From a virus (Duplodnaviria; Caudoviricetes): a stretch of 64,000 nt of DNA. Every line of letters starts with the position of its first letter. Positions within the stretch are counted from its first letter, which is position 1. Shown here piece by piece: positions 1 through 64,000 of this stretch. The notes beneath the pieces were generated by a model, which searched no databases, had not been told where the DNA came from, and saw only the letters and a program-made list of their open reading frames with translations. Made by a program: the position numbers and the translations under genes. Where the stretch lies: IMG/VR virus record IMGVR_UViG_3300026549_000037, positions 105,638 through 169,637 of that record, one strand, 5' to 3'.

Positions 1-5
1 ATACT

Positions 6-602
6 ATGACATACGCCATTGCAGGTATTCCTCTCATTAAAGATGGCAAAGATGTTATGTGGAAAGATTACGTTAAGCCACAGGGGTGGACTGGCAGTGA
101 ACTTTATTCAACTTATCATATTCTTCTGGGACTTAAGCCTAATGACAACAATATTTATATTATGGATTGGAAGTCCACTCGCAGTAATATGATTTCACCT
201 TATGCCGAAGCTTATTATAAGTTTAAGCCAATGGGCTTTACTAATCTCATTAAGCTGGATGGCGGTGGCTCAGAGATTATGAAGTATGAGGGCAAAACAG
301 TTCATGCTCTATCCGAAAACCGTATTATCAATGCGATTATTACTTTTGAGCGCAAGGGACAGCAGAATGAGTATGAAGTAAATACTCACAAGTTCCCCAC
401 TCGTGTACTTGTTCGTTGGTGCAAGGGTGATGATGTAAGTTGGATGCAGCAACAGCTTTGTAAAGCTGGTTTTACTTGTGATATTGATGGCAGTTTTGGT
501 ACAGGTACTTACAACACTCTAAAGGCTTATCAGAAGTCTCGTGGGCTTGAAGTTGATGGTAAGTGTGGACCTGCAACTCGTCAGCGACTTTCTCAGGAGT
601 AA
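6..602 (+). CDS. Phosphodiester glycosidase (NAGPA-like) domain plus C-terminal peptidoglycan-binding domain; probable cell-wall enzyme, probably 5'-truncated by the window edge
   Basis: LDGGGS motif; C-terminal GDDVSWMQQQL..G..DGSFG..T..A.Q...GL.VDG.CGPAT is the PG_binding_1 pattern. Confidence 0.75.
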   Translation: MTYAIAGIPLIKDGKDVMWKDYVKPQGWTGSELYSTYHILLGLKPNDNNIYIMDWKSTRSNMISPYAEAYYKFKPMGFTNLIKLDGGGSEIMKYEGKTVHALSENRIINAIITFERKGQQNEYEVNTHKFPTRVLVRWCKGDDVSWMQQQLCKAGFTCDIDGSFGTGTYNTLKAYQKSRGLEVDGKCGPATRQRLSQE

Positions 603-645
603 TAAAATAAACTTTAAGGTTTGTCAGGATTTTTCTTAAAAGGTC

Positions 646-674
646 TTGACAAACCTTTTTTCTTTTGTTATAAT
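646..674 (+). promoter_or_regulatory. sigma-A promoter
   Basis: TTGACA-17-TATAAT with extended -10 TG. Confidence 0.85.
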
Positions 675-704
675 AAACACATAAAAATAAAGGAGTATGA
701 TGTT

Positions 705-1148
705 ATGGAAATCGCCGCTTCTTATCTGGTAAATTATACTACTTATCAACCTAATTTTATTGTTGTAAGTGCGCCTGTGTTTTTGTGTGTCGGAGCTTTT
801 GTAAGTCTCCTTGTTTGTGCATCTACCATTGATAACATTATCCGTCAAATCGCAACCAGAATTGGATTAGGTCTTTTTATCCTTGCTATTAGTTGGTCTT
901 CTATTATAAACACTAAAATTGTAGAAAATTATCACTATTATCAGGTTCAGGAAATTTATATCCATGACTATGATATTTCTCTTAAAACCTACATGGAAGA
1001 TTATGAGATTCTTGACTCTACTCCTGTTTCAATTACAGTTCGTTCAAGAGATTGGAAGAACGAATATCCCGAATTAGTTGGTAAGAAAACTGATTTCGAC
1101 ATTAAAACCATTGACGCTGAAAACAACCCGTTAGGAAAGGATAATTAA
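705..1148 (+). CDS. Membrane protein (2 TM), paralog-like to 14302 and 15427
   Basis: AGGAG RBS before ATG705; two hydrophobic segments. Confidence 0.7.
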   Translation: MEIAASYLVNYTTYQPNFIVVSAPVFLCVGAFVSLLVCASTIDNIIRQIATRIGLGLFILAISWSSIINTKIVENYHYYQVQEIYIHDYDISLKTYMEDYEILDSTPVSITVRSRDWKNEYPELVGKKTDFDIKTIDAENNPLGKDN

Positions 1149-1149
1149 A

Positions 1150-1563
1150 ATGGTTTACGAATACACTACGACAGTTAATTTTCCTCTTGTAAGTTATACT
1201 ACCGCTGGGTGGTATACAACTATAAAAGCAATTAAAAATATGATAAGATATTATAATGGACATAAAAATTGCAGAGCTCCTGTAGTAATCGAGACAGAAA
1301 CGGGAGATAAAGTCGTTGGAACTGTTGACTCTTCTAAAAGAATAATTTTTGAGGGTATTGTAGAAGAGGGTTGTTTTTGTCACGTTAAAATTCCCGTTCT
1401 TTTGCGGACTGATTTTAATATAGACCAGCTCAATTATTTTGTTGCAATAGACCTTTATAAAGTAGAAAGAGATTTTCTTTATTATAATATGCTTAATTCC
1501 TTTAAAATTCAACAAGTTGTTATTGTCCCCAAAAAAACGAAGGAGAATAAAAATGAGTTATGA
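1150..1563 (+). CDS. hypothetical protein
   Basis: ORF abutting neighbours in operon. Confidence 0.65.
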   Translation: MVYEYTTTVNFPLVSYTTAGWYTTIKAIKNMIRYYNGHKNCRAPVVIETETGDKVVGTVDSSKRIIFEGIVEEGCFCHVKIPVLLRTDFNIDQLNYFVAIDLYKVERDFLYYNMLNSFKIQQVVIVPKKTKENKNEL

Positions 1564-1927
1564 TATTAGTTTTCGAGTAAAGGTTGAGGGCTTAGATAAT
1601 GTATATGTCGAGCCTTATGGTGATAACACCGATGCAAATATTACTTGGAATGTTCGAGAAATGATTATTAAGTCTACAGGACTTAAGAATTGGTGCGCTG
1701 AGGGTTGTCTTGGACTTTGTAAGGATATTATTCCACACATTGCAAATGGTTTGGCAGAGCTTGAAAAGTATCCCGAAAAGTATAAGCAATATGAATCCCC
1801 AAATGGTTGGGGAACTGTAAAAGGACTTAAACATTTCTTTGCTTGGATTATTAATGACTGGACTTCATATTGCGAAGATTATTCTACAGAAAACCTTGCA
1901 GACGTAACATATTTTTATATTTGTTAA
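1553..1927 (+). CDS. Conserved phage hypothetical protein (NITWN...PNGWG type)
   Basis: AGGAG RBS; MSYDI start; NGWG motif. Confidence 0.75.
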   Translation: MSYDISFRVKVEGLDNVYVEPYGDNTDANITWNVREMIIKSTGLKNWCAEGCLGLCKDIIPHIANGLAELEKYPEKYKQYESPNGWGTVKGLKHFFAWIINDWTSYCEDYSTENLADVTYFYIC

Positions 1928-1940
1928 AAGGAGAAATTAA

Positions 1941-2207
1941 ATGAATTTCTTTGAAGAAAAAACTGACATCTACTACGAAAAATTTTCTTTTTGGGCTTTT
2001 GCCACCCTGTTCACTTTAATTCAGTCCACACTTAGTAGCTATCCTCTTTTGTGGTATATTGTAGGTTGTATTTATTTTATTTTTGCTTGTTATTATCATT
2101 GGCATTATTTTGAATCTTATTATCATCTGCATGATATTAATGACATGAATAATTACACGGCTTCTTTAAGTCGCTGGATTGCGGAGAAGAATCGTGACCT
2201 TTCCTAA
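1941..2207 (+). CDS. small membrane protein
   Basis: RBS; two hydrophobic stretches. Confidence 0.65.
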   Translation: MNFFEEKTDIYYEKFSFWAFATLFTLIQSTLSSYPLLWYIVGCIYFIFACYYHWHYFESYYHLHDINDMNNYTASLSRWIAEKNRDLS

Positions 2208-2577
2208 GAAAATTCGAGAACAAGTCTATAATAAATATGATGGACACTGTGCATATTGCGGACGTAAAATTGAGTATAAAGATATGCAGATAGACCATTT
2301 CATTCCTCAAAGACGATGGAATGCAGAGCGGAGTAACGATATTAGTAACCTAATGCCAAGTTGCAGGTCTTGCAATCATTATAAACGAGCTCATTCTCTT
2401 GAAACATTTCGCAGATATATTTTTGAAATCCCTAAAAAGCTCAAAGAAAATTATATTTATAAAATTGGCTTGATTTATGGGAATGTAATTGAAAATGAGC
2501 ATCCAATCAAATTCTATTATGAGGAATGTGAGGAAAAGAAGCACCATGACTTTAGCAGAACTAAAAAAGATAGTTGA
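2194..2577 (+). CDS. HNH endonuclease
   Basis: CAYCG...IDHFIP...NLMPSCRSCNHYK. Confidence 0.9.
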   Translation: MTFPKKIREQVYNKYDGHCAYCGRKIEYKDMQIDHFIPQRRWNAERSNDISNLMPSCRSCNHYKRAHSLETFRRYIFEIPKKLKENYIYKIGLIYGNVIENEHPIKFYYEECEEKKHHDFSRTKKDS

Positions 2578-2911
2578 TTCTTATTGTGAGACAAAGTATG
2601 TAACCCCTGATGAAGTCAATGTAATTATTACTTTGGAAGAAATGTCAATCGGACCTCGTGCTGGAACAGGGGTTGAAAGTATTTTTATGGGATTCGATTG
2701 GGAACATAATCAGCTTCGTATTCAGCCGAAAGAAAAACTTGTTCGATACAATAAACAGAGAGATACTCCAAAAGATATTCTATATTATAAATTGCAGGAC
2801 TTTCATTATTGCCCTACTTGTCAACATCCCCTAAAAAAGACTGAGACCCGCAATAATAATTTTTGTCCTTTTTGTGGGCAACGTTTTTCAAAAAATATTA
2901 AAGAGATTTAA
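2546..2911 (+). CDS. hypothetical protein with C-terminal Zn ribbon
   Basis: CPTC...CPFCG. Confidence 0.7.
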   Translation: MTLAELKKIVDSYCETKYVTPDEVNVIITLEEMSIGPRAGTGVESIFMGFDWEHNQLRIQPKEKLVRYNKQRDTPKDILYYKLQDFHYCPTCQHPLKKTETRNNNFCPFCGQRFSKNIKEI

Positions 2912-2928
2912 TTAATAGGAGCACAAAC

Positions 2929-3339
2929 ATGAAAATCAATCGTTATAAGCTCACTCCCGATTTTATTAACTTATCTCAAGATAAGCAGATTGAGTTTCTT
3001 CTTGCAAATGGATTTAAAGAAGGATTTTGGGGCGCTCAAAAAGATGAGAGAGAACATCTATGGTACAGTTCTAAAAATTTTGTTATCCATAGTTCAATTG
3101 ATTGTAATGTAACGGTAGACCTTTTACATCTTGATGAGTGGAACGATTACGACTATATTGCTATTGACGATGAAGATTTCGGACAGTATTATCAGCCCTT
3201 TTATGATTGCATGATTGGCAAAAAGCAAATCGGAAAATGGGAATTTATGGCAAAATGTGCTCAAAAATATAACGAAAAAATGGCAAAATTTTGCGACATT
3301 CAACTTCTTATGCTTGGAGAATATCCACAAGGAGAATAA
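2929..3339 (+). CDS. hypothetical protein
   Basis: AGGAG RBS. Confidence 0.7.
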   Translation: MKINRYKLTPDFINLSQDKQIEFLLANGFKEGFWGAQKDEREHLWYSSKNFVIHSSIDCNVTVDLLHLDEWNDYDYIAIDDEDFGQYYQPFYDCMIGKKQIGKWEFMAKCAQKYNEKMAKFCDIQLLMLGEYPQGE

Positions 3340-3528
3340 AAATGAACAATGTTTTTGAATATGTGCTAAGTTCTATTGACTCTAATGATTTTTGCAATGC
3401 ATATTATGATGCAAGCGCAGAAGAAAAGAAACTATTTTTTGAACTACTTATTAAGAAACTGTATGATGCAGTATACTAACATTTTAATTGTTAGTGTGAA
3501 ATAAAAATGTTATAATACCGAGGTCTTT

Positions 3529-3936
3529 ATGCCGTCTGAAAAAACGATACAATCTTATTTTGCAAAAGCTAAAAAAGCATCTGAGCAAGCAACTTATCCA
3601 AAACAGAAAATTGGTTCTGTTATGGTATATTCTGGCAAGGTGATAGCTGTTGGCTATAACACTTTTAAGACTAACCCTCTTCAAAAATACTATAACAAAT
3701 ATCGTTTTAGCTCTGACCCTAAAAATAATGGTCTTGTTCATGCTGAAACGATGTTGCTGCTAAAGACAAGATTCCTTGATTTAGATTGGAGCAAAGTCTC
3801 TATTTACACTTATAGGGAATATAAAGATGGTTCTTTAGCACTTGCGAGACCTTGTATAGCGTGTCAAACGGCTCTGGAAGAGCGAGGTATTATTAATGTA
3901 TATTATACTACACCGAAAGGTTGGGAGAAATTGTAA
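3529..3936 (+). CDS. Zn-dependent cytidine/dCMP deaminase-family protein
   Basis: HAE and PCxxC (ARPCIAC) motifs. Confidence 0.85.
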   Translation: MPSEKTIQSYFAKAKKASEQATYPKQKIGSVMVYSGKVIAVGYNTFKTNPLQKYYNKYRFSSDPKNNGLVHAETMLLLKTRFLDLDWSKVSIYTYREYKDGSLALARPCIACQTALEERGIINVYYTTPKGWEKL

Positions 3937-3976
3937 TGATAGAGGTAATTAAAATTGCGATTTTATTCTGTTAAAA

Positions 3977-4024
3977 TTACTATATCTTGTGTTTTCAAAA
4001 TCTTCTGACCACAATATATTGTGG
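3977..4024. promoter_or_regulatory. Tandem NrdR-box-like sites
   Basis: ttaCTATATcTTGtgt (3977-3992) and ccaCAATATATTGtgg (4009-4024), 32 bp apart; match the acaCwAtATaTwGtgt consensus. Confidence 0.65.
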
Positions 4025-4152
4025 TTGAAAACAGGTTTTTTGACCGAAAACCACAATTTTTCGTTTTTATCTATTTTTTGCTCCTATTAAAAACGAATAT
4101 TATCGAGAACAGGAAAGTTTTGCTGGCTGTAAGGACTTTAAGAGGTAGATGT

Positions 4153-4335
4153 ATGAAAATTATTGTAGACACCATTCCCAAATATTCCTACGATTGTATT
4201 TTTTGTGGAAATAAATATTACGGCGTTTGCTCTATTAGCGAATGTCAATGTGAATTGGAGAAAAGAAAAGATTGTCCCTATCTTATGACTATTGATGATT
4301 ATCTATCTGAGGAGAAACATAATGAGGATTGTTGA
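4153..4335 (+). CDS. small Cys-rich protein
   Basis: GAGG RBS; CxxC...C...CP. Confidence 0.6.
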   Translation: MKIIVDTIPKYSYDCIFCGNKYYGVCSISECQCELEKRKDCPYLMTIDDYLSEEKHNEDC

Positions 4336-4567
4336 AAATAACGCTCCTGTAAAAAGAGAAAAATGTTGGAATTGCAATTCTATTCTTAAATTAAATCTAA
4401 CAGATTATGATACAGACGAACATTTTGAAAGTGACTCAACTTCTTATGACGGGAATTTTCATTCTTCTTTTATGACTTATTTTGTTTGTCCTTGTTGTCG
4501 CAAGAAAAATTATTGCGCTGTTACTATTGATGGTGAAAAAGCTGACCTTAAATATTTCAACCGATAA
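4322..4567 (+). CDS. small Zn-ribbon protein
   Basis: CWNC...CPCC. Confidence 0.65.
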   Translation: MRIVENNAPVKREKCWNCNSILKLNLTDYDTDEHFESDSTSYDGNFHSSFMTYFVCPCCRKKNYCAVTIDGEKADLKYFNR

Positions 4568-4613
4568 TTAACTATAATAAATAAAAACTAACTTTTAATT
4601 GAGGTATTTTTAA

Positions 4614-4976
4614 ATGACACATGAACAGTTTAACCGTCTTGTAGACGAACTTGAGAATACACGAGTGAAAACTCTTAAGGAAAAGAATGCTCGCTATTCT
4701 CAGCCTGATGATGCACTTCACAATTTTGACGAGGGTGCTAAGATTATGTCTTGTACTTCTGCCCAGTGCGCTTGGAATTATGCTACTAAGCATATTATCG
4801 CTCTTCGTGATATGGTGCTAACTAATAATTTTAGTAATCGAGATGATGTTCTTGAGAAGATTCAGGATATTCAGAATTACCTAACCTTTATTTGGTGCAT
4901 TTCTGAGGAAGAGCGTGAGAAGCTAACCACAAGTGACACTTGTGTTCAAACCGTTTCTGCTAAGAAAAAGAAGTAA
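4614..4976 (+). CDS. Nucleotide-modification-associated all-alpha protein (DUF1599/NMAD-like)
   Basis: KNARYS..DALHNF...K...D..NY pattern. Confidence 0.55.
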   Translation: MTHEQFNRLVDELENTRVKTLKEKNARYSQPDDALHNFDEGAKIMSCTSAQCAWNYATKHIIALRDMVLTNNFSNRDDVLEKIQDIQNYLTFIWCISEEEREKLTTSDTCVQTVSAKKKK

Positions 4977-5007
4977 AAATTTTTTTGAAAAAATTTCTCT
5001 ATAGCAC

Positions 5008-5036
5008 TTGACAAACTATCTGTCAGGTGCTATAAT
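5008..5036 (+). promoter_or_regulatory. sigma-A promoter
   Basis: TTGACA-17-TATAAT. Confidence 0.85.
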
Positions 5037-5095
5037 CCTAATATCAAAACAAGCGACCGACTCAGCAAAACTCAAAATAAATTAAGCGGTCGAGA

Positions 5096-6805
5096 ATGGA
5101 GAATATTATGTATAATAACATTAACAAGAATTCCAAGAAGAACTCTAACAAGGCTTGGTCTCCTAAGCCCGAAAAGCCTATGCGTCAGAAGTCGGACAAG
5201 GAGAAGTTCTTCGACAAGATGGAAAAGACTAACAAGGGCTTCTATGTTCGTGCGGTTGTTCCTAAGTCTTTGCCCGACAATATGACCTATACCACCAATG
5301 GTGCTGTGGCATATTCCACTACTTCTTCTGCTCTTCTTGATATGTTTACCAAGTTGGTAAGCTACCGTTCTCTGGACGAGAAGCAGATTGTCACCGATTG
5401 GCGCAAGGCTTTCAATGAGAATCCTTATCTTGCTATGCGTTTCCTTGGCTATACGATGGACATTCGTTGCGGTGCTGGCGAGCGTCGCTTCACTCAGATT
5501 GTCATTCGTGACCTTGTAAAGAATGGCGGTGCAAGCATTGCTGCAAAGCTCGTTCCTCTGATTGGCGAGTATTCTCGCTATGATATGCTTTATCAGTTCC
5601 GTGGCAACCCCACTTCTGAAAAGGCTGTCCGCGATTTCCTTAAGAAGCAGTTTGCTGAGGACATGGAGAACATGAAGCAGCATAAGTCTATTTCTCTGCT
5701 TGGAAAGTGGCTTGATAAGCCCAATTCTCACTCTAAGCAGACCCGTGATAATGGTCTTTGGACTGCAAAGCAGTTGAACATGACTGAACGCAACTATCGT
5801 AAGGCTCTGTCTGCTCTTCGTAAGTATCTTGATGTTGTTGAGCGCAAGATGTCTTCGGATAATTGGGCTGCTATCGACTACGAAACTGTTCCCTCTAAGG
5901 CTAATCTTAACTACAACAAGGCATTCCTGCGCCATGATACTGAGCGCCGTCAGGCTTTTCTTGCTGCTCTCAAGACTGGTGAGGCTAAGATTAATGCTTC
6001 TGTGGCGAATCCCTGTGATATTGTCAATAAGTACATGAATTTGAGTGGTCGTTGGTATGGACTTCCTCAGAGGGCTGATGATACTCTTGAGGGTATGTGG
6101 AAGGCTTTGCCTGATATGATTCCCGATGATAAGGGTATGCTTGTCGTGTGTGACTGCTCTGGTTCTATGGAGAGTGGTATTGGTGGTAACACTAATATGC
6201 GTTGCATTGATGTTGCTATGTCTCTCGCCATTTATTGCGCAGACCATCTCAAGGGTGCTTTTGCAAACAAGTATATCACCTTTAGTGCTGACCCTCATAT
6301 TGTACGCTTTAATGATAACGATAGCCTCTGTAACAAGCTTCGTAAGACTTGGGAGTGTCAGGATGGCTCTAATACCAATCTGGAAAAGGTCTTTGACCTG
6401 ATTCTTAAGACCGCTATTGACAACCATTCTCCCCAGTCTGACCTGCCTGAGCGCATTCTCATTGTCTCTGATGGCGAGTTCGATTCCATGTGCGATGCTA
6501 AGGTAAATCGTCATGGCTGGTACAGTTATCGTACTCCTGTTGACAAGACCTTTATGCAGGAGATTAATCAGCGCTTCAAGAATGCTGGGTATAAAATGCC
6601 AATTATTACCTTTTGGAGAGTAAATTGCAGCAATCGTCTTGCCCTGCCTTTCAAGGTTGATGACCGCGGTTGTATCATGGTTTCGGGTTATAGCACGAAT
6701 CTCCTCAAGATGGTTTTGTCTGATAAGACCAATCCTATGGAGGCTCTTCTTGAACAGCTTAATGTTCCTCGTTATGACTGCTTCGAGGCAGCATACAGCG
6801 CATAA
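5096..6805 (+). CDS. DUF2828-family protein with C-terminal vWA domain (Ro/TROVE-like architecture)
   Basis: TTNGA..YSTT..ALLD, DIRCGAGERR, DCSGSM MIDAS, VSDGEFD, FWRV, VSGYS. Confidence 0.85.
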   Translation: MENIMYNNINKNSKKNSNKAWSPKPEKPMRQKSDKEKFFDKMEKTNKGFYVRAVVPKSLPDNMTYTTNGAVAYSTTSSALLDMFTKLVSYRSLDEKQIVTDWRKAFNENPYLAMRFLGYTMDIRCGAGERRFTQIVIRDLVKNGGASIAAKLVPLIGEYSRYDMLYQFRGNPTSEKAVRDFLKKQFAEDMENMKQHKSISLLGKWLDKPNSHSKQTRDNGLWTAKQLNMTERNYRKALSALRKYLDVVERKMSSDNWAAIDYETVPSKANLNYNKAFLRHDTERRQAFLAALKTGEAKINASVANPCDIVNKYMNLSGRWYGLPQRADDTLEGMWKALPDMIPDDKGMLVVCDCSGSMESGIGGNTNMRCIDVAMSLAIYCADHLKGAFANKYITFSADPHIVRFNDNDSLCNKLRKTWECQDGSNTNLEKVFDLILKTAIDNHSPQSDLPERILIVSDGEFDSMCDAKVNRHGWYSYRTPVDKTFMQEINQRFKNAGYKMPIITFWRVNCSNRLALPFKVDDRGCIMVSGYSTNLLKMVLSDKTNPMEALLEQLNVPRYDCFEAAYSA

Positions 6806-6808
6806 CTC

Positions 6809-6836
6809 AAAAGGGTAGGTTTTCCTACCCTTTTTC
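6809..6836 (+). terminator. intrinsic terminator
   Basis: aaaagggtagg-tttt-cctaccc-ttttt. Confidence 0.85.
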
Positions 6837-6855
6837 TCTAAAAGGAGAATACTTA

Positions 6856-7326
6856 ATGTTTGATAAAACCTATCTTTTATCTCCTCAAGGACAAGCAGAT
6901 TATAAAGCTTGGATTAAAAAACTAACAGATATTGCCGCAAAAGAAGCTGGCGTTTCTGCAACAATAGATAACGATGGAGAACCTGTTCTTATGCTTATCC
7001 GAGGAAGTGACCATGTACCAGAGAAGCTAAGAGATAAAAACGCAAATCTTTATGTAATTAAAGTCACAATTGAAATTAAAGATATTCTTATGCGAGAACT
7101 TGAAGAAGTTGAAGCAACAATCAGAAACTACAACTTCCCAAAAGAAGCTCTTCCAGAAGTATACGAAGGTGTAGAAGAATCTATTATCTCTTTTTTAAAA
7201 ACTCGTTTTATTGAACGAGAAGAAATTCTTCGTAAGGCAGAAGAAGAAAACAAATTCCAAATTTATGACTTCTTTGATAAGGAGGATAAGACCGATGAAA
7301 ATTCAGCAGGTAACAAACAATCCTGA
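6856..7326 (+). CDS. hypothetical protein
   Basis: AGGAG RBS. Confidence 0.7.
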   Translation: MFDKTYLLSPQGQADYKAWIKKLTDIAAKEAGVSATIDNDGEPVLMLIRGSDHVPEKLRDKNANLYVIKVTIEIKDILMRELEEVEATIRNYNFPKEALPEVYEGVEESIISFLKTRFIEREEILRKAEEENKFQIYDFFDKEDKTDENSAGNKQS

Positions 7327-7652
7327 CCTTATTGTAATTGATAGTCGTTGGCGAATTTCTCTCTCCACTGGTGAGATAACTGACTTTGATGGGACTAAGG
7401 CGTATGACCCTCCCGAATATATTTTCAAATTCCGTGACGAAGCGTTAGCTGGAAAGTGAGCATATTATGGAATATATTTCAAAGAAAGATTTGATTGAAA
7501 AGCTTGAATATACCCTTTGCGATATTTTCTCTTATGTTGATGATTACCCTGAATATACCGAAAAGGGTTTTTCGAAAGAGCTTGTAAATGAAATTATCAA
7601 TTCTCTTCCAACCATTACTCTTTCTGACGATTAAAAATATTTCAAAAAACTC

Positions 7653-7698
7653 TTGACAAATGCCTTTTGGTATGTTACTATTAAAGCATACCAAGAGG
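7653..7698 (+). promoter_or_regulatory. sigma-A promoter with inverted repeat around the -10
   Basis: TTGACA-17-TACTAT; ccttttggtatg / cataccaagagg. Confidence 0.75.
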
Positions 7699-7724
7699 TT
7701 ATTTATTTTTTAAGGAGTTTATAT

Positions 7725-8150
7725 ATGTTTTCGGTTGAAACTGCTATTGTTGACGAGATTGTAAGATACAATAAAGTAGATTGTCCTTTTGTTCTTACCT
7801 CAAATTTTCCAGAAGATGTTAAAGAAAAAGTAAATAAAAATTTTAAAGACATTTATAATTTGCCTACTCTTTGGAGATTACATAAGGCATCTTGTTCTTC
7901 GCCTGAATTTCCTGTTTACGATTTTCAATTTTTTAATCTAAAAAGATTGGCTTGGGAAACTTCTTATCTAAAAATGAAAGATGTATCAGAATGGAAAGAA
8001 TATCTTGAGGGAAAACTTATGCTTGGATTTAATCGAGGCAGAATTCAGTACGATACTCTCATTAACAACGCAAAAGAATTTCTAAAAAACGAAGAGGGTT
8101 GCGTAATTTATGACGCAACAACTACACCAGAATGGAGGACAAAAGAATGA
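7725..8150 (+). CDS. hypothetical protein
   Basis: AGGAG RBS before ATG7725. Confidence 0.7.
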   Translation: MFSVETAIVDEIVRYNKVDCPFVLTSNFPEDVKEKVNKNFKDIYNLPTLWRLHKASCSSPEFPVYDFQFFNLKRLAWETSYLKMKDVSEWKEYLEGKLMLGFNRGRIQYDTLINNAKEFLKNEEGCVIYDATTTPEWRTKE

Positions 8151-8731
8151 TTCAGATTCGTAATAATGTGTTTGAGACAAATTCTTCATCAACACATTCT
8201 CTTTGTATTTCAAAAGAGAAATTTGACCCTAAAAATATTCCTGAGTACCTTAATATTACTGCGGATGAGGATTTTGAGTGGTCTCAAATTACCTATGATA
8301 CTCCCGAAGAAAAAGCCAACTACATTTTTGAAGTAATGTGCGAATGTGGGAAATTAGCTGAGATTAAGGATTTTAAAAACAAAATTAAAAAGCTTGGAAT
8401 CAAGGCAAGCTATCCAAGGCTTGTCAAAGATAGGTGGGATTGTATTGATATTAGAGGTGATGTAGACCATGCAGGAGAAGCTGTCCCATTTGTTCACGAG
8501 CTTTTGAAAGATAACGATAAACTTTGTCGTTTTCTATTTAATCCTAAGAGTGTTATTTACACGGGCAGCGACAGTGAAGATGATGGCGACGCAAGTTGTT
8601 ATGTGGCAGAAGCAGCAGAAAACAATGGCTATACTTGGGGATATGATGAAAACGAAGATTGGAACGAAACTCACCATATCCATCCAATGTATGACCCTGA
8701 ACATTATGAATATTTCTTTAAGGGGAACTAA
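8147..8731 (+). CDS. FETNSSS-motif phage protein (paralog 1)
   Basis: N-terminus MIQIRNNVFETNSSSTHSL. Confidence 0.8.
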   Translation: MIQIRNNVFETNSSSTHSLCISKEKFDPKNIPEYLNITADEDFEWSQITYDTPEEKANYIFEVMCECGKLAEIKDFKNKIKKLGIKASYPRLVKDRWDCIDIRGDVDHAGEAVPFVHELLKDNDKLCRFLFNPKSVIYTGSDSEDDGDASCYVAEAAENNGYTWGYDENEDWNETHHIHPMYDPEHYEYFFKGN

Positions 8732-8733
8732 AA

Positions 8734-8994
8734 GTGTACAACTTAATGAGTAATAAATTTGACCGTCTTGGTGCTCGTATTTATGCAGTAACTTTTCTTG
8801 AATATACCAGCGCTCTACAAAATTGTGTGTCTTACAATCCAACACACGAAATCGGTAAAGCAGAATATATTTATACTGAACAAGGCACAGGTAAAATTCT
8901 TGTAAGCGAAACTAATATTGATAAAATTAAGAAGTTTGGCATTAAAGATTTAACCTTTGTGGGCTATCTTCCTGATAATCTTTTCTATCTTTAA
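8734..8994 (+). CDS. hypothetical protein
   Basis: ORF in operon. Confidence 0.6.
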   Translation: MYNLMSNKFDRLGARIYAVTFLEYTSALQNCVSYNPTHEIGKAEYIYTEQGTGKILVSETNIDKIKKFGIKDLTFVGYLPDNLFYL

Positions 8995-9009
8995 TTGAGG
9001 TGATTTTAA

Positions 9010-9612
9010 ATGATTCAGATTCGAGACAATACTTTCGAAACAAATTCCAGTTCCAGTCACTCCCTAATTATTACTGATTTCGATGGCAAGTATACGCCCG
9101 AAGAAATGATGAAGGGTATCTATCTTTGGAATGATAAGGAAACAAGAATGTACGAAAACAATCTTGAATTTTATCGTTCTCCTTTTTCTCTACTTGCAAC
9201 TTTTGAATCTAAGTCTCGTTATGCTATTGCATCTTCACAGGGTCATTTAGCTGATGAAGTTGAAAAAATTTGGCATAAGTATATTCCAAATTTTAATGGA
9301 TTTAAATTTGATATGAAAACCGAAGAATACGACTATGACAAAAAGGAATGGGTAGACCTTGACGAACCTAAGCCTATTTACGGTGGAACTGATGATTACC
9401 AAATCGAGGGTTGGCTTAAAAGTTACAATGTAAGCCTTGAAGATTTTCTCACAATGCGTCGTTATATGGTGGTTTGCGATGGAGACGAAACGCACGAATG
9501 GTATCACATTCTTGATAGCGGTCTTGTGGATAAATCTCACATTATCCATGACAGTGAAAAAGAAGTTGCGGAAGCGTGGAAGAGAAAGTACGAAGAGGAA
9601 AACAAAAAGTGA
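9010..9612 (+). CDS. FETNSSS-motif phage protein (paralog 2)
   Basis: N-terminus MIQIRDNTFETNSSSSHSL. Confidence 0.8.
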   Translation: MIQIRDNTFETNSSSSHSLIITDFDGKYTPEEMMKGIYLWNDKETRMYENNLEFYRSPFSLLATFESKSRYAIASSQGHLADEVEKIWHKYIPNFNGFKFDMKTEEYDYDKKEWVDLDEPKPIYGGTDDYQIEGWLKSYNVSLEDFLTMRRYMVVCDGDETHEWYHILDSGLVDKSHIIHDSEKEVAEAWKRKYEEENKK

Positions 9613-10109
9613 ATTCTTTTACTATCAAACATATTACAGGTAATGTTCTTGATTCTGATGCTCCTATCATTGCACATCAAGTTAATTGCCAAGGCGTAAT
9701 GGGAGCAGGAGTAGCAAAGTGTATTCGTGAAAAATACCCTGACATTATGTTCACTTATTCCAGATGGTGTAAAAATTATCAACCTCAATATCTTCTCGGG
9801 CAGGTACTTGATTATTGCACAGATAAAAATCAAATTATCGCAAATTGTTTTGCGCAAAATAAAACAGGTTCAGGTCGTATGACTGATTATGAAGCTTTTT
9901 ATTGTTGCCTCGAAAACCTCAAAAAGGGAATTAAGTATTATGGTTTTGAACACCGAATTGCTTTTCCTTATAAGATTGGCTGTGGTCTTGGAGGAGGAGA
10001 CTGGGATGTTATCTTAGCTATGATTAAGTCCGTTTTTGGTCACGATGGTGACTATACCATTGAGTTTTGGTCTCTTGACGAATTCGATGTAATTCCAGTA
10101 GTATGCTAA
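9609..10109 (+). CDS. Macro-domain protein (TARG1/DarG-like ADP-ribose hydrolase)
   Basis: IAHQVNCQGVMGAGVA and PYKIGCGLGGGDW. Confidence 0.88.
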   Translation: MNSFTIKHITGNVLDSDAPIIAHQVNCQGVMGAGVAKCIREKYPDIMFTYSRWCKNYQPQYLLGQVLDYCTDKNQIIANCFAQNKTGSGRMTDYEAFYCCLENLKKGIKYYGFEHRIAFPYKIGCGLGGGDWDVILAMIKSVFGHDGDYTIEFWSLDEFDVIPVVC

Positions 10110-10157
10110 GTAGTTCTTTATGATAAAAGAGGTTTAGAGATTTTTTCTCTAAACCTC

Positions 10158-10186
10158 TTGACATTTATATATGAGTATGCTATTAT
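10158..10186 (+). promoter_or_regulatory. sigma-A promoter overlapping an upstream hairpin
   Basis: TTGACA-17-TATTAT; aagaggtttagaga/tctctaaacctctt hairpin just before. Confidence 0.75.
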
Positions 10187-10206
10187 AAGTATACAACTTA
10201 AGGAGG

Positions 10207-10395
10207 TTGAACAAAATGACAGAGGAAAATCGTATTTATTGTGCCTATGACACCCTGAATCCTACTATCAATCCTGATGGTTCTGAAAAGCATTGGTGCT
10301 CTCATTACGGCAGTTATGTTTGTAAGGGCTGTGACCATCGGTTTGATGGAGACCGCATTAAGAAGTATATGGAAGACCATCCAAAGGAGCATTAA
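10207..10395 (+). CDS. small Cys/His protein
   Basis: AAGGAGG RBS. Confidence 0.6.
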   Translation: MNKMTEENRIYCAYDTLNPTINPDGSEKHWCSHYGSYVCKGCDHRFDGDRIKKYMEDHPKEH

Positions 10396-10397
10396 CT

Positions 10398-11357
10398 ATG
10401 GAAAATAATTGGGTTTCTTACAAAAATGGAAATTATAATGTCCATTTAGACCTCGTTAGCGGAACAAAGATTCGTGAAAATAATCTCACTTTCTTTCAGG
10501 CTGACCGTCCAGAAAATATTGACATTAAGATTACAAATCGCTGTACCAATCCTTGTGGCACAAAAGAATGTCCTAAGAACTGTGAGTTTTGCCATGAAAA
10601 TTCTGGTCCTAATGGCAAGCACTCTGACGCTCTTAACTCTAAGTTCCTTGAGACACTTCCTGAGTGGACAGAGTGCGCTCTCGGTGGCGGAAATGTACTG
10701 GAATATCCCGACCTTGTGCCGCTTCTGTATAAGATGAAAAATCTTCATTTGATTTCCAATATCACTGTTAATCAGAAGCACTTCATGGAAAATCTTTCTC
10801 TTCTGCGCGAGCTTAATAATCAGAAGCTCATTTATGGTCTTGGTATTTCTCTTACTAATCCTTACGAAGAGGGATTTATTGCGGCTGTTAAAAGTTTTCC
10901 TAATGCTGTTATTCATGTGATTAATGGCGTTGTAACTCTTGCACAGCTTTCAGCTCTTGGTTGTAAAGACCTTAAGATTCTGATTCTTGGCTATAAGGAA
11001 GTTCGTCGTGGTGTAGCATATAAGGCTGATGTAGACCACATGGTTGAATTCCGTAAAAATCGACTTTACGCAAGTCTTCCGTTTATCGCAGAACATAATT
11101 GGTTCAAGACAATTTCTTTTGACAATCTTGCCATTGAGCAACTTGAACCTAAGCGTTTCCTGAGTGATGAATTCTATCAGGAACATTATCTTGGTTGTGA
11201 TGGAATTGATGGTGAAACTCAGACTTCCGCTTCGTATTATGTTGACCTTGTGGAAAATGTATTTGCTCGTAATTCTTGTGATGTAAACCATCGCTATCCA
11301 CTTGAAAACCATACTGCTACGGAGTGTTATCAACTTCTCCGCGACAATAAAATCTAA
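10398..11357 (+). CDS. Radical SAM protein
   Basis: DIKITNRC...CPKNCEFCHE (CxxxCxxC); ALGGGN; NITVNQ. Confidence 0.88.
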   Translation: MENNWVSYKNGNYNVHLDLVSGTKIRENNLTFFQADRPENIDIKITNRCTNPCGTKECPKNCEFCHENSGPNGKHSDALNSKFLETLPEWTECALGGGNVLEYPDLVPLLYKMKNLHLISNITVNQKHFMENLSLLRELNNQKLIYGLGISLTNPYEEGFIAAVKSFPNAVIHVINGVVTLAQLSALGCKDLKILILGYKEVRRGVAYKADVDHMVEFRKNRLYASLPFIAEHNWFKTISFDNLAIEQLEPKRFLSDEFYQEHYLGCDGIDGETQTSASYYVDLVENVFARNSCDVNHRYPLENHTATECYQLLRDNKI

Positions 11358-11548
11358 CGGGGGGAAAATAAAATGAGTTTACTTGGATTTGGCTCTCCTT
11401 TTGCAGACATTTTCATGGCTATGACAATGGATAACCGCTTTAACGAGCCAAAAGATAATTTTGGTATTCCCTCTACTCCTGATGTTTGGGATGAAGAGGA
11501 ACTTGACAACGATTATTTTTCAGATTACGAAAGCGAGGAAGATTTTTA

Positions 11549-12175
11549 ATGTATATTCTTTTTGACCCTAACACCAACGATTATGTTTGTCGAGCTTCAA
11601 ACGGGGGATATAATATCTGTAAAGGAATTTCTCAGTCTGCCTTATTTTCTACTGAAAAGGGTGCTCTAAACATCCTTAATAACGGTGGCATTCCAAAACT
11701 GATTGCTTCAAAGCATACCTTTAAGCCTACTCGCGTTACCACAAAGTCTGGTAAGGCATATAAAATTATCAATCCTGCCGAACCTGCTCCTATTAAGGCT
11801 TTTGATTTCTCTGCCCCAGAGGAAATCCGCAAGGCTGCTGATTATCTTGGTCGAGTAATGGAAGACGCTGCTGGACTTTCTCTTTCTATTGCTAATATGG
11901 ACAGAGAAATTAGCGATATTCAGCACTACATTGAAACCAAGCCGCTTAATGCCGCACAGCGTAGTCATATCTTCAAGATTTATCGAGAAAAGTTGGCAGA
12001 ACGTAGGCTTTATAAAAATCTTCAAGATATTACTTCTACAATGGAAAACGCTCATATCAGCGAAAAGAATCTTAAGAATATCGTACATTCAGTTGATGGT
12101 CTTGATACAAAGACATATTCGCCTCGTAGCGCCTTTGGCGAAATTTTGTTCGGTGTAAAGAAAGTGGAGGAATAA
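11549..12175 (+). CDS. hypothetical protein (coiled-coil, DIQHYIE motif)
   Basis: 208-aa ORF with RBS. Confidence 0.7.
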   Translation: MYILFDPNTNDYVCRASNGGYNICKGISQSALFSTEKGALNILNNGGIPKLIASKHTFKPTRVTTKSGKAYKIINPAEPAPIKAFDFSAPEEIRKAADYLGRVMEDAAGLSLSIANMDREISDIQHYIETKPLNAAQRSHIFKIYREKLAERRLYKNLQDITSTMENAHISEKNLKNIVHSVDGLDTKTYSPRSAFGEILFGVKKVEE

Positions 12176-12326
12176 TTATGGTTCTTATGACTAATGACCA
12201 GATGAAAGCACTTCTTAGTGCAATGCTTAACGGACTTCTGGAAGATTCTGAATTTACACGCAAAGATATGTGTGATATTCTTGAAGACCTCGCTGACGAA
12301 TTTCGTTATTAAGAAAGGAGTATATT

Positions 12327-13106
12327 ATGGGATATTGGGACCCGCCTGAGTATTTTGATGAAGCAAAGTTTCCTGAAATTGATGCTGAAACTGATACTCT
12401 TATTGAGCATTTAGTTGGAGCAATTAAAGAGGAATATAAAGACAAGATTGCGAAAGAATCTGACGCTTATCAAGACCTTAAAGCAAGTTATGACAGCTTG
12501 CGTAGAGAACTAACAAATAAAAACAGTGACCTTTTAGCTAAAGATGGGCTAATTGAAACTCTCAATAAAGAATTAGCTAAAAAGAAAACGGAACACCCCT
12601 CTTTTAAGTTTAATATCGGAGATACTGTATATTTTTCAAGAGTTGCTTATAATTCAGAAAAAAAGGTTTTCTGTCCTCGTTGTGGGGGAAAGGGATGTAT
12701 CACACTTGATGTTAAAACTAATAATCTTCCTGCTGACATTACAGACCCTGTAACATACATTTGTCCAGACTGTAGAAATTCTACTGAAAGCTACCTTTAT
12801 AATAAGGCGAAGCATTTTAGGGAATATCGTTATTACAACTATTACGTTGAAAAGGGAAAAGTTCTCAAAATTGAGTACGTTATTGGCGAAAATGAAACCT
12901 CGACGCGATATTTTGTTAAGTCTGCAACACAAACATCTTCTTATTCTTTTGCTGAACAAGATTTATATGAAACCTTTGAGCAAGCCTCTCCCGCAGCACA
13001 ATGTGATAAGGAGCTTTCTTATATCGAAGCTTGCAATAAAGTTGGCATTGCTCCAAATTTGATTAATAAAGAGGCTTCTTCCGATGTTAAACTTACAGCC
13101 CTGTAA
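12327..13106 (+). CDS. coiled-coil protein with DnaJ-type CxxCxGxG Zn motif
   Basis: CPRCGGKG, CPDC. Confidence 0.7.
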   Translation: MGYWDPPEYFDEAKFPEIDAETDTLIEHLVGAIKEEYKDKIAKESDAYQDLKASYDSLRRELTNKNSDLLAKDGLIETLNKELAKKKTEHPSFKFNIGDTVYFSRVAYNSEKKVFCPRCGGKGCITLDVKTNNLPADITDPVTYICPDCRNSTESYLYNKAKHFREYRYYNYYVEKGKVLKIEYVIGENETSTRYFVKSATQTSSYSFAEQDLYETFEQASPAAQCDKELSYIEACNKVGIAPNLINKEASSDVKLTAL

Positions 13107-13347
13107 ATATTGCGGTAAGACTCCAAAAGTGTCTCCATTGGTGACACGAGCAATTTTAAAACAGGTTCAAAGCAATTCAAAGTCAAAGATTTTTAAAATG
13201 CAGATTGAAAGAATTGAAGTCCCTGTTTTTTACACCGTTCAATGTCAGAATAATAAATGCAAGAACCACTTGCACAAATTCCCCAATAAAATGATTTCTG
13301 AGGATTCTATAAATGGAGCTATTCTAAAATGGAATCAGCAAAATTAA
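13084..13347 (+). CDS. Lar-like Zn-ribbon protein
   Basis: LQPCKYCG...C..C...AILKWN. Confidence 0.55.
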   Translation: MLNLQPCKYCGKTPKVSPLVTRAILKQVQSNSKSKIFKMQIERIEVPVFYTVQCQNNKCKNHLHKFPNKMISEDSINGAILKWNQQN

Positions 13348-13625
13348 ATTCTTTCTTTTTTGTAGGTAAAGACCCTTCTGAAAACCCTCATATCGGAGAT
13401 ATTTGGCGTAGTGGTGGAATAGGAAACTCAATGATGGTTTGGACAGAAAATGGAGCAGTTGAAATTGGTGACATACCAAGTTCTTTGGATTACGATTATT
13501 CTCCTATGACAGACAAATTGGAATATCCTACTCATTGTCCTTCTTGTGGAGCACCAGTTAATTCTTCTCGCCGCAAATGTGAATATTGTGGAGTAGAATA
13601 CAGAAAAATTTCTTACAAAAGTTAA
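13329..13625 (+). CDS. Zn-ribbon protein
   Basis: CPSCGAP...CEYCG. Confidence 0.65.
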   Translation: MESAKLNSFFFVGKDPSENPHIGDIWRSGGIGNSMMVWTENGAVEIGDIPSSLDYDYSPMTDKLEYPTHCPSCGAPVNSSRRKCEYCGVEYRKISYKS

Positions 13626-13638
13626 TAAATAATTTTTT

Positions 13639-13702
13639 AATCTCCCTTGACAGGTGCGTAAAACCGTGTTATACTAACGGTAGTAAACCATCAAGGGAGG
13701 TT
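13639..13702 (+). promoter_or_regulatory. sigma-A promoter enclosed in an inverted repeat that includes the RBS
   Basis: TTGACA 13647, TATACT 13670; aatctcccttga / tcaagggaggtt. Confidence 0.8.
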
Positions 13703-13707
13703 ATTTT

Positions 13708-14268
13708 ATAAATATTCTTTTTCTCGATTATGATGGAGTAGTAAACACTCCTCAATGGCGTCCTCATCCAGCAGACCCTTCCAGAATGCTTTGTACTTAT
13801 AACTTCCCCCGTGATAACAAGGTAAATGATTTCCAATGTGTTCAATGGATTTCTGAGTTTTGTCAAAAGTATAATTATCATATTGTAGTTTCATCTTCTT
13901 GGAGATGGGAAGACAATTACAAGGAATGTCTCATCAATGGCGGACTTAGACAGGGAATTAAAATTCTTGGAAAGACCCCAGATTATTCAAGATACTATGG
14001 AGCTACACGAGGAGATGAGATTCAAGCGTGGCTTGATATTCATCACGAAGAAAACATTAACTTTCTTATTGTAGATGATACTTGCGAAGAGGATTTTGAA
14101 GTCCACAAATGGGATTGGGAAAACAATAAAATTACTGGCTTGGATAAATTCCAAACGCTTAAGCTCCAAGACAGATTTATTCAAACCAATACACTGATTG
14201 GATTTAGAGAGCCAAGCTTCCACTATGCAGAGCAGATTCATCAAGCTTTTAACGCAAATAAGAACTAA
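13708..14268 (+). CDS. HAD-family phosphatase (Swiss-Army-knife RNA-repair type); apparent ATA start
   Basis: (M)NILFLDYDGVVN motif I lies in frame upstream of the first ATG; VVSSSWR, RGDEI, IVDD. Confidence 0.8.
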   Translation: MNILFLDYDGVVNTPQWRPHPADPSRMLCTYNFPRDNKVNDFQCVQWISEFCQKYNYHIVVSSSWRWEDNYKECLINGGLRQGIKILGKTPDYSRYYGATRGDEIQAWLDIHHEENINFLIVDDTCEEDFEVHKWDWENNKITGLDKFQTLKLQDRFIQTNTLIGFREPSFHYAEQIHQAFNANKN

Positions 14269-14301
14269 AACAAACCAAAAAAATAAAAGGAGATTTTTAT
14301 T

Positions 14302-14679
14302 ATGTTGCCTGTAAGTGTCGATGGAGTGATTTGGCTGACCACGAATTACACCGCATATAACACACCAATTATTGTTGGTGTCCTTGAGTATGCTTTATTG
14401 GCATTAAGCTTTTGTGTTGCGTTAATAGCAACTTTCTTCTGGTTTAGTTTTAAAGAAAAGTGTTTAACGCTATATTTAATCGCGATTTTTGTATGCTGTA
14501 TGATTTCATTTTTAGCTATTTACCACGGCGATAAGAAAAACCGAGAAAATTTTATCCCTGAACCTATTTCTTATGTAGTGTACATTGAAGATAATGCAGA
14601 TTACAAAACGCTTATCCAAAATTATACTATTGAATCCGAGCAAGATAATCTCACAACTATTGTTCTAAAGGAGAATTAA
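14302..14679 (+). CDS. membrane protein (2 TM)
   Basis: RBS; hydrophobic segments; similar to 15427. Confidence 0.7.
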   Translation: MLPVSVDGVIWLTTNYTAYNTPIIVGVLEYALLALSFCVALIATFFWFSFKEKCLTLYLIAIFVCCMISFLAIYHGDKKNRENFIPEPISYVVYIEDNADYKTLIQNYTIESEQDNLTTIVLKEN

Positions 14680-14680
14680 A

Positions 14681-15427
14681 ATGACAAATTATCTATATGA
14701 AAACATTCGAAAAATTCCTGCAAATCTAACGTGTGGTGATTTGATAGATTTGCGTCAATATTTGATTGATGCTGTAAATTGTTACCATAATATTTCACGT
14801 CAAGACAAACAGGCCATTGGAGGACAAATCTTCGCTAAATTTGAATATAAAATTTTTAAGGCTGTTAATTCTTATCTTGAGACGATGGACTCTCATTCTG
14901 ATGATATTACCAATAATCTCGAAACTGATAAGCACCTAACAGATACAACCAACAATCCATGGTCTACTTCCCCACAAATCCCCACTATTATCCACAACGT
15001 CAATGAATTTGGCCATACTCCTAAACGCAATTCTACTCCTAAACTAAGACATATTCTTACTGATGCGGCAAAAAAAGACATTAAGTCGCTGGCAAATCTT
15101 TCTCGAATGTTTTGCAATTGGGCTAAAAATGCGAGTTTGGATAGGTCTCCTACCAATTTCTGTCTTGAATATTATGGCGTAAAGATGGAAGTCTCTTTTG
15201 CTGTAAACGATGCTGCTGTCTATTTGCGTTTCGAAGGTCTTAATACAATCAACAAATTCTATTCATTCCGTTGTAGTCCAAGTGTAAAGCATAAATCTTT
15301 CTCGCGTGAATTTTGGAGCACTTATCGTAGACGCATGACCAAGACTATCGCAAAGGTTATGCGAGATATTGATAATAATCCTAACAATTGGTCTTACATG
15401 GAAGTTAAAAGGGGAGATTTGGATTAA
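14681..15427 (+). CDS. hypothetical protein
   Basis: 248-aa ORF with RBS. Confidence 0.7.
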   Translation: MTNYLYENIRKIPANLTCGDLIDLRQYLIDAVNCYHNISRQDKQAIGGQIFAKFEYKIFKAVNSYLETMDSHSDDITNNLETDKHLTDTTNNPWSTSPQIPTIIHNVNEFGHTPKRNSTPKLRHILTDAAKKDIKSLANLSRMFCNWAKNASLDRSPTNFCLEYYGVKMEVSFAVNDAAVYLRFEGLNTINKFYSFRCSPSVKHKSFSREFWSTYRRRMTKTIAKVMRDIDNNPNNWSYMEVKRGDLD

Positions 15428-15792
15428 TGAACGATTTTGCTATTCAGGGCGTAACTATTTTAGGCACAGAAATATCCAATCACGTTTTTGCTCTATCGCT
15501 TCTTTTTATTTTTTCGTTTCTTTCTTTAGGCCTTTTTGTTCTTGTGTGCGCAGGTATTTCTGATAAGGAATATCTTGCTGCTGTTATTTGTTCTTTATTG
15601 TGTATGATGTCAATATTTATAGCATTTTTAGCTTATAAAGACTGGAAAGCCCCACCAGAAACTATTTATACAATTTCCATTGATGATACAGCGAGTTATA
15701 ATGAAATAAAAAACAACTTTTATTACATTCGTGAACTTCCAAATGGTCTATATGAAGTTAAACTAACAGAAAATAATTCTCAAAATGACTAA
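15427..15792 (+). CDS. membrane protein (2 TM)
   Basis: overlapping stop/start; hydrophobic segments. Confidence 0.7.
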   Translation: MNDFAIQGVTILGTEISNHVFALSLLFIFSFLSLGLFVLVCAGISDKEYLAAVICSLLCMMSIFIAFLAYKDWKAPPETIYTISIDDTASYNEIKNNFYYIRELPNGLYEVKLTENNSQND

Positions 15793-16204
15793 AAATCGAA
15801 GAAGATTCTATCACAATTTGTTCCATTTGTCTCCCATTCCCAATTTAACAGTTCTTACTCCTCGTATTCCAGAAGCGGCGTATTGGGGTTACGAAGATAA
15901 AAAACAAAAAAGAGTATGTTTTTCTACTTCAATTAAAAGATGTTTAATTGCTTTATCAGATTGTAATGGGCAATATTATGTGTATATCCCTGTAAATCAG
16001 CACAAAGCTTACAGTCCAACACCAACAGAAGTTGTTGATGTAAGTGAGACAAGCGAAAAATGGATTACTCGCCCAGTTAAAGTTAAATGTATAGGGGCTA
16101 TTGTTCCTACCACATATACCGTGCAAGAAGTTTACTTCCCCATACATGATGAAACTCTTGGTATATTTACTTATGGCTGGAAATGGATAGAGAAATATAA
16201 TTAA
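15785..16204 (+). CDS. phage protein, possibly ADP-ribosyltransferase-like fold
   Basis: LFHLS..LTPRIP..RVCFSTSI..CL..E.WI pattern; fold call tentative. Confidence 0.45.
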   Translation: MTKNRRRFYHNLFHLSPIPNLTVLTPRIPEAAYWGYEDKKQKRVCFSTSIKRCLIALSDCNGQYYVYIPVNQHKAYSPTPTEVVDVSETSEKWITRPVKVKCIGAIVPTTYTVQEVYFPIHDETLGIFTYGWKWIEKYN

Positions 16205-16211
16205 TAAACTC

Positions 16212-16265
16212 TTGACAAACCTCTATTTTTATGGTAAGATAATCTCAAACCAAAGAATAGAGGTT
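16212..16265 (+). promoter_or_regulatory. sigma-A promoter with inverted repeat covering the RBS
   Basis: TTGACA-17-TAAGAT; aaacctctatt / aatagaggttt. Confidence 0.7.
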
Positions 16266-16449
16266 TTGTTTATGACCGCTCCTAATAACATTTGTATTTA
16301 CGCCGACCCTTTCCCCGATGGGGAGCTTCATTGTTTGGCATATTCAGAAGCGAAGTATCCTAACGGAAAAATGAATTTGCATTTTCCTGTTTGCTCTAAA
16401 AAGAATTGCCCTTTAAAGAATCCTAAACTTTTAAACGGAGGTAGTCTTA

Positions 16450-16785
16450 ATGTCCGATAAGAGAGAACTGTCTGGTTGGCTTGCTCCTAATGGGGATTTT
16501 ACTCCTGTGTTTTGGAGAGGACAGGATGAAATGAGTGAACAACTCTGTTCAATGTTGGGTTTGGAAGAATTTTTCTTGCCTGATGAAGAACTCATTAAAA
16601 GAGGTTGGCTTAGAATTAGTTGTGTCACGCTCAATGGTGGACCAATCATTAATATTGGAATGAGAGAAGACACTCATTTTACAGAAAGCCAAAAGAATTT
16701 TCTTCGTCCTTATTTCGAGGATAGGGAGCATTATGAGTTTTTTGCCTATCTCTATGCCATTTGGGAGGAAGAAAATGAGCTCTAA
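16450..16785 (+). CDS. GWLxPxG-family hypothetical (paralog of 17196)
   Basis: GWLAPNGD...L..RGW...TESQK..LRP. Confidence 0.75.
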   Translation: MSDKRELSGWLAPNGDFTPVFWRGQDEMSEQLCSMLGLEEFFLPDEELIKRGWLRISCVTLNGGPIINIGMREDTHFTESQKNFLRPYFEDREHYEFFAYLYAIWEEENEL

Positions 16786-17218
16786 GAAATATAATTCATA
16801 TCTACAAAGAAAAGTTTTAGACTTTCTAACTCTTTCGGAAGGGTGGGGAGGAGAAGATACATTTCCCTTTAATTTTGAATTCGTAAATTTTTGTGCAGCT
16901 ATTGCAGTACATTTGGGTACAAAATATCCTTGGGAATCTTTCCCCACTTATGATAATTCTATTCAATTTAAAATCAATCTATATAACAGGGCTAATCCTG
17001 ACGAATGTGACTTTTATTTTGAATTTGAAATCTATCCAAAAGAAGATACGCTTGGAGAAATTGATAGAATTTCTTATCTTTTTATAAAAGAACAGGAATA
17101 TCAAAATGCTCTTGGTGGATTTCTTGAGCTTAAACCAAACTCTTCTCCCGCTGACATTGCAAATTACTTTAACACTCTTGTAGGAGATTATATTTATGAA
17201 CAAACCAAAAGAATTTAA
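16775..17218 (+). CDS. hypothetical protein
   Basis: RBS; operonic. Confidence 0.7.
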   Translation: MSSKKYNSYLQRKVLDFLTLSEGWGGEDTFPFNFEFVNFCAAIAVHLGTKYPWESFPTYDNSIQFKINLYNRANPDECDFYFEFEIYPKEDTLGEIDRISYLFIKEQEYQNALGGFLELKPNSSPADIANYFNTLVGDYIYEQTKRI

Positions 17219-17546
17219 ATTAGGTTGGCTTTCTCCTGATGGTGAATTAGTAGAATGTCATACCTTTGACCATATTTCTTCTGCCAGCGAAATTTGTGAT
17301 AAGCTTGGTTATTCTTATGCTAATGCAAGAGGAAATGCGCCTGATGATGTTTTGCTTGCTCATGGGTGGTTACATCTAACATATTCTATGCTTGACCATG
17401 AATATAGGATTTATTACGCTTATTTTAATCATGTTAGGCTAACAGAAACACAAAAGGCTTATATTCGTCCTTTCAAGGAAATGGGATATACTTTTGGAGA
17501 CTTGTTTGAGATGACTTGGGAGGAAAATGATGAGGAATTTAATTAA
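17196..17546 (+). CDS. GWLxPxG-family hypothetical (paralog of 16450)
   Basis: GWLSPDGE...L..HGW...TETQK..IRP. Confidence 0.75.
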   Translation: MNKPKEFKLGWLSPDGELVECHTFDHISSASEICDKLGYSYANARGNAPDDVLLAHGWLHLTYSMLDHEYRIYYAYFNHVRLTETQKAYIRPFKEMGYTFGDLFEMTWEENDEEFN

Positions 17547-17901
17547 GAAAATTGCTCTGGCTCTTGTGAGTATTTTCTTTTTTGCATCTCTTTTTTATGG
17601 TTATATGAATTAGAGGAACAAAGACATGGACAACATTATTCATATTCCATTTAGCTACGATATTTGGAAGCCCTCAGAAATGAGGTATTTCATTGATAAA
17701 GAAGCACAACGCTGTTTCAAAAGTGACAATCCAGAAGAAATTCTAAACCGTTCTTATTTTTCTATGTATGTGGAATGGTGGCTGCATAATATCGGCTATT
17801 ACGCAACATATCCTTTGTGTGACGATTTTAATTATTTTTCCAAGCTAAACGAAAGATTTAGAGATGTTGATTTAGAGGAATGGAAAAGGAGTGTTGATTA
17901 A
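17530..17901 (+). CDS. hypothetical protein; N-terminal TM segment joined in frame across TAG 17611 (otherwise starts at 17626)
   Basis: GGAGG RBS, MRNLIKKIALALVSIFFFASLFYGYMN-TAG-RNKDMDNIIHIP... Confidence 0.55.
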
Positions 17902-18423
17902 ATGCTACCAATTCTTGTTATTTTAGCTTGTATAGCCATTCCAATTTGTCTTTATAATTATTTTGAAGATAAAAATAAAGCCATGGGAAATTCTTTGGCT
18001 AACAAAACTCAAAAAATTACTCTTGATGCTATTCGAGCTAAAAGAGATTACGACAAATATTTCTATGAGGCTAATATTGAAAAATGGAAGCAGTCTAAAT
18101 TTTATTGCTTTGTTTTAAAAACAATCCATGATGTAGCCAAAAATGGAGAATCTGGTGTAATTATTAACTATTTAACAGAAAAAAATGTTATTCTTCCGAC
18201 AAAAACAATTTATAATAGTTATGGAGAAGCTATTACACCTTCTGGACACACAGTTCTTTTTCGAGAAATTGATTATCAATTTTCACCTGATGAACTTACT
18301 CATTTCTCTGATACTGATGCTCTTGTGACTTACATTGACGGCTTGATTCGATATTTAAAGAGTGAGCATTTTAACGTCAAAATCCGTCCGAGTTACACCA
18401 ATTCCATTACAATTTCTTGGTAA
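17902..18423 (+). CDS. protein with N-terminal TM anchor
   Basis: RBS; hydrophobic N-terminus. Confidence 0.7.
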   Translation: MLPILVILACIAIPICLYNYFEDKNKAMGNSLANKTQKITLDAIRAKRDYDKYFYEANIEKWKQSKFYCFVLKTIHDVAKNGESGVIINYLTEKNVILPTKTIYNSYGEAITPSGHTVLFREIDYQFSPDELTHFSDTDALVTYIDGLIRYLKSEHFNVKIRPSYTNSITISW

Positions 18424-18449
18424 TTTACAAACTTTTTTATAAAACTCTA

Positions 18450-18502
18450 TTGACAACCTCTTTTGTTTGTGATATTATTATCATAGAAAATCTAAGGAGG
18501 TT
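18450..18502 (+). promoter_or_regulatory. sigma-A promoter with inverted repeat covering the RBS
   Basis: TTGACA-17-TATTAT; aacctctt / aaggaggtt. Confidence 0.7.
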
Positions 18503-18508
18503 ACTTTT

Positions 18509-18688
18509 ATGAAGCTTGATATGAGATTTGGATGGTTGATGCTTCGAGTTTTCGCTTTGATTGTCACAGTATCTTTTCTTTTTAAGAACGGATTTAATTC
18601 TACCTTTATCGGTTACTGTGTAGCTTGCATCCTCACTTGGGTGATTGCTCTTAGGTATGAAAAGAAGATTGCTGTAAAGGAGAATTAA
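18509..18688 (+). CDS. 59-aa two-TM membrane peptide (absent from ORF track)
   Basis: AAGGAGG RBS; MKLDMRFGWLMLRVFALIVTVSFLF... Confidence 0.7.
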   Translation: MKLDMRFGWLMLRVFALIVTVSFLFKNGFNSTFIGYCVACILTWVIALRYEKKIAVKEN

Positions 18689-18689
18689 A

Positions 18690-19328
18690 ATGAATAATTG
18701 GTATTCCGATGCTTTAAAATATGCCAATCGACTCGCTACTAATTCTGGTGGTTGGAAAGAGGGAGAACAGGAAGAAGTAGAAAAGGTTCTCTCTTTTATT
18801 GGCGGTATGCACGATAAGGCAACAGAAGATTCCGAAGAAGATTCTCTTTACAATGTGTTTGAAAATGGTTATTGCTACTATTTTGCACAGATTCTAAACT
18901 TTGCATTTCCTAATGTCGGTCATGTTGTTTGGGTGCGTAATTATGGGCATATCGTTTGGCAAAGCTATTCCACCTCTATTTGCTATGATATTAGCGGAAT
19001 TTATCTTGAATATACAAGCACAGATGATTTAGTTCCTATTGATAGACTCGGACAGCTTTTAAAAGATTTTAAGCACAATGGCGAAGAATATCGTTGCTAC
19101 AATTCAGACTTTAAAACTTGGTGCGACAAATATGGGTTTAAACCTATTTTAGCTGTTACTATTATTTATAAAAATCTACCAGAGCTTAGCGGAAAAAATT
19201 ATTCTGCTTGGGACGAACTTTATTACTACATTGAAGATTCGGCAATCAAGTTTTGGGAAGACTCTAACGCAAACAAAAAAGCTTGTCTTCACTCAATCGA
19301 AGCTGAACTTAGAAAGGGTGAATTTTAA
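18690..19328 (+). CDS. hypothetical protein (possible papain-like C/H/D triad)
   Basis: NGYCYYFA...GHIV...YDISG. Confidence 0.55.
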   Translation: MNNWYSDALKYANRLATNSGGWKEGEQEEVEKVLSFIGGMHDKATEDSEEDSLYNVFENGYCYYFAQILNFAFPNVGHVVWVRNYGHIVWQSYSTSICYDISGIYLEYTSTDDLVPIDRLGQLLKDFKHNGEEYRCYNSDFKTWCDKYGFKPILAVTIIYKNLPELSGKNYSAWDELYYYIEDSAIKFWEDSNANKKACLHSIEAELRKGEF

Positions 19329-19678
19329 TGAAACTTTGGGTTGATGATGTGAGGCCAGCACCAAATATGTATGTCTGGTTAAAAAGTGTTGATGAAGCAA
19401 AAGAATGTATTGAATTTCTGGAAGAACATCTTGCGAAAGTTCGTGAGGAACTTCGTCCTTATAGCGGTAATAATATCGAAATTATCGACATTGACCACGA
19501 TGCAGGAGATTATGTTAGATTTGGTGGAGACTACATCAAACTCCTTGATTGGCTCGAAGAAACTGGTCGCAATTATCCTATCCGTATTCACAGCATGAAT
19601 CCAGTTGGAGTTCAAAATATGCGAAATATTATTCAGCGTAATAATTGGAAAGAAATTCCTTTTGAGGGATTTGACTAA
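19328..19678 (+). CDS. Cyclic-phosphate-processing receiver-like (cREC) domain protein
   Basis: LWVDDVR...IDIDHDAG...IRIHSMNPVG. Confidence 0.75.
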   Translation: MKLWVDDVRPAPNMYVWLKSVDEAKECIEFLEEHLAKVREELRPYSGNNIEIIDIDHDAGDYVRFGGDYIKLLDWLEETGRNYPIRIHSMNPVGVQNMRNIIQRNNWKEIPFEGFD

Positions 19679-19691
19679 AAGGAGGATTAAA

Positions 19692-20105
19692 ATGAACAAG
19701 CAGACAAACGATTTTATCATTAGCCTTAAGCGTTACACAGAGACCGAAGACCGTTTTGGAGATTACTATCTCAACGCAACAGCAGAATATCTTTCTAATA
19801 TGAGCGGAACTCCTATCGAACATTACAATAAGAGCATTCTTTATAGCTATATTCAGTCTGCCTTTAAAGACTTCATGTCTACGGCGGATTCTCCTCAGCT
19901 TGCCATGTATGATTTCTTCACCTCTTTTAATAATAATGTTAAAAAGTCTTCTGACCCAGACCTTGTTCTTGCTCACGCCTGTTGTGTAGCTATGGATTTA
20001 AGCCAAGTGCGTGAAAAGAAAGATGGTATATGGGTGACAGTAAATGGTTTTCATGTACCTGCTGACCCCAAGGACGATGAAAATTTATACAAGAAAGGAA
20101 ATTAA
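19692..20105 (+). CDS. hypothetical protein
   Basis: AGGAGG RBS. Confidence 0.7.
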   Translation: MNKQTNDFIISLKRYTETEDRFGDYYLNATAEYLSNMSGTPIEHYNKSILYSYIQSAFKDFMSTADSPQLAMYDFFTSFNNNVKKSSDPDLVLAHACCVAMDLSQVREKKDGIWVTVNGFHVPADPKDDENLYKKGN

Positions 20106-20107
20106 TT

Positions 20108-20680
20108 GTGAATTATATTGACGCTACCATCGAAATGAAAATCAAAGAAGATGGCAATCCTAAATTTGAGATTGTTCTTCCTCATATTGTTGAATGGACT
20201 TGTTCTATTGATGCTTCTAATGTAGCCGTTATTCGTAAAGATGGGCAGTATTGGGACACTATTGACGATTTTTGGAAATTTAAAGACATTATGCGTGATA
20301 GTGGCTCACCTTCTCCTTTTAATGCTCCTTATATTCGTGGCGTAAAAAAGCATGATGCTGATTATGTTTTTGATGAAGACAAGAGTGTTAAATGGAATCG
20401 CAATGCTGTAATTGAATACAATAAGGCAGTAGATTCAATTCAGGCTAAGAACAAAAAGTTCCAGAAAAATGCAAATGACATCTTCAATTCTTGTGTCATT
20501 GCTTGTATGAGTTCTGCTTTTAGGTATGAGGGCCTTAAAATTAACATAGATGAAATTGCGTATTTTATTGCTAAGGTTATGGAACGTGATTACGACTTTC
20601 CTTATGAATTGATAGACCAAATTGAAAATTATTGCGATTTGTATGCCGAGCTTCTTAAAAAGAGGGAAAGCCACGCCTGA
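20108..20680 (+). CDS. hypothetical protein (VFDEDKSVKWN motif)
   Basis: RBS, GTG start. Confidence 0.7.
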   Translation: MNYIDATIEMKIKEDGNPKFEIVLPHIVEWTCSIDASNVAVIRKDGQYWDTIDDFWKFKDIMRDSGSPSPFNAPYIRGVKKHDADYVFDEDKSVKWNRNAVIEYNKAVDSIQAKNKKFQKNANDIFNSCVIACMSSAFRYEGLKINIDEIAYFIAKVMERDYDFPYELIDQIENYCDLYAELLKKRESHA

Positions 20681-20759
20681 AATTTGTGTAAAATCTATCG
20701 TTTTTCGATACAAACGAGGAAGAATATGGAGATAAATACGAAAATTAACTAAAAACCTA

Positions 20760-20813
20760 TTGACAACTCCTTTCACCTATGGTATACTAACCATAGTAAA
20801 TGAAAGGAGTTGT
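20760..20813 (+). promoter_or_regulatory. sigma-A promoter inside a long inverted repeat covering the RBS
   Basis: TTGACA-17-TATACT; acaactcctttca..ctatggt / accatag..tgaaaggagttgt. Confidence 0.85.
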
Positions 20814-20927
20814 TTTTAATGGAAATTGTTCAGACTTTGGTTCTTGGAGCAATCGTTTTTTACGCAAGCTCTAATCTTGGACGCGAAGTTGCTGAGTATC
20901 TGAATAAGATTAAGGAGGATAAAAACA

Positions 20928-21380
20928 ATGACTAAGAGAGATAATTACGAAACCCTTTGGAACAATCTGCGTCAAATGTTGCGCGAAGAGAGTAGTAGAG
21001 AAGGTAAGCAGGTTACTCTGTATAGTGTTCTTCTTTACATGGAAGGAGCAGAGGCAGAGCTCAAAAAACGTCTGGCAAAGAAGAACTATGACTCTTATGG
21101 GCTTTCTTATGTAATGGGACAGATTCGTTACGCTTCCTCTATGGACACAGATTCTCCCTACACTTTCAGCGATTGGGCAAGTCTGTATGAAACTGTCCAG
21201 AAAGCCAAGAACGAATTTGAAGCAACTCAGATTAAGTGGTCTGATGAACGTAGTAAGTGGATTTTCCGCAAGACTTCCGCTGAAAAGCGTGGAGATATTC
21301 ATACGGTTGTTTACAATCCGTATCTCACGCCTAAGATGCAACAGATGCTATGTTACATGGCTGATAACGACTTGTTTTAA
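20928..21380 (+). CDS. hypothetical protein
   Basis: AAGGAGG RBS. Confidence 0.7.
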   Translation: MTKRDNYETLWNNLRQMLREESSREGKQVTLYSVLLYMEGAEAELKKRLAKKNYDSYGLSYVMGQIRYASSMDTDSPYTFSDWASLYETVQKAKNEFEATQIKWSDERSKWIFRKTSAEKRGDIHTVVYNPYLTPKMQQMLCYMADNDLF

Positions 21381-21475
21381 AACCGATTGCACAAAAAAGC
21401 AATTACAAAAAAATTGCACAAAAAGAGCAATCAAAAATGAACAAACTGAACTTAATTAAAAGGGAGATTTTATTT

Positions 21476-22048
21476 ATGAGCGAATTTAAGAACTGCTATC
21501 TATATTCTGATGTTAAGTCTCGCATTATTAGCGGTGGAAACCCTAATGTGATTATTGAATTGGATGCGGCTAACAGCATTTATGGCGATGCTGAGTCCTC
21601 TTTTATCATTCGTAAAATTTATGATTTTGGAAGCGCGGGAACTTGGATTGCACACAGCGCCGATAAGAATGATTCTTCTCACTATTGCTTTGACAAGAAG
21701 GCTCAGGAATGGCTTACTGCAAATGAGGATTGGTGGACTGGAAAATGTGGACGAGAAACAGAAAAGAAATCCCCTTTTGATTCTCGTAAGACAGCACACG
21801 CCAATTATTCTATCGACCACGTTATCGAATGTCTGAAAAAGTTTCCGTTTTCTACAGTCGAAAGAATCTTGTGTCTTTATCGACTTAGAGATAATGGATA
21901 TTCTCTTGTTTGTTGGAGCACAGTTAGCGGTTGGGTAGCTATTAACTATGATGTTGAAGACGGCAATCATGCTGATATTAAAGCTTTTTGCGACTGTGAC
22001 GCTTCCGTTCTTGAAGAGTGCTATAACAGGGGTTATTTCGATGAATAA
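21476..22048 (+). CDS. hypothetical protein
   Basis: GGGAG RBS. Confidence 0.7.
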   Translation: MSEFKNCYLYSDVKSRIISGGNPNVIIELDAANSIYGDAESSFIIRKIYDFGSAGTWIAHSADKNDSSHYCFDKKAQEWLTANEDWWTGKCGRETEKKSPFDSRKTAHANYSIDHVIECLKKFPFSTVERILCLYRLRDNGYSLVCWSTVSGWVAINYDVEDGNHADIKAFCDCDASVLEECYNRGYFDE

Positions 22049-22340
22049 GAAGCATACTGAATGTGGGATTCCCCATGCTAAAGAACTCATCAAAAAGAAA
22101 GCAAATCTAATTCCAGACAATCTTAAAAGAAAAATGGAATCGTTTGTCTTTTGGCTTGATGTGTGGTATAAAAACGATTCAATCGAATACTTTAGTCATG
22201 ATGAAAAGGGCTACATTCTTCATGGCTTAAGCAGACCAATTCGAGGGCGTAAAATGGGATGTGACAGAGAAATGCCAGAAGATTGCCATGAAGCTGCGGA
22301 TTGGGTTTTAGATAATTTTGAGTATTATATTTCAGATTAA
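22041..22340 (+). CDS. hypothetical protein
   Basis: operonic overlap. Confidence 0.6.
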   Translation: MNKKHTECGIPHAKELIKKKANLIPDNLKRKMESFVFWLDVWYKNDSIEYFSHDEKGYILHGLSRPIRGRKMGCDREMPEDCHEAADWVLDNFEYYISD

Positions 22341-22361
22341 ATGTAAATGAGGTAAAAATAA

Positions 22362-22781
22362 ATGTATCAGATTCGACAAGGAGTATTCGAGACCAATTCT
22401 TCCAGTACACATTCCCTTTGCATTTGTACTAAGAAAGAATATGAAGATTTTAAGGATGGCAAGCTTTCATTTAATCATTATAGAGATAGGCTTGAAGACT
22501 GTAATATTCCATCCAACTATATGAATAGAGCAAAGGAATACTACGAAAAAAACAAGACTCGTTTTATGCTCGATTGGGACAATCTTTCGCCCGAAGACCA
22601 AAAAAATTACATGATAAATGAGTTTGATGGAAGTTACGAGGGAGATGGAATTTTTAAAGATAACTATACTTTTGAGCAATTTAAAAATGGCTTCGACGGT
22701 TTGGAGAGCTATGCTCGCTTTTTCGCTTCCCCTTCTGGCGACGAAATGGTAGCTTTTGGAGTATACGGCTATGATGGTTAA
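22362..22781 (+). CDS. FETNSSS-motif phage protein (paralog 3)
   Basis: MYQIRQGVFETNSSSTHSL...SPSGDEMVAFGVYGYDG. Confidence 0.8.
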   Translation: MYQIRQGVFETNSSSTHSLCICTKKEYEDFKDGKLSFNHYRDRLEDCNIPSNYMNRAKEYYEKNKTRFMLDWDNLSPEDQKNYMINEFDGSYEGDGIFKDNYTFEQFKNGFDGLESYARFFASPSGDEMVAFGVYGYDG

Positions 22782-22803
22782 AATTAAGTTGAGGTAATTT
22801 AAA

Positions 22804-23124
22804 ATGAAAGATGTAATTTATTCTATCCCCATTGATGATTTCATTGACCGTGTAAATGCGGCAAGTGACGAATATCTTCTTAATAGCAATCTCTGGACTG
22901 ATAGTAAGTATATCCTTGTAAACGCTTGTCTCAACCTTGAAGACGCTCGTAATATGGGTATGGACACGGTTATTTGCGCTATTATAGGTGGCATAAGCAA
23001 GTGGTATGCTATGAAGAAGGGTGCAAATGGGCAGCGTGGAGAAGATACTAAGCTATTTTTTTCTCCTGCTATGTATATTCCTTTCTTTACACTGGTAAAG
23101 ACTGAGGATGAATTTAAGCCTTAA
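22804..23124 (+). CDS. hypothetical protein
   Basis: GAGG RBS. Confidence 0.65.
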   Translation: MKDVIYSIPIDDFIDRVNAASDEYLLNSNLWTDSKYILVNACLNLEDARNMGMDTVICAIIGGISKWYAMKKGANGQRGEDTKLFFSPAMYIPFFTLVKTEDEFKP

Positions 23125-23150
23125 TTGCACAATAAAATTTTAAAAGTCTC

Positions 23151-23179
23151 TTGACAATCCTCTTATAATCCGCTATACT
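23151..23179 (+). promoter_or_regulatory. sigma-A promoter
   Basis: TTGACA-17-TATACT. Confidence 0.8.
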
Positions 23180-23212
23180 ATTTTATAGTAAGAGAAAGGA
23201 GAGATTTATAAT

Positions 23213-23434
23213 ATGTTTAAAATTATCTCAAATAAAGCAATAACTTATAGTTGCGTTTGTCCTGTGTGTAGTAGTTATTTCCTTTTTACTAAAGGTGAGC
23301 TTCAATATCAGGACTGTTTTTCAGACCTTGCTTATTTTGATTGTCCGTGTTGTGGGGCTCTCCTTACTAATGATAAGGCAATGCTCCTTGACAATCGTGA
23401 CGCAGTACATTATTTTGACGAGGTTGTGTTTTAA
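23213..23434 (+). CDS. small Zn-ribbon protein
   Basis: CPVC...CPCCG. Confidence 0.65.
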   Translation: MFKIISNKAITYSCVCPVCSSYFLFTKGELQYQDCFSDLAYFDCPCCGALLTNDKAMLLDNRDAVHYFDEVVF

Positions 23435-23551
23435 ATAAAATATCCTTTTTATGCATTTTTTTACTTCTGAAAAATGTTTCCAGAGAAAAATTATTCGCAT
23501 AAATATACACTAAATAGCATATAAAATGAATTAATATACGAGGTTACTTTT

Positions 23552-23800
23552 ATGAATCCTAATGTTTGCGCTGATACAACTACTTTTGGTCAGTATATGA
23601 AGAACAATCTGCATCTTTTCTGCATTGGCGATTGCTATGTCAATCTCTTTCCTCACTTTCCCAAGAACGATGGCAAAGCGTTTGACGACCCTGCGCGAAT
23701 GTCAATCAAAAACGCTCTCCAAGTCTTTGGAGATAAAAACCTTATTCAAATTAAAATCTATGATGGCCGCTTTTATTTTCAGCTCGAAATGAAAGATTGA
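23552..23800 (+). CDS. hypothetical protein
   Basis: GAGG RBS. Confidence 0.6.
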   Translation: MNPNVCADTTTFGQYMKNNLHLFCIGDCYVNLFPHFPKNDGKAFDDPARMSIKNALQVFGDKNLIQIKIYDGRFYFQLEMKD

Positions 23801-23818
23801 CAAAGGAGAATTATTAAA

Positions 23819-24118
23819 ATGCTTTATACCTATAATTTAACACTTGCTGATACGATTCCTTATATGAACAGTTCTGATTACAAAGAACGTTTTATTGGAG
23901 AATATTGGCAGACAAGAATCCGTTATGATAAGCTTCATGATATGACCGTAAGATACGAAGCAGGAAAGCTGAATTTTACTCCTACTTGTTCTTTAGATTT
24001 GCTTAAAGAACAGAAGAAGTATATGGGACTGTATCTCAACAAGCTTGAAATTCGTGCATTTCTTGAAGATATTAACCTTGCAAAGCCACTTATGATTAAT
24101 AACAATATGGAGGGCTAA
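23819..24118 (+). CDS. crAss001_48-related protein
   Basis: MNSSDYKERF.GEY.Q..IRY.KL...LL..Q...M..YL..LE.RA. Confidence 0.7.
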   Translation: MLYTYNLTLADTIPYMNSSDYKERFIGEYWQTRIRYDKLHDMTVRYEAGKLNFTPTCSLDLLKEQKKYMGLYLNKLEIRAFLEDINLAKPLMINNNMEG

Positions 24119-24121
24119 CAA

Positions 24122-24313
24122 ATGCTTACTATAAGCAAGATTTATCGCATTGTCGATGATAAGAACGACACTCGTATTACAATTGAAAAAGATGGCGACA
24201 CCTATCGCTGGAAAGTAAAAAACGCTGACGGAGATGAGCTTGGGTTCGTTCTTACTGACCTCAATATGTCTGATATTTTTAAGGCTATTAAGGATATGAC
24301 TAATTTTGTCTGA
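24122..24313 (+). CDS. hypothetical protein
   Basis: GGAGG RBS. Confidence 0.6.
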   Translation: MLTISKIYRIVDDKNDTRITIEKDGDTYRWKVKNADGDELGFVLTDLNMSDIFKAIKDMTNFV

Positions 24314-24333
24314 GAAAAAAGGAGGATAAAACG

Positions 24334-24606
24334 ATGCAGTTTCCTTGCGAATGTTTTGTAATTGCGTTTGAAAACAAATTCACAAATCAAAATATTACCA
24401 CATATTTTGTTGGTGTCGATTACGGATTAGTGAATGGATTTGCCGATTTTAAAAACGCAGAAACATTTTCAACTGAAATAGAAGCTAAACAATTTTTTGA
24501 AAAAAACAAAAATTATATTATGCGTAAAACTCCGTTCTTTGAAACTTATAATCCTCGTATTGTTCGTGTAACTTTTACAGAGGATTGTAAAACTAAACTT
24601 GAATAA
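24334..24606 (+). CDS. hypothetical protein
   Basis: AGGAGG RBS. Confidence 0.65.
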   Translation: MQFPCECFVIAFENKFTNQNITTYFVGVDYGLVNGFADFKNAETFSTEIEAKQFFEKNKNYIMRKTPFFETYNPRIVRVTFTEDCKTKLE

Positions 24607-24724
24607 ATTTAAATGAAAAGGATATAAAAAATATGAACAAAACACTTTTGTGGGTATTCTTTTGATACAACCAACACTAATTTATTTCTTTTGCAAAACT
24701 CTCTTTAAAAATTATATAAATCTC

Positions 24725-24779
24725 TTGACAACCTCTTTAGATTGTGGTATTATAGTGATACTGAATCTAAGGAGGTTGT
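24725..24779 (+). promoter_or_regulatory. sigma-A promoter with inverted repeat covering the RBS
   Basis: TTGACA-17-TATTAT; acaacctctttagatt / aatctaaggaggttgt. Confidence 0.85.
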
Positions 24780-24959
24780 TTTTATGAAGATGGAGCTTGG
24801 TGCAAAGATTGATTATTTTGGCAATATTTATGAGTACATTGGAAACGAAAACGATTTTGACAGTAGGATGATTTTCCAATCTGTTAACGATGATTCTTAT
24901 ATTATCTTGACAGAAAAAGATTTCATTGAAGATGATATTCAGATTCTTTAAGGAGTGTA

Positions 24960-25496
24960 TTGGAAATGAGTAAAATTAGATTCCCTTGTGGTAATTGTAG
25001 CTATCTCTCTTGTAATGAAGCCCAGCAGCAAGAAGCAAAAAATGAAGGAATTGACATGAACCATTACTGTAAGAAATATAATAAACGTTTATTTTATTAT
25101 ACCTATTCCATCTATTACTCTCCCGAAATTTACGCTTGTGAAGAGTGTAATAACCAAACTTATAATACTTATAATAAGCTGGATAAATATATTCGAGAAA
25201 AGTTTCGTCGTAGTATGGAAGATGACTCTGCCTTTAAGATTAACTACCCTTCCGCAGAAAAATTTCTTGAAATTGTCAAGATGATGAAAAAGGAATCTAA
25301 CCTTATTGGAAAGAGGTCTATGACTTTCTACGAGAGTGACTTCTATCGTGAGAGACTTGAAGCAGTTTCTAATCGAATTAAGTTAGACATTGAAGAAGCT
25401 ATTGAAAATGACAAATCTCTTAAACCTATCCCCAACAAAGCGGCTAAAACAAAAGACTCTATTTACGAAACATTCATTTATGATGGAGGGAACTAA
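24960..25496 (+). CDS. hypothetical protein with N-terminal Cys cluster
   Basis: AGGAG RBS. Confidence 0.65.
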   Translation: MEMSKIRFPCGNCSYLSCNEAQQQEAKNEGIDMNHYCKKYNKRLFYYTYSIYYSPEIYACEECNNQTYNTYNKLDKYIREKFRRSMEDDSAFKINYPSAEKFLEIVKMMKKESNLIGKRSMTFYESDFYRERLEAVSNRIKLDIEEAIENDKSLKPIPNKAAKTKDSIYETFIYDGGN

Positions 25497-25534
25497 TGGA
25501 GAAGCATAAATTTTAAAAAGGAGAATGAATATTT

Positions 25535-26011
25535 ATGTCAAAACTGGGTAACGTATATGAACTGGATTTTAATACAAGGATGAAGAATAAATATCCAGTC
25601 GTGTATATCAATGACGAATACATTGTCTGCAAGTGTAATGGTACTAATATCCCTAAAATTTTTAAGCGTAATGATGGAAGTATTTATACCTACGGAGAAG
25701 TGCTTGATTGCGCTATTTTCAAGGCCATGGACAATCCTCTTGAATATAGAAAATTTTATATCATTTATGTGCCTCAGAGGACGAATGAAACTTTTTCTGA
25801 ATTTTTCGTGCAATCAGAAGCAGAAAAGGAACTTGAAAAGGCTCAAAAATTGCTTAACATTGCTACTTGGAATTTAAATAGGTTTATAAAAGAGCTTGAC
25901 GAAATTCAAAATAAAATTACTCAAGCTCAGAAAAATGTTGTTGATAGACAGATGATGGTGGATAAGTATAAAAAGATTGTTGCAGAAAAGGTATTAAACA
26001 AAAATGAGTAA
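25535..26011 (+). CDS. hypothetical protein with C-terminal coiled coil
   Basis: RBS. Confidence 0.7.
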   Translation: MSKLGNVYELDFNTRMKNKYPVVYINDEYIVCKCNGTNIPKIFKRNDGSIYTYGEVLDCAIFKAMDNPLEYRKFYIIYVPQRTNETFSEFFVQSEAEKELEKAQKLLNIATWNLNRFIKELDEIQNKITQAQKNVVDRQMMVDKYKKIVAEKVLNKNE

Positions 26012-26432
26012 CCAACATAAGATATTCGCCAATATATTCGTCTATCGTATCCCCGACGCAGTTGTATATTTTAATGGCAAAATTAAAACTTATAAAGAAT
26101 TACTTGCATCAGAAAAGTATTTTTCTGTTGATTGGCAGAAAAAGATTTATGAACTACAATATCTAATAGACGAACTTGTATCGCTCTATGGAAATCCCCC
26201 TTCTAATAATCTACGTTTCGATTCTTTAGTTTGGTGCTCAGATAAAGCTTTGATAACTAAAGATAGTACTATAGACGAAATTACGGATTCTTTAGCTAAC
26301 GGAATTTGGTACTGTGTCCCTGAAAGCGGTTTTGATGGACGATATTTTCTTAGTGAAGAAAGTCAAGATACTTTGAATAATTTGCGCGAATTTGGAGAAT
26401 TAGAGGAGATTGTAAATGCAGACAATGAATAA
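26004..26432 (+). CDS. hypothetical protein
   Basis: operonic overlap. Confidence 0.65.
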   Translation: MSNQHKIFANIFVYRIPDAVVYFNGKIKTYKELLASEKYFSVDWQKKIYELQYLIDELVSLYGNPPSNNLRFDSLVWCSDKALITKDSTIDEITDSLANGIWYCVPESGFDGRYFLSEESQDTLNNLREFGELEEIVNADNE

Positions 26433-26796
26433 AAACACTCTTTTCAAAGACGGAGATAATCTCGATTTGTATTTTTCTACTGCAAGTGAATACATAGTAG
26501 ATATTAAAGATTTAATTGACTATGTGGAAGGACGTAAGTTTGAGACTATCAAAGAGGTTGGTCATGCCTTTGAGGATGGAACTTTTGTAGGCTGGGAATA
26601 TGCGCGAGACATTGATGTATTTAAGCGTTTGCGTAATATTGGTTGTCGCAGCATTGGGGTGAGCAACCCCACTAAGCCAGCCCTCTCTGAGCTTGTAGGT
26701 TTGATTAACAATGAAGAGTTTTATGGAGTAGTTACTCTTAAAACTCTTTGTGCAGAAAAAGAATATATGGATTATGTGCTCAAATGCGGTTATTAA
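26416..26796 (+). CDS. hypothetical protein
   Basis: GAGGAG RBS. Confidence 0.65.
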   Translation: MQTMNKNTLFKDGDNLDLYFSTASEYIVDIKDLIDYVEGRKFETIKEVGHAFEDGTFVGWEYARDIDVFKRLRNIGCRSIGVSNPTKPALSELVGLINNEEFYGVVTLKTLCAEKEYMDYVLKCGY

Positions 26797-26816
26797 AAAA
26801 TAATTTTATAAACCTA

Positions 26817-26870
26817 TTGACAACTTCTTTTCAATTTGGTACAATAACAGTATCAAAGAAAAGGAGTTGT
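26817..26870 (+). promoter_or_regulatory. sigma-A promoter with inverted repeat covering the RBS
   Basis: TTGACA-17-TACAAT; acaacttcttttc / gaaaaggagttgt. Confidence 0.8.
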
Positions 26871-26874
26871 TTTT

Positions 26875-27192
26875 ATGTCAGCTAAAAAGATTTCTGAAAG
26901 ATATATTTTTGTTGTTAATGCAACTGACGACAATGGTCATACACAGGACTATTATTTTGAGCCTTGTTGGGACGGTGGGGCTTCTATGTGGTCTAAGTCT
27001 TACAAAGATGCCGACAAAGTTAAAGGGTTTAATTCTTTCGAAGAAGCTGTTGAATGGTGGGATACTCATAAAGACGATTACGAAATTCTTTTTGACAGGT
27101 TTACCACCAATAAAAATTCTCTCATTAAGATTGAAACAGTCCATAAAGAGACTGATATGAGCAAACTTTTCAACAAGCTCTGTACCACTTAA
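26875..27192 (+). CDS. hypothetical protein (paralog of 27568)
   Basis: Y.FEPC....M.S...VKGF....EA..W. Confidence 0.7.
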   Translation: MSAKKISERYIFVVNATDDNGHTQDYYFEPCWDGGASMWSKSYKDADKVKGFNSFEEAVEWWDTHKDDYEILFDRFTTNKNSLIKIETVHKETDMSKLFNKLCTT

Positions 27193-27317
27193 AATTTTTA
27201 AGTGAAACAATCATCTCACTTAAAAAAATTAAGTTAGACCCACCCCAAACTTAAAAAAATTAAGAAAAATGGTAAATAAAATGGAAGTTTTATTTGCTCG
27301 TCCTAAAGGAGATAGCT

Positions 27318-27527
27318 ATGAATATTTTTTTCTGCAAATTTCTTGAAAAACTTGTCAATATTTTTATCGCTGTTGTTATCGGACTTGTTCTTTGTGGTCT
27401 GATTGTAGGGGTAGTTGCTCTTTTTGAGTGGAATCTTCCTTTTAGTCCTTACTCTAACATTGTTATCTTTGTTGTTCTCGTGGCACTTGTTTGGACTATC
27501 TTTGATACATTGCATCAGAAATTCTAA
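27318..27527 (+). CDS. small 2-TM membrane protein
   Basis: AGGAG RBS; hydrophobic. Confidence 0.65.
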   Translation: MNIFFCKFLEKLVNIFIAVVIGLVLCGLIVGVVALFEWNLPFSPYSNIVIFVVLVALVWTIFDTLHQKF

Positions 27528-27567
27528 GGATGATAGGATTCTTACTGTTGTGAGATAAAGGAGAATC

Positions 27568-27858
27568 ATGATTAGTAAATATATAATCTATGCTTACACA
27601 ACCAAGGGTAAATATACCTTTGAGCCTTGTGGTTATAATGAAGCTCAAATGTTTTCAGTTGATATTCGTCCTATTAACAATGTTAAAGGTTTTGAAACAG
27701 AAACCGAAGCTATGTTTTGGTTTTCTAAAAATAAAGAAAACTTTAAGGTTTTGTTTAAGAATCTTAAAGTCGAAAGGGTTCTTGTGAAAGCTGTTTACGA
27801 AAGCGCTTTTGAAAAAAGGCATTTCAAGCCTTTAGACTTGAGCTTCATCGTTGATTAA
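27568..27858 (+). CDS. hypothetical protein (paralog of 26875)
   Basis: YTFEPC...VKGFETETEAMFW. Confidence 0.7.
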   Translation: MISKYIIYAYTTKGKYTFEPCGYNEAQMFSVDIRPINNVKGFETETEAMFWFSKNKENFKVLFKNLKVERVLVKAVYESAFEKRHFKPLDLSFIVD

Positions 27859-28063
27859 ATTTACACTAATGGCTGCTGACTACAACTCTGAATTCTTGGA
27901 GTTGTTTAATGACTGAACATACTGCTCACTGGGAATCTTTGAACTTTAATAGTAAAACTCATCCTATGGGTATGACCGATGCTTTTTCTATGCCAGCAGA
28001 AGAATTTGACGAAATGATGAACAATATTCAATCTATTTAAATTGAAAAAAATGGAGTGATTAT

Positions 28064-28606
28064 ATGATTTGGTATGTTATCGGAAGTGTTCCTCTCATTC
28101 TTTTTATTATATATATCGTGAGAGTTTGTAAAGAAGAAACACCATTGGGCGCTGGTTGGATAACTCTCGGTATTGCTTCCTTAATCATTTTAGGAATTTT
28201 TATTAAATATGTTGGAAGTTTTCTTACTGGTGGCGTCCTTTACCACTTTAAGGGGAACACAGAAGAATATTCTACATCTTGGAATATTACCGCCATGCAG
28301 GACAACCTTAATACCCATGGTAAATTTTATTTCCGCAGTGGATACATTAAAACTGAGTTATATTATTATTATGTTTATTCAACTAAGAATGGTTTAAAGA
28401 GCGGTTATATTCCAGCTAACAAAACTTATTTAAATTATACAACAGACAAACCCCATATTGAACGTTATACTCGTAGATGGAATAAATCTTGGATTAAATG
28501 GTTCACTTGTGTTGACGCTCAAGAATATGCTGGAAATGATGTATATTACAAAGCATATGTTCCCGAAGGTTCTGTTGAACAAAATTTTAATATAAATTTA
28601 CAGTGA
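28064..28606 (+). CDS. membrane protein
   Basis: two N-terminal TM segments. Confidence 0.7.
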   Translation: MIWYVIGSVPLILFIIYIVRVCKEETPLGAGWITLGIASLIILGIFIKYVGSFLTGGVLYHFKGNTEEYSTSWNITAMQDNLNTHGKFYFRSGYIKTELYYYYVYSTKNGLKSGYIPANKTYLNYTTDKPHIERYTRRWNKSWIKWFTCVDAQEYAGNDVYYKAYVPEGSVEQNFNINLQ

Positions 28607-28613
28607 GGTTATA

Positions 28614-28859
28614 ATGGAAAAGATTAATTACAAAGATGCTTGTAGGATTATGGAACAGGGAGAATTTTGCGAAGTTATGCAATTGTTAAAGGATATGGGC
28701 ATTAACCCAAAGACATCTGACGGTAATTTTAAAAAGTTTTCTGTTGTACTGGATGAAGTTTCTAAGTATTTTAATACAAATGGTAGTCAGTATTCAAACA
28801 ATGTTAAGGAGAATATGAGAGATATTTTCCCATATTCCGCTGTAAAAAGCGCAAAATAA
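28614..28859 (+). CDS. hypothetical protein
   Basis: GAGG RBS. Confidence 0.6.
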   Translation: MEKINYKDACRIMEQGEFCEVMQLLKDMGINPKTSDGNFKKFSVVLDEVSKYFNTNGSQYSNNVKENMRDIFPYSAVKSAK

Positions 28860-28871
28860 TTTAATAAACCA

Positions 28872-28922
28872 TTGACAAATAGCCTCCTGTCTGTTATACT
28901 GTGTATATCAAAGACAGGAGGT
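28872..28922 (+). promoter_or_regulatory. sigma-A promoter with inverted repeat covering the RBS
   Basis: TTGACA-17-TATACT; gcctcctgtct / agacaggaggt. Confidence 0.85.
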
Positions 28923-28929
28923 TTTTATT

Positions 28930-29279
28930 GTGAAGCTTACTCGTGAGGTTGATATTTTCCAATGCCCCCTTCTATCAAATATTGCTTTATTTCATTCGAT
29001 ATGTTAGAACCAAATACGGTTAAAATCACTGACTATGTGCGTGTTTGGCATGGAGAGATTGAGCTTGATGGAGTTCCAGAAGGAGTTGAAGAAATCAAGA
29101 TTCAGAAGGCTGTTTGTGACAAGTGCTTCAGTCATTTCCAAGATGGTCAGGACGAAACCTTTTTTGGAAGAAGTATTTCAGTTTCTGATATTATTCGTGT
29201 TAAAAAGGATAACACTTTTAGTTATTACTATTGCGATTCTTTTGGCTGGAAGTTGATTAAATGGTTGAAAGCTGATTAA
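28930..29279 (+). CDS. YodL-like domain protein with apparent frameshift near 28961
   Basis: GRSISVSDII...YYCDSFGW; the RBS-linked GTG28930 is out of frame with ATG28962. Confidence 0.6.
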
Positions 29280-29302
29280 AACTTAGCGTATAGGAGGATA
29301 AT

Positions 29303-29641
29303 ATGAAAGACAAAACTAAATTGGTAGAAAAGATTTTTGAAGATGAGGATGGCTATATAAAGGCTTGGGCTCCTTATTTCACTCATAAGATTTTGAATGT
29401 ATCTGACCCTGAAAACTGGTATCAATCCGATGAAATTATTTGCAAAATGTTTCCTCTTTTTGATTGTGAAGATACTGTTCGTATTCTGTTTAAATCTTAC
29501 GATGATTTTATGATGTATCGCGATTTTGATTATTATAACTTGGATGGTAACTGGGAATTTTGTATGAAACATTATTTCAACAAACTTCCCGATACCGTTA
29601 ACGTTGAATGGCTATATGAACATGGGTATGTACCCTTTTGA
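29303..29641 (+). CDS. hypothetical protein
   Basis: AGGAGG RBS. Confidence 0.7.
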   Translation: MKDKTKLVEKIFEDEDGYIKAWAPYFTHKILNVSDPENWYQSDEIICKMFPLFDCEDTVRILFKSYDDFMMYRDFDYYNLDGNWEFCMKHYFNKLPDTVNVEWLYEHGYVPF

Positions 29642-29663
29642 TGGTAAAGAGTTGGAGGTCACT

Positions 29664-29987
29664 ATGAATCATAATATATTTTTTATCACAACGATTAACG
29701 TTATGGAAAAGGATGATAAAAAAGTTTTTAATTGGAGAACTCCTTGTTTCCGTTATTCTTTAGAAGAAGCTAAAAACGTAGTAGAAAAAAATATGTGTGA
29801 TATTTTTGAATATTGCTATGAATATGCTGTAATTGAAGAACTTGAACCCTGTTTATACCCTGAACGCAGGAATGTTTGGTGGTATAAATGGGATAAAGAA
29901 AAGGAACAATATTGTCCTGTTGAAAACGATGATACCATCGAAATTCTAAACGAAATGTTCGGTGAAAAGGTTGTAGAAATTGGATAA
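29664..29987 (+). CDS. hypothetical protein (D.FE..Y.YAVIEE motif)
   Basis: GGAGG RBS. Confidence 0.7.
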   Translation: MNHNIFFITTINVMEKDDKKVFNWRTPCFRYSLEEAKNVVEKNMCDIFEYCYEYAVIEELEPCLYPERRNVWWYKWDKEKEQYCPVENDDTIEILNEMFGEKVVEIG

Positions 29988-30516
29988 AAAATTGGAGGCT
30001 GCTATGAATGGGAATAAGTACAACGCTCAGATTTTTCCTAATGGTCATGTGATTATCTTTGAACAAAGGCTTCTTGATGAGGCAATTGAAAAGGGAAAAG
30101 AGATTCTTCTTGTTTGTGTTAATGCCGATGGGGGCTATGCTTATGCATTAGGCGCAAAATCTTATGAGGATTGCATTTACTTGTATTGTCAGGACATTTA
30201 CAACACTCTTTTTACGTCGGATGAATTAAAGCGTTTTCATGCAGCAATCATTGACGAGGGTGAAGAAATTATTATGAAAACTGGTTCTCATGCCACTGCT
30301 TATCGTTTTAATCGTTTTGTAGATGATAAAAGCGAAATTGAGAATCCAAATGATGAACTTTTTTGCAAAATGGATGAGGAAAGCACGGTTAAAAATCTTT
30401 CTAAGTATTATAATAATGAGGGAGACCCTGATGTTGAAGACTGGAAAGAGCGTGTCTGGGCTTTGATTCGCTATCATATTGTTTCGGAAGATGCTTTGAA
30501 ATATTGTGCAGGATAA
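29980..30516 (+). CDS. hypothetical protein
   Basis: operonic. Confidence 0.65.
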   Translation: MDKKLEAAMNGNKYNAQIFPNGHVIIFEQRLLDEAIEKGKEILLVCVNADGGYAYALGAKSYEDCIYLYCQDIYNTLFTSDELKRFHAAIIDEGEEIIMKTGSHATAYRFNRFVDDKSEIENPNDELFCKMDEESTVKNLSKYYNNEGDPDVEDWKERVWALIRYHIVSEDALKYCAG

Positions 30517-30536
30517 AGGAAAATAGGAGTGTTTTT

Positions 30537-30779
30537 ATGAAACAAATTGAAAATCTTAAGACTTATACTCAGGAAGACTTGAGAAAAGATATTGTCAAAG
30601 CTCTCTTCGGAGATAACGCAGTTCTTGGTATAGACTATGTTGATTTTCATTACGAACTTGAAAATGATGCTGGTCTTGTTGTTAAATTCCGTGATAAAGA
30701 ATCGCCTTTTGCAACTAAGACCTTTATCATTAGAATTGAAGATGCGGCTAATAAGGAAGTTGTTAAGGAGGAAATTTAA
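30537..30779 (+). CDS. hypothetical protein
   Basis: AGGAG RBS. Confidence 0.65.
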   Translation: MKQIENLKTYTQEDLRKDIVKALFGDNAVLGIDYVDFHYELENDAGLVVKFRDKESPFATKTFIIRIEDAANKEVVKEEI

Positions 30780-31108
30780 TGGATTACGAATACTCTCAAT
30801 CTGAAAACTTAACTTATGCAAAAAATAAAGACCCCATGTATGATGATGATATTCTTTGTAATAATCATTTCAATGGTCTTTCTTATAAGGAACTTCTTAA
30901 TCTTTGGGATGCTCTTAAGGACTTCTATAAGCGCGGTTATATTTTGAAGGACAGTCCTCTTGAGCCTTATCGCAAAGAATTTTGCGGAAAAAATATCAAT
31001 GGACTTTCGGATATGCAAAGAGAATTGCTTACAATTCTTTCTGTTAAATTTATCAATTTGGCTCTTACAGAAGATTGCCCTCATATGATTATCAGTTTCG
31101 GCGAATAG
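30779..31108 (+). CDS. hypothetical protein (ends in TAG)
   Basis: AGGAGG RBS. Confidence 0.65.
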   Translation: MDYEYSQSENLTYAKNKDPMYDDDILCNNHFNGLSYKELLNLWDALKDFYKRGYILKDSPLEPYRKEFCGKNINGLSDMQRELLTILSVKFINLALTEDCPHMIISFGE

Positions 31109-31134
31109 GAGATAAAGAAAGTTAGGAGCTTATT

Positions 31135-31242
31135 ATGTATAACACACCTGTCAGAATTGATTCTACAATAGTCGCAAGCCGCCTTAAAATGGCTCGTGAA
31201 AATAAAGGATATTCTAAAGTTAGGGTAAAAGGAGTTAATTAA
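31135..31242 (+). pseudogene. Truncated XRE-type HTH gene fragment
   Basis: MYNTPVRIDSTIVASRLKMARENKGYS then diverges and stops. Confidence 0.45.
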
Positions 31243-31247
31243 AAGAT

Positions 31248-31532
31248 ATGTATATCATCGGATTAATCTATCAAAATATTTTTACTGGGGTTTTTAATAC
31301 TCTTTATGTAGATTGTAATTATGCGTTAACTCCTCATTTTAAGAACGCTCTTCTCTTTGCTAAAGCTCGTCGTGCTGAAAAAGGTTTTAAAAACCATAAG
31401 CAAAAAATTCTTTTTGACGCTAATCGCTATTCTGGTAAGGTAAAAGAAGTTCGTATTTTTCAGGTAGGTCTTATTCCTATTGAAACTTTAGCAGATACAT
31501 ATAATTTTACTGCGGGATTTTTGGAAGATTGA
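31248..31532 (+). CDS. hypothetical protein
   Basis: RBS. Confidence 0.6.
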   Translation: MYIIGLIYQNIFTGVFNTLYVDCNYALTPHFKNALLFAKARRAEKGFKNHKQKILFDANRYSGKVKEVRIFQVGLIPIETLADTYNFTAGFLED

Positions 31533-31607
31533 AAGATGGAGAAAAAAGTAAAACAGGTAGTTTATCTTATGTGATACAATCAAGTTTGTAACAAACTTAA
31601 ATATTAC

Positions 31608-31678
31608 TTGACAAATTAAACTTTATATGTTATAATTGTAGACAGAGATTGGTGTAGTCTCTGTCTACTTTTTGTTTT
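31608..31678 (+). promoter_or_regulatory. sigma-A promoter immediately followed by an intrinsic-terminator-like hairpin
   Basis: TTGACA-17-TATAAT; gtagacagaga..tctctgtctac ttttt. Confidence 0.75.
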
Positions 31679-31697
31679 TAAGGGAGACTTTATATAG

Positions 31698-33116
31698 ATG
31701 TACGATTACGAAACAATAAAGCGTAATTTCGAGGGAAACACTAAAATGCTTTCTCATAAAGAAATGTGTGCTAAAATGGGAGAGAAATATAATTCTAATC
31801 CCGCTCAAATAGAGCGTCAAAGAGAACGTTGGAAACAAATTATTTCTTGGAAATATAATAAATCTAAAAAATCTTATTATGCTATTAAATTGTTTTCAGA
31901 AGAAGAAATTGTTTTCAATTTAATTGAAAGTAGTAGTAAAGATAAATTAAGTTATGCTATGTGTGCTTTTTTACTCTTGTATTCTGATTGCACTGATGAT
32001 ATGGTATTACATACCTCTTTTGCCGAACTTGAACGCAGCATGGGCTTTATTAATGAGAAATTTAATGTAGCTCGTTTTAATCCTCAACAGGCTCAGTTTG
32101 ATTGTGAAACAGAATTGCTTTCCTTACAAAATTCACGCCATTTAGGATTAGAAGAAAATAAAAAAGCTATTCGTTTAGCAAGAGAAAAAAATCCTAATGG
32201 CATAGCTTTAGAAAATAAAAAACCTGTAAATGATTTCTTTTCTCGTTATTCTGGAAATGCAAAAGATAGAATTATAGCTACTTTAAATGAGCTCAAGAAA
32301 AATAAAGTGCTTAATTATCGTGAAGCTCAATGTGGTGGTTTTATTGATTTAAATAATCCTATCTTGAAAGAGCATTTAGATGATGTTTATTGTGATGGCG
32401 GTTCTTGGTTTTATCTCGTAAAAACTGTTAATGAAAATGGAGAAGAAAAACAAACTCGTATTTTTGTCCCTTATGCGGATAGATTGTTGTCGGAAACAGA
32501 AGAGGCAAAATATTTAAATATTCAAAATAAATATTCCAGAGAATTGGGATATAGAGATTATGGCAAAGCTTGTGAAAAAGGTGCTTGGGTAGAAGTTAAT
32601 AAAAAGTCTCAAAAAGAATTACGAGAAACTTTAGGTTTGTTGTATGTTCGTCCTGCTGTTACTATTTTGTTCTCTCCGTCAGGCTTAAGTGGAAATCAAG
32701 AATATTACAAGAAAAGTTTGCAAGAAAGTTTTAGCATTCCTTTTTTAAATGATACTGTTCAAGAAAATAATAAAATAGAACAAAAGAATTTTTTTCTTAA
32801 TCTTAAGAAAAGACAAGAAAACGAAGAACCTGACACAAAAAAGAAAATTGGAGCTAAATGGTCTGATTCTGTTTGGGAAGATTTGAAAAAAACTCAGGCT
32901 ATGTATACTTTAGTCCAAAAAAGATTAGCTAAAGAATATTTAGATGTAACAGATATAAAATATCTCCCTGAAATTGATAGCGGAGATTGTACTGAAATTG
33001 TTGATTATATGTCTGATGGCGTAGAAATGATTAGAGATAATCAATGGCTTAAAGTTTTTGATAACAGTAATAGAAGAAGAAAAAATTATAAGGAAACTTT
33101 TGGCGTGGATAGTTAA
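31698..33116 (+). CDS. Large hypothetical protein, possibly DNA-binding or replication-related
   Basis: 472-aa ORF; precedes repeat-rich non-coding region. Confidence 0.65.
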   Translation: MYDYETIKRNFEGNTKMLSHKEMCAKMGEKYNSNPAQIERQRERWKQIISWKYNKSKKSYYAIKLFSEEEIVFNLIESSSKDKLSYAMCAFLLLYSDCTDDMVLHTSFAELERSMGFINEKFNVARFNPQQAQFDCETELLSLQNSRHLGLEENKKAIRLAREKNPNGIALENKKPVNDFFSRYSGNAKDRIIATLNELKKNKVLNYREAQCGGFIDLNNPILKEHLDDVYCDGGSWFYLVKTVNENGEEKQTRIFVPYADRLLSETEEAKYLNIQNKYSRELGYRDYGKACEKGAWVEVNKKSQKELRETLGLLYVRPAVTILFSPSGLSGNQEYYKKSLQESFSIPFLNDTVQENNKIEQKNFFLNLKKRQENEEPDTKKKIGAKWSDSVWEDLKKTQAMYTLVQKRLAKEYLDVTDIKYLPEIDSGDCTEIVDYMSDGVEMIRDNQWLKVFDNSNRRRKNYKETFGVDS

Positions 33117-33217
33117 TACTTCTGTCTCTGGATAGTCTGTATTTCCAACTCAATATTTCCAACTTGTTTAGCCCCCATTAAGCAACTTGCTCTTTTTTAG
33201 CCTTCAACGAATCTTTA

Positions 33218-33361
33218 TTTTTCCCTTATTTTATAAGGCTTTAGAACAATTTCAAAAATACTCACAGCCTTATATATATTATTATTATATTTATATTATA
33301 GGTTGTGAGTATTTTTGGAAAGTCAATTTTCCCTTATAAAATAAGGCTTTAAAGCAATTTC
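33218..33361. repeat. Direct repeats flanking an AT-rich palindrome
   Basis: ttttcccttatwwwataaggctttaraRcaatttc x2 around aaaaatactcacagcct-(AT)n-aggttgtgagtattttt. Confidence 0.7.
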
Positions 33362-33741
33362 GTTGACGCTCTTTTTTTGACATTTTGCTGCTTGACTGTT
33401 TTTTGATTGAAAAGTATAGTTTTTATCTTCCTTCGCTTGCACATTTATTTGTAGTGAAAAAAATGTCACTCCGCTTTGCTTTGCTCCATTTTCTTTCCCT
33501 ACAAAAAATGTGTCTGCGCTTGCTTTCTTTTATAGATGTTTCCACGTCCTTGTTTTTGCTACTGGAAAATATCCTTCGCTGCGCTCGGACTTGTCCACTC
33601 CGTAAAAATGCAAGCATTTTTATCGTCGTGTCCTGCGCTCTTACGAGTATTTACCAGTTATGCTGCGCTCCACAGGAGCTTGCATATTTCTTTATAAAAA
33701 AGGAAAATTAAAGAAAAATTATAGAGATTTTTATATTTCTC

Positions 33742-33770
33742 TTGACATTCTGTGAACCTTGTGGTATTAT
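33742..33770 (+). promoter_or_regulatory. sigma-A promoter
   Basis: TTGACA-17-TATTAT. Confidence 0.7.
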
Positions 33771-33885
33771 TATCGTAGGAAATGGAATGTAAGTGAAATG
33801 GATGGTGTTCTTAGAGTTTTAGGAATGAGCGTAGCGAATGACGCTAAACTCTTTAGAACACCCCAGTTTCAGGAGATGTAAAACA

Positions 33886-34329
33886 ATGTGTAATAATATG
33901 GAAAAGATAACAGTATTTGATATAGAAACTGTGATTTCTTGGTGTGCTGATGTTGTGGAAGAATATGAAACAATAAAGAAAGAGGGCTATTCTTTTGAGG
34001 ATAGTGAAGAGAGTAAAAGAAAAGAAGAGTATATGAAATGTTGTGAAGATTTGTTAGAAGAATGCATCTTCTTAAACGAGGATGTGGCTTTTGATGTGTT
34101 GATGAATAAGAATAATAAAAATATTAGTAAGAATAGTAAGAATAGTAAGAAGAGTGGAATTAAAATAAGGAAACTTGAAGATGCGAATGGCTGTGGTCCT
34201 TGGGTTGTTGAATGGGAGGAAAATATGAAAAAAATAAGAGAGGGTAGAAGTGGAAAATATGTTTTTGGAAGTAGTGGAGAAGAAGTTTTGGAATGGATGA
34301 GTAAAAGTAAGTGTTGGTGGCTGTATTAA
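33886..34329 (+). CDS. hypothetical protein
   Basis: AGGAG RBS; internal 9-bp NSK repeat. Confidence 0.55.
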   Translation: MCNNMEKITVFDIETVISWCADVVEEYETIKKEGYSFEDSEESKRKEEYMKCCEDLLEECIFLNEDVAFDVLMNKNNKNISKNSKNSKKSGIKIRKLEDANGCGPWVVEWEENMKKIREGRSGKYVFGSSGEEVLEWMSKSKCWWLY

Positions 34330-34361
34330 GTTAAGTAAAAGTAGGGTGGAGGATATTTGAA

Positions 34362-34991
34362 ATGTATGAAACAGATTTTACTAAAGGTGTTTATAAGTTA
34401 GAGGATTTCTGCAATGCTTTGAAAGACAATAATTGTATTGTCGTGCGAAATGTATTTAATGATTGGCAAACTCTTGTGGGTAGCACAAAGTATGATAGCA
34501 TTAAATACGTTATTACTACTGTGCATGATGAACTGAAATTCGGTTTCTGGATTGCTTGTAAGTACGATTTGATTATTACAGATTATGCTAAACAGCGATG
34601 GTTGGATTTCTTTTGTCTTAGTAAAGAAACAGAAAATATTTGGGAAAGATTGCTGTTCCAAAGTGCTGTGAAGCCTGTGGAGAAAGATTATTGGAATAAA
34701 ATTAAGTCTGTCAATGTCAATTTAAAGCAGAGCTTTAAAATAGATGAAGTTCTTGAGCTTATCAAAAAGAATTTAAAGAACCTAAATAAATCAGAAGATT
34801 CTCTTGATATGATGCAGGATATTCTCGATTTGCAAAGCATGAAAATGCTTATGAAAAATAATGAGAAGATTTATTTTGCTGGTAATCGTTGGTGTATTGA
34901 GGTTGAATCTTTTGGTGAAGTTAATAAATGGACTTTACCTAAGTGGATTGGAGATTTGTTGAATGATGAGTGTGATGAGTGTAAAGCGTAA
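34362..34991 (+). CDS. hypothetical protein
   Basis: GGAGG RBS. Confidence 0.65.
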   Translation: MYETDFTKGVYKLEDFCNALKDNNCIVVRNVFNDWQTLVGSTKYDSIKYVITTVHDELKFGFWIACKYDLIITDYAKQRWLDFFCLSKETENIWERLLFQSAVKPVEKDYWNKIKSVNVNLKQSFKIDEVLELIKKNLKNLNKSEDSLDMMQDILDLQSMKMLMKNNEKIYFAGNRWCIEVESFGEVNKWTLPKWIGDLLNDECDECKA

Positions 34992-35466
34992 GTTTACTAT
35001 TGATGAAGTTATTAACTTAGCAGAAAATTGTTATTCAGTTGGCTCTGCCAACTGGCTTCGAGCACAGTTCGAAGATTATGTTACTGTTGATGATGTTGCT
35101 GATTTGTGTGTTTTGAGAGACATTGGCTTTGAGAATGTCAGGTGGGTTAAGGACATTTTTGAAGAGCTCGGTGGTTGCTGGATTGCTGAAAAGATTGAGC
35201 ATGAAGTTGATGGAGATAAACATGGTGGTATGTTAGTATGTTTGAGTGTAAGAGTCGGAAGAATGCTTGACGAATACTGTAAGAAAGAAAGCAAGAACGA
35301 GAATGACAGAATTAGAAATAAGGTTGAGGATTTAATGTATGACTTGCTTGATAGTCTTAACAAGTGGAATGGGAACAATATGCGAAATGTAAATAGAATT
35401 ATTCTTGTCCTTGAAGATTTGGAGAATATTTTTAAGAGGATTAGGGATAAGCAGATAGAGAGGTAA
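34963..35466 (+). CDS. hypothetical protein
   Basis: operonic. Confidence 0.6.
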   Translation: MMSVMSVKRKFTIDEVINLAENCYSVGSANWLRAQFEDYVTVDDVADLCVLRDIGFENVRWVKDIFEELGGCWIAEKIEHEVDGDKHGGMLVCLSVRVGRMLDEYCKKESKNENDRIRNKVEDLMYDLLDSLNKWNGNNMRNVNRIILVLEDLENIFKRIRDKQIER

Positions 35467-35778
35467 AAGGTAAAAATGTTTTTGGACATTGAATATGTTA
35501 TTGCAGTCTGTGAATGTATAATTCATTTTAACGAAGGTTATCCTTTTGATAAAAAGTATATTGATGAGGGATAAATTATGGATGAAACAATTAAGCAAAT
35601 ATTAGAAAATCAAGAAGCTATTTTGGCGGGAGTCAGCGCACTACTTACTCCACATTGCAAAGGTGCGATGGATGTTAATGGAGAAACTTGGACGAATGTA
35701 AAAATGATTGACTGCTATCACAAGACAAGAAAATTACTTGGTAAAGAATAACAACATTATAAGTACGGGGGTATAGCC

Positions 35779-36177
35779 ATGAGAGATATATTGTTTCGCG
35801 GAAAGCGCGTTGACAATGGCGAATGGATTTGCGGTAATTTGTATCAATGCGAAGAGGATTCTGAAGGATATGTTAGAAATCTTATAACTCCAAAAAGTCG
35901 AAATGGAAGCCCGTATATGGTAGATGACAATACAATCGGACAATATACAGGGCTGATAGACAAGAACGGAAAGCGCGTGTATGAAAACGACATAGTGAAT
36001 TGTAAAACAAAGACATATTTGTTTGAAGGATATACTATTGAATGGTATAACGAAGATGCAAGATTTGTTATAGTGCAAAATGGTAGAAGATACGCCGTTT
36101 CAGAAAGTTTTGAGTATGAGGTTGTGGGCAACGTTTACGATAACCACAATATGCTGACAGATAAGGGCGAGGGATAA
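35779..36177 (+). CDS. YopX-family protein
   Basis: MRDILFRGKR...GQYTGLIDKNGKRVYENDIV...EVVGNVYDN. Confidence 0.9.
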   Translation: MRDILFRGKRVDNGEWICGNLYQCEEDSEGYVRNLITPKSRNGSPYMVDDNTIGQYTGLIDKNGKRVYENDIVNCKTKTYLFEGYTIEWYNEDARFVIVQNGRRYAVSESFEYEVVGNVYDNHNMLTDKGEG

Positions 36178-36691
36178 TTCCCCCGCCCTTTGTATTGAAA
36201 ATTACAAGGATTTACTGGAAGAATGTATTTGTTTGAACGAGAGTGTGTTTCTGAAAGATAAGAGTATCAAGATTCGTAAAGTGGATTTTGATGGTGAAAA
36301 TATCTGGATTGGTGAGTGGGAAGAGATGAATGATAGAATGAGAGATGGTATGGTTGGATATTATAGGTTTGGTGTGAGTGGACAGAAAGTTTTGAATGAG
36401 ATTGAAAATAATAAAAATTATGGAAGAGATTGGGTAAAAATGTGACTTTTGCAACAATTGTTATATTTGCAACAGTCGGTTTGTGGAAATCTCAGCCTGC
36501 TGGAAACACTCGTCTCCCGATATATCGGTTGCCGATATAGTGTAATCTGGTTCTTTTTAGGGGAGGAAGAGAGTGCAACACCAAGCATCTTGTTAAAAAA
36601 ATTTTTTCTCACAAGTTTCTTGTAAATTCCCAAATTCTCATAAAAATCCCTTAAATTTCCATAAAACCCCATAAAAATTTCTAAAACTCTC

Positions 36692-36720
36692 TTGACAAAA
36701 GCACTTCTATACATTATAAT
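36692..36720 (+). promoter_or_regulatory. sigma-A promoter
   Basis: TTGACA-17-TATAAT. Confidence 0.8.
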
Positions 36721-36783
36721 ATATATATCCTAAATGATATGAACATTATGTTTTCATTATGTTTTATGGAGGTGTTTCACACA

Positions 36784-37140
36784 ATGCCAGTAAATCCGAT
36801 TCGTATATCTTCACACGCAAAGCTTCGTTTTTCATCTCGTTTATCAATAACCCATAAGTCAGAGGTTTTAACTTTAACAAAGGCAGCACGTTCAAAGGGA
36901 CTTCCTATCCACACATTAAATATTTCGAATTACAATGGATGTTACAAGGACAAGTTTAATCTAACCTATCCAGAGTTTTTAGCTCTTAAAAACAGGGTGT
37001 ATTTCAAATCAAATGCGACAAAGGCGTATTATTATAAAGGACACATTTTCATTTTTGAGGGGAAGAGCTCAAAGACCCTGACAACGGTATATCCTATTAA
37101 TGTAAGTGGGTATGAAGGTAAGGAACAGCCTAAATTTTAA
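36784..37140 (+). CDS. basic hypothetical protein (SSHAKLRF...TVYP; RelE/DUF4258-like pattern)
   Basis: GGAGG RBS; fold guess only. Confidence 0.5.
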   Translation: MPVNPIRISSHAKLRFSSRLSITHKSEVLTLTKAARSKGLPIHTLNISNYNGCYKDKFNLTYPEFLALKNRVYFKSNATKAYYYKGHIFIFEGKSSKTLTTVYPINVSGYEGKEQPKF

Positions 37141-37237
37141 ATAAGGATTAAAAGGTTTGAGGTCAAAGGTATTCCGTATTAATTAAGCTCAAATTATTTT
37201 TTATTTTATTTTATTTAAAGGAGACAAAGAAAGTTAA

Positions 37238-37648
37238 ATGCCGAACATATATAAGCAGAGGAACAAGCTAAATCAGCTTGCATTGAAGAAGCAGAAGGAG
37301 TTTCCTACTCTATGTTGTATTAAGCCTATTAAGGGCTTTATTGAAGTAGGAGAAAAGGCTAATATTTTTAATTTATTTAGGGATAAAGGTTCAGAGGACA
37401 TTTATAATGCGGGAGAAAAGTCGAAAGAAACTTTGTACCAAGTAATTAAAGAAAATCATAAAGCAGGAGATGCACAACCTTTTCTCACAGCAAATGAAGT
37501 AAAGGAGTATTTTGATATTACTCCCGTCATTGAAAAAGGGCTGAATATTGAAGATGCGCAAATTGTATTTCGAGTGGCTGACAATAGTAAGAATAAGAGA
37601 CCTGTGTTAACCAAGGAAGAATTTGCCAAATCTCTTGACAACGAATAA
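37238..37648 (+). CDS. hypothetical protein
   Basis: AGGAG RBS. Confidence 0.65.
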   Translation: MPNIYKQRNKLNQLALKKQKEFPTLCCIKPIKGFIEVGEKANIFNLFRDKGSEDIYNAGEKSKETLYQVIKENHKAGDAQPFLTANEVKEYFDITPVIEKGLNIEDAQIVFRVADNSKNKRPVLTKEEFAKSLDNE

Positions 37649-37663
37649 ATAATATGTTATAAT
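37635..37663 (+). promoter_or_regulatory. sigma-A promoter
   Basis: TTGACA-17-TATAAT. Confidence 0.8.
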
Positions 37664-37708
37664 AGGTTCATGCTGAAAAGTATGAGCCTATTTGTATTGT
37701 AGTAAGAG

Positions 37709-38008
37709 GTGGATAGAATGATATATGTTCCAGATGTGGGCGTAAAAGTTGATTTGGATAGATTAAATAAGATAAAAAGAAATTATATTCCAAACAAGCC
37801 TGTAATAGTCTACAGTCGAGAGGCTGCGAACAAATTACTTCAACAAGGATTTCAAATTATAGCTGTTGAAAAGAATCTTAAACGAGATGGAGATGCAAGT
37901 ATATTTTTATTTAACCCTGATAATGGAAAGACATACTCAGCACTCTGTAAAATTTTAAAGGAGATGAGCGAATCAAAAAATAATCTAAAAGAAAATCTAA
38001 AAAAATAA
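37709..38008 (+). CDS. hypothetical protein (DUF5659-like)
   Basis: VYSREAANKLLQQGF.I....N.......IFLF. Confidence 0.55.
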   Translation: MDRMIYVPDVGVKVDLDRLNKIKRNYIPNKPVIVYSREAANKLLQQGFQIIAVEKNLKRDGDASIFLFNPDNGKTYSALCKILKEMSESKNNLKENLKK

Positions 38009-38032
38009 TTCCAAAAGCCAAAAAAGCTCAAT

Positions 38033-38226
38033 GCAGAGGTTCACAGAGAGCCTTGACTTTAATTTTATCAAAAAGCAGAGGTTCACACAGAACCTTTGGA
38101 ATGCAAAGCAGAGGTTCAGAATGAACCTTGACTTACCCCATTTTAAAGCAGAGGTTCACACAGAACCTTGACCAAAAGTTCACAGAGAGCCTTGACAACG
38201 TTGCAGAGGTTCATCCAGAACTTCTG
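38033..38226. repeat. Six iteron-like ~25-bp repeats (GCAGAGGTTCA-N5-GAACCTTGAC)
   Basis: copies at about 38033, 38075, 38108, 38148, 38174, 38203; internal AGGTTC/GAACCT dyad; AT-rich tract at 38291-38325. Confidence 0.85.
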
Positions 38227-38461
38227 GTCACATTGATTTTTCCCTTATATTTCAAGGGAAAAATGACCATTTTTTGACCCCTAATAACCTTATATATAAT
38301 AACCGTAAAATATTTAATATATATAGGGTCGCCTACGGCTCCCCTTTTCCGTCCTTACGGACTCTATAAGCATGAGATATAAAATTGTGAATGCATCGGG
38401 TTATATTTTAGGGTTAGTATGATAAGGGTGTACAATGGTGGTTATATTAAACTGAACAGTA

Positions 38462-39286
38462 ATGTTTCTGAGACTAAAGGAGATTAATAAAAAGATGAAT
38501 AATACAGTAAATGATACTCAATTAAGTAGTATACAAAGAAAATATAAAGAGACTACACATAAAGAATATGAATTTATGAAAAAGGGTAACTTAGGTGGAG
38601 TTAAGTCTATTTATATTAATTTATGTGTAATTATGCTGAACTATGAATGTTTCAGTATGAATGATGTAATTATATATTCTTTTTTGAGAGAGTGTTGTCG
38701 TTTTACTGGACATGAAAAAGCAAGTACATTAGTATCAAATGAAAAGCTAAGTCAATTGTCAGGCTTGAGCATATCTACAGTAAAAAGAAGCTTGGAGAAC
38801 TTAAAACAATATGAGATAATTAAAGTAGAAGGTAGAGGAGCACACAATAGAGCTTTAAGTCTACAGGTAGATTTCCTTGATACTGATTTTTCAAAATATT
38901 TACAAGATGAACTAAAAGCTAAGAAAATGGCTGAAAATGAAAGTAAGTTTGCGAATCTAAGTGAAAGTGTTAAGAGATTGATTCGTAAGTTTAATATAGT
39001 TGATTTAAGTTTCTTAGAGAAAGATGTGAAGCCAACAATGACTCGTTTAGAACTTGAGTCATGGATACCTGAATTGAAATATCTTTTTCTTAAGATGGGG
39101 ATAAGTAAGGCTGAACAAAACAAATCCATAAAACAATTCCTGTGTGCAGCCAATCCTTATGATTATGCTAAAGAAAGAATAAAGGAAGTTAATCCTGCAT
39201 CTGAACTACACGAAACAGAAAAAATAGGTATTGTAAAATACACTGTTTATATTTTAAGTTCTGGTGTAAGAGTAGCAATAAAATAA
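38462..39286 (+). CDS. Winged-HTH protein, putative replication initiator
   Basis: SNEKLSQLSGLSISTVKRSLENLKQYEII (HTH_36-like); adjacent iteron-like array. Confidence 0.6.
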   Translation: MFLRLKEINKKMNNTVNDTQLSSIQRKYKETTHKEYEFMKKGNLGGVKSIYINLCVIMLNYECFSMNDVIIYSFLRECCRFTGHEKASTLVSNEKLSQLSGLSISTVKRSLENLKQYEIIKVEGRGAHNRALSLQVDFLDTDFSKYLQDELKAKKMAENESKFANLSESVKRLIRKFNIVDLSFLEKDVKPTMTRLELESWIPELKYLFLKMGISKAEQNKSIKQFLCAANPYDYAKERIKEVNPASELHETEKIGIVKYTVYILSSGVRVAIK

Positions 39287-39334
39287 AATAAAATAAAAAT
39301 TCTAAAAGAGTAAATTATTGGAGGTACTAAAAAA

Positions 39335-39745
39335 ATGCCAAGAGGAAGACCAAAGAAGAAAGTAACAGAACCGTTTAAATTAGTTGATGCATCAAATGAG
39401 CCAAAGTGTCAAAATGACACTTTAGAAAATGACACTTTAGAAAATGACACTTTGGGAAATGCTGAAGGTACTACAGAAAACAATGTAGAAACCACAAATG
39501 CTACAAAAGGTAGGAAATCTTCAACCTCTAAGCAATATTCTCTTTGTACTCGATGTGGAAAGCCTATCTCAAATACTAATCCATTTAGAGTTAATTTAGC
39601 CTATCTTACTTCTGTAGCTTCTTATCGTAGAGAGGTTAAAGAAGATGTGCCTATATTGTGCAATGATTGTGCTAAAGGTCTAAGTGATGCTGTAGACAAG
39701 TATTTAATTAGTGGTGGAGCTAAGAGGAAGTTTGAAAGAGAATAA
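39335..39745 (+). CDS. hypothetical protein with AT-hook-like N-terminus and Zn ribbon
   Basis: PRGRPKKK; CTRCG...CNDC; 15-bp tandem repeat (ENDTL x3). Confidence 0.65.
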   Translation: MPRGRPKKKVTEPFKLVDASNEPKCQNDTLENDTLENDTLGNAEGTTENNVETTNATKGRKSSTSKQYSLCTRCGKPISNTNPFRVNLAYLTSVASYRREVKEDVPILCNDCAKGLSDAVDKYLISGGAKRKFERE

Positions 39746-40043
39746 ATTTCATTCTGATTATATCATTCTGTATGTTCCACTGATACAGTAGTTCAAATGT
39801 TGGTCAGAACCTTATCTGTAGTATTATAGAATCGCTCAAAGCAGCGTTCTAAGGTCTTAGGAGTATAAACATACTGCTGAGATTTGGAAGCGAAATATGA
39901 GCGTTTTATAAACGATAATAATATATTTCCAAGCATAATTTTGAACATGAAATAAATACGAAGAAAATACGAAAAAATACGAAACAATTCAGGATAAATT
40001 AATTTAAATTAAAATAAATTGAACAAATAAAAGGAGAAATATT

Positions 40044-40337
40044 ATGGCTTCTATTTTTGAATCTGCTGTGAACATGGTAAGAGATGATAAACGCGCTTAC
40101 TGGTATTCTAATTATCCTCCTGAAGTTCGCAAGATGGAAAGGTTTCTGAAAGACTATCCTGATGATGTTAAGATTGAAAAGGATTATCGTAATGAAACAG
40201 GCGAAGCTTATGGACTTACTGTGAGTGTACCTATGAAGTGGTATAAAACTCCAAGTGCGCCTAAGAAGAGAAATTTAACCGATGAACAGAGGGCTGCTAT
40301 TTCTCAGAGAATGAGGAATAGTAGAAATAAAGGATAA
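40044..40337 (+). CDS. hypothetical protein
   Basis: AGGAG RBS; KRNLTDEQR C-terminus. Confidence 0.7.
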   Translation: MASIFESAVNMVRDDKRAYWYSNYPPEVRKMERFLKDYPDDVKIEKDYRNETGEAYGLTVSVPMKWYKTPSAPKKRNLTDEQRAAISQRMRNSRNKG

Positions 40338-40428
40338 TTTATGATATAAAAATAGTGTAAAAGTATAGAACTTTACAATTTATTTAAAATGTGAGTCTGT
40401 TTTTAATTTTTAGGTTCAGACATAAAAG

Positions 40429-40471
40429 TACCCCTTGAAGATACCAGACGGGTCTTCTTGGGGTATTTTTT
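40429..40471 (+). terminator. terminator ending the + arm
   Basis: tacccc..gaaga / tcttc..ggggta then T-run. Confidence 0.55.
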
Positions 40472-40922
40472 ATTTATGTTAAATAAGTTTTGAAAAGAAT
40501 ATGAGACATGAATGGATAAATTTAGAATGAAACAGATTTAAGATAAATAAAAAATGAACAGATTTAAGTTGGGAGAGAGAAAGGGGGATGAAGGTATATA
40601 GGTGGACGTGGATTTAAAAAATCGGGGCGTTATTAAAAAGAAATAAAAGGAGTCGGCGGGATTAAAAAAGAGGGGCTTTAAAGGTGGAAAAAAGAGGGCG
40701 GGTCCGTTAGAATAAAAAATCTCCCCCGCGAGAGAAATAAAAAAGGGGCTCGCAAGCTATAGTTTCCCCTTGGCAGGCCACCCACTAATAGAACCCCGTT
40801 AGAGGAAAGAAGCACAAGTTTTCGGCTTCTTTTGGTTTGTAGCTGTAATACACCCACCCTACTACCTACCCATTGTATTACAGTTTAGGAATGCTGGGTT
40901 GCAGATTCATGTGGAATCCTTA

Positions 40923-41228
40923 TTAGGGGATTCCACATAAACTGAAACAGAGTTGGTGATGCTCTTTAGAGTTAAACCAATCTTCAATATCCTCATATTT
41001 CTTAGAAATAATCGGAGGAAGTTCGGCTTGCTCCTGAGCCCTTCTCTGTTTTCGCTGTTTCTTCTCACATTTAATTTCGCTTTCGCAATGAATGACAAAA
41101 GCAATCATAAACGCAAGAATGGATAAACTGATAGGATTCATAAAGCCATCAGTAAAACCAGCCTGAATAGCTCCAACCCACCAGAACACCCAACAAAGCG
41201 AGAATAAAAACACTATCATGGGCAACAC
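40923..41228 (-). CDS. 2-TM membrane protein
   Basis: AAAGGAG RBS; hydrophobic. Confidence 0.65.
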   Translation of the reverse strand: MLPMIVFLFSLCWVFWWVGAIQAGFTDGFMNPISLSILAFMIAFVIHCESEIKCEKKQRKQRRAQEQAELPPIISKKYEDIEDWFNSKEHHQLCFSLCGIP

Positions 41229-41243
41229 TCCTTTCTCTTAAAA

Positions 41244-41321
41244 TCAGTCTTCCCTATTCAGGAAGTAGTACAACACTAACCATGTTGTACCCAAAACGAT
41301 AATAACACCTTCTACTGTGAT
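41244..41321 (-). CDS. 25-aa hydrophobic peptide, ATC start
   Basis: AAAGGAGGTGG-tttt-ATC; (M)TVEGVIIVLGTTWLVLYYFLNRED. Confidence 0.5.
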   Translation of the reverse strand: MTVEGVIIVLGTTWLVLYYFLNRED

Positions 41322-41347
41322 AAAACCACCTCCTTTCAATGAACGCT

Positions 41348-41515
41348 TTAATGGAGTTTGTTATAGATAAGATTTTGAGTATCAAGAATGATACCCTCAT
41401 CCATATCTTTGATTTCGACAATGGAATCACGAGAATCTTCATTCTCAATGATTTCATCAAGCTCAAAATCAGACATGACCTTAGAACTTCCATCGAAAAA
41501 CGTAACCCAATACAT
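41348..41515 (-). CDS. 55-aa acidic protein (absent from ORF track)
   Basis: GGAGG RBS; MYWVTFFDGSSKVMSDFELDE... Confidence 0.65.
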   Translation of the reverse strand: MYWVTFFDGSSKVMSDFELDEIIENEDSRDSIVEIKDMDEGIILDTQNLIYNKLH

Positions 41516-41517
41516 AA

Positions 41518-41865
41518 TTAAACCTCCTTTTCAATATTGGTTTCAGCGACGCTTTTAGATTCTTTCTTGTTTCTTGCGGTACGATGGATTACCTTATAAT
41601 CCATAGTATAACAGAAAGGAGTGATTCCGTCAACATCATATTCAATTTTTACTTTCACCCATTCAGGATGAAGCAGATTAGACAAAACAGTTTCTACTTC
41701 TGACTTCTTAAAGAAATATCGCTCATCGTCAATAGAACGCTTTGTACGCCTTTGATTGAAATGCTCAATGGCTTCAGATAAGACAGCATTCACAGCTTCC
41801 GTAATGATAGCATTGTTTTGCTCGGTGAGAGAGAGCGTAGATGTGGTGTTCATAATGGTATTCAT
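41518..41865 (-). CDS. hypothetical protein
   Basis: AGGAGG RBS. Confidence 0.65.
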   Translation of the reverse strand: MNTIMNTTSTLSLTEQNNAIITEAVNAVLSEAIEHFNQRRTKRSIDDERYFFKKSEVETVLSNLLHPEWVKVKIEYDVDGITPFCYTMDYKVIHRTARNKKESKSVAETNIEKEV

Positions 41866-41867
41866 GA

Positions 41868-42125
41868 TTAAACCTCCTTATTATTTGTGTTATACTTACT
41901 GTTTTCAAACCATCTCTTAGCCTCATTAAAAGTAATGTTGCTTAAGAAATGCTCAAGATAATCCCAACGAGAAATTCCTCGTGTCTCATCATGCTCAATT
42001 TTCTTAAGCAAACACCAATGAGGACGAGGATATTTCTCTTTAGCAAGAGCATATTCGTAAGTGGGATGATAATACACGGGACACTTTTTTGTGCTAAATT
42101 TATCTGAACGAATCCAAGCTGTCAT
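41868..42125 (-). CDS. hypothetical protein
   Basis: AGGAG RBS. Confidence 0.6.
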   Translation of the reverse strand: MTAWIRSDKFSTKKCPVYYHPTYEYALAKEKYPRPHWCLLKKIEHDETRGISRWDYLEHFLSNITFNEAKRWFENSKYNTNNKEV

Positions 42126-42147
42126 TATAGTTGCTCTCCTTTTAGTT

Positions 42148-42426
42148 TTAGTTAAAGTCTGTGCGAATAGCGTCACAAAGCTTATAACGCTGTCCACGGA
42201 TTTTGATATAAGATTCACCATTCATGTTGGAATAGATGCGAAGCTTGTGCTGATATTTGGGATTGGTTTTCTTTCCAATCCAAGCTCCCTCAGCGCAGAA
42301 AAGGGAATCATTGATGTCGTATTCAATTTTGTAGATTTCAATCCCTCCAAGAGCAGAGATGTAAGCAATGGGATAAAGATTAGACATATTCTGCGCGAAA
42401 AATTCTTTCTTGGTCATAATAGACAT
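42148..42426 (-). CDS. hypothetical protein
   Basis: AGGAG RBS; GGIEI motif. Confidence 0.65.
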   Translation of the reverse strand: MSIMTKKEFFAQNMSNLYPIAYISALGGIEIYKIEYDINDSLFCAEGAWIGKKTNPKYQHKLRIYSNMNGESYIKIRGQRYKLCDAIRTDFN

Positions 42427-42593
42427 ATTAGTTTTCTCCTTTCATAAGACCACGAAGCAAATTATACATCAGAGTATTTGCTTCTTCATCGGTTTGAAGC
42501 ATAACAGTAGCCTCCTCAAAAGTTTCATCATTGGTGATTTTGAGAGTGGAACGACATTTGTTTTGAACAATAGTAACCATAAAATTTCCTTTC

Positions 42594-42619
42594 TCCCCGT
42601 ATAGCCGATAGGACAGCTT
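42594..42619 (-). ncRNA. Leader pseudoknot motif copy A
   Basis: AAGCUG-UCCUAU-CGGCU-AUAC-GGGGA directly before the RBS; identical copy at 57216. Confidence 0.6.
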
Positions 42620-42632
42620 GTTTATTGCGTTG

Positions 42633-42704
42633 TTAATTAACGATGTGAATAAGCCATAAAAACGCAATAAATTCCAAAGTTAAAAGCCAACCAATAATAT
42701 TGAT
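42633..42704 (-). CDS. 23-aa hydrophobic peptide, ATC start
   Basis: AAAGGAGGTGA RBS; (M)NIIGWLLTLEFIAFLWLIHIVN. Confidence 0.5.
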   Translation of the reverse strand: MNIIGWLLTLEFIAFLWLIHIVN

Positions 42705-42727
42705 ACAGAATCACCTCCTTTCATTTC

Positions 42728-42886
42728 TTATTTTCGTTTTCGATGAGATGTTACAAACCCATAAACAAAGCCCACCAATAAGTTTATGATAATAAAAGCA
42801 TCTAAACAATTAATACCATAAACATTATTTGGGATATTGCTACAGATTGCATAAACGAAAACTATAATAAGAATTGCAATATTCAG
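42728..42886 (-). CDS. 52-aa 2-TM peptide, CTG start
   Basis: AAAGGAGGTGG RBS; (M)NIAILIIVFVYAICS...LLVGFVYGFVTSHRKRK. Confidence 0.5.
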   Translation of the reverse strand: MNIAILIIVFVYAICSNIPNNVYGINCLDAFIIINLLVGFVYGFVTSHRKRK

Positions 42887-42915
42887 ATATTACCACCTCC
42901 TTTCATATTATAATA

Positions 42916-43617
42916 TTAATGCTGCTGGAATACAACAGTTTTAATCTTTTTATTCCAGCACTTTTGACAAACCGTGCAAGTGATAGTCTTATCATGCTGA
43001 TTGGGACAAGTAGAATAAGACTTAGGAAATTCAGGATTCTTAGACTTATCCTTGAAATCCACATAAGCCACAGGAAGATTATATGGATTAGGAACAGCCC
43101 AGTTCTTATCCCAAGCAGAGAAGATGATGTTTAAGTTCTTGGGAAGCTTTTCATTTTCAGAAAGCCATTCATTCACAATGAAATATTTCTTTGTGAAAGC
43201 CATGAACTTAATTTTTGGATTCCTAAGAGCGGTTTTGACCATACCCTCAAAGAAATTATAATCAGGGATGTCACCAGCATCAAAAAATCTGCAAAGGCTT
43301 AAACCTGAATGCTTAAGTTTGAAATCCACCTGACCCCAGAAATCTTCAGGGTCGTTATTATAAAGGCGAAGGTTGCGCAGATACGAAGCCTGAACAGTAG
43401 CAATCTGTTGGCATCCCTTCATACAATAACAACCATCCTTCTTACAAGGAGCATCCTCACGGCAACAGCAAGTAGGGACAGCCAAATCAAGAACCCCCAT
43501 GCCAGTCTTAGAGTTTTTGGTAGTCATGTGGATTTCATTCGTTCTCATAGAGAGATGCTGAATGTATTCCTCACGAGACAGGGCGAATTCCTTCTTGTTG
43601 TTAACAGACTTAGCCAT
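42916..43617 (-). CDS. Gp88-like protein (radical-SAM-related)
   Basis: NSKTG...C...C...CYC.KG...RFFDAGD...FTK. Confidence 0.7.
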   Translation of the reverse strand: MAKSVNNKKEFALSREEYIQHLSMRTNEIHMTTKNSKTGMGVLDLAVPTCCCREDAPCKKDGCYCMKGCQQIATVQASYLRNLRLYNNDPEDFWGQVDFKLKHSGLSLCRFFDAGDIPDYNFFEGMVKTALRNPKIKFMAFTKKYFIVNEWLSENEKLPKNLNIIFSAWDKNWAVPNPYNLPVAYVDFKDKSKNPEFPKSYSTCPNQHDKTITCTVCQKCWNKKIKTVVFQQH

Positions 43618-43647
43618 AAATAAAACCTCCAAATTTTAATTTTCCTC

Positions 43648-43884
43648 TTGACAAACTCAAGAAGATGTGTTATATTATCATCAATGGGAGGCAGAGATGT
43701 GTCCTCTACCTTCCGTCAACTCATTCGTTAGTTGCGGTGCTTGATGATGAACACCTGAACTATGCTGCTAACATAGTCAACGAAAATGATTCGCTACATA
43801 TTTTCACTTCCTTTCCAAATAAAGTGACTACGAATGAGTAGTCTATAAACAGAGAGACAGTTGAATGAAACTGTCTCTCTTTTT
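43648..43884 (+). ncRNA. Cassette 1 antisense RNA unit (promoter to terminator)
   Basis: TTGACA 43648 / TATATT 43671; 5' hairpin; terminator 43851-43884. Confidence 0.75.
43728..43799 (-). CDS. Cassette 1 micro-peptide with TAG at codon 2: M*RIIFVDYVSSIVQVFIIKHRN
   Basis: GAAAGGAAG RBS; homologous to cassettes 3 and 4. Confidence 0.7.
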
Positions 43885-44470
43885 ACTTAAGGAACATCTT
43901 ACCATTCTCAGTGGTAATAGTATTCTTGTAAATCACATCTTTATAACAGAAGATGTAATTATCCAGAGTTTCATTACGCTGAAAACAATCAGGTTTAGTC
44001 ATACGACCGATACCAGACTTATCTCCCTCGTAAACTGTGATGAAATAGAAAGAAGGTTCTCTCACCAGATTATTTCCAAGAGAAGCAGAGAAAGAAAAAT
44101 CACGAATATATGTCTGAATTTCTTTTACTGTTTCTTTATCAGCAATAACATTAAGAACGTTAGAGCAGATAACAATATAAGGGTCATAATAGAGCCCCGA
44201 AGACAAAGCAATATTGTTTTCTTCAACAGGCTTCCAGAACGGGTCATATCCTCTGAAGATAAAACCCTTAGTAGCAAGGAACTGCTCAATATGGTCAGTA
44301 TAGCGACCACAGCCGAAATCAAGGACAATGGGGGTTCGGTCAAATTTGGTAATCTTTGCCCAATGCTCACGAAGAGCATCCCAATCTAAACGATTGTAGA
44401 TAGCAGGAAGCTTCTTGGAGTTGATGGAAGTGTTCTTAGAAGTGATGTCGGACTGAACAGTGCAATACAT
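43883..44470 (-). CDS. Class I SAM-dependent methyltransferase
   Basis: VLDFGCGR; YDPF; CSNVLNVI. Confidence 0.8.
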   Translation of the reverse strand: MYCTVQSDITSKNTSINSKKLPAIYNRLDWDALREHWAKITKFDRTPIVLDFGCGRYTDHIEQFLATKGFIFRGYDPFWKPVEENNIALSSGLYYDPYIVICSNVLNVIADKETVKEIQTYIRDFSFSASLGNNLVREPSFYFITVYEGDKSGIGRMTKPDCFQRNETLDNYIFCYKDVIYKNTITTENGKMFLK

Positions 44471-44501
44471 TGTAATACCTCCTTAAATTAAATGATTTTG
44501 T

Positions 44502-44819
44502 TCAAGAGCGAATCTGTGCTGCGATTTTGTCAACGACAAGACGATATTTGTTTGTCATTTTAGGGGACTTATAATTACGTCCTCTACGATAAACATTGAG
44601 GATGTCATATGTATCATCATCAACAAAGGGAGAAGTGAACTGGATAAGAACAGAAGCGAAATCAATCGGTTTTGTAGGAGCATCGGTTCGCCATTCAATG
44701 ATATACTTTCCACAACTGATAACAGGACGGAAGATTTTAAATTCACGTCCAGACTCATCATGAAGAGTCTTGAGATAGAAATAATTTCCATAAGTTGTGT
44801 TGTATTTAGACTTAGCCAT
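44502..44819 (-). CDS. hypothetical protein
   Basis: AGGAGG RBS. Confidence 0.65.
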   Translation of the reverse strand: MAKSKYNTTYGNYFYLKTLHDESGREFKIFRPVISCGKYIIEWRTDAPTKPIDFASVLIQFTSPFVDDDTYDILNVYRRGRNYKSPKMTNKYRLVVDKIAAQIRS

Positions 44820-44855
44820 TGTTACATCCTCCTTAAAAATATTTTTGAAAAACAC

Positions 44856-45116
44856 TTGACAAATAGAAAAAGATATGTTATAATATCTTTATGAAAAGGT
44901 TGGAAGTTCAATCCCGCCTAAGCTTATTTAAAGCTTAAAGTAGCCTAAATAACTTATACCAATCATTTTAAATTAAATGAAAGATTGATTTAGGAACCAT
45001 TTTAAATGGATTGAAATCTACATTTTATCACCTCAATTCTATTCCGATGAACATAAGATAGCTATACGGGTAGCGAGTAAGAGAGACAGAAGTGTGAGTT
45101 CTGTCTCTCATTTTTT
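44856..45116 (+). ncRNA. Cassette 2 antisense RNA unit
   Basis: TTGACA 44856 / TATAAT 44879; gcta-tacggg-tagc hairpin; terminator 45081-45116. Confidence 0.7.
44973..45023 (-). CDS. Cassette 2 micro-peptide with TAG at codon 2: M*ISIHLKWFLNQSFI
   Basis: GAGGTGA RBS; same position in cassette; divergent sequence. Confidence 0.5.
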
Positions 45117-45385
45117 CAATCAAGGGTTACATAATACCAACCAGTGCAATAATCTTCTTCATTGTTGCGCTTATCTTCTTCGGGGTCGTAATACCCTGTT
45201 ACGGGTGTCACTTCTTCGTTTTGAGACCTATAAAGTTGTGTTAAAAGGTCGGAAATGGTTTCAGCAATTTCTTCAGACTTACAAAGAATTTCATAGCCAT
45301 TAGACCAAATTTCCCCGTCTGGAAAGTCTCTTAGTCTTTCAAGAAATTCTGAAATCCATTCTTTTTTCTCTTCTTTATTAAACAT
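45116..45385 (-). CDS. hypothetical protein (TGYYDP.ED motif)
   Basis: GGGAGG RBS. Confidence 0.7.
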   Translation of the reverse strand: MFNKEEKKEWISEFLERLRDFPDGEIWSNGYEILCKSEEIAETISDLLTQLYRSQNEEVTPVTGYYDPEEDKRNNEEDYCTGWYYVTLD

Positions 45386-45406
45386 AGTAACCTCCCTTAA
45401 ACAAAC

Positions 45407-45688
45407 CTAAACATCAATGATAACAGATTCCTCAATAATGAGGAAATTCCCAGCAAGATGCATATTATAATGGGTATAAGTTGCGCCAGCAATGGATTCA
45501 ACGGGAATTGGGTCGCTGACGTAACCCAAATTACTCAGATACTCTTGCTTTGACTTGTAATCTTCAAGGGCAGCATCAGCTTCAAACCGCTCATCTTTAT
45601 TGTCAAAAGTGTAGATGTGAAGCTGTGCCTTTTCTATATTGTCGTTATCAGGAATCCATGCATAACCAGTGGACATATACTTTCTCAT
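45407..45688 (-). CDS. hypothetical protein (TAG stop, in frame with next gene)
   Basis: AGGAGG RBS. Confidence 0.65.
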   Translation of the reverse strand: MRKYMSTGYAWIPDNDNIEKAQLHIYTFDNKDERFEADAALEDYKSKQEYLSNLGYVSDPIPVESIAGATYTHYNMHLAGNFLIIEESVIIDV

Positions 45689-45709
45689 TTTTATTCCTCC
45701 TTAAGATTC

Positions 45710-46306
45710 TTAAAATAAGGTTTTGACCTCAAGTTTATTACAGTGACATTTACCACAGCGATAACGCTCAGGATGTTCAATAAGCTTGCACATTCTTGTC
45801 CTTGTAGCAACTATCCTGTTACAATTAGGACAATAAACCTGATATTTTGCCCCTCCAAGTTGAGCCGCAGTTTCCTGAGCATACCATGCAGGAGCATCTT
45901 CAGGATTTACACACCGAGTTACTTTAAACTCTGTGAAATTGGAAACATAATTAGCTTTGGATTTCCATTCGCCAGTATGTTTCATGCCGTTTTTGGTAGC
46001 ATGAAGAACCTCATGGAGAATTACTTCATGAACACCTCTGGGAAGGGCTGCTTCGAAATACCGATGAGAGAACGTGAGAACATATTTGTAATCACTGTCT
46101 TTGTAACAAAGACCCAGAGATTTAGGTCTGGGCTTTTCATTCCAACCAACGCGGAACTGGACATTCTGCATTTTCTTTTCATGCCCCCACATATAATCCA
46201 GCCAAACACAGATTTCATTCACCTCCTTTCTAATATCATCGAGAGTATAGTTTGCTGTGTCAGTGCGGGAAAAAGACTTAGGAATCAGAGAATAGATGTC
46301 AGCCAT
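45710..46306 (-). CDS. SprT-like Zn metalloprotease with Zn ribbon
   Basis: HEVLH..H...WK; CPNC...CGKC. Confidence 0.85.
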   Translation of the reverse strand: MADIYSLIPKSFSRTDTANYTLDDIRKEVNEICVWLDYMWGHEKKMQNVQFRVGWNEKPRPKSLGLCYKDSDYKYVLTFSHRYFEAALPRGVHEVILHEVLHATKNGMKHTGEWKSKANYVSNFTEFKVTRCVNPEDAPAWYAQETAAQLGGAKYQVYCPNCNRIVATRTRMCKLIEHPERYRCGKCHCNKLEVKTLF

Positions 46307-46341
46307 AATGTCAAACCTCCTTGAATTTAAATTGTTATGAT

Positions 46342-46893
46342 TTAATTGTGGTCACGAACATCTGCGAAATGGTCAATGATAGCGTTTGTGTCTTTTTGGA
46401 TTCTGTTGGTAGTCTTTTCAATTTCTTTGAGCAGGTTGAAACGAAGATTGGTGTAGATATTGTATTCTTCCCAACGAGTGATAAAACCAGCAGGAGAAAT
46501 ACCCAAAGCTCCAAAACAAGAAGTGGAAATAAATGGAACATTTAAACTATAATTTTCATTGAAATAAGGCCCCTGAACATACATACGACAGTCTTTATTA
46601 ATGGAAACATTAACTTGGCATCCCGTGTCATCCTCAATATAAGTAGCGCGAATCACAGAGATTTTAGCTTCTTTCATAGCTTCAACCAAAGGCTTAAGCT
46701 GTTCACAAATTGCGTTCCACTTAGCCTCACCAATTGCGTTGATTTTGGGAGTGTAGAAGCTATCAGTGGTTTCGTAGTTGTTTTTGGTTTCACTAAGTTT
46801 CTTGAGAGCCATAGCGAGTTCCAAATCTTCCTGCATATCATACTCGACAGTAACCTTGATGTTGTTGATGGTGTTTGTGTTCTTGATTTCCAT
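46342..46893 (-). CDS. hypothetical protein (paralog of 56634)
   Basis: FY.P.I.AIG.AKW..IC.QL...W..YNIY. Confidence 0.75.
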   Translation of the reverse strand: MEIKNTNTINNIKVTVEYDMQEDLELAMALKKLSETKNNYETTDSFYTPKINAIGEAKWNAICEQLKPLVEAMKEAKISVIRATYIEDDTGCQVNVSINKDCRMYVQGPYFNENYSLNVPFISTSCFGALGISPAGFITRWEEYNIYTNLRFNLLKEIEKTTNRIQKDTNAIIDHFADVRDHN

Positions 46894-46963
46894 AGTTGTT
46901 CTCCTTTAAATAAATTTATTTTGTGTTAAGATAGTAGAAAAGGGGTAGTTATCTACCCCTTAT

Positions 46964-47380
46964 TTACTGGACTTCAATGGTATAGAAATCTTCGTCACAG
47001 TGGAAACATTGATAAGTGTAATCTTCAACAGTAGAAGGATAAAGATTCCGTCCACACTTGGGGCATTTCTTTACGGGGTCACATTCCTCACCTCCATTCT
47101 CAAGGAACTCCTTTTCATCATCGGTGATGATTTCATTTTCATTAAGAGCAAAGAGAAGTCCGTCATAAGTTTCACAGATTTCCTTCTGAAACTCAGGAAC
47201 AGCCCCAATCTTACGCTTAATCATTTTCACCTCACTTCCATCCACAACAACGCAAGGAGTTTCGTCTCCAAAAACATTGTGCTCAAGGAGACAATAAACC
47301 TTATCATTGATGCGTTTAAAATCAATGATGCTCCACAGACCAGAATGACCAACAGTTTTGTAAGTATTGTCCTTAACCAT
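46964..47380 (-). CDS. hypothetical protein (GH.G.W..ID...LLEH..GDE domain plus Zn ribbon)
   Basis: AGGAG RBS; CPKCG...CFHC. Confidence 0.65.
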   Translation of the reverse strand: MVKDNTYKTVGHSGLWSIIDFKRINDKVYCLLEHNVFGDETPCVVVDGSEVKMIKRKIGAVPEFQKEICETYDGLLFALNENEIITDDEKEFLENGGEECDPVKKCPKCGRNLYPSTVEDYTYQCFHCDEDFYTIEVQ

Positions 47381-47427
47381 TTTTAAATCCTCCTTAAATT
47401 TGTTATTGTTTATGGTTAATGGTTTGG

Positions 47428-47643
47428 TTAAACCCGAGAATAGGTATCCCAATTCACATTGTAAAGATAAGAATCCATCATAATGAGAAAGAGTTTACGC
47501 TGATTAGATTCTCCCCAAACTCGCCGCATACCAGTGATATTGGGATGAGGCCCTGCATTGGGAAAAGATTCGATATGAGACTTAAGAAAAGGGGAAATGC
47601 TGGACTGCTTGGCATACTTGACGGGATAGACTTTGTTTTTCAT
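47428..47643 (-). CDS. hypothetical protein
   Basis: AGGAGG RBS. Confidence 0.65.
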   Translation of the reverse strand: MKNKVYPVKYAKQSSISPFLKSHIESFPNAGPHPNITGMRRVWGESNQRKLFLIMMDSYLYNVNWDTYSRV

Positions 47644-47680
47644 TTTGTGAAACCTCCTTAAAAATCTTTCTTAGAATTCT

Positions 47681-48289
47681 TTAAATTAACAGGATAAATA
47701 GGTCTTCAAAGTAATAGCCTTCCCGAGAAATCATTTCACAAGCTTTAAGCTCATTTTCTGAAAGGCAGTCTTTATTGAAGAGTGAATTTGCAGTAGCAAG
47801 ACCTGCGATATAACAAAGAGCAAGTTTAGAGAAAAATTCAAATTCATAAACTTTGAAGGTAACTCTTCCTTCTTCAACAAGCTGATTGAAAGTGTCAGCC
47901 CCCATACAAACAGCGGTAGGCATATTAGGACAACTATAATCAGGAACACAAATGTCCTTCCAAGAATTGATAGGCTCATCGAAGCTGTCTGTATAAAAAG
48001 TAACCTCAAGAACACAGGTTGTATCAAAAGGATGAGGTAAACAAGCATTCTGAATCTGAGCTGCTTCATTACAACGTTCAATACAATACTGAATCGCTGT
48101 TTCATTATCATCATCATAAATACATTCAGATTCTTTCATGAGAGAGGCATCATAAAAGAAAATAGAATCTCCATCGGCACACGTCCAAGGGTGAACAATC
48201 TTATTGTTTCCATGCTCAAGACCATATTCACCATGTGTGATTGGCTCGATAGCAGACTTGATGCAACCATGATAAAGAGTGTAAGACAT
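47681..48289 (-). CDS. hypothetical protein
   Basis: AGGAGG RBS; LYHG N-terminus. Confidence 0.7.
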   Translation of the reverse strand: MSYTLYHGCIKSAIEPITHGEYGLEHGNNKIVHPWTCADGDSIFFYDASLMKESECIYDDDNETAIQYCIERCNEAAQIQNACLPHPFDTTCVLEVTFYTDSFDEPINSWKDICVPDYSCPNMPTAVCMGADTFNQLVEEGRVTFKVYEFEFFSKLALCYIAGLATANSLFNKDCLSENELKACEMISREGYYFEDLFILLI

Positions 48290-48333
48290 AATACTAACCT
48301 CCTGAATTTTTTTAAAATTTTGTGAAATAATGC

Positions 48334-48586
48334 TTGACAAACAGATTGGAATATGTTATACTGTCCACAGTAAGAGAAGTTGACCCACATCTTCCCTTAC
48401 TGTGCGTAATTAAAGTGGTGTATTAATTACGGTGCTTCATAATGAAGACACAAACAATATTGTCGGTGTAATCGACGTAGATGATTTTCTACATACAATC
48501 GTCTCCTTTCAAATAAGATGATATGTAAACAGAGTTGTGGGACTCTGGAAACATTAGAGAGTGGTTTTACTGCTCTCTTTTGTTTT
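48334..48586 (+). ncRNA. Cassette 3 antisense RNA unit
   Basis: TTGACA 48334 / TATACT 48357; loops CCCACA x UGUGGG; terminator 48556-48586. Confidence 0.8.
48423..48494 (-). CDS. Cassette 3 micro-peptide with TAG at codon 2: M*KIIYVDYTDNIVCVFIMKHRN
   Basis: GAAAGGAGA RBS; homologous to cassettes 1 and 4. Confidence 0.7.
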
Positions 48587-49064
48587 AGTCACGAGGGTCA
48601 AAAGCAACGTCAATCCAAAGACTGTTTCCTGCCTCGGAGTCATAATAAAGTTCAGCATTTTCAACAAATAGCTCATCGGAAAGGTCATTCCAATCCAAAG
48701 AGCCGACTGCAACAGAGAGACAGGTATGTCCACCTCCAATTATCCATTTACCCTTAGATGTATTGTAGATTGCAATTTTGGTATCTTTGGAGAGGATTCG
48801 AATAAAATCCTTAATGGAAACATAGTGGTCAGGGTTTACAGTCTTATTTTCCTCCCCGTTTAAATAATTGCAAGCCGCCTTGAAATCTTCAAGGAAATAG
48901 TGACCCTGAGCCCAATAATGACGCTGATAATCAATTCCCCATGCCACAGTATAACGGGGATGACCATCATCAGTCCAATTGCACAGGAGAGTGCGGTCAA
49001 GTTCTTTGTTCTCCGCAACGATTTCGTAAGTGATGCCATTGTCATTCTTAAACTCTCTAACCAT
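48585..49064 (-). CDS. hypothetical protein (W.QGHYF motif)
   Basis: GGAGG RBS. Confidence 0.7.
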   Translation of the reverse strand: MVREFKNDNGITYEIVAENKELDRTLLCNWTDDGHPRYTVAWGIDYQRHYWAQGHYFLEDFKAACNYLNGEENKTVNPDHYVSIKDFIRILSKDTKIAIYNTSKGKWIIGGGHTCLSVAVGSLDWNDLSDELFVENAELYYDSEAGNSLWIDVAFDPRD

Positions 49065-49108
49065 TTTAAATACCTCCAAATATTTTTTAATAAATTTCGA
49101 AAAAAGAC

Positions 49109-49376
49109 TTGACAAATGTGTAAAGATATGCTATAATTAAGTCACAATCTAAAAGAGACCTGCAACCTCAGATAGATTGTGACTTGTATAAGAAATCAAC
49201 TCGCATTAATTTCTATGTTTAACTATTAATACCTAACAGGTATTATAAGTATAATCAATGTGTATGATTTTACTCATGTGAAATCACCTCTTTTCTCCCT
49301 CTATAGGGAAAGTTAAGCTTTGCAGGAGCTTAATAAAAAGGACGAGTAGCTGCTAACTACCCGTCCTTTTATTTTT
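49109..49376 (+). ncRNA. Cassette 4 antisense RNA unit
   Basis: TTGACA 49109 / TATAAT 49132; loops CCUGCAA x UUGCAGG; bidirectional terminator 49333-49376. Confidence 0.8.
49206..49277 (-). CDS. Cassette 4 micro-peptide with TAG at codon 15: MSKIIHIDYTYNTC*VLIVKHRN
   Basis: GAGGTGA RBS; the TAG aligns with CAG (Gln) of cassette 1. Confidence 0.7.
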
Positions 49377-49857
49377 ATCTGTTCTGCTTGCCAACAAAAG
49401 CAAGATTTTCTAACTTGATAGTCAGAACATCAGGCTTTTCATCAAGCTTGTTGAAATATGATGCCTGAATAAGACCAGTTGCCTGAAGGTCAGCTTTCTT
49501 GATTTCCTTACCGTCAAGGAAATACTTAACCTTAGACTTATTGGGAGTGCTGTGAGCAACAACATAGATGTTATGCTCACCAGCCTTGTTGGTGTGCTCA
49601 ATAAAACGGTCAGAACCAGAGAGATAAGTTCCCCAAGTCCTCTGCTGAGGAACATAGCCCTGTTCCATCTTTGCCTTGATGGAAGCCTTGTTTGTACGAT
49701 TGATGCCGAAGCGGACAGTTGCAAGGGTCTTCTTGTAGGCAACGTGACCAGCCCTCTTTGCTGCGGCAGTTAACGGAAGGTCAGTAGTCCATCCGATATT
49801 GGTGAAAGTCCCCTTGTGGATAGCGTTGATGATGGTCATAGCTTCGTTCTTGTTCAT
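49375..49857 (-). CDS. hypothetical basic protein
   Basis: AGGAG RBS; strongly biased codon usage. Confidence 0.75.
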   Translation of the reverse strand: MNKNEAMTIINAIHKGTFTNIGWTTDLPLTAAAKRAGHVAYKKTLATVRFGINRTNKASIKAKMEQGYVPQQRTWGTYLSGSDRFIEHTNKAGEHNIYVVAHSTPNKSKVKYFLDGKEIKKADLQATGLIQASYFNKLDEKPDVLTIKLENLAFVGKQNR

Positions 49858-49908
49858 GATTTTGTTCTCCTTTAAATTAAAATAGATTTTTATTCAGAAA
49901 CCCAGATT

Positions 49909-51102
49909 TCACTCTGGGCTGTCTGTTTTATTGTAAACATCAAAAGCATATTCTTGCTGGTATTTTTGTTCAGCTTCTTTTCTTGCTTGTACAGCTTCTT
50001 CAAAAGATGGGAAAAATTTATTTAAAACTTTTTTCTTTTTTACTGTTAAATTGGCTAACCACCTCTTTTTCCCACGCGGATTATAAGAAACACCTTTTAC
50101 TCCTGTTGTATTTCTTGAATTGGCATGGGAGTTCATACTATTTTGATAAGGTTCAACCACTCTTAAATTGTTTTTGCGATTATCTCTTATAAGATTGCCA
50201 GTTTTAGGATGCCTTTTATGGTCTACAATCCTTTTATCATCAAAATCCAATCCCATAATAAAACGATGCAAAAACAACTTTCGAGCTTTTCGATGTCCAA
50301 TACTAAAATTAGCAAACACATAACCTTTATTACTAAATGTCCAATAATATTCGCTAATTTTTTCGTAATCTTCTTTGTCGATTAGGAAATATTCTCCGTT
50401 TTTGTCATAAACCGTATAATAATCCCCGTCATCACTTAATTCATAAACATTGTGTTCTCTTCTTTCTTTTCCTGCGTCTATTAAGGCACAGCCACATGAT
50501 TTAACACTTCCGTTTTTTAAGTTATCCGAAGATACTGAAACTAATAAAGGATTACCACAATCACATTTGCAAAACCATCTTGGTTTGGCGCGATTACCTC
50601 TATTATAATCAGGAAAAAGAACAGTAAGTTTATTAAATTTTTGTCCCAGTAAATTTTCTCTCGTGCTTCTATTATCCTCTGCTTGGCACCCACAAGAAGT
50701 GGTATGCCCTGTGGTTAAATTGCTTTGATTAATAGAATATGGAATAACATTACCGCATTCACATTCGCAAAACCAATAGCGTATATTATTATGTTCTGAT
50801 TCCTCCCTTTCTAAATCTTCTTTTATTACAATTAGTCTTCCAAATTTACAGCCTGTTAAGTCTATTCTTTTTTCAAATGCTTTCTCCTTTTTTAAACATC
50901 CACAAGACCTAACAGGATGTTTTCCTGTTAAATTGTGGCGTTCAACTGAAATTATAGTATGTTTTTCACAAGAACATTCGCAGAGCCAGTAACTTCCTTT
51001 GGGTTTTCCTTCAGATTGTCTTTGTTTTTCTTTTTCTAAATCTTCTTTTATAACAGTTAATTTTCCGAAAACCTTTCCTGTATAATCTATCTTTTTACTC
51101 AT
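49909..51102 (-). CDS. HNH homing endonuclease with N-terminal Cys-rich repeats and C-terminal AP2 domain
   Basis: three (D)LTG.KFG.L.V..W.C.C.CG..SCGC repeats; LHRFIM..VDH..DNRKNNLR; NTTGVKGV..W.A..EEAVQARK. Confidence 0.85.
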   Translation of the reverse strand: MSKKIDYTGKVFGKLTVIKEDLEKEKQRQSEGKPKGSYWLCECSCEKHTIISVERHNLTGKHPVRSCGCLKKEKAFEKRIDLTGCKFGRLIVIKEDLEREESEHNNIRYWFCECECGNVIPYSINQSNLTTGHTTSCGCQAEDNRSTRENLLGQKFNKLTVLFPDYNRGNRAKPRWFCKCDCGNPLLVSVSSDNLKNGSVKSCGCALIDAGKERREHNVYELSDDGDYYTVYDKNGEYFLIDKEDYEKISEYYWTFSNKGYVFANFSIGHRKARKLFLHRFIMGLDFDDKRIVDHKRHPKTGNLIRDNRKNNLRVVEPYQNSMNSHANSRNTTGVKGVSYNPRGKKRWLANLTVKKKKVLNKFFPSFEEAVQARKEAEQKYQQEYAFDVYNKTDSPE

Positions 51103-51131
51103 AAATCCTCGACTTTCTTTATTGGAGAGGC

Positions 51132-52136
51132 TTAGGCAGCCTCTCCAATAATTTCATAAACTTTATTTAATAATGGCATTCCAACCATAACATTGGTAAA
51201 TCCCATTGGAGTTTTAGGGGTTCGCAGTGCTACAGGGTGAGACTCAAAGTCAGAAATTGCAAGGAGCCCCGCATATCCTGTATTTTTAAAATTCTCAACA
51301 TCAGCCTGCTTGTAGCACTTCATCAGATAATCAATCTGACAAAGATTGCGAATCTGGATAATGTCCTTATCCTCAGTATGAACAGGGAACAGTTCCTTTG
51401 CCATTTCAAAGAACTGATTTTCACTGAAATCAATCTTTGCATATTCCTCACACTCCTTCTTGAACTCCTCAAGATACTGCTTCTGTCCCATAAGAGTGAG
51501 ACGTGCCGCCTCAAGCTTATGATTCATAGAAGAACTATGACGAATACTGATTTCATTTACCATGCCCTTACGAGCACGAGCAAGGCAATTGGAACAAAAG
51601 ATGCGGATGCTGACATAAGAAATGGAGATTGCCCTACTTCCATCGTGGGAGTTTTGAAGTAGGAGATAAGGCTTATAATCATCACCAAGAATATTCATTC
51701 CCTCCGTACTCATGGTAATGATGTTTTTAGCTCCATTGGTTCCATAACTTCCTGCGGTTTCAAAGTGAGCACCTTCTTCCACAAGAGAGTCGAGGAAGTC
51801 AAAAGCATCTTCATTGTTCAGAATCTCATAGTTGGGAGAAACAATACCAAGAGACTGCATGGTATCAGTACGAACCGTAGCAACCTTATCCTTGATTGCA
51901 TAAGGAGTCTGAACCATAATCTGCTTATCTCCCATCATCTGAACAACGGGCTGAGTAAACTGGATAGGGAACTTCTCAACCTTGTAGTTGAGTCCAGACA
52001 ATTCGAGAGCCTGAGCAAGATTGCCAGCAGAGGTGATGTCCTTACCTACGCCATCGGTAAACACAGTGCGCTGAACATTGTCAAAACGAGAAGCGATAGG
52101 AGCGACTTTCTCACTATTGAACTGAAGAATACCCAT
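51132..52136 (-). CDS. DUF932-domain protein
   Basis: ATVRTDT..LGIVS..Y....N..AFDF; ETAGS; NSHDGS; RIFCSN. Confidence 0.85.
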   Translation of the reverse strand: MGILQFNSEKVAPIASRFDNVQRTVFTDGVGKDITSAGNLAQALELSGLNYKVEKFPIQFTQPVVQMMGDKQIMVQTPYAIKDKVATVRTDTMQSLGIVSPNYEILNNEDAFDFLDSLVEEGAHFETAGSYGTNGAKNIITMSTEGMNILGDDYKPYLLLQNSHDGSRAISISYVSIRIFCSNCLARARKGMVNEISIRHSSSMNHKLEAARLTLMGQKQYLEEFKKECEEYAKIDFSENQFFEMAKELFPVHTEDKDIIQIRNLCQIDYLMKCYKQADVENFKNTGYAGLLAISDFESHPVALRTPKTPMGFTNVMVGMPLLNKVYEIIGEAA

Positions 52137-52189
52137 AATATTTCCTTTCTGCGTTTAAGCTCGCCAGCTTTTTTGTTTTTGTTGAGATA

Positions 52190-52218
52190 ATTATATCACA
52201 AAAGTTTGGATTTGTCAA
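52190..52218 (-). promoter_or_regulatory. sigma-A promoter
   Basis: TTGACA-17-TATAAT on the - strand. Confidence 0.85.
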
Positions 52219-52268
52219 GGACTTTAGATTAAATAATCTAAAGTTTTTGAAGGTGAAGGGTGGAAGAT

Positions 52269-52802
52269 TTACTTCCACCCATATACCTTCTTAATGTAGG
52301 GAGCAAGGGAACGGGTGTATCTGGTAATGTCTTTCTTGGTGACTGTGCCGTTGTAGACTTTCCAGAGGAAATTGTCAGCTTGGTCAGAACTGATGCTTGG
52401 CTTAAGCTCTCTGTAAATACAGATATGACTTGCATCATGATGAGTTTGCTTACATCCGAAATCATATCGGTCTACATAGAAATCAGCGTAGGCACAATCT
52501 CCGAAGAACGTAAGACATTCTCCGATATTGTGACCGTAAAGCTTATATCCAAGCCTACGACCATTCCAAAGACCAATATCAGCAATACAGACGATACGTC
52601 CCTGAGTATAAATATTGAGATTCATGCGCTCATCATCAAGATAACTGTTATTGAGTTCATACATCTCTTCTCTGAGCGTGTCATCGTCAACATCGGTAGG
52701 GAGACCATTAATCTCTCTGTTTTCGAGCAATCCCTCCTTCCAATCTTCAAGGTCAAGGTCGTAATTTTGCCAAATGTGGTGGATAGGTTCTCTGGTTTTC
52801 AT
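52269..52802 (-). CDS. conserved phage hypothetical protein
   Basis: ADIGLWNGR; HHD; GGAGG RBS. Confidence 0.75.
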   Translation of the reverse strand: MKTREPIHHIWQNYDLDLEDWKEGLLENREINGLPTDVDDDTLREEMYELNNSYLDDERMNLNIYTQGRIVCIADIGLWNGRRLGYKLYGHNIGECLTFFGDCAYADFYVDRYDFGCKQTHHDASHICIYRELKPSISSDQADNFLWKVYNGTVTKKDITRYTRSLAPYIKKVYGWK

Positions 52803-52832
52803 GTTCGTACCTCCATAATTTTATTTGAGTTT

Positions 52833-52861
52833 ATTTTAAACCATCCAAGATGGTTTGTCAA
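52833..52861 (-). promoter_or_regulatory. sigma-A promoter whose 17-bp spacer is a palindrome (operator-like)
   Basis: TTGACA-aaccatcttggatggtt-TAAAAT. Confidence 0.7.
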
Positions 52862-52926
52862 GGGGTTAAACTAAAAAATAGTAAATTTAAGCGCCAATGC
52901 AACTACTACAATAGATATAATCGTCT

Positions 52927-53190
52927 TCATCGAGATACGCAGACGGGAGAGCCATTGTGCTTCCACAACAAGTACATTTCACAATCATTTGCCATATTTT
53001 TCAGAATTTTAGCATACTCACGATGCTCTTCTGCATATCCCTCCCACTGTTCAGCAGATTCCTTAGTATCACTACCCAAAGCAAAGATATGGCAGTTGGA
53101 TGCAGTATCCAATTCATCTTTTGCCGCTTCAAGGTACATCTCCTTCATCCATTCAATCATATTCTCCGTCAAATTCATGTTCTTAGCCAT
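52927..53190 (-). CDS. hypothetical protein
   Basis: RBS preceded by pseudoknot copy B. Confidence 0.65.
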   Translation of the reverse strand: MAKNMNLTENMIEWMKEMYLEAAKDELDTASNCHIFALGSDTKESAEQWEGYAEEHREYAKILKNMANDCEMYLLWKHNGSPVCVSR

Positions 53191-53270
53191 AATATTTCCT
53201 TTCTCCCCGTGTAGCCAGTTAGGTCAGCTTAAATGTGTTGTTTGTTAATGTGAAGTTGATTTGTTAGATG

Positions 53271-54887
53271 TTAATCACGAGGAGTAACACAAACCTTGAG
53301 TTTATTTTTCTTGGCATACTCGCAAATAGCTTTGTATTCGTCCTCTGTGATACTACGGTTAGAAGCTCCTCTTGCTTGAACAATGGCTTCGTTTTCAATT
53401 TCAATAGTAACCAAGGGCTTGTCAGTAGCTTTTGTCTTACGAAGGAAAACAATCAGGCTATTTTTCTTAAGAATTTTAGAAATGTAGCTGGCAACACAAT
53501 GATTCAACGCAGAACCTTCATGCTTGACATCATCTGCATTCTTAGGACGAATAATACTGTATGTTTTATCCTCCGTGATAAAAGGTGTGAAATCTTTATA
53601 GGCATTTTCAAACATCTCCGCCTGTTCCTCGGTAAGCTTGACTTTAAAATTACGAGAAGTAATATCATGAGTCTGCTTGAGGTAAGAACTGTAAAGAGTA
53701 GGCTTAATATCCATGGAAATGCACATATCAAGATAGTCACGAAGCTCACCAATAAACGAGTTTAAAGTATTAAAACCTTGGTTGATAGTTTCTTCACAGA
53801 CATAATCCATAAACTTGCCAAAGGTGTAGAACTGATAGAATTTGGAATTTCTATAATAGTAGTTTGTCCTCATATAACACTCTAATGTAAAACTGAAAAC
53901 ATTTCCATTTCCATCAACACTAACATGATTGAATTCGAATTCTTCGTCCCAATACTTAGCTTTTTCAATAATATCAAACCATTCCTGATTTGTGTAATGG
54001 CAGAAATCCTCTAAAGTCAGTCCTTTGTTATAATAATTATACTCGTAATCATACTCGTTTTTCTTAAATGCGGAATCAACGATAGACTGCAAACTCATCC
54101 AATCATCAAGAATATTTCTGTCATTGGCTTCTTTGTATTCTGCTTTCGTAAGATGAACAAGCTTGTAAACAGGTTCAGCAGTTTCAATTGTAAGGCTAAG
54201 AAGAGCATTTTGAATAGATTTGGGAGCAGTGCGGAAGATGATTTCAGCAGATTTATTTCTACTTAATGCAAGCTTTAATTCTCTGAAAGTAAATTTAGGT
54301 CCAATATTCTCAATAGGAATACCCCAAGCCTGAGAGATGAAATAAACTGCACTATCACCCATTCCAGCTTCATAAACGGGAGTAACGCCATTACTGACAG
54401 GCTGTGCATCAGGTTCAAGAATAGGAATTATCTGTTCACCGTCCATGATAAAGTTGCAAGAAGCATTGTTGGTGGCAATTTTGTATCTATAATGACGAGA
54501 TACAACAGCACCAAGAAGGAAGCAATAGCCAACATTGACCCAAAAATCACCACCTTTTAAATTAATTTCCTTGATAACAAAAGTGTTAGGAGAAAGACTA
54601 TCATAATCGACAGGAGCACCAGTAAATAAATCGAAATACAAATTAGAATCAGAACGGTTCGACTTGTAATGAATAATAATTTTCTTTCCAAGAGGAGTAA
54701 AATCACTATTATAGCGAATGTTTTGAACCTTAGTTATTTCGATTTTTGCCTCTTCAAGCTTATCAGTGAGCTCTTTAATACGAGCGTTGATTTCCTTTTC
54801 TTTAGCAGAAACTTCATAGTTGTTAAAGAAGCTTGCATAATCGTGAGTGGAAGACTTGTAGAAATTAGCAATAGAAGTGTTAGACAT
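53271..54887 (-). CDS. PcfJ-domain protein
   Basis: DYLDM...LKQTHD...EGSALNHCVASY...IVFLRK...TIEI...QARG..N. Confidence 0.85.
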   Translation of the reverse strand: MSNTSIANFYKSSTHDYASFFNNYEVSAKEKEINARIKELTDKLEEAKIEITKVQNIRYNSDFTPLGKKIIIHYKSNRSDSNLYFDLFTGAPVDYDSLSPNTFVIKEINLKGGDFWVNVGYCFLLGAVVSRHYRYKIATNNASCNFIMDGEQIIPILEPDAQPVSNGVTPVYEAGMGDSAVYFISQAWGIPIENIGPKFTFRELKLALSRNKSAEIIFRTAPKSIQNALLSLTIETAEPVYKLVHLTKAEYKEANDRNILDDWMSLQSIVDSAFKKNEYDYEYNYYNKGLTLEDFCHYTNQEWFDIIEKAKYWDEEFEFNHVSVDGNGNVFSFTLECYMRTNYYYRNSKFYQFYTFGKFMDYVCEETINQGFNTLNSFIGELRDYLDMCISMDIKPTLYSSYLKQTHDITSRNFKVKLTEEQAEMFENAYKDFTPFITEDKTYSIIRPKNADDVKHEGSALNHCVASYISKILKKNSLIVFLRKTKATDKPLVTIEIENEAIVQARGASNRSITEDEYKAICEYAKKNKLKVCVTPRD

Positions 54888-54966
54888 AATCAAATCTCCT
54901 TTAATATTTTATAGATTATAGGTTGATAGGGACTTTATATAAAGGGGAGGTTTCCCTCCCCAGATA

Positions 54967-55698
54967 TTAGATAAGCTCACCAGTGTAGTTGTAAAGCTTA
55001 CCATCAACCTTTTCACGAAGTTCATAGAATTCACGAGACTTCAAGACTCCAAGGATTTTCTCCTTGAGCTCAGGCTGAGTGCGATAATAGTCACCATTGT
55101 AACTCCAATGACGCTTATAGATTTGCATAGAATCTTTTTCTTTAAGAGCCTTAACAGGGGTGTAAAGACTAACAGTTACATCTTCTCCCTTGCTATTCTT
55201 ATAGGTGAGTTTGATGTAAATTTCAACAGGGTAACTACCATAAGAAGGGACATAAGATTCAAACTTGTAATCCTTTAGATACGGATAATCTCGGAGAAGA
55301 GCCTCCTTATAAACCTTAGCAAGATTACCAACATTCTGATACTGATAGGAAACACGATAACCAATAGCAGGAAGATAAACAGTACGGTGGAAATCGGTGT
55401 TACCCTGATATTCCTCAAAGCTATGGCAACGGTCAATACACTCACGTTCATAATTCTTTTCCCAATAGCTACCAGGAACGGCACATTCTTGAGGGATATA
55501 ATGGATAGCACAAATATCTCCGATAGAGAGATTTTCAAGAATCCATTCAAGAGTAGATTTAGAGAAACAATTCTCCCAAGAATCCCAATTGCAGATATAG
55601 CGGTCAGCCTCTTCCAAAGTGATACCGAGTTCATCAGAATGGATAGGGGAATCATAGATAGAAACAATGTGATTACGAGAATTAACAGACTTACGCAT
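54967..55698 (-). CDS. hypothetical protein
   Basis: RBS. Confidence 0.7.
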   Translation of the reverse strand: MRKSVNSRNHIVSIYDSPIHSDELGITLEEADRYICNWDSWENCFSKSTLEWILENLSIGDICAIHYIPQECAVPGSYWEKNYERECIDRCHSFEEYQGNTDFHRTVYLPAIGYRVSYQYQNVGNLAKVYKEALLRDYPYLKDYKFESYVPSYGSYPVEIYIKLTYKNSKGEDVTVSLYTPVKALKEKDSMQIYKRHWSYNGDYYRTQPELKEKILGVLKSREFYELREKVDGKLYNYTGELI

Positions 55699-55783
55699 AA
55701 TAAATACTTCCTTTCTTAAATACATCTGTTTAAAACCTTATAAAGATTTAAACTACTTTCTTATGATTGAGATGAGAGGGGAA

Positions 55784-56278
55784 TTACTTCCCCTCATCCT
55801 CATAATCATCTTCATAATCAAGGTCAGTCTCAGCTTCAGCGTTGAGCTCATGAATCTTAGCAAGAGCACGAAGCTTCAGAATCTCCCGAATGGCTTCCTT
55901 GGGGATATTGTCTCCCATGTCAGAAGCATCAGCTAATTCCTTACCAGCCATGTCGTAAATCTTCTTGGACTGGTAAGAAATCACACAGTCTTCATCTTCG
56001 ATTCTCACCTGTTCGTCGGGCTGGATGTTGTTCTCGTTCATGGAAGCTTCAAAGTTCACCTGAGACATGACTTCCATGACAAGAGCCATTCCCTTCTTGT
56101 CGCTATTATTAACAATACGCTGAATAACAGCAAGACCAGCTTCACGGTCTGCCTCAGATACAGAGCCCATTGCGCCAACCTTGATTTCGTCGATATAAAG
56201 GAATTCGAGGTTGCTGTTGTTTTCCTTCATGAGCTGGACGCGATTCAGGGACTTCTTGTTGTTGTTGATGTTAGCCAT
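55784..56278 (-). CDS. hypothetical acidic protein
   Basis: RBS preceded by pseudoknot copy E. Confidence 0.7.
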   Translation of the reverse strand: MANINNNKKSLNRVQLMKENNSNLEFLYIDEIKVGAMGSVSEADREAGLAVIQRIVNNSDKKGMALVMEVMSQVNFEASMNENNIQPDEQVRIEDEDCVISYQSKKIYDMAGKELADASDMGDNIPKEAIREILKLRALAKIHELNAEAETDLDYEDDYEDEGK

Positions 56279-56350
56279 AATAGATTCCTTTCCGTTTTAA
56301 CGTCTTGAACGTGACGTAAATTTATTGAACCTTAATAATAAATGTTGTTA

Positions 56351-56569
56351 TTAGCATTCAGTCTTCTTAATGGACATAAAGTTTCCAAGCTCTTTTAGTG
56401 CAGTGAAAAGTTCACCAGCCAAAACGTCATTAAGCTGAAACTCAAGTTTTTGTCCATGAAAGTTAGTAACAGAGAAATTGTAAAAACCATTTTCTTTGTT
56501 GAGACTAATAGCTGTGGCAGACCTATCATCATTAGCACTGATATTATAAGTTTTGTTAATAGTTAGCAT
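56351..56569 (-). CDS. hypothetical protein
   Basis: ORF in operon. Confidence 0.55.
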   Translation of the reverse strand: MLTINKTYNISANDDRSATAISLNKENGFYNFSVTNFHGQKLEFQLNDVLAGELFTALKELGNFMSIKKTEC

Positions 56570-56633
56570 TTGATTCTTCTCACTTTCTTTTTTGTTGTGA
56601 TTGTGGATATTTTGATATAGAAAAAGATGGAAA

Positions 56634-57200
56634 TTATTTCCCAGCAATCTCATCATAATTTTCCCGAATAGAACGAATTCGAGTTTCATCAGCTTTGATT
56701 CTGCGCTCGATTTCTCTCATAAGAGCGGAACGGAAAAGATTATAAATGTTATAATCGTCCCACTTAACGAGCCAGCCATCTTTATCTTCACCCAAAGCAG
56801 TAGAGTAATATTCCTCACTGGGATTCAAGGTATAGTTAAAAGAAGTACGCCCTACAGTTGAGTATTTAAGGACATAAACTTTACCATAAGGATTATAACT
56901 AATACACATAAAACAACGTTCGCCAGTATCGTCTCTATTAAAAGAAGCCTGTAAAAAATTGCTAATTATATCTTTTACACCAATGTTTTCAACCGTCTTA
57001 CACAATTCAAGAAGCTGATTGCAGATTTCAGCCCATTTAGCAGCACCAATAGCCTTAATGCGAGGAAGATAAAATTCCTCAGTACGCTCACGAGTAGCTT
57101 TGATGTCGTTCATCTTTTGAATGAGCTCCATCATTTCGGTGTCCTCGTTCTCCTTGCAAGTAACGGTAACGGTCATGTTCTCATAAGTCTTAGTAGTCAT
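56634..57200 (-). CDS. hypothetical protein (paralog of 46342)
   Basis: FYLPRIKAIGAAKWAEICNQL. Confidence 0.75.
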   Translation of the reverse strand: MTTKTYENMTVTVTCKENEDTEMMELIQKMNDIKATRERTEEFYLPRIKAIGAAKWAEICNQLLELCKTVENIGVKDIISNFLQASFNRDDTGERCFMCISYNPYGKVYVLKYSTVGRTSFNYTLNPSEEYYSTALGEDKDGWLVKWDDYNIYNLFRSALMREIERRIKADETRIRSIRENYDEIAGK

Positions 57201-57250
57201 ATTTTGCTCCTTTTCTCCCCGTATAGCCGATAGGACAGCTTATAGTACTT

Positions 57251-57475
57251 TTATTTTATTAAATAATTTTTTGCATAATCGGTGTCGTTGCAGCTTTCAT
57301 CTTCTGTATTATAGCTACGCACACCATCAATATCAAATGCATATTCTATTTGATATCTTAAATCACCTACTGTCCCCTCTGCTTCTCGCAACAATTCAGC
57401 AAGATATAAAATATCTTGTTCTTCTCCTTGTATTATAAGATTATGCTCTTTAAATCGGTAGATTTTAGTTTCCAT
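57251..57475 (-). CDS. hypothetical protein
   Basis: AGGAGG RBS. Confidence 0.65.
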   Translation of the reverse strand: METKIYRFKEHNLIIQGEEQDILYLAELLREAEGTVGDLRYQIEYAFDIDGVRSYNTEDESCNDTDYAKNYLIK

Positions 57476-57495
57476 TTATTTTTTACCTCCTTTAT

Positions 57496-57732
57496 TTAAT
57501 GGCAGAAATGCTTGCAGAGTTCCTTACAGATAACGTGAGAGTATTCATTTCTCCCATCAAATCTGTAATCATCAGAACCACAAGTAGCAATCCACTTAAG
57601 ACACAAACGAGTGAATTCCTCTTGCAGATACCGATGTTCATGAGTCATGAGTTCACAGAACTCTTTGTTATCGTGGCTGAAATTATTAACAAAATCAGTC
57701 ATTGTGGAAACAGCTTCTTTAGCGGTAGGCAT
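57496..57732 (-). CDS. hypothetical protein (HRYLQ..DGRNE)
   Basis: AGGAG RBS. Confidence 0.7.
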   Translation of the reverse strand: MPTAKEAVSTMTDFVNNFSHDNKEFCELMTHEHRYLQEEFTRLCLKWIATCGSDDYRFDGRNEYSHVICKELCKHFCH

Positions 57733-57768
57733 AGTTTTATTCTCCTTTCTTAAATCAAGCACTCAAAA

Positions 57769-58074
57769 TTAGATTTCAACTTCGATGATTTTACAATCCC
57801 AATTGTCGTGATTAAAAGTTTCTGCCCAAGCACAACTCTCATTGAGATTGTTTTCATCGTCCAAAATATCCTCTTTGATAAGGACATCCATAACCTTGTC
57901 TAAATCATCATTGGAATTGATTTCGAATTCGTAATCGTAACTGTTTTCATCCACATATTTACAGGCTTCAAAAAACTTTTCAAGCATACGAATTTGTGCT
58001 TTAAGCATGGTATCAAAGAACTCAGGTTCCCCAATTTCACGCTCACAGCAATCAATAACCATGTACTTCTTCAT
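57769..58074 (-). CDS. hypothetical protein
   Basis: RBS. Confidence 0.65.
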   Translation of the reverse strand: MKKYMVIDCCEREIGEPEFFDTMLKAQIRMLEKFFEACKYVDENSYDYEFEINSNDDLDKVMDVLIKEDILDDENNLNESCAWAETFNHDNWDCKIIEVEI

Positions 58075-58114
58075 AATTTTTTCATTTCCTTTCTTAAATC
58101 ACAATTATTGTTTG

Positions 58115-58303
58115 TTAATCATCAAAATCGCAATTTTCTTCATCGAGGTTGGCATCTCCAACCCATTCAACCTGACGCATTGGAATTAAATCCAAATGCT
58201 TAGAAGCATATTTGATAGCTTCATCAATGGTCATGTCATCAGGGACTTGAATGGAGGAATTATACACTCCAATGCAGTTTACGGTTACATTCAGGGTTTT
58301 CAT
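58115..58303 (-). CDS. hypothetical protein
   Basis: RBS. Confidence 0.65.
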   Translation of the reverse strand: MKTLNVTVNCIGVYNSSIQVPDDMTIDEAIKYASKHLDLIPMRQVEWVGDANLDEENCDFDD

Positions 58304-58346
58304 AATTTTACTTCCTTTCTTAAATCATAAAGGTTGTTATTAGTAT

Positions 58347-58691
58347 TCAGTAATTTATTTCCTCCTTTCTCACATAAATATGATACCAATCTGCTCCCAA
58401 CCAAAAATCCCACTCTCCAAGAATGGTATCTTCAGGTTCAGTGCAAGAAACTTCTGTCAAAATTCCTTTTTCATTAGGAACAAACATCACACCTTCACAC
58501 CAAGAAGGGGCTTCGTCTGAACCACAAAGTTTGAAGTCAACTACAACTCCATTTTCAAATTTTACTGTAAGAAGATAAGAAGACTCTTTTTCTCCTAACC
58601 AATATCTACGATTTTCTTCATCATCCAAACAAGCGGCTTCTACATACCTTGCAATGGACGAAGAAATGTTAATAGTTTTCTCAAATTTCAT
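58347..58691 (-). CDS. hypothetical protein (paralog of the N-terminal half of 59021)
   Basis: LTV.F..G...D...CGS..APSWCE.V..ILG.W. Confidence 0.75.
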   Translation of the reverse strand: MKFEKTINISSSIARYVEAACLDDEENRRYWLGEKESSYLLTVKFENGVVVDFKLCGSDEAPSWCEGVMFVPNEKGILTEVSCTEPEDTILGEWDFWLGADWYHIYVRKEEINY

Positions 58692-58765
58692 TTTTTATTC
58701 CTCCTCCTTAACGTCAGTGGCTTCAAAGTCATCCGACCAAGAAATATCTTCTTTTCAAAAAAGTC

Positions 58766-59040
58766 TTGACAAATGCACTTTTATGTGTTACAATACCTAC
58801 AGAGTCAAGAGACCCGTAATCTCTTAACTCTGTAGGATATTGTTTTAGGCTTCCTTATAGCTCAAGGAAACCAGTTAAAACGATTACATAATAGTAAACG
58901 TTAAAACGGTAGTTGATAGATTTAATTTTCTACATGGCTTTCATCTCCTTTCTGCCTTAGACAAGGGTTTCATATATTTGAACAGCTTACGGGGCTGGAA
59001 TTTTAGATGGGAACAGGATTTTACTCCTGTTCCTTTTCTT
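58766..59040 (+). ncRNA. Cassette 5 antisense RNA unit
   Basis: TTGACA 58766 / TACAAT 58789; loops CCCGUAA x UUACGGG; terminator 59009-59040. Confidence 0.8.
58855..58935 (-). CDS. Cassette 5 micro-peptide with TAG at codon 2: M*KIKSINYRFNVYYYVIVLTGFLEL
   Basis: GAAAGGAGA RBS; homologous to cassette 6. Confidence 0.7.
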
Positions 59041-59851
59041 TCTCTTCAAAGGGCTTAAGAGGAACACGATTTCGAGTAGTGTATTTTCCTTCGTCATCCA
59101 TCAGAAAATCGTTTTCACAGGAATCACAGAAGAATTTGGTTTCATTCCTGAAATTGTCAACTTCCTCAACCCAATAGTTCCCACAGTAAGGACAGCGAGG
59201 CTCAATATACTGTCCGAATTTAATATCCTCCTGATATTCCTCAGAACGAAGTTCAGACCAAACCTTGACAGAAAATTCCTTAGGATTATCAGGATTGAGC
59301 TCAGCCATGCAAATATCCTGTTCGACTGTCTGTCCATCACGGACAAACGTAATAAACGCTCCATGATACCCTTCTTCCATTTCAGGATAAATCCTGAACT
59401 GACCATTAGGCGTGTCGATAGATGCGTAAGGGACGCTGTTCTTAGTCGCAGAATGCATCATCATCTCATTGAACACTTTATTGTTTTTGTTGATAGGCAT
59501 TTCTGTTTCCTCCTCAATTTTGACATTGACAATATATTCATTCTTAGTATCAGGGGCAACCATTTCCCAATGACCGAGGATAGAATCATAAACTGCTCCA
59601 GAACAGTTTATTTCATGTAAACCTCCGTTTTCATCAGGAGTCCAAAGAACAGACTCACACCAAGAGGGAGCATCCTGAGAACCACAGCAACGAATATCCA
59701 TTACCGTTCCATCAGAAAATCTAACGGTAAGGGTGAATGGAGTTTTATTTTCTGAGAACCAATCTTCGGGATAGCTTAAAGAACACGCCTTATTAATTTT
59801 GGCGGCAATATCCTTGCTGATAAAGATGTCTTTTTCATAAAAATGCTTCAT
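59021..59851 (-). CDS. hypothetical multi-domain protein with C-terminal Zn ribbon
   Basis: AGGAGG RBS; internal GAGGAGG..ATG near 59500; CPYC..CDSC. Confidence 0.7.
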   Translation of the reverse strand: MKHFYEKDIFISKDIAAKINKACSLSYPEDWFSENKTPFTLTVRFSDGTVMDIRCCGSQDAPSWCESVLWTPDENGGLHEINCSGAVYDSILGHWEMVAPDTKNEYIVNVKIEEETEMPINKNNKVFNEMMMHSATKNSVPYASIDTPNGQFRIYPEMEEGYHGAFITFVRDGQTVEQDICMAELNPDNPKEFSVKVWSELRSEEYQEDIKFGQYIEPRCPYCGNYWVEEVDNFRNETKFFCDSCENDFLMDDEGKYTTRNRVPLKPFEEKEKEQE

Positions 59852-59898
59852 TTTACTTATCCTCCTTAAAGTTATTTTTTATTTTTTGGTTTTTGGTT

Positions 59899-60096
59899 TT
59901 AATACATATAATACTCATCGTCATGATGAAGATATTTCTCAGTCAAATCCTTTAAAGGTTGACTGATTTTTGCGGGTTTCTCTTTAAGGCGTGAATCCTT
60001 AAAGGCTCGATTTGTGTAGTATCGGAACTTGCCATGTCCCTTTACCATTTTATTATGTTTTTGAGCTTGTAGGATTTCATGTTCGTTCATGCCCAT
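59899..60096 (-). CDS. hypothetical protein
   Basis: AGGAGGTG RBS. Confidence 0.6.
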   Translation of the reverse strand: MGMNEHEILQAQKHNKMVKGHGKFRYYTNRAFKDSRLKEKPAKISQPLKDLTEKYLHHDDEYYMY

Positions 60097-60125
60097 ATTA
60101 TTTCACCTCCTTTTGCTGTAATTTA

Positions 60126-60380
60126 TTAGTTCTTCTTAAGGCGAGGGGTAATGGCAACACCATTTTCGGTGCTAACAACGATATACTCAACTCCATTATC
60201 TTTGTCCGTAAGAATATTAGCAGAAATAGTGGCTTTCTCCGCAACGGTCTTTTCAACAAACGGAGACCAACAAAAGCTGGAATATCCCGCTGAAACAGAG
60301 CTAATAAACAAGGTGATAAGAACGATAATGCAAATGATAAAGGTGACGATGTTCTTCTTCATAGTGTTCATGGTTTTCAT
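60126..60380 (-). CDS. membrane-anchored DUF6440-like protein
   Basis: TM then ILTDKDNGVEYI...GVAITPR. Confidence 0.65.
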   Translation of the reverse strand: MKTMNTMKKNIVTFIICIIVLITLFISSVSAGYSSFCWSPFVEKTVAEKATISANILTDKDNGVEYIVVSTENGVAITPRLKKN

Positions 60381-60434
60381 TTTTCTTTTTCCTTTCCTTT
60401 TCTTTTTATCCTATTTAATTTCAATTACTGATTA

Positions 60435-61274
60435 TTAACAGTCTCCAATTGCTACGGCATAATAGAAATCATACATCTTTTGACGTGAGTTAACATCTAA
60501 CTCATCCCAAGATTCAACTTCCTCGCCTGATGCACTCATGTCTTCTTCATACCACTTCCTTGCTGTATATTCTGGGAATCCTGCTTTTGTAATAATGTGT
60601 TCTGATTCTACACCTTCTTCCTTTGTGCTTGTAGTAATTGAGGAGATTTGATATGGTTGATACGGAATGTTAATGTAATCATTATATAAACTGCCATATC
60701 CATATCTACCATACCCATATCCACCATAACCCCCATATCTATAACCGTAATTTGCCATATGGTATGTTTCTTTTAAGTGGGGCTTATTTAAGAATGTCGC
60801 AATACTTTCGACTTGTTCATTGCATTCAATAGCAGATTTACAGTATTTATTGCGAACAGTTCTTATTGGGTCATCATAGCCCATCTTACCTAAGACACAA
60901 GCGGCAATATATCCTGTTCTACCATGTCCGCCAAGACAGAAGATTGCAACTTTCTTTGTCTTAATACGAGAAATAATGTCCGTCACACAACGCTTAAGAA
61001 TAGATTGAGGTAAAACCCCATAATCTTCAATGGGATAATATAGAACTTCGCCGCAAAAACCTGTATTCCAAATCTCCCCACCAAGTTCTGCTAAAGGAAC
61101 AAGAACATCAATTTTCTTTTCTTTTACGAGGTCTTTCACTTGACGCTCTTTGCAAAGATAAAGATTTGGAATGATTTCTGTAGGCTTGTGACAGGCAGTG
61201 GAAGCCCAAATGTTTTTGGCTTCTAAGACATTGTTTGTCTTGTTTTTATTTTTCTTTTTGTTGCGCTTACTCAT
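60435..61274 (-). CDS. Protein-tyrosine/dual-specificity phosphatase
   Basis: PIEDY; FCLGGHGRTG (CX5R); AIE...Q. Confidence 0.88.
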   Translation of the reverse strand: MSKRNKKKNKNKTNNVLEAKNIWASTACHKPTEIIPNLYLCKERQVKDLVKEKKIDVLVPLAELGGEIWNTGFCGEVLYYPIEDYGVLPQSILKRCVTDIISRIKTKKVAIFCLGGHGRTGYIAACVLGKMGYDDPIRTVRNKYCKSAIECNEQVESIATFLNKPHLKETYHMANYGYRYGGYGGYGYGRYGYGSLYNDYINIPYQPYQISSITTSTKEEGVESEHIITKAGFPEYTARKWYEEDMSASGEEVESWDELDVNSRQKMYDFYYAVAIGDC

Positions 61275-62268
61275 TAGAACTTAACCCCCTTCTATCAAAA
61301 CGACTTTTATCATTTTTTCTCCTTCTCCGTTTTCTGTTTTCTTTATCTTCGTCTTCAAAGTCTTCTGGATGAACCTCTCTATAATATCCATCCTTTTTAT
61401 CTATATCAGACGGATAGATTCTGCTTGTTCCCCATTTAACGGGAATATAGTTCATAATGTTGTCGGTAGTTTCTTCTTTCTGCTCTGAAACAGCGCTATA
61501 ATAGCCACCATAACACTCAGAAAGTAGATAAATATTTTCTTTGTCTGTTAAGGGAGAAATTATGCCGAGATTTAAAGCTCTTTTGTAAAAGGCTTTAATC
61601 TCATAAGTACAATTGTCTTGGCAAACATCCCATACTGCAAATGGTGGTTGATTTTTCTTGAATTCAAGAAAATTCAGCACAGCCGTATTTGAAGAACCCA
61701 AGAAAAATATCCTATTTCTCTTGTTGTAGAAAATACCGTTATTGTGGCTCAAATCAACCATATGGTCGATAAAAACCGAATCGGGAACTTTCTTATATAA
61801 TAAAGCACCATCTGCAATGGCTTGCCATGCATAGCCGCCATAAGCACAGTTCCAATCCTTATTATAACTAAAAAGCTTGGAACAGGTAATCAAAGCATTT
61901 GTTGGCTCAAGATGCGGACAGTTCCATAAACTGTTTCGTTCATTTAATGCGGGTGTGAGATAACGAATTTCATAATTGCACTTTTCGGGCGCGTGACGTG
62001 CTTCACCCAAGCAAAGTGCAACGGCATAGTCATAAAACATTACTGCAAATTGAGCATCGAATTTGGTTTTAAATTCTTCAAATTCTTCAACCCACTTATC
62101 ATGTCCATGATTAAATGGAATCGGTTTGGCCATGACACTTAAAGCTTCGAGGGCATAAAACTCTCTGATACCTTGATACACAGGAACGATAATGTTGCTG
62201 GGACAAATTTCTCCATCGCCCCAATTTGGGAATCTTTTAGGATTTTGTTTGAATAAATCATCGTACAT
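61267..62268 (-). CDS. hypothetical protein (GEARH, YGG.AW, DH.VDL.HNNG motifs)
   Basis: 333-aa ORF, AGGAGG RBS. Confidence 0.7.
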   Translation of the reverse strand: MYDDLFKQNPKRFPNWGDGEICPSNIIVPVYQGIREFYALEALSVMAKPIPFNHGHDKWVEEFEEFKTKFDAQFAVMFYDYAVALCLGEARHAPEKCNYEIRYLTPALNERNSLWNCPHLEPTNALITCSKLFSYNKDWNCAYGGYAWQAIADGALLYKKVPDSVFIDHMVDLSHNNGIFYNKRNRIFFLGSSNTAVLNFLEFKKNQPPFAVWDVCQDNCTYEIKAFYKRALNLGIISPLTDKENIYLLSECYGGYYSAVSEQKEETTDNIMNYIPVKWGTSRIYPSDIDKKDGYYREVHPEDFEDEDKENRKRRRRKNDKSRFDRRGLSSNE

Positions 62269-62324
62269 TTTACTTAGCCTCCTTTAAAATAAAGTTGAAA
62301 TATTTATTTAAAAATGTAAAGAGT

Positions 62325-62636
62325 TTAATAATGGTATCTGCCCCCTTGGGGATTATCCTCCTTCCTCTTGTAATTAAACACCTTGCTAATATTGTAAGCC
62401 CAAATATTATTCAGGCTTGCATCAACACAAGGTTGCACATGAATTGGAAAATGAATTGAAGCGCAATACTCTTCAATCCTTTTGAGTTGGAATTTTCGGA
62501 ACACTGTGATGGTTTCACCCTTGAGCAGAGCTCTGATGTCAGCTTGTTCAAGAGTGTCAATCAGCAGGTTTAGTTTGTTGTTGCTATCTATGTTATTGAT
62601 AGCTTCATTTAGGTAACGTTCCTGCATCGTAAGCAT
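62325..62636 (-). CDS. hypothetical protein
   Basis: AGGAGG RBS. Confidence 0.6.
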   Translation of the reverse strand: MLTMQERYLNEAINNIDSNNKLNLLIDTLEQADIRALLKGETITVFRKFQLKRIEEYCASIHFPIHVQPCVDASLNNIWAYNISKVFNYKRKEDNPQGGRYHY

Positions 62637-62637
62637 T

Positions 62638-63093
62638 TTACTTAGCCTCCTTTTCACGATTTACAGCAGCTTTTCTTAATTCATCCTGAGAATCATAATA
62701 CTGCTCAAAGGCATCACAGCCTTCCCAAGAGATTTCAGATTGAAGCTTTACAAGCTTTTCCGTGGCTTCTGCCAACGCTCTCTGAGCCTCTTCGAGAGCA
62801 GACTTCTGTAATGCAATATAGGAATCCATTGCAATATTCTTTGCCATAAGAATGGCGGTGAATTCATCTTTGAAAAACCCTTCATAGTGCTGAGGCATAA
62901 TATGAGTTTTCATTTCATTGAAAGTGCTCATACTGATAAACCGTTCTCTCAATTCGTGTGATGCCAGAAAATATACAGGATTTTCATTGGTATTTTGAAT
63001 ATTCTGAATTTTATACACACACAGAACATTCATTGTAGTAGGTTGACGATATGTTAAGATATATTCATATCCGTCCAAAGTAATATTTTTCAT
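62638..63093 (-). CDS. hypothetical protein
   Basis: AGGAGG RBS. Confidence 0.65.
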   Translation of the reverse strand: MKNITLDGYEYILTYRQPTTMNVLCVYKIQNIQNTNENPVYFLASHELRERFISMSTFNEMKTHIMPQHYEGFFKDEFTAILMAKNIAMDSYIALQKSALEEAQRALAEATEKLVKLQSEISWEGCDAFEQYYDSQDELRKAAVNREKEAK

Positions 63094-63118
63094 TTGCTTT
63101 TATCCTCCTAAATTTTAA

Positions 63119-63328
63119 TTAGAAATAATACTTAAAGTAACAGTCGATGGGTTTGACTGTCACTTTAGCCGATGAGCTCAAACCCATCTTGGTTGTTTTG
63201 ACAACATATCCAAAACGGGCATAAGCGTCCTTCTCACTTCTGGCTACCACGTCGCCCTCGTATAGCTTGGATTGTCCTCCAAGCTGTGCAACGTAGGCTT
63301 TGACGTGGTATTTACTACGTAATTTCAT
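63119..63328 (-). CDS. hypothetical protein
   Basis: AGGAGGTG RBS. Confidence 0.6.
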   Translation of the reverse strand: MKLRSKYHVKAYVAQLGGQSKLYEGDVVARSEKDAYARFGYVVKTTKMGLSSSAKVTVKPIDCYFKYYF

Positions 63329-63342
63329 TAATTCACCTCCTT

Positions 63343-63663
63343 TTATTCTGCGGTAATGACCCACTCTTCGCCATTACCATCAACAATATGAACAACTTCA
63401 TCGTTGATAGTAACAGATTCGAGATTGCTCATCCATGCTTCCACAATCTCTACATGAGAAGCCATAGCTGACTCTTCAGCGTCAGACAATCCTGTTTCAT
63501 ATCCTACTTGGAAAGACCCTGTAAGGTCTTCACGACTATAAAGAGTATCATCTTTAATCTGATAGGATTTCTCTCCCATGTCCCATCCAAGATAGAACAT
63601 AAAGATAGAGCAGATAGCGGCGATGAGCGCTGCGACCAAAATAATGTTTTCCTTAATTTTCAT
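63343..63663 (-). CDS. membrane-anchored protein
   Basis: GGAGG RBS; N-terminal TM. Confidence 0.65.
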   Translation of the reverse strand: MKIKENIILVAALIAAICSIFMFYLGWDMGEKSYQIKDDTLYSREDLTGSFQVGYETGLSDAEESAMASHVEIVEAWMSNLESVTINDEVVHIVDGNGEEWVITAE

Positions 63664-63697
63664 TTTTCTATTCCTCCAAATATTTTATAAATTTTAC

Positions 63698-64000
63698 TTG
63701 ACAAACGCTAAATACTATGGTATAATTCTCTCAAGAAGTGAGGAATCCCGTATTATTTTCTCACTCCTTGAGGCTATTGGTTGATACTATCAGAACTTTA
63801 AGTTGCGACCTTAAAGCTCAATTACGCCACCAACATAAATGGCGTAGACTACAATGCTGAATCTGTAATCAACCTACTTTGTGAGTGTCATATATGATTC
63901 ACTTCCTTTCTTCCTCTAACTGAGGGATTGTCCATCTATACGGGCTGGACTTATAGGAAAAGATTGAACGACTCGTTGTGGGAGTCGTTCTTTCTTTTTT
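63698..64000 (+). ncRNA. Cassette 6 antisense RNA unit
   Basis: TTGACA 63698 / TATAAT 63721; loops CCCGUAU x AUACGGG; terminator 63966-64000. Confidence 0.8.
63811..63891 (-). CDS. Cassette 6 micro-peptide with TAG at codon 6: MTLTK*VDYRFSIVVYAIYVGGVIEL
   Basis: GAAAGGAAG RBS; homologous to cassette 5. Confidence 0.7.

Follow-up and report, generated by a model that had tools for sequence, protein, structure and literature searches.

Six sites dispersed between genes of the leftward (− strand) accessory arm of a phage of roughly 215 kb, in which the stop codon TAG is recoded to glutamine, carry cassettes of a common order: on the + strand a promoter, a 5′ hairpin and an intrinsic terminator, predicted to yield an RNA of ~200–270 nt, and on the − strand, covered by this unit, a micro-ORF of 16–26 codons with a strong Shine-Dalgarno (SD) sequence. 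The in-frame TAG is the most consistent feature of the micro-ORFs: a TAG gate is central to the module, where the original prediction handled TAG just as a codon to be replaced for expression. Five of the six cassettes in the window (the whole 64,000-nt stretch of DNA analysed) are intact members of one family; the exception is a chimera. We give an even chance to the view that the entity is a double-locked micro-gene, that is, a layout like that of type I toxin–antitoxin systems with an added genetic-code gate. Somewhat short of even, in our judgement, is the fuller proposal that an obligatory amber codon, a fully overlapping antisense RNA and a clasp of co-varying kissing hairpins would time the release of a ~25-residue peptide to the moment the infected cell begins reading TAG as glutamine, the peptides being effectors or read-outs of the code switch. 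To our knowledge no regulatory principle tying peptide release to a code switch has been described for any virus.

Anatomy and conservation of the cassettes

The near-consensus, sigma-A-type promoters of the original prediction (TTGACA, a 17-nt spacer, an extended TG and TAnnnT) were recovered on the + strand in all six cases, beginning at 43648, 44856, 48334, 49109, 58766 and 63698. The window holds 26 matches to this pattern, against 3.6 expected. A strong 5′ hairpin sets the cassettes apart: at most + arm promoters a ribosome-binding site follows directly. Downstream of each cassette promoter lies a + oriented hairpin/T-run terminator (−15 to −19 kcal/mol), and the predicted RNAs measure ~204–270 nt, in keeping with the length first proposed; predicted folding of the three RNAs tested gave z = −4.8 to −7.1. 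Between orthologs the promoter hexamers are invariant and the spacers vary, and the terminator stems show compensatory changes: both count in favour of the double lock, as does the very presence of complete + strand transcription units in a − strand arm. The + strand ORFs inside the RNAs were rejected as coding, since they lack an SD and mirror the frames of the peptide genes. The pyrimidine tract described as an anti-SD element is present, but is just the complement of the micro-ORF SD and not a separate feature.

Cassette 1 (antisense unit 43648–43886, +) has its promoter at 43648–43676, a predicted start at ~43683, the 5′ hairpin at 43684–43716, a small 3′ hairpin at 43826–43843 and the terminator at 43846–43885; the loop of the 3′ hairpin pairs with a 9–10-nt stretch immediately 3′ of the 5′ hairpin. 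Facing it is micro-ORF 1 (43728–43799, −; 23 codons, TAG at codon 2) with an upstream SD. The same arrangement recurs in cassette 3 (48334–48588, +: promoter 48334–48362, 5′ hairpin 48367–48403, small 3′ hairpin 48530–48547, terminator 48548–48586), with micro-ORF 3 (48423–48494, −; 23 codons, TAG at codon 2), and in cassette 4 (49109–49376, +: promoter 49109–49137, 5′ hairpin 49142–49182, small 3′ hairpin 49312–49334, terminator 49336–49370 plus T-run), with micro-ORF 4 (49206–49277, −; 23 codons, TAG at codon 15). Two further intact copies carry longer ORFs: cassette 5 (58766–59039, +: promoter 58766–58794, 5′ hairpin 58799–58833, small 3′ hairpin 58983–58997, terminator 59005–59039) covers micro-ORF 5 (58855–58935, −; 26 codons, TAG at codon 2), and cassette 6 (63698–64000, +: promoter 63698–63726, 5′ hairpin 63731–63771, small 3′ hairpin 63930–63950, terminator 63956–64000, to the contig end) covers micro-ORF 6 (63811–63891, −; 26 codons, TAG at codon 6).

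The one layout claimed for all six breaks down at cassette 2 (44856–45115, +: promoter 44856–44884, small 3′ hairpin 45061–45074, terminator 45081–45109 plus T-run). Its resemblance to the family is limited to the ATG-TAG, the SD, the 3′ hairpin and the terminator; the 5′ part is unrelated, as is the body of micro-ORF 2 (44973–45023, −; 16 codons beginning ATG-TAG). In genome G001 an intact cassette is nearly identical to this copy's 3′ part, and the loop–loop match is lost. Micro-ORF 2 is probably degenerate, and in G002 more of it is deleted.

The loops of the 5′ and 3′ hairpins are complementary over 6–9 nt, against about 3–4 nt for shuffled loops, and the pairing occurs in seven co-varying variants, which also speaks for the double lock. 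RNAalifold returned no consensus structure from a global MAFFT alignment of 30 cassettes, because paralogues are misaligned in such an alignment; our structural claims rest on single-sequence folds and explicit comparisons of loops. Fold energy favours the − strand for the 5′ hairpin and the middle, and the + strand for the 3′ hairpin region: taken with the G·U asymmetry the signal is mixed and gives no pointer to the strand whose structure is under selection, which was set against the double lock.

Conservation of the family extends over at least 15 contigs. Cassette identity is 90–98% against 79–92% in flanking genes, equal or somewhat higher, and was counted for the double lock; the expectation that cassettes would be much more conserved than their neighbours was not borne out. 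A scan across 169.6 kb of the genome found family members nowhere beyond the six cassettes, and a blastn search with 7 kb of the arm gave no match in the GenBank phage collection. Rfam returned nothing at gathering scores (chance-level matches only at E ≤ 1), Pfam gave no match at E ≤ 10 for five peptides, and limited literature searches found no description of such cassettes. With no Rfam or Pfam counterpart, the proposal of an undescribed multicopy family embedded in − strand operons stands.

The micro-peptides and their in-frame TAG

The predicted − strand micro-ORFs exist as claimed: across the family they span 16–27 codons and have a GGAG-type SD 5–10 nt upstream, strong in every copy. 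Comparison bears out both the homology of peptides 1, 3 and 4, whose KHRN end is written in different synonymous codons, and the relatedness of peptides 5 and 6; these form the KHRN and EL classes, to which a GG class is added. An N-terminal motif, 14–18 residues from the stop depending on class, is common to classes of different length with unrelated C-termini, the C-termini being conserved within classes and different between them. The stop is almost always TAA, and the final codons lie inside a predicted helix.

Selection at the protein level, originally suggested by the synonymous codons, is confirmed: with codons after TAG included, pN/pS in the annotated frame is 0.35 for the KHRN class and 0.55 for the EL class, against 1.0–1.05 in shifted frames. 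The micro-ORF frame is under purifying selection. This result counts for the double lock, as does a 3-nt, in-frame deletion in the G002 ortholog of micro-ORF 4.

Beta-branched and aromatic residues abound in the peptides, which are hydrophobic in part only. Of the ibs/Sib-like hydrophobic ORF first envisaged, the multicopy ORF/antisense layout survives; hydrophobicity is slight at best in the KHRN class (GRAVY −0.46 to 0.6), in which consecutive apolar residues number only 7–8. Barely hydrophobic and lacking a transmembrane-length segment, a defining trait of type I toxins, peptides of this class are doubtful as classic pore-forming toxins, which counts against the double lock. Apolar stretches in the EL and GG classes reach 13–17 residues.

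TAG is present in all six micro-ORFs of the window, and at least one occurs in 41 of 42 family ORFs across seven related genomes, these ORFs having been collected by a promoter-plus-SD scan in which TAG was not a search criterion; the single member without TAG counts against the double lock. The position shifts between codons 2, 5, 6, 10, 12 and 15: in the G003 ortholog of micro-ORF 3, for example, codon 2 is AAG and TAG stands at codon 10, whereas all four orthologs of micro-ORF 4 keep TAG. In the micro-ORFs TAG makes up 28 of 653 codons and 80% of Gln codons. The corresponding figures for the two giant late ORFs (1738 and 2189 codons, with 13 and 12 TAGs respectively) are 25 of 3929 and 9%, and reckoned from this late-gene rate a 24-codon ORF would have a ~0.14 chance of holding a TAG. 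Internal TAG is absent from the 35 long ORFs of the arm (6301 codons, 165 of them CAA/CAG).

Alignments indicate that TAG is read as glutamine in this phage: at late-gene TAG sites the orthologs have Q in 23 of 53 non-TAG cases, and within the cassette family TAG also aligns with CAG/CAA. ARAGORN, run with its intron option, locates a CUA tRNA with a 222-nt intron and a long variable arm at genome position 102193–102504; the intron has a group I match below threshold.

Proposed release of the peptide and competing explanations

According to the double-lock model, host sigma-A RNA polymerase would transcribe the operon leftward into an mRNA that carries a 23–26-codon ORF with its own SD, and translation past TAG would be blocked until the phage CUA suppressor tRNA loses its 222-nt intron and TAG becomes Gln. 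Meanwhile the host-type near-consensus promoter on the opposite strand would yield a 200–270-nt antisense RNA, complementary throughout to the entire ORF with its start codon and SD, that would keep ribosomes from binding and/or make the duplex a target of RNase III; the ORF would in addition be clasped by the two flanking hairpins with their pairing loops. Only once suppression is established and the antisense supply drops would the peptide be freed, as a late-released effector. We infer from the DNA that the + RNA is transcribed and represses the ORF, and likewise the timing and whatever toxic or membrane activity the peptide may have.

TTGACA-type promoters are scarce in the TAG-rich structural block and common elsewhere, a distribution that counts for the double lock and fits early synthesis of the antisense RNAs by host polymerase. 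A strong sigma-A-type promoter (pattern match, 52190–52218, −) is the likely source of the operon mRNA with micro-ORFs 1–4; directly upstream of the micro-ORFs there is no − strand promoter comparable to it, which counts against the double lock. Of a late promoter for the micro-ORFs there is no sign: the candidate A/T-rich motif upstream of late genes is absent from the cassettes. Also counted against is the setting of the suppressor tRNA gene, which is surrounded by sigma-A-type promoters; suppression may thus set in early, with the gate perhaps acting as a brief delay instead of a late switch. Finally, one ortholog has TAA at codon 2 and retains all RNA elements, a further point against that hints at a role for the RNA beyond silencing the peptide.

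That dead copy counts in favour of a cis-acting leader ORF of the TnaC/ErmCL type that senses the code switch, which we consider unlikely. Before suppression, ribosomes would stop at the TAG, often codon 2; afterwards they would reach the conserved C-terminus, and read-through would remodel the hairpin clasp and alter translation, stability or termination of the downstream − strand gene. Retention of a TAG whose position moves would suit such a sensor, as would the fact that every cassette immediately precedes a − strand gene of its operon, an ORF set between two hairpins with co-varying loops, and a stop, nearly always TAA, whose last codons fall within a predicted helix. However, the downstream start is ~100 nt away, with its own SD and outside the antisense RNA, the strong antisense promoter and terminator are left unexplained, and the N-terminal motif, conserved across classes of varied length, is more readily understood in a released peptide than as an arrest motif set at a fixed distance from the stop.

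Quite unlikely is a module centred on RNA or DNA, with the peptides secondary: operon punctuation by transcriptional interference or RNase III sites, or gene-shuffling cassettes like PeSLs. Cassette edges coincide with synteny breakpoints, and the cassette 2 chimera is broken right after ATG-TAG; orthologs of cassette 5 in G002 and G003 have lost the terminator where the upstream gene differs; and the cassette count of a genome varies between 6 and 9 or more, L019 having dense arrays. These observations, with the RNA elements kept around the dead ORF, suit punctuation or recombination, but neither needs the purifying selection on the peptide frame, the TAG in 41 of 42 ORFs or the strong SD of every copy, all of which argue against it. 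That the cassettes are chance patterns or decaying remnants without current function is extremely improbable: cassette 2 and one G001 ortholog are indeed degenerate, but the reading is strongly disfavoured by the promoter excess, the coding selection and the covariation, and by the spread of the family over its many contigs.

For phages it has been proposed that stop-codon recoding times the late genes, and direct, compact test cases are scarce. The cassettes offer one: tiny ORFs in early-type operons, with a drifting TAG that is nearly always kept, facing strong antisense promoters. If the double-lock model is true, it would join type I-like RNA control to genetic-code switching, hitherto separate fields, and provide both a simple reporter for the onset of suppression in the infected cell and a new family of phage micro-proteins. 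Should the peptides prove membrane-active or otherwise growth-inhibiting, type I-like modules would for the first time be known to operate in a lytic programme.

Relation to known systems

TnaC is a regulatory leader peptide, and the micro-ORFs are like it in length (~24 codons), in having conserved residues and in preceding a gene of an operon; their C-termini, in contrast, differ between classes, and an arrest motif and Rho/RBS coupling are hypothetical here. No − strand terminator was found 3′ of the micro-ORFs. The PeSL promoter/stem-loop cassettes of T4-type phages, reportedly described by Arbiol et al. in 2010, are likewise repeated units of early promoter and hairpin between accessory genes of a variable region, linked to gene shuffling. 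PeSLs are co-directional with the genes and encode no peptide, whereas the present cassettes are antisense, ~250 nt long and contain a selected ORF.

The ibs/Sib type I toxin–antitoxin loci of E. coli, reportedly the subject of work by Fozo et al. in 2008, are similar in being multicopy intergenic modules in which a ~20-codon ORF is overlapped along its whole length by a cis-antisense RNA; this RNA has a promoter and a terminator to itself and is complementary to the start codon and the SD. At the level of sequence the cassettes have two type I hallmarks: a short ORF, below about 60 aa, that has a ribosome-binding site of its own, and an overlapping antisense unit complete with promoter and terminator. 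There is no sequence, Rfam or Pfam relation to ibs/Sib, and neither RNA nor peptide matched the Rfam and Pfam models of ibs/Sib, Fst/RNAII, TxpA/RatA or other described type I families. The cassettes differ further in lying within operons of a lytic-type phage arm, in their obligatory TAG, and in peptides that are partly hydrophobic and of hypothetical toxicity; and whereas typical type I toxin genes have their own promoter, the micro-ORFs have no dedicated one on the − strand.

In hok/sok, aapA1/IsoA1 and tisB-type systems a long-range RNA–RNA contact encloses the toxin ribosome-binding region, and the antisense RNA is a second layer of control. The cassettes resemble them in both respects. 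Two papers (PMC5416894, PMC11228461) treat such long-range intramolecular locks in the toxin mRNAs of these systems; the contact in the cassettes differs in being a loop–loop (kissing) pairing of hairpins that flank the ORF, possible on either strand.

For gut phages it has been suggested that in-frame TAGs hold back the translation of certain genes to a late stage (Borges et al., bioRxiv 10.1101/2021.08.26.457843; Peters et al., PMC9523058). The present phage has the same traits of code 15: TAG in long conserved genes aligned with Gln and concentrated in a gene set, and a phage-borne CUA suppressor tRNA. The text of the Borges et al. preprint mentions neither antisense nor comparable cassettes. 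What sets the cassettes apart is that the gate is placed on micro-ORFs within otherwise TAG-free operons driven by host-type promoters, and is combined there with antisense RNAs.

Anatomy and distribution of the cassettes

The window has 26 matches to the promoter pattern (3.6 expected), and six of them face rightward within the leftward gene arm: comparable leftward promoters in the window number only two (52218 and 52861). The six rightward promoters lie exactly where the original prediction had placed them, at the head of plus-strand units starting at 43648, 44856, 48334, 49109, 58766 and 63698 (cassettes 1–6). Each is followed by a stable hairpin at the 5′ end (−12 to −18 kcal/mol), a tract of pyrimidines, small hairpins (one or two) and a rightward terminator comprising a hairpin and T-run. 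The predicted antisense RNAs measure 204–270 nt; the three that were folded scored z = −4.8 to −7.1 relative to shuffled sequences. Most promoters of the plus-strand arm lack such a 5′ hairpin because the ribosome-binding site follows the promoter straight away. On the opposite strand every unit holds, as had been proposed, an ORF of 16–26 codons preceded by a Shine–Dalgarno (SD) sequence (hereafter the micro-ORF), and the promoter scan revealed no minus-strand promoter belonging to the micro-ORFs themselves.

Each cassette exactly fills the gap between its neighbouring genes. At one edge of cassette 1 the terminator T-run reaches into the stop codon of the gene upstream; at the other edge the promoter is immediately adjacent to the SD of the gene downstream. 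In cassette 4 the terminator (49336–49376) has flanking T-runs on both strands and could also halt leftward transcription; the remaining terminators appear unidirectional.

The 5′ hairpin and the small 3′ hairpin have loops that are complementary over 6–8 nt (shuffled loops pair over ∼3–4 nt), and this pairing is retained through two-sided changes between paralogues, with seven distinct variants. In cassettes of the cassette 1 type the 3′ loop pairs instead with 9–10 nt adjoining the 5′ hairpin. Since the pairing partners lie either side of the ORF, RNA of either strand could clasp the SD–ORF region; neither fold energies nor G·U counts single out the strand whose structure is selected. Orthologous cassettes keep the promoter hexamers unchanged while their spacers vary, their terminator stems carry compensatory substitutions and, among close relatives, the cassettes are 90–98% identical compared with 79–92% for flanking genes.

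A scan of the 169.6-kb record found family members nowhere beyond the six cassettes. Scans of IMG/VR with degenerate-codon patterns returned true members solely in contigs of this clade (108–221 kb): at least 15 contigs with family members were left after filtering, and an antisense promoter accompanies most of the matches. The suggestion that the family is undescribed stood up to database searches: Rfam gave no more than chance-level hits to the cassettes at E ≤ 1, and Pfam had no match to the micro-peptides.

A recoded genome with a leftward accessory arm

The window forms the final 64 kb of a 169.6-kb IMG/VR record with an estimated completeness of 78% (complete relatives are 215–219 kb). 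Nearly the entire genome is transcribed rightward, with ∼45 near-consensus TTGACA-17-TGnTAnnnT promoters. The exception is the last ∼22 kb (window 42–64 kb), a leftward arm whose products are of accessory type (GP88-like, SprT-like, HNH endonuclease, DUF932, PcfJ-like and many unknowns). On the basis of GGAGG-type ribosome-binding sites, extended −10 promoters and a G+C content of 32–39% we infer a host among the Bacillota.

Sequence comparison indicates that the phage reads TAG as Gln. Giant ORFs at genome positions 3.7–48 kb emerge only when TAG is read through (for example, 1738 codons with 13 TAGs and 2189 codons with 12), and of the 53 non-TAG cases at the corresponding sites in orthologs from two relatives, 23 are Gln (CAA 17, CAG 6) and 6 are Glu, the next residue in rank. 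Allowing for introns, ARAGORN identified at genome 102193–102504 (10194–10505 of L007, a piece of the same genome upstream of the window) a tRNA gene whose anticodon is CTA; its variable arm is long, and a 222-nt intron interrupts the anticodon loop. The gene sits 3.1 kb ahead of the window, in a tRNA cluster rich in sigma-A-type promoters; the group I intron match inside the gene is sub-threshold (Rfam 26.6 bits, gathering score 50; E = 6e-5 in a small search). Two further RNA matches come from L007:5069–5217 and L007:7693–7797: RAGATH-33 RNA, at 119.4 bits just below its gathering score of 120.4, and, inside the tRNA cluster, a weak match to YrlA (Y RNA-like; 34.9 bits).

Within the arm one long ORF alone uses TAG as stop (45407–45688, minus strand). 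The next ORF (45116–45385) shares its frame and late read-through of TAG could fuse the two products.

Coding selection and TAG codons in the micro-ORFs

The micro-ORFs bear the marks of coding sequence, as the use of different synonymous codons had first suggested. With codons past the TAG included, pN/pS in the annotated frame is 0.35 for the 23-codon class (micro-ORFs 1, 3 and 4, here the KHRN class) and 0.55 for the 26-codon class (micro-ORFs 5 and 6), versus 1.0–1.05 in both shifted frames. Differences are concentrated at third positions; an in-frame deletion of 3 nt occurs in one ortholog, and the TAG is aligned to CAG or CAA in paralogues and orthologs. I, V, Y and F are frequent in the peptides, which in all classes share at the N-terminus the motif basic–aliphatic–aliphatic–x–V/I–D/N–Y and diverge at their C-termini, which are KHRN-type basic, acidic E-L or G-G-rich apolar.

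Each of the six micro-ORFs of the window contains one in-frame TAG, which is codon 2 in four of them, codon 15 in micro-ORF 4 and codon 6 in micro-ORF 6. Seven related genomes were scanned for a promoter followed by an opposite-strand SD–ATG small ORF, that is, with TAG not a criterion; of the 42 family ORFs, 41 contain at least one TAG, at codon 2, 5, 6, 10, 12 or 15. The position shifts even between orthologs: in the related phage genome G003 the cassette 3 ortholog reads AAG at codon 2, and its TAG is codon 10. Of 653 micro-ORF codons 28 are TAG, which makes up 80% of their Gln codons; its share of Gln codons in two giant late ORFs is 9%, and 35 long ORFs of the arm (6301 codons, 165 CAA/CAG) contain no internal TAG. 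By simple arithmetic the chance of a TAG in a 24-codon ORF at the late-gene rate is ∼0.14, compared with its presence in nearly all copies, which indicates selection for the TAG codon as such.

The only family micro-ORF found without TAG (24 codons) lies on the minus strand at 2767–2987 of L019, from a related genome, in a dense array of cassettes spaced 500–1400 nt apart.

Atypical copies, proposed mechanism and relation to known systems

The best-supported reading of the cassettes is a double lock. Operon mRNA made by host polymerase would carry the micro-ORF, the translation of which would be halted by TAG until suppression is set up; at the same time the strongly promoted antisense RNA would cover the SD, start codon and ORF. 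The TAG-rich structural block has almost no TTGACA-type promoters; these are thus probably early/middle promoters, in which case antisense supply would drop late in infection. An A/T-rich motif directly upstream of the SD is common to several genes of the structural block (genome 13.9, 25.8 and 27.4 kb, outside the window), and could be a late promoter or translational enhancer; it was looked for in the cassettes and is absent from them.

Two other readings remain. The module may be centred on RNA or DNA – as operon punctuation or shuffling cassettes – and for this speak breakpoints that fall inside cassettes. Cassette 2 is chimeric. Its stretch from ATG-TAG through to the terminator is almost identical to the one in an intact cassette of the related genome G001; the ORF body and 5′ half are unrelated, and the loop–loop match is lost (in a second relative, G002, there is a further deletion). 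Its 5′ half (44885–45015, plus strand; also 1480–1820 of sequence piece L011) belongs to a separate, rightward-facing element that brings its own consensus promoter together with a T-arm-like hairpin and a long one. G002 has a related copy behind another promoter, and the element may represent a second small-RNA family. The cassette 5 orthologs of G002 (L012:2529–2808) and G003 (L013:19593–19876) are without a terminator because another upstream gene starts there; together with the chimera these losses place synteny breakpoints within cassettes. In the cassette 1 ortholog of G001 (L008:9866–10108) TAA replaces TAG at codon 2, and therefore the peptide cannot be produced; promoter, hairpins and terminator are intact, the last with a compensatory change. 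In the other reading the micro-ORF would act as a leader ORF, sensing the switch in code and regulating the gene downstream.

Limited full-text literature searches found no equivalent system, and the preprint by Borges et al. on recoded phages (bioRxiv 10.1101/2021.08.26.457843) mentions neither antisense RNAs nor such cassettes. The cassettes share the ibs/Sib layout and, on the double-lock reading, would function much as a type I toxin–antitoxin locus does. Of the type I interpretation originally put forward, the antisense arrangement over a selected micro-ORF holds at the sequence level, but a toxin role is at most putative, and doubtful for the KHRN-class peptides, which are only weakly hydrophobic. 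The putative long-range RNA lock recalls those of hok and aapA1. The cassettes belong to no described family; rather, they appear to combine two known principles in a new form: cis-antisense control of a micro-ORF and a stop-codon recoding gate.

Follow-up and report, generated by a model that had tools for sequence, protein, structure and literature searches.

Results

The window (the whole 64-kb stretch of DNA analysed here) is the final part of a 170-kb phage contig, itself 78% complete. The phage is large and virulent-looking, and six small cassettes sit in its early gene block, each consisting of a short ORF on the minus strand opposed by a predicted transcription unit on the plus strand (Table 1). 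All six ORFs were found where a sequence-only reading had placed them, as were their in-frame TAG codons (at codons 2, 2, 2, 15, 2 and 6, from c1 to c6); each ends in TAA and holds no internal TAA or TGA. Five are mutually homologous, and re-checking bore out that these run past the TAG to the TAA without TAA or TGA nonsense, the codon-15 TAG of c4 standing opposite a CAG of c1. The exception is c2, in which the flanks, Shine-Dalgarno sequence (SD) and ATG-TAG match a homologous cassette of relatives and the body of the ORF has been replaced.

Table 1. Coordinates (window numbering) and parts of the six cassettes; promoters, RNAs and terminators are predictions.
Feature	Position	Strand	Parts
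c1 antisense unit	43648-43886	+	promoter TTGACA-17-TATATT with TG; RNA ~200 nt; intrinsic terminator 43851-43880
c1 peptide ORF	43728-43799	-	23 codons, ends KHRN-stop, strong SD; TAG at codon 2 (43794-43796)
c2 antisense unit	44856-45116	+	promoter 12/12 consensus; RNA; terminator 45081-45109
c2 ORF	44973-45023	-	16 codons; TAG at codon 2 (45018-45020); core not homologous
c3 antisense unit	48334-48586	+	promoter; RNA; terminator 48556-48578
c3 peptide ORF	48423-48494	-	23 codons, KHRN type; TAG at codon 2 (48489-48491)
c4 antisense unit	49109-49374	+	promoter 12/12 consensus; RNA; bidirectional terminator near 49340-49370
c4 peptide ORF	49206-49277	-	23 codons, KHRN type; codon 2 AGT (Ser); TAG at codon 15 (49233-49235)
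c5 antisense unit	58766-59040	+	promoter; RNA; terminator 59009-59034
c5 peptide ORF	58855-58935	-	26 codons, ends GFLEL-stop; TAG at codon 2 (58930-58932)
c6 antisense unit	63698-64000	+	promoter 12/12 consensus; RNA; terminator stem ~63966-63990, T run to contig end
c6 peptide ORF	63811-63891	-	26 codons, ends EL-stop; codon 2 ACA (Thr); TAG at codon 6 (63874-63876)

With 16-26 codons and a GGAG-type SD 7-9 nt upstream, the ORFs fall within the class of small hydrophobic peptides (<60 aa, with a ribosome-binding site). The 23-26-residue products are hydrophobic and mildly cationic, with many beta-branched and aromatic residues and a best 15-residue hydropathy window of 0.7-2.2; a membrane helix would usually be longer than their hydrophobic stretch of around 15 residues. 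They match no known toxin family; their function is probably type I toxin-like.

The plus-strand promoters are predicted to be near-consensus for sigma-70 (11-12 of 12 matches, with TG), and the top promoter matches and top terminators on the plus strand of the block are those of the cassettes, a layout that is kept in all cassette copies. The predicted antisense RNA, structured and 200-270 nt long, fully spans the peptide ORF and its ribosome-binding site, which would give each cassette the type I arrangement, in which an antisense RNA gene overlies both elements and has a promoter and a terminator to itself. On the peptide strand no convincing promoter was found; the stretch from the upstream hairpin to the SD has a conserved TA.ATA-like element and nothing more, so the peptide may come from readthrough operon transcripts; we consider readthrough from an upstream operon and an own promoter equally possible as sources of the mRNA. 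One cassette hairpin contains the last ORF codons and the stop, whilst two flanking hairpins have complementary loops that covary between cassette types, and the cassettes are located at operon boundaries. Searched against Rfam, the cassette RNAs gave no family at gathering score, nor at E<=1 beyond chance-level hits. We infer both the transcription of the two cassette strands and its timing.

The late genes of the phage (tape measure, portal and virion proteins) are rich in in-frame TAG, with 13 in a 1736-aa and 12 in a 2173-aa ORF of the plus strand, both of which match tape measure. Reading TAG as sense rather than stop, the comparison that the sequence-only reading had called for, raises coding density in the late region from 0.81 to 0.92 and brings no gain in the early regions, whose genes fit the standard code; the late loci of all relatives behave in the same way. 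That few ordinary genes end in TAG was likewise confirmed (1 of 124 ORFs in the plus-strand early region and 3 of 41 in the leftward block). At unique sites where an ortholog of at least 60% identity has a sense codon opposite TAG (n=23), that codon is CAA in 15, CAG in 4, Lys in 2, Trp in 1 and Glu in 1, and in one late protein with internal repeats Gln stands opposite TAG between repeats. As CAA or CAG occupies 19 of the 23 sites, the substitution pattern indicates that TAG is Gln in this phage's late genes. Serine had first been suspected, because Ser stands opposite TAG twice among paralogs in the window and because the suppressor tRNA has a long variable arm; the ortholog substitution table rules it out.

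A separate candidate, the joining of ORFs 45407-45688 and 45116-45385 by an in-frame TAG, was rejected as a conserved fusion: the codon is an ordinary stop behind a C-terminus that is conserved, and the next gene is unrelated. The contig (78% complete) yielded no gene for RF1/RF2 or for GlnRS/GluRS; the sequence-only reading had listed RF2 and an aminoacyl-tRNA synthetase among the things to look for. In INPHARED, similarity searches of phage DNA and protein returned no match for the cassette DNA, the block DNA or one late protein.

A tRNA with a CUA anticodon, the first item on the reading's list, is present at genome positions 102193-102504, 3.1 kb upstream of the window. It carries a 222-nt insert after U33 in the anticodon loop, bounded by U at the 5' splice site and by G at the intron's end, which scores 26.6 bits against Rfam Intron_gpI (RF00028; E 8e-5 in a 501-nt search), below the gathering score of 50, and is a probable group I intron. 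In the closest relative a 90-nt tRNA is the exact spliced form, with an identical exon junction and a compensatory acceptor-stem change; in other relatives the CUA tRNA is 75 nt long and lacks an intron, or an intron of 219 nt occupies this site, and two more distant relatives (G004 and G005) have intron-bearing tRNAs that are candidate counterparts. Excising the insert at the junction set by the intronless ortholog restores a canonical tRNA. The long variable arm of this suppressor is unusual. The substitution patterns suggest that it is charged with Gln.

Among cassette homologs from around 20 IMG/VR relatives, single-base codon changes are synonymous in 55-79% of cases when read in frame and in 7-24% when read off frame, an excess that persists downstream of the last TAG site. 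Most variation lies at third codon positions, with the amino-acid sequence conserved over the whole ORF despite synonymous turnover; in silico, the peptides are thus under coding selection, also across the TAG. The same peptide subtype is found upstream of different genes and the same gene downstream of different subtypes, a shuffling that marks the cassettes as autonomous modules. A scan by DNA pattern of 185,579 species' genomes returned only two phage-like contigs, both with ATG-TAG, and no cassette homologs in host genomes; on this evidence the peptides occur in this phage clade alone.

In the two families with copies in the window, every one of the 44 distinct intact ORFs contains TAG. 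Between them they hold 62 TAG in frame and 24 TAG trinucleotides out of frame, a frequency far above chance, and TAG makes up 62 of their 73 Gln-type codons (82-86% in peptides) as against 96 of 899 (10.7%) in late genes. When codon 2 was searched with a pattern that left TAG, TAA, CAA or CAG all possible, TAG was recovered in 23 distinct sequences, TAA in one and CAA or CAG in none; homologs therefore keep TAG, and do not show the mixture of TAA, TGA and frameshift lesions that would have spoken against suppressor-dependent expression. Over the wider family TAG occurs at codons 2, 6, 10, 12, 14 and 15, alternating at some sites with CAA/CAG, His, Ser or Cys, and in the two families represented in the window copies without a codon-2 TAG always carry one elsewhere. 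In silico, these patterns show strong selective retention of TAG in the cassette ORFs.

The earlier claim that every cassette peptide has an amber codon holds for all six in the window; in the wider family it does not, as relatives have three TAG-free peptides, with their antisense promoters present, and three decayed copies (one ATG-TAA, one frameshifted, one truncated). Since TAG-free homologs retain antisense promoters, the code lock is not obligatory. Two other accounts of the TAG were rejected: retention for the sake of an RNA motif, the CUA that the antisense RNA would contain, because TAG is frame-specific and shifts position, and a downstream non-AUG start that skips codon 2, because TAGs at codons 6-15 could not be bypassed in this way and the SD spacing suits the ATG.

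Discussion

From the recoding, the assignment of TAG to Gln, the suppressor tRNA, the coding selection, the TAG retention and the promoter/terminator anatomy, all established in silico, we propose a model that we consider probable: each cassette is a type I toxin-antitoxin-like module held under two locks, an antisense RNA and the genetic code. With a TAG in nearly all of them and a strong antisense promoter opposite, the peptide genes look locked until the code switch. In the first lock, a sigma-70-like (host-type) promoter on the plus strand would drive a structured antisense RNA of 200-270 nt, ended by an intrinsic terminator and fully complementary to the ribosome-binding site and ORF of the peptide. 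In the second, under the host's standard code, an initiating ribosome would stop at once (at ATG-TAG) or early. The phage tRNA(CUA) would read TAG as glutamine, here once the probable 222-nt group I intron has left; as the in-frame TAG would stop host-code ribosomes and this tRNA would decode it, the full 23-26-residue peptide would be made only after the code switch, and a fall in antisense RNA level would probably be needed too. The peptide would presumably be a membrane-active or otherwise host-damaging effector acting late in infection. The suggestion that the peptides are made only with a phage amber suppressor, under double control, is supported by the recoded late genes, the assignment of TAG to Gln, the CUA tRNA and the keeping of TAG in homologs; timed lysis or exclusion, the purposes suggested with it, would be possible uses. 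The editing of UAG, also suggested, is unnecessary and without support.

More tentatively, and as a possibility that we hold to be somewhat short of probable, the cassettes may form a new type I toxin-like AND gate, in which a host-damaging peptide is licensed only by the code switch together with a faded antisense RNA, and which would time killing or lysis or punish an interrupted infection.

A different reading is that the cassette is a sensor or leader for the code switch, in which ribosome transit after suppression remodels local RNA (the hairpin that contains the stop codon, together with the flanking pair whose loops can base-pair) and so changes antisense pairing, processing or the expression of neighbouring early operons, the peptide being a by-product or a nascent-chain signal. 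The start-stop that ATG-TAG represents in the standard code, a hairpin spanning the last codons and stop, covarying complementary loops and a position at operon boundaries would all suit such a device; we nonetheless think it unlikely, given amino-acid conservation along the entire ORF with synonymous turnover, the shuffling of cassettes relative to downstream genes and the occurrence of TAG-free copies. Those same TAG-free homologs would be expected if no gate had been selected at all and these were ordinary late-expressed small genes, with TAG simply a third Gln codon beside CAA and CAG, as code 15 provides; the use of TAG as a sense codon and the sites at which CAA/CAG, His, Ser or Cys takes its place would fit this too. 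This we regard as highly unlikely: TAG takes a far larger share of Gln-type codons in the peptides than in late genes, CAA and CAG are absent at codon 2 where 23 distinct sequences have TAG, copies lacking it there always have one elsewhere in the families represented in the window, and the block around the cassettes otherwise avoids TAG.

The sequence-only reading had also raised the idea of disarmed toxins, dead ORFs retained for the sake of useful antisense RNAs directed, for instance, against host type I toxins. The few decayed copies and the replaced core of c2, with its flanks retained, point that way; set against coding selection that continues past the TAG, a TAG decoded by the phage itself and a genome scan that gave only two phage-like contigs and no host homologs, the idea is barely plausible.

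One role proposed for stop-codon recoding in phages is to hold back late and lysis proteins. On our two-lock model, the same device would here be concentrated on miniature, antisense-guarded genes within the early, standard-code part of the genome, with TAG retention near-universal even as its position changes between copies, and would equip the type I toxin-antitoxin design with a further lock, independent of the first. Should the AND-gate reading be true, the genetic code itself would be a regulatory input of a toxin switch, and the cassettes offer a compact, testable model of the code switch as a viral regulatory signal. Ordinary gene callers miss these genes because ATG-TAG is read as nothing, so small phage effector families may hide in recoded genomes.

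Comparison with known systems

Judged from sequence alone, the cassettes resemble type I loci whose cis-antisense RNA overlaps the toxin gene fully (ibs/Sib of E. coli and, more loosely, hok/Sok, fst/RNAII, txpA/RatA and bsrG/SR4) in their tiny ORF for a hydrophobic peptide, preceded by a strong ribosome-binding site, in the convergent strong promoter predicted to give a 200-270 nt antisense RNA with its own terminator over the ORF and ribosome-binding site, in their several diverged copies per genome and in their structured RNAs with long-range pairing. They differ in having no sequence or Rfam similarity to such loci and no clear toxin promoter, in lying among the early genes of a large phage that looks virulent and in an ORF whose translation would need a virus-encoded change of genetic code.

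The tRNA insert recalls the group I introns in bacterial tRNA anticodon loops (cyanobacterial tRNA-Leu(UAA) and Azoarcus tRNA-Ile): it is small (222 nt), has U before the 5' splice site and a closing G, and its exact junction is given by an intronless ortholog. Unlike these, it interrupts an amber suppressor of a phage, one whose variable arm is long; its splicing is a prediction, and its Rfam score lies below the gathering threshold. Start-stop mini-ORFs and other sensors of release factors or decoding, such as the in-frame UGA of prfB, similarly use an early in-frame stop to tie output to the state of the decoding machinery, whereas the read-out here would be tRNA suppression rather than frameshifting, and the downstream peptide sequence is itself conserved.

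A parallel to the second lock is the stop-codon recoding gate of code-15 and code-4 gut phages (Borges et al., bioRxiv 10.1101/2021.08.26.457843; Peters et al., PMC9523058), with which this phage shares late structural genes with TAG recoded to Gln, early genes that fit the standard code, a phage-encoded suppressor tRNA and chosen gene families that prefer the recoded stop over the normal codon. Toxins and antisense RNAs are not mentioned in the Borges et al. preprint (bioRxiv 10.1101/2021.08.26.457843). In contrast to those phages, the preferred genes here are 23-26-codon ORFs within a standard-code early block, each lying opposite a predicted antisense RNA, with a TAG density of around 6% of codons.

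Recoding of the late genes and the amber suppressor

The phage is represented by a single contig of 169,637 bases (G+C 35%; 78% complete by CheckV), the final 64,000 of which form the window; no near relative was found among deposited phage genomes, and some 25 relatives of 110-220 kb are present in IMG/VR. Across the late region (genome ~1.7-80 kb), plus-strand ORFs are interrupted by TAG, and with TAG taken as sense they fuse into long frames (1736 aa with 13 TAG, 2173 aa with 12 TAG) that match tape measure, portal and virion proteins. The comparison of coding density proposed in the sequence-only reading bears this out: treating TAG as sense, rather than as a stop (code 11), raises the density of the late plus strand from 0.81 to 0.92, and 41 of its 97 code 11 ORFs end in TAG. 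The corresponding densities are 0.81 and 0.82 for the early/middle plus strand (1 of 124 ORFs ending in TAG), and 0.87 under both codes for the leftward block that holds the cassettes (3 of 41). Every relative tested has the same pattern of recoding.

Where orthologous late proteins (at least 60% identity) have TAG in one genome and a sense codon in the other, the unique sites show CAA at 15, CAG at 4, Lys at 2, Trp at 1 and Glu at 1; likewise, where a late DUF7487 protein repeats internally, TAG aligns with Gln. On the strength of these substitutions and repeats we take TAG to be read as Gln, like genetic code 15. Among the late genes are also homing-endonuclease-like genes (HNH/NUMOD and DUF7487) with in-frame TAG, and a portal-like ORF appears interrupted beside one of them. 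In the window, a 93-aa gene stops at TAG and an 89-aa gene begins 7 codons on in the same frame; a 190-aa fusion could be made after the code switch, but the arrangement looks incidental and is common to only one relative.

A tRNA with a CUA anticodon, which the same reading had suggested seeking, was found by ARAGORN with introns allowed; it lies 3.1 kb before the window and has a long variable arm. Directly after U33 it carries a 222-nt insert, with U preceding its start and G at its end, which is probably a group I intron, the match to the group I model being sub-threshold (26.6 bits, E 8e-5). The closest relative has the exact spliced 90-nt tRNA, lacking the insert and with a compensatory change in the acceptor stem; of the other relatives, two have a 75-nt intronless form, and in one the tRNA is interrupted at the same point by 219 nt. 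Neither a release factor gene nor a GlnRS/GluRS gene was found in this 78% complete contig.

The tRNA cluster also holds matches to RAGATH-33 and, weakly, to YrlA (Y RNA-like); the YrlA-like RNA may form a Ro/Y-RNA-like pair with a 569-aa protein carrying DUF2828 and DUF7788 domains. Three odd tRNA-like genes lie outside the window, one with a 6-nt anticodon loop and an 8-bp acceptor stem, and two with 23-46 nt inserts in the anticodon region.

Cassette peptides and retention of TAG

All six minus-strand mini-ORFs (c1-c6) and their TAG codons sit exactly where they had been placed from the sequence alone, with TAG at codon 2 in c1, c2, c3 and c5, codon 15 in c4 and codon 6 in c6, and the homology claimed among five of the six also stands, in two related families. 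Each mini-ORF has a GGAG-type Shine-Dalgarno (SD) sequence 7-9 nt upstream and a terminal TAA. Family one has 23 codons and a C-terminus of (K/Y/H)(H/N)RN, family two 26 codons and G..E(L/V). Cassette c2 shares its terminator and small hairpin, its SD and ATG-TAG, and its antisense promoter, all in almost identical form, with a cassette of two relatives that codes for a normal 23-codon peptide; ~130 nt of the core are replaced in c2, and a tRNA T-arm-like stretch lies on the plus strand within this new core. The peptides are moderately hydrophobic and mildly cationic, with many beta-branched and aromatic residues, and no likeness to known toxins was found.

The two families are represented by 31 and 13 distinct ORF sequences, in which variability is highest at the third codon position and lowest at the second. 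In frame, 55% and 76% of single-base codon differences are synonymous, compared with 15-24% when the other frames are read; past the last TAG site the values are 65% and 79%, against 7-20%. This pattern of substitution indicates that the cassette peptides are real genes, for which the suppressor would be required.

At least one in-frame TAG is present in 44 of 44 distinct ORFs, at codons 2, 6, 10, 12, 14 or 15, and every copy of the two families with Ser, Lys, Gln, Thr or Arg at codon 2 has TAG at another position. TAG makes up 62 of 73 Gln-type codons in the peptide ORFs, compared with 96 of 899 in late genes, and 62 TAG trinucleotides are in frame against 24 out of frame. An unbiased DNA pattern, permitting TAG, TAA, CAA or CAG at codon 2, recovered 24 distinct IMG/VR sequences, 23 with TAG and one with TAA; CAG or CAA, which the sequence-only reading had proposed to look for in homologs, was absent from all 24. 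The same pattern, run against 185,579 species' genomes, had no hits beyond two phage-like contigs that had been binned in MAGs, each reading ATG-TAG. These counts indicate that TAG is kept in the cassette ORFs by selection.

Antisense units and RNA anatomy

Protein genes of the leftward block are all on the minus strand. Opposite each cassette is a plus-strand, near-consensus sigma-70-type promoter (TTGACA, 17 nt, TGnTATAAT; 11-12 of 12 matches), predicted to drive a structured RNA, 200-270 nt long, that would end at a strong intrinsic terminator; these promoters and terminators are the top-scoring matches on the plus strand of the block. The predicted RNA is antisense to the entire mini-ORF and its SD.

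In an alignment of 29 copies the order of elements does not vary: the upstream gene end is followed by a terminator hairpin, a small hairpin, a TA.ATA-like element, SD and ATG, and the ORF; then come a hairpin containing the stop codon, another hairpin, the antisense -10 and -35, and the next gene. Loops of the two hairpins flanking the mini-ORF are mutually complementary, with covariation from one cassette type to the next (CCCGUAA/UUACGGG and CCCACA/UGUGGG, for example), which suggests a long-range ‘kissing’ interaction inside one RNA.

Coordinates of the features discussed (window, contig or relative as indicated)
Feature	Location	Remarks
Mini-ORFs c1-c6	window 43728-43799, 44973-45023, 48423-48494, 49206-49277, 58855-58935, 63811-63891 (-)	
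Complementary hairpin loops	window 43683-43886, 48369-48586, 58801-59040	homologs in L007-L038 (relatives)
Replaced c2 core	window 44973-45023	compared with L007:3900-4180 (relative)
93-aa and 89-aa genes	window 45116-45688 (-)	
DUF2828/DUF7788 protein	window 5096-6805	
tRNA(CUA)	genome 102193-102504	L001:10194-10505 (own contig outside window)
Spliced tRNA(CUA)	L062:3201-3290	closest relative
RAGATH-33 match	genome 97068-97216	L001:5069-5217; 119.4 bits (gathering score 120.4)
YrlA match	L001:7693-7797	34.9 bits (gathering score 69)
Odd tRNA-like genes	genome 98372-98443, 98787-98905, 99028-99147	
Homing-endonuclease-like genes	genome 3731-5956, 12158-13348	
c1 ortholog with ATG-TAA	L008:5503-5574	relative
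NYNF tandem arrays	L072 (G004:157800-160000), L073 (G003:179800-182200)	two relatives' genomes

Discussion

Synthesising these observations, our best reading is that each cassette is a module resembling a type I toxin-antitoxin locus and carries two ‘locks’: one would be the antisense RNA, made from a host-type promoter, and the other an amber codon that would be legible only after the phage's code switch. Both locks are supported in silico, in line with the double control by amber codon and antisense RNA put forward in the sequence-only reading; the transcripts, their timing and the activity of the peptides are what we infer. One and the same peptide subtype precedes differing genes across genomes, and one and the same gene follows differing subtypes; because subtypes and neighbouring genes are reshuffled in this way, a mobile module fits better than a leader that serves one specific gene.

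The code lock has exceptions. The c1 ortholog of one relative has ATG-TAA through a single G-to-A change, the sole non-TAG stop seen at codon 2, and of the other decayed copies one is frameshifted and one truncated. A third peptide subfamily (24 codons, C-terminus NYNF), present as tandem arrays in two complete relatives, includes three TAG-free peptides that still lie opposite consensus antisense promoters; in this phage the corresponding region may belong to the 22% absent from the contig. Because of these decayed copies and TAG-free peptides, we regard the code lock of the proposed two-lock module as strongly favoured, not obligatory.

A limited literature search yielded no account of amber-gated antisense cassettes, nor of an intron-split phage suppressor. 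A preprint on phage recoding, which makes no mention of toxins or antisense RNAs, describes how late and lysis genes are gated and some families preferentially recoded (bioRxiv 10.1101/2021.08.26.457843).

Follow-up and report, generated by a model that had tools for sequence, protein, structure and literature searches.

In work from the Gerdes laboratory, the hok mRNA reportedly combines a fold-back contact with a cis-antisense RNA; in locks of the hok/sok type, the pairing blocks translation and the binding of antisense RNA up to the time of 3′-end processing. Contacts between hairpin loops are found in the ColE1 RNA I/RNA II and R1 CopA/CopT pairs, where fully paired loops of 6–7 nt are closed by short stems. 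In AapA1, the full-length message is kept stable by a long-range contact that also prevents its translation and bars the antitoxin (PMC8167048), and the antisense RNAs of the ibs/Sib loci have two recognition regions (PMC4147584). In plant RNA viruses, 3′ cap-independent translation enhancers kiss 5′ hairpins (PMC4820102, PMC5954562).

Here we describe a family of small phage cassettes in which two distant hairpin loops are complementary and change together, a pattern that points to selection for an RNA contact over long range that would close each mini-gene. Long-range RNA locks are a central yet rarely documented control layer of antisense-regulated small-peptide genes, and the cassettes provide an unusually clean natural covariation series, with seven loop types and dozens of copies.

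Cassette architecture and genome setting

The cassettes reside in the genome of a phage that decodes TAG as glutamine; the record is ~170 kb long and ~78% complete, and the complete genomes of sister phages measure ~215 kb. Six cassettes (C1–C6) are present as small modules amid − strand genes in the window, by which we mean the whole 64,000-nt stretch of DNA that was analyzed (Table 1). Read 5′ to 3′ along the mRNA (− strand), a cassette consists of a short hairpin with the loop CC-Y-R-Y-A, an SD and micro-ORF, and a long hairpin with the loop U-R-Y-R-GG. The two loops are separated by 144–208 nt and could form 6–8 Watson-Crick pairs, with a maximum of 10. On the opposite strand, all six cassettes have a sigma-70-type consensus promoter (TTGACA-N17-TATAAT, with extended −10) and an intrinsic terminator. 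These predict an independent antisense transcription unit, whose RNA of ~210–270 nt would span the same domain and overlap both the ORF and the SD. In most cassettes, the predicted + strand start lies 2–4 nt before the long hairpin, and the short hairpin adjoins the + strand terminator.

The micro-ORFs have 16–27 codons, and every copy in the window contains exactly one in-frame TAG; the peptides, of 16–27 residues, have a hydrophobic core. The distribution of ORF differences over the three codon positions (664/388/1251) shows the micro-ORFs to be evolving as coding sequence. Of 39 orthologous codons aligned with TAG, 29 are CAA or CAG, and elsewhere in the genome TAG is shown to mean glutamine. 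Standard gene callers miss these peptide genes, both for their small size and for the TAG in frame. A regex scan of up to 330 nt upstream of the micro-ORFs, covering the sigma-70 type only, found no promoter on the peptide strand of the kind that a type I toxin gene has for itself, and the stop of the upstream gene abuts the terminator complement. The micro-ORF is probably transcribed as part of a polycistronic message, in which it differs from the classic toxin mRNAs. As to orientation, 51 of 57 family micro-ORFs face a convergent promoter and 0 of 57 are flipped (the ORFs were found independently of promoters), and an inversion switch was rejected as a candidate.

A blastn search of phage records returned no match. 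In Rfam, nothing in the whole window reached the gathering score, and at E<=1 C1–C4 gave nothing beyond chance matches; the micro-ORF peptides had zero matches in Pfam. A PHROGs scan of ten genes, including the six downstream of cassettes, returned unknown-function families and one HNH endonuclease only. A strict pattern scan of IMG/VR for the ATG-TAG micro-ORF yielded only the sister contigs and one additional contig of 108 kb, which carries known loop types and one cassette with a weaker loop pair.

Table 1. Positions of cassette features in the window (loop and arm letters as on the + strand unless marked mRNA).
Feature	Position	Strand	Basis
C1 antisense promoter, TTGACA-N17-TATATT	43648..43676	+	sequence
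C1 long-range helix arm adjoining ORF stop, ACTCATTCGT	43719..43728		sequence
C1 micro-ORF, M-TAG-RIIFVDYVSSIVQVFIIKHRN	43728..43799	-	ORF translation
C1 long-range helix arm upstream of SD, ACGAATGAGT, in loop and 3′ stem of small hairpin	43830..43839		sequence, folding
C1 intrinsic terminator	43851..43885	+	sequence, folding
C2 antisense promoter	44856..44884	+	promoter match
C2 leftover 4-nt complement, CCCG (44913) / CGGG (45067)	44913..45070		sequence
C3 antisense promoter	48334..48362	+	promoter match
C3 long hairpin downstream of ORF stop, loop CCCACA (48384-48389; UGUGGG on mRNA)	48369..48401	-	folding, G·U asymmetry
C3 micro-ORF, M-TAG-KIIYVDYTDNIVCVFIMKHRN	48423..48494	-	ORF translation
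C3 short hairpin upstream of SD, 6-nt loop TGTGGG (48536-48541)	48530..48547	-	folding
C3 terminator	48556..48586	+	consensus match, strand-stability control
C4 antisense promoter	49109..49137	+	promoter match
C4 long hairpin, loop CCTGCAA (49159-49165)	49140..49184	-	folding of segment
C4 micro-ORF, MSKIIHIDYTYNTC-TAG-VLIVKHRN	49206..49277	-	ORF translation
C4 short hairpin, 7-nt loop TTGCAGG (49320-49326)	49313..49333	-	folding
C4 terminator	49336..49372	+	folding
C5 antisense promoter	58766..58794	+	promoter match
C5 long hairpin, loop CCCGTAA (58813-58819)	58797..58835	-	folding
C5 micro-ORF, M-TAG-KIKSINYRFNVYYYVIVLTGFLEL	58855..58935	-	ORF translation
C5 short hairpin, 7-nt loop TTACGGG (58987-58993)	58983..58997	-	sequence, stem rule
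C5 terminator	59009..59042	+	consensus match
C6 antisense promoter	63698..63726	+	promoter match
C6 long hairpin, CCCGTAT within loop (63747-63753)	63730..63772	-	folding
C6 micro-ORF, MTLTK-TAG-VDYRFSIVVYAIYVGGVIEL	63811..63891	-	ORF translation
C6 short hairpin, ATACGGG within loop (63938-63944)	63930..63950	-	sequence, stem rule
C6 terminator, extending to contig end	63966..64000	+	consensus match

Loop complementarity and covariation

As the original prediction held, the 6–7 nt loop of the promoter-side hairpin in C3–C6 is exactly complementary to the loop of the hairpin preceding the + strand terminator, and the positions it gave for twelve motifs (six cassettes, two arms each) are all right on re-reading of the sequence. 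The C3, C5 and C6 motifs fold in, or at the apex of, hairpins, and hairpins are predicted on either strand. The 5′ hairpin of C4 is missing from the MFE structure of the whole + transcript and is present when the 5′ segment is folded alone. MFE loops undercount pairing, since RNAfold draws U·G pairs within the U-R-Y-R-GG loop itself, and a stem-flank rule was therefore used for the loop calls.

We compared 53 distinct cassettes drawn from nine sister phages. Of these, 43 have, in hairpin context, a 6-nt core that is perfectly complementary between the loops, and the loop pair is missing in ~10. The paired cassettes represent seven core types (CCCACA, CCCGUA, CCUACA, CCUAUA, CCUGCA, CCUGUA and UCCACA), in which changes at three core positions and in both flanks are matched on the opposite side (A/U at position 7; A-U or U-A at position 0). 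Under a stricter stem rule, complement runs of 7–10 nt occur in 23 cassettes and runs of 6 in 14, compared with 0 and 4, respectively, in a direct-orientation control of the same search. Cognate loop pairs give runs of 6–10, and non-cognate type pairs give runs of 5 or fewer.

In an unguided MAFFT alignment, pairing is found in 88% of cells, a count that overstates the independent events, the cassettes being paralogues as well as orthologues. The covariation score, which is conservative because some rows of the unguided alignment are misaligned, is 0.465, as against 0.302 for shuffled data (0 of 500 shuffles reach 0.465) and 0.09–0.21 with a slid partner. With seven types and controls that fail to match them, the covarying complementarity that brackets the SD and micro-ORF stands as proposed, and it implies that an RNA-RNA contact is under selection. 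Orthogonal loop types within one genome were not observed; CCCGUA is reused, in up to four cassettes of a single genome, a recurrence that suits cis pairing over trans discrimination.

C1 and C2 are exceptional. The C1 pairing is a distinct 10-bp helix between ACTCATTCGT (43719) and ACGAATGAGT (43830). In the G018 orthologue, whose rows were read by eye, the helix keeps 8 bp plus two compensated positions, with one mismatch, which lends some support to this alternative pair. C2, previously taken for a partial member, is better described as a cassette with its 3′ half replaced: its terminator, its SD, its ATG-TAG and the hairpin upstream correspond to those of an intact cassette, LHHRN, that two sister phages carry, whereas the remainder is unrelated. 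Judged by these matches, C2 is a truncated cassette copy.

Strand of the fold and access to the SD

The Watson-Crick complementarity of the loop helix is the same on either strand, so the strand is not named by the helix. G·U pairs number 54 when the stems of 40 distinct long hairpins are folded as mRNA and 17 when they are folded as + strand, and the summed energies are −735 and −596 kcal/mol, respectively (both with the loop core forced unpaired, so that intra-loop U·G is excluded). Among 20 family groups, 19 have a long hairpin that is stabler as mRNA than as + strand, and the C5 stem is continuous, with G·U pairs, on the mRNA strand only. The short hairpin has no consistent strand preference (mRNA strand favored in 8 of 20 groups). 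The + strand terminators, located ~30 nt off and compared in symmetric windows, serve as an internal control. Their bias is the opposite (G·U pairs 44 versus 9; + strand stabler in 26 of 29), which speaks against a mutation bias of the region; the terminator stems are selected on the antisense (+) strand. Where a cassette is composite, having an additional 5′ hairpin, or stands in tandem, the partner of the loop complement adjoins the ORF stop and not the 5′ end of the + transcript; here the partner hairpin is ~90–250 nt inside that transcript.

Based on G·U content and folding energy, the primary strand of the long hairpin is most likely that of the peptide mRNA (−), and this strand assignment is a new result of the present analysis. 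The original prediction had placed the primary fold on a + strand cassette RNA, which is not favored by either measure or by the position of the partner. A fold-back lock on the mRNA, which it had also raised, fits better, because the long hairpin favors the mRNA strand and the partner stays by the ORF. Local folding does not specifically sequester the start site: the SD and AUG are no more hidden than the rest of the domain (paired probabilities of 0.56, 0.62 and 0.61, respectively). With the SD not hidden locally, a translational lock would need the tertiary contact.

Possible roles of the contact and known systems

We propose, as the likeliest reading though with no more than even confidence, that the two loops pair in cis on the mRNA, and that the resulting kissing-loop clasp would enclose the SD and micro-ORF as a single domain. 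The clasp would hold the message closed, that is, stable and poorly translated or poorly reachable by the antisense RNA, as in the hok and AapA1 fold-backs, and the clasp, antisense RNA and amber codon together would delay or limit peptide synthesis. It is conceivable, but in our view unlikely, that these three elements act as a sensor of the phage genetic-code state, an RNA switch whose output depends on the reassignment of the stop codon. As long as TAG terminates, the amber codon would shed ribosomes, and the domain, held by the clasp and guarded by the antisense RNA, would stay shut; with the suppressor tRNA of the phage active, translation would continue through the micro-ORF in the direction of the long hairpin, so opening the clasp and releasing the peptide, and this opening might alter stability or read-through into the downstream gene.

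The clasp might instead belong to the + strand antisense RNA, with its 5′ loop kissing the pre-terminator loop so as to compact and stabilize the RNA or to mask its recognition loops. The complementarity is equal on that strand, the two hairpins abut the + start and + terminator in most cassettes, and a single A-to-G flank change, facing a U, retains pairing on the + strand only. We nevertheless find this improbable, because the long hairpin there has A·C mismatches where the mRNA has G·U, leaving it weaker in nearly every group, and the partner in composite and tandem cassettes lies well inside the + transcript, yet beside the ORF stop. Similarly doubtful is a scheme in which both RNAs are self-clasped and the loops also nucleate sense-antisense kissing, so that closure versus attack would time duplex formation and RNase III cleavage. 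Its geometry follows from the sequence, as the 5′ loop of the + RNA is identical to the mRNA 5′ loop; moreover, AapA1/IsoA1 pairing begins at two loop-loop contacts (PMC8167048), and ibs/Sib use two recognition domains (PMC4147584). The strand asymmetry of the long hairpin, however, means that selection is not symmetric.

At the level of DNA, the cores are inverted repeats with palindromic arms, and superficially resemble the sites of a recombinase or invertase that would invert the ORF segment; they might also be a pair of sites bound by a protein. Such a role is very improbable: the arms are unlike between both sites and among cassettes, their mismatch types are strand-asymmetric, which is unexpected for DNA palindromes, and the core varies inside one genome, which is unexpected for a shared protein site. 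To chance, or to common ancestry without selection, we give almost no credence. The cassettes are paralogous and could have inherited a single ancestral complement, but all seven core types are complementary, with two-sided changes in core and flanks, and the direct-orientation control is almost empty; nor is this an inverted duplication, since the two hairpins have unrelated stems.

In the cassette-bearing phages, TAG changes its meaning in the course of infection. Should the proposed mRNA clasp gate translation, a module of ~250 nt, small enough for direct testing, would join antisense control to code switching and to the tertiary structure of RNA, and an unannotated class of peptide genes would be added to recoded-phage biology.

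The nearest analogues are two type I toxin mRNAs that fold back on themselves as locks, hok (fbi) and AapA1; this is an analogy and not a family assignment. As in the fbi-tac contact of hok/sok (plasmid R1) and in AapA1/IsoA1 (Helicobacter pylori), a long-range contact, here a proposed one, links the flanks of a small peptide ORF, paralogue covariation lies behind it, and a cis-antisense RNA is present, here as a prediction; the covarying pairing that flanks the ORF in hok/sok-type systems is found here as loop-loop pairing. In the cassettes, however, the proposed contact is a 6–8 bp kiss of two hairpins, rather than a linear 5′–3′ duplex covering the SD, the SD is not locally sequestered, the message is apparently operon-internal, the ORF usually requires amber suppression, and there is no sequence or Rfam similarity. 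Like ibs/Sib (E. coli), the cassettes occur at several scattered sites in a genome, encode a very small peptide rich in hydrophobic residues, and have a predicted antisense RNA covering the entire ORF and ribosome-binding site; the two recognition regions of ibs/Sib (PMC4147584) have a putative counterpart in the two loops. They differ from ibs/Sib in lacking homology and a detected promoter of the peptide gene, in the in-frame TAG, which is new, and in the intramolecular loop pair, which is not described for ibs; searches of Rfam and Pfam gave no similarity to any described type I family. The plant virus enhancers likewise use distant hairpin loops (5–7 nt) that flank a coding region and covary between viruses, but these are eukaryotic, their contact promotes translation via initiation factor delivery, and sequence and context are unrelated. 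In ColE1 RNA I/RNA II and CopA/CopT, the loops meet between molecules and start antisense pairing, whereas the cassette complement lies within one strand.

Complementary loops and their covariation

In cassettes C3 to C6, the loop of a long hairpin adjoining the ORF stop contains the motif on the + promoter side. A short hairpin, which is upstream of the Shine-Dalgarno (SD) site and directly before the + terminator, presents the complement of this motif in a loop of 6-8 nt. The original prediction had described such a pairing between 5' and 3' hairpin loops, and every one of its motif coordinates was exact when rechecked against the sequence. We retrieved 18 related records with two flanking proteins, and took 53 distinct cassettes from nine genomes. 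In 43 of these the 6-nt cores are perfectly complementary and set in hairpins, while about 10 have no loop pair, including one group with a different kind of upstream hairpin. The cores are of seven types (CCCACA, CCCGTA, CCTACA, CCTATA, CCTGCA, CCTGTA and TCCACA), with two-sided changes at each of core positions 3, 4 and 5 (Y, R and Y, respectively). Pairs flanking the core also switch from A-U to U-A, at position 0 and, between the GFLEL and GGVIEL peptide groups, at position 7; these lengthen some loop helices to 8 or 10 bp.

Complementary runs are 6-10 nt for cognate loop pairs vs. at most 5 for non-cognate types, and a direct-orientation control gave no runs of at least 7 and four runs of 6, compared with 23 and 14 observed. 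The loop complement is not an inverted duplication, because the two hairpins have unrelated stems. The predicted covariation was borne out in an unguided MAFFT alignment with loops misaligned in some rows, where pairing across the six core pairs is 88% and the covariation score is 0.465, compared with 0.302 for shuffled alignments (0/500 shuffles reach 0.465). Sliding the partner by 1-3 columns lowers the score to 0.09-0.21.

Two cassettes are built differently. C1, as predicted, uses another pair, and has a 10-bp helix rather than a loop pair, joining a segment upstream of the SD to the bases just after the stop codon; in the orthologue in genome G018, 8 bp are identical, and the three positions that follow comprise two with changes on both sides and one mismatch (judged by eye from the alignment rows). 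The “partial” pair of C2 is present as a 4-nt match, but is a remnant. The C2 terminator, upstream hairpin (loop complement CCCGTA), SD and ATG-TAG are common to an intact cassette in two sister phages, and beyond ATG-TAG the divergence from that cassette is complete.

Sister phages differ by gain, loss or exchange of cassettes (stretches L019-L027; genomes G005 and G002 at the C1 position), and tandem double cassettes are present among relatives. Many relatives have no consensus promoter upstream of the gene that follows C1, and one has a different cassette type there. In a distant relative (stretches L047-L049, ∼47% protein identity), 41-44-codon ORFs that lack TAG (MNVEQIKETTPP... and paralogues) are faced by three consensus promoters, and could represent another family of small genes guarded by antisense RNA.

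Strand of the structure

Wobble pairs are informative as to the strand on which a hairpin is maintained, and Watson-Crick pairs are not; the 6-nt core was kept unpaired in folding. For 40 distinct long hairpins, there are 54 G·U pairs when read as the − (mRNA) strand vs. 17 as the + strand, and the summed energies are -735 and -596 kcal/mol, respectively, with greater stability on the mRNA strand in 19/20 peptide/loop groups. The short hairpin has no consistent strand bias (8/20 groups). The + terminators, only ∼30 nt from the short hairpin, have the opposite bias (44 G·U on the + strand vs. 9), and are more stable on the + strand in 26/29 symmetric windows. Since the terminator bias is reversed, and G and C are balanced on the + strand, a regional mutation or composition bias does not account for the long-hairpin asymmetry.

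The original prediction placed the structure primarily on the + strand, and it is possible that the clasp belongs to the antisense RNA. This reading is disfavored by the wobble asymmetry, and also by the geometry of unusual cassettes, both of which point to the mRNA strand. Where a cassette is composite, with an additional 5' hairpin, it is the second hairpin, located ∼90 nt inside the + transcript, that carries the complement; this hairpin still adjoins the ORF stop and is 144 nt from its partner. In tandem cassettes, the partner loop of the upstream micro-ORF is on a hairpin without a U-tract, within a longer + transcript. The loop pair is thus placed with reference to each ORF, and not to where the antisense RNA begins and ends. 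Also compatible with all of the observations is a dual role: self-clasped RNAs on both strands, with loops that in addition initiate sense-antisense kissing. We reject an explanation at the level of DNA, whether inversion or a protein site: none of 57 micro-ORFs found independently of promoters is a flipped copy and 51 of them face a convergent promoter, and the arms are variable, with strand-asymmetric mismatches.

Micro-ORFs, promoters and TAG recoding

The consensus promoter pattern, CTTGACAA-N16-18-TAYAMT, mostly with an extended -10, matches 22 sites genome-wide on the + strand and one on the − strand, with none for a backwards-read control pattern. Six + promoters of this type are located within the − strand gene block, one per cassette, that of C1 ending in TATATT and hence falling outside the pattern; a + intrinsic terminator follows each within ∼210-270 nt. 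The − strand of every cassette has an SD site and a 16-27-codon ORF bearing one in-frame TAG, and no own-strand sigma-70-like promoter was found within 330 nt upstream of these micro-ORFs. Differences at codon positions 1/2/3 number 664/388/1251 (125 pairs of equal-length family members), and the C-terminal KHRN motif is preserved through synonymous changes, including Arg as CGC, CGT or AGA; by these patterns the micro-ORFs are genuine coding sequence. Sister-phage micro-ORFs have 0, 1 or 2 TAGs, and therefore the amber codon is usual, not obligatory.

The IMG/VR virus record (169,637 bp) is an estimated 78% complete, with the window as its final 64 kb; complete sister genomes are ∼215 kb. The G+C content is 35.5%. 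Genes in the window are on the + strand to ∼40 kb and on the − strand from ∼41 kb on, and stop use among ORFs of at least 100 aa is TAA 73, TGA 15 and TAG 1. Several giant + strand frames of 1,000-2,200 codons contain 3-13 in-frame TAGs. Between the phage and one sister genome, the partner of TAG is CAA or CAG in 29/39 differing orthologous codons, which indicates that the phage reads TAG as glutamine in part of its genome.

A tRNA-like gene near the window is interrupted by a ∼250-nt insert, and received no ARAGORN call. Its 5' part ends GCGGT-CT, and its 3' part begins CTAAA-ACCGT and continues into the T arm (GGTTCGAATCC); joining the halves would produce an anticodon loop with CUA (amber). 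Part of the insert has a weak Rfam group I intron match (26.6 bits, E 1.5e-4, below gathering). In our own parse the gene has a long variable arm, a poor fit to a Gln tRNA.

Coordinates of the cassettes and other features (G000:C1 denotes genome coordinates, not cassette C1)
Feature	Position	Strand	Description
C1	window ∼43648-43885		cassette
C2	window ∼44856-45070 (promoter to 4-nt complement)		cassette
C3	window ∼48334-48586		cassette
C4	window ∼49109-49372		cassette
C5	window ∼58766-59042		cassette
C6	window ∼63698-64000		cassette
UGUUUACAUA in C3	window 48495-48530	− (mRNA)	just 3' of the upstream hairpin; conserved in C3 and sister-phage YHRN cassettes
Fused frame	window 45116-45688	−	adjacent ORFs of 89 and 93 aa fuse into 195 codons with one TAG readthrough; may be a recoded gene within an otherwise standard-code − strand block
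HNH endonuclease	window 49909-51102	−	397 aa, PHROG 374, E 4e-63; between cassettes
HNH gene promoter	window 52190-52219	−	sole − strand strict-consensus match in the window
Giant genes	G000:C1 29040-44590	+	in-frame TAGs, as in other + frames; outside the window
tRNA-like gene	G000:C1 98372-98443		ARAGORN; 6-nt anticodon loop, anticodon not assignable
Split tRNA-like gene	L070:10194-10503 (genome ∼102,194-102,503)		3.1 kb before the window

Proposed mechanism and related systems

Most likely, the loop contact shuts the part of the mRNA that carries the SD and micro-ORF into a domain of ∼150-200 nt. Fully base-paired 6-7-nt loops have the geometry of well-studied kissing complexes such as ColE1 RNA I/II and TAR-TAR*. 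The CCCGUA loop type occurs in up to four cassettes within a single genome, which argues against discrimination between copies in trans and suits intramolecular pairing. Local folding covers the SD and AUG no more than it does other parts of the domain. The C3 element UGUUUACAUA is complementary to UAUGUAG (the start and amber codons) and is paired in the C3 fold, and this feature is absent from other groups.

Long-range contacts hold toxin mRNAs stable, silent and closed to antitoxin, as in AapA1 (PMC8167048) and hok, and from this analogy we infer a storage or lock function for the loop contact. The lock would act alongside the fully overlapping antisense RNA and the amber codon.

No description of such a module came up in literature searches on recoded phages and type I systems, and the window as a whole has no Rfam match at gathering score. 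The module would resemble a type I toxin-antitoxin locus with a fold-back lock in its mode of working, but there is no Rfam match for C1-C4 at E≤1 and no Pfam match for the micro-ORF peptides, and membership is not established. The predicted, fully overlapping antisense RNA is a further likeness, in this case to ibs/Sib (PMC4147584).
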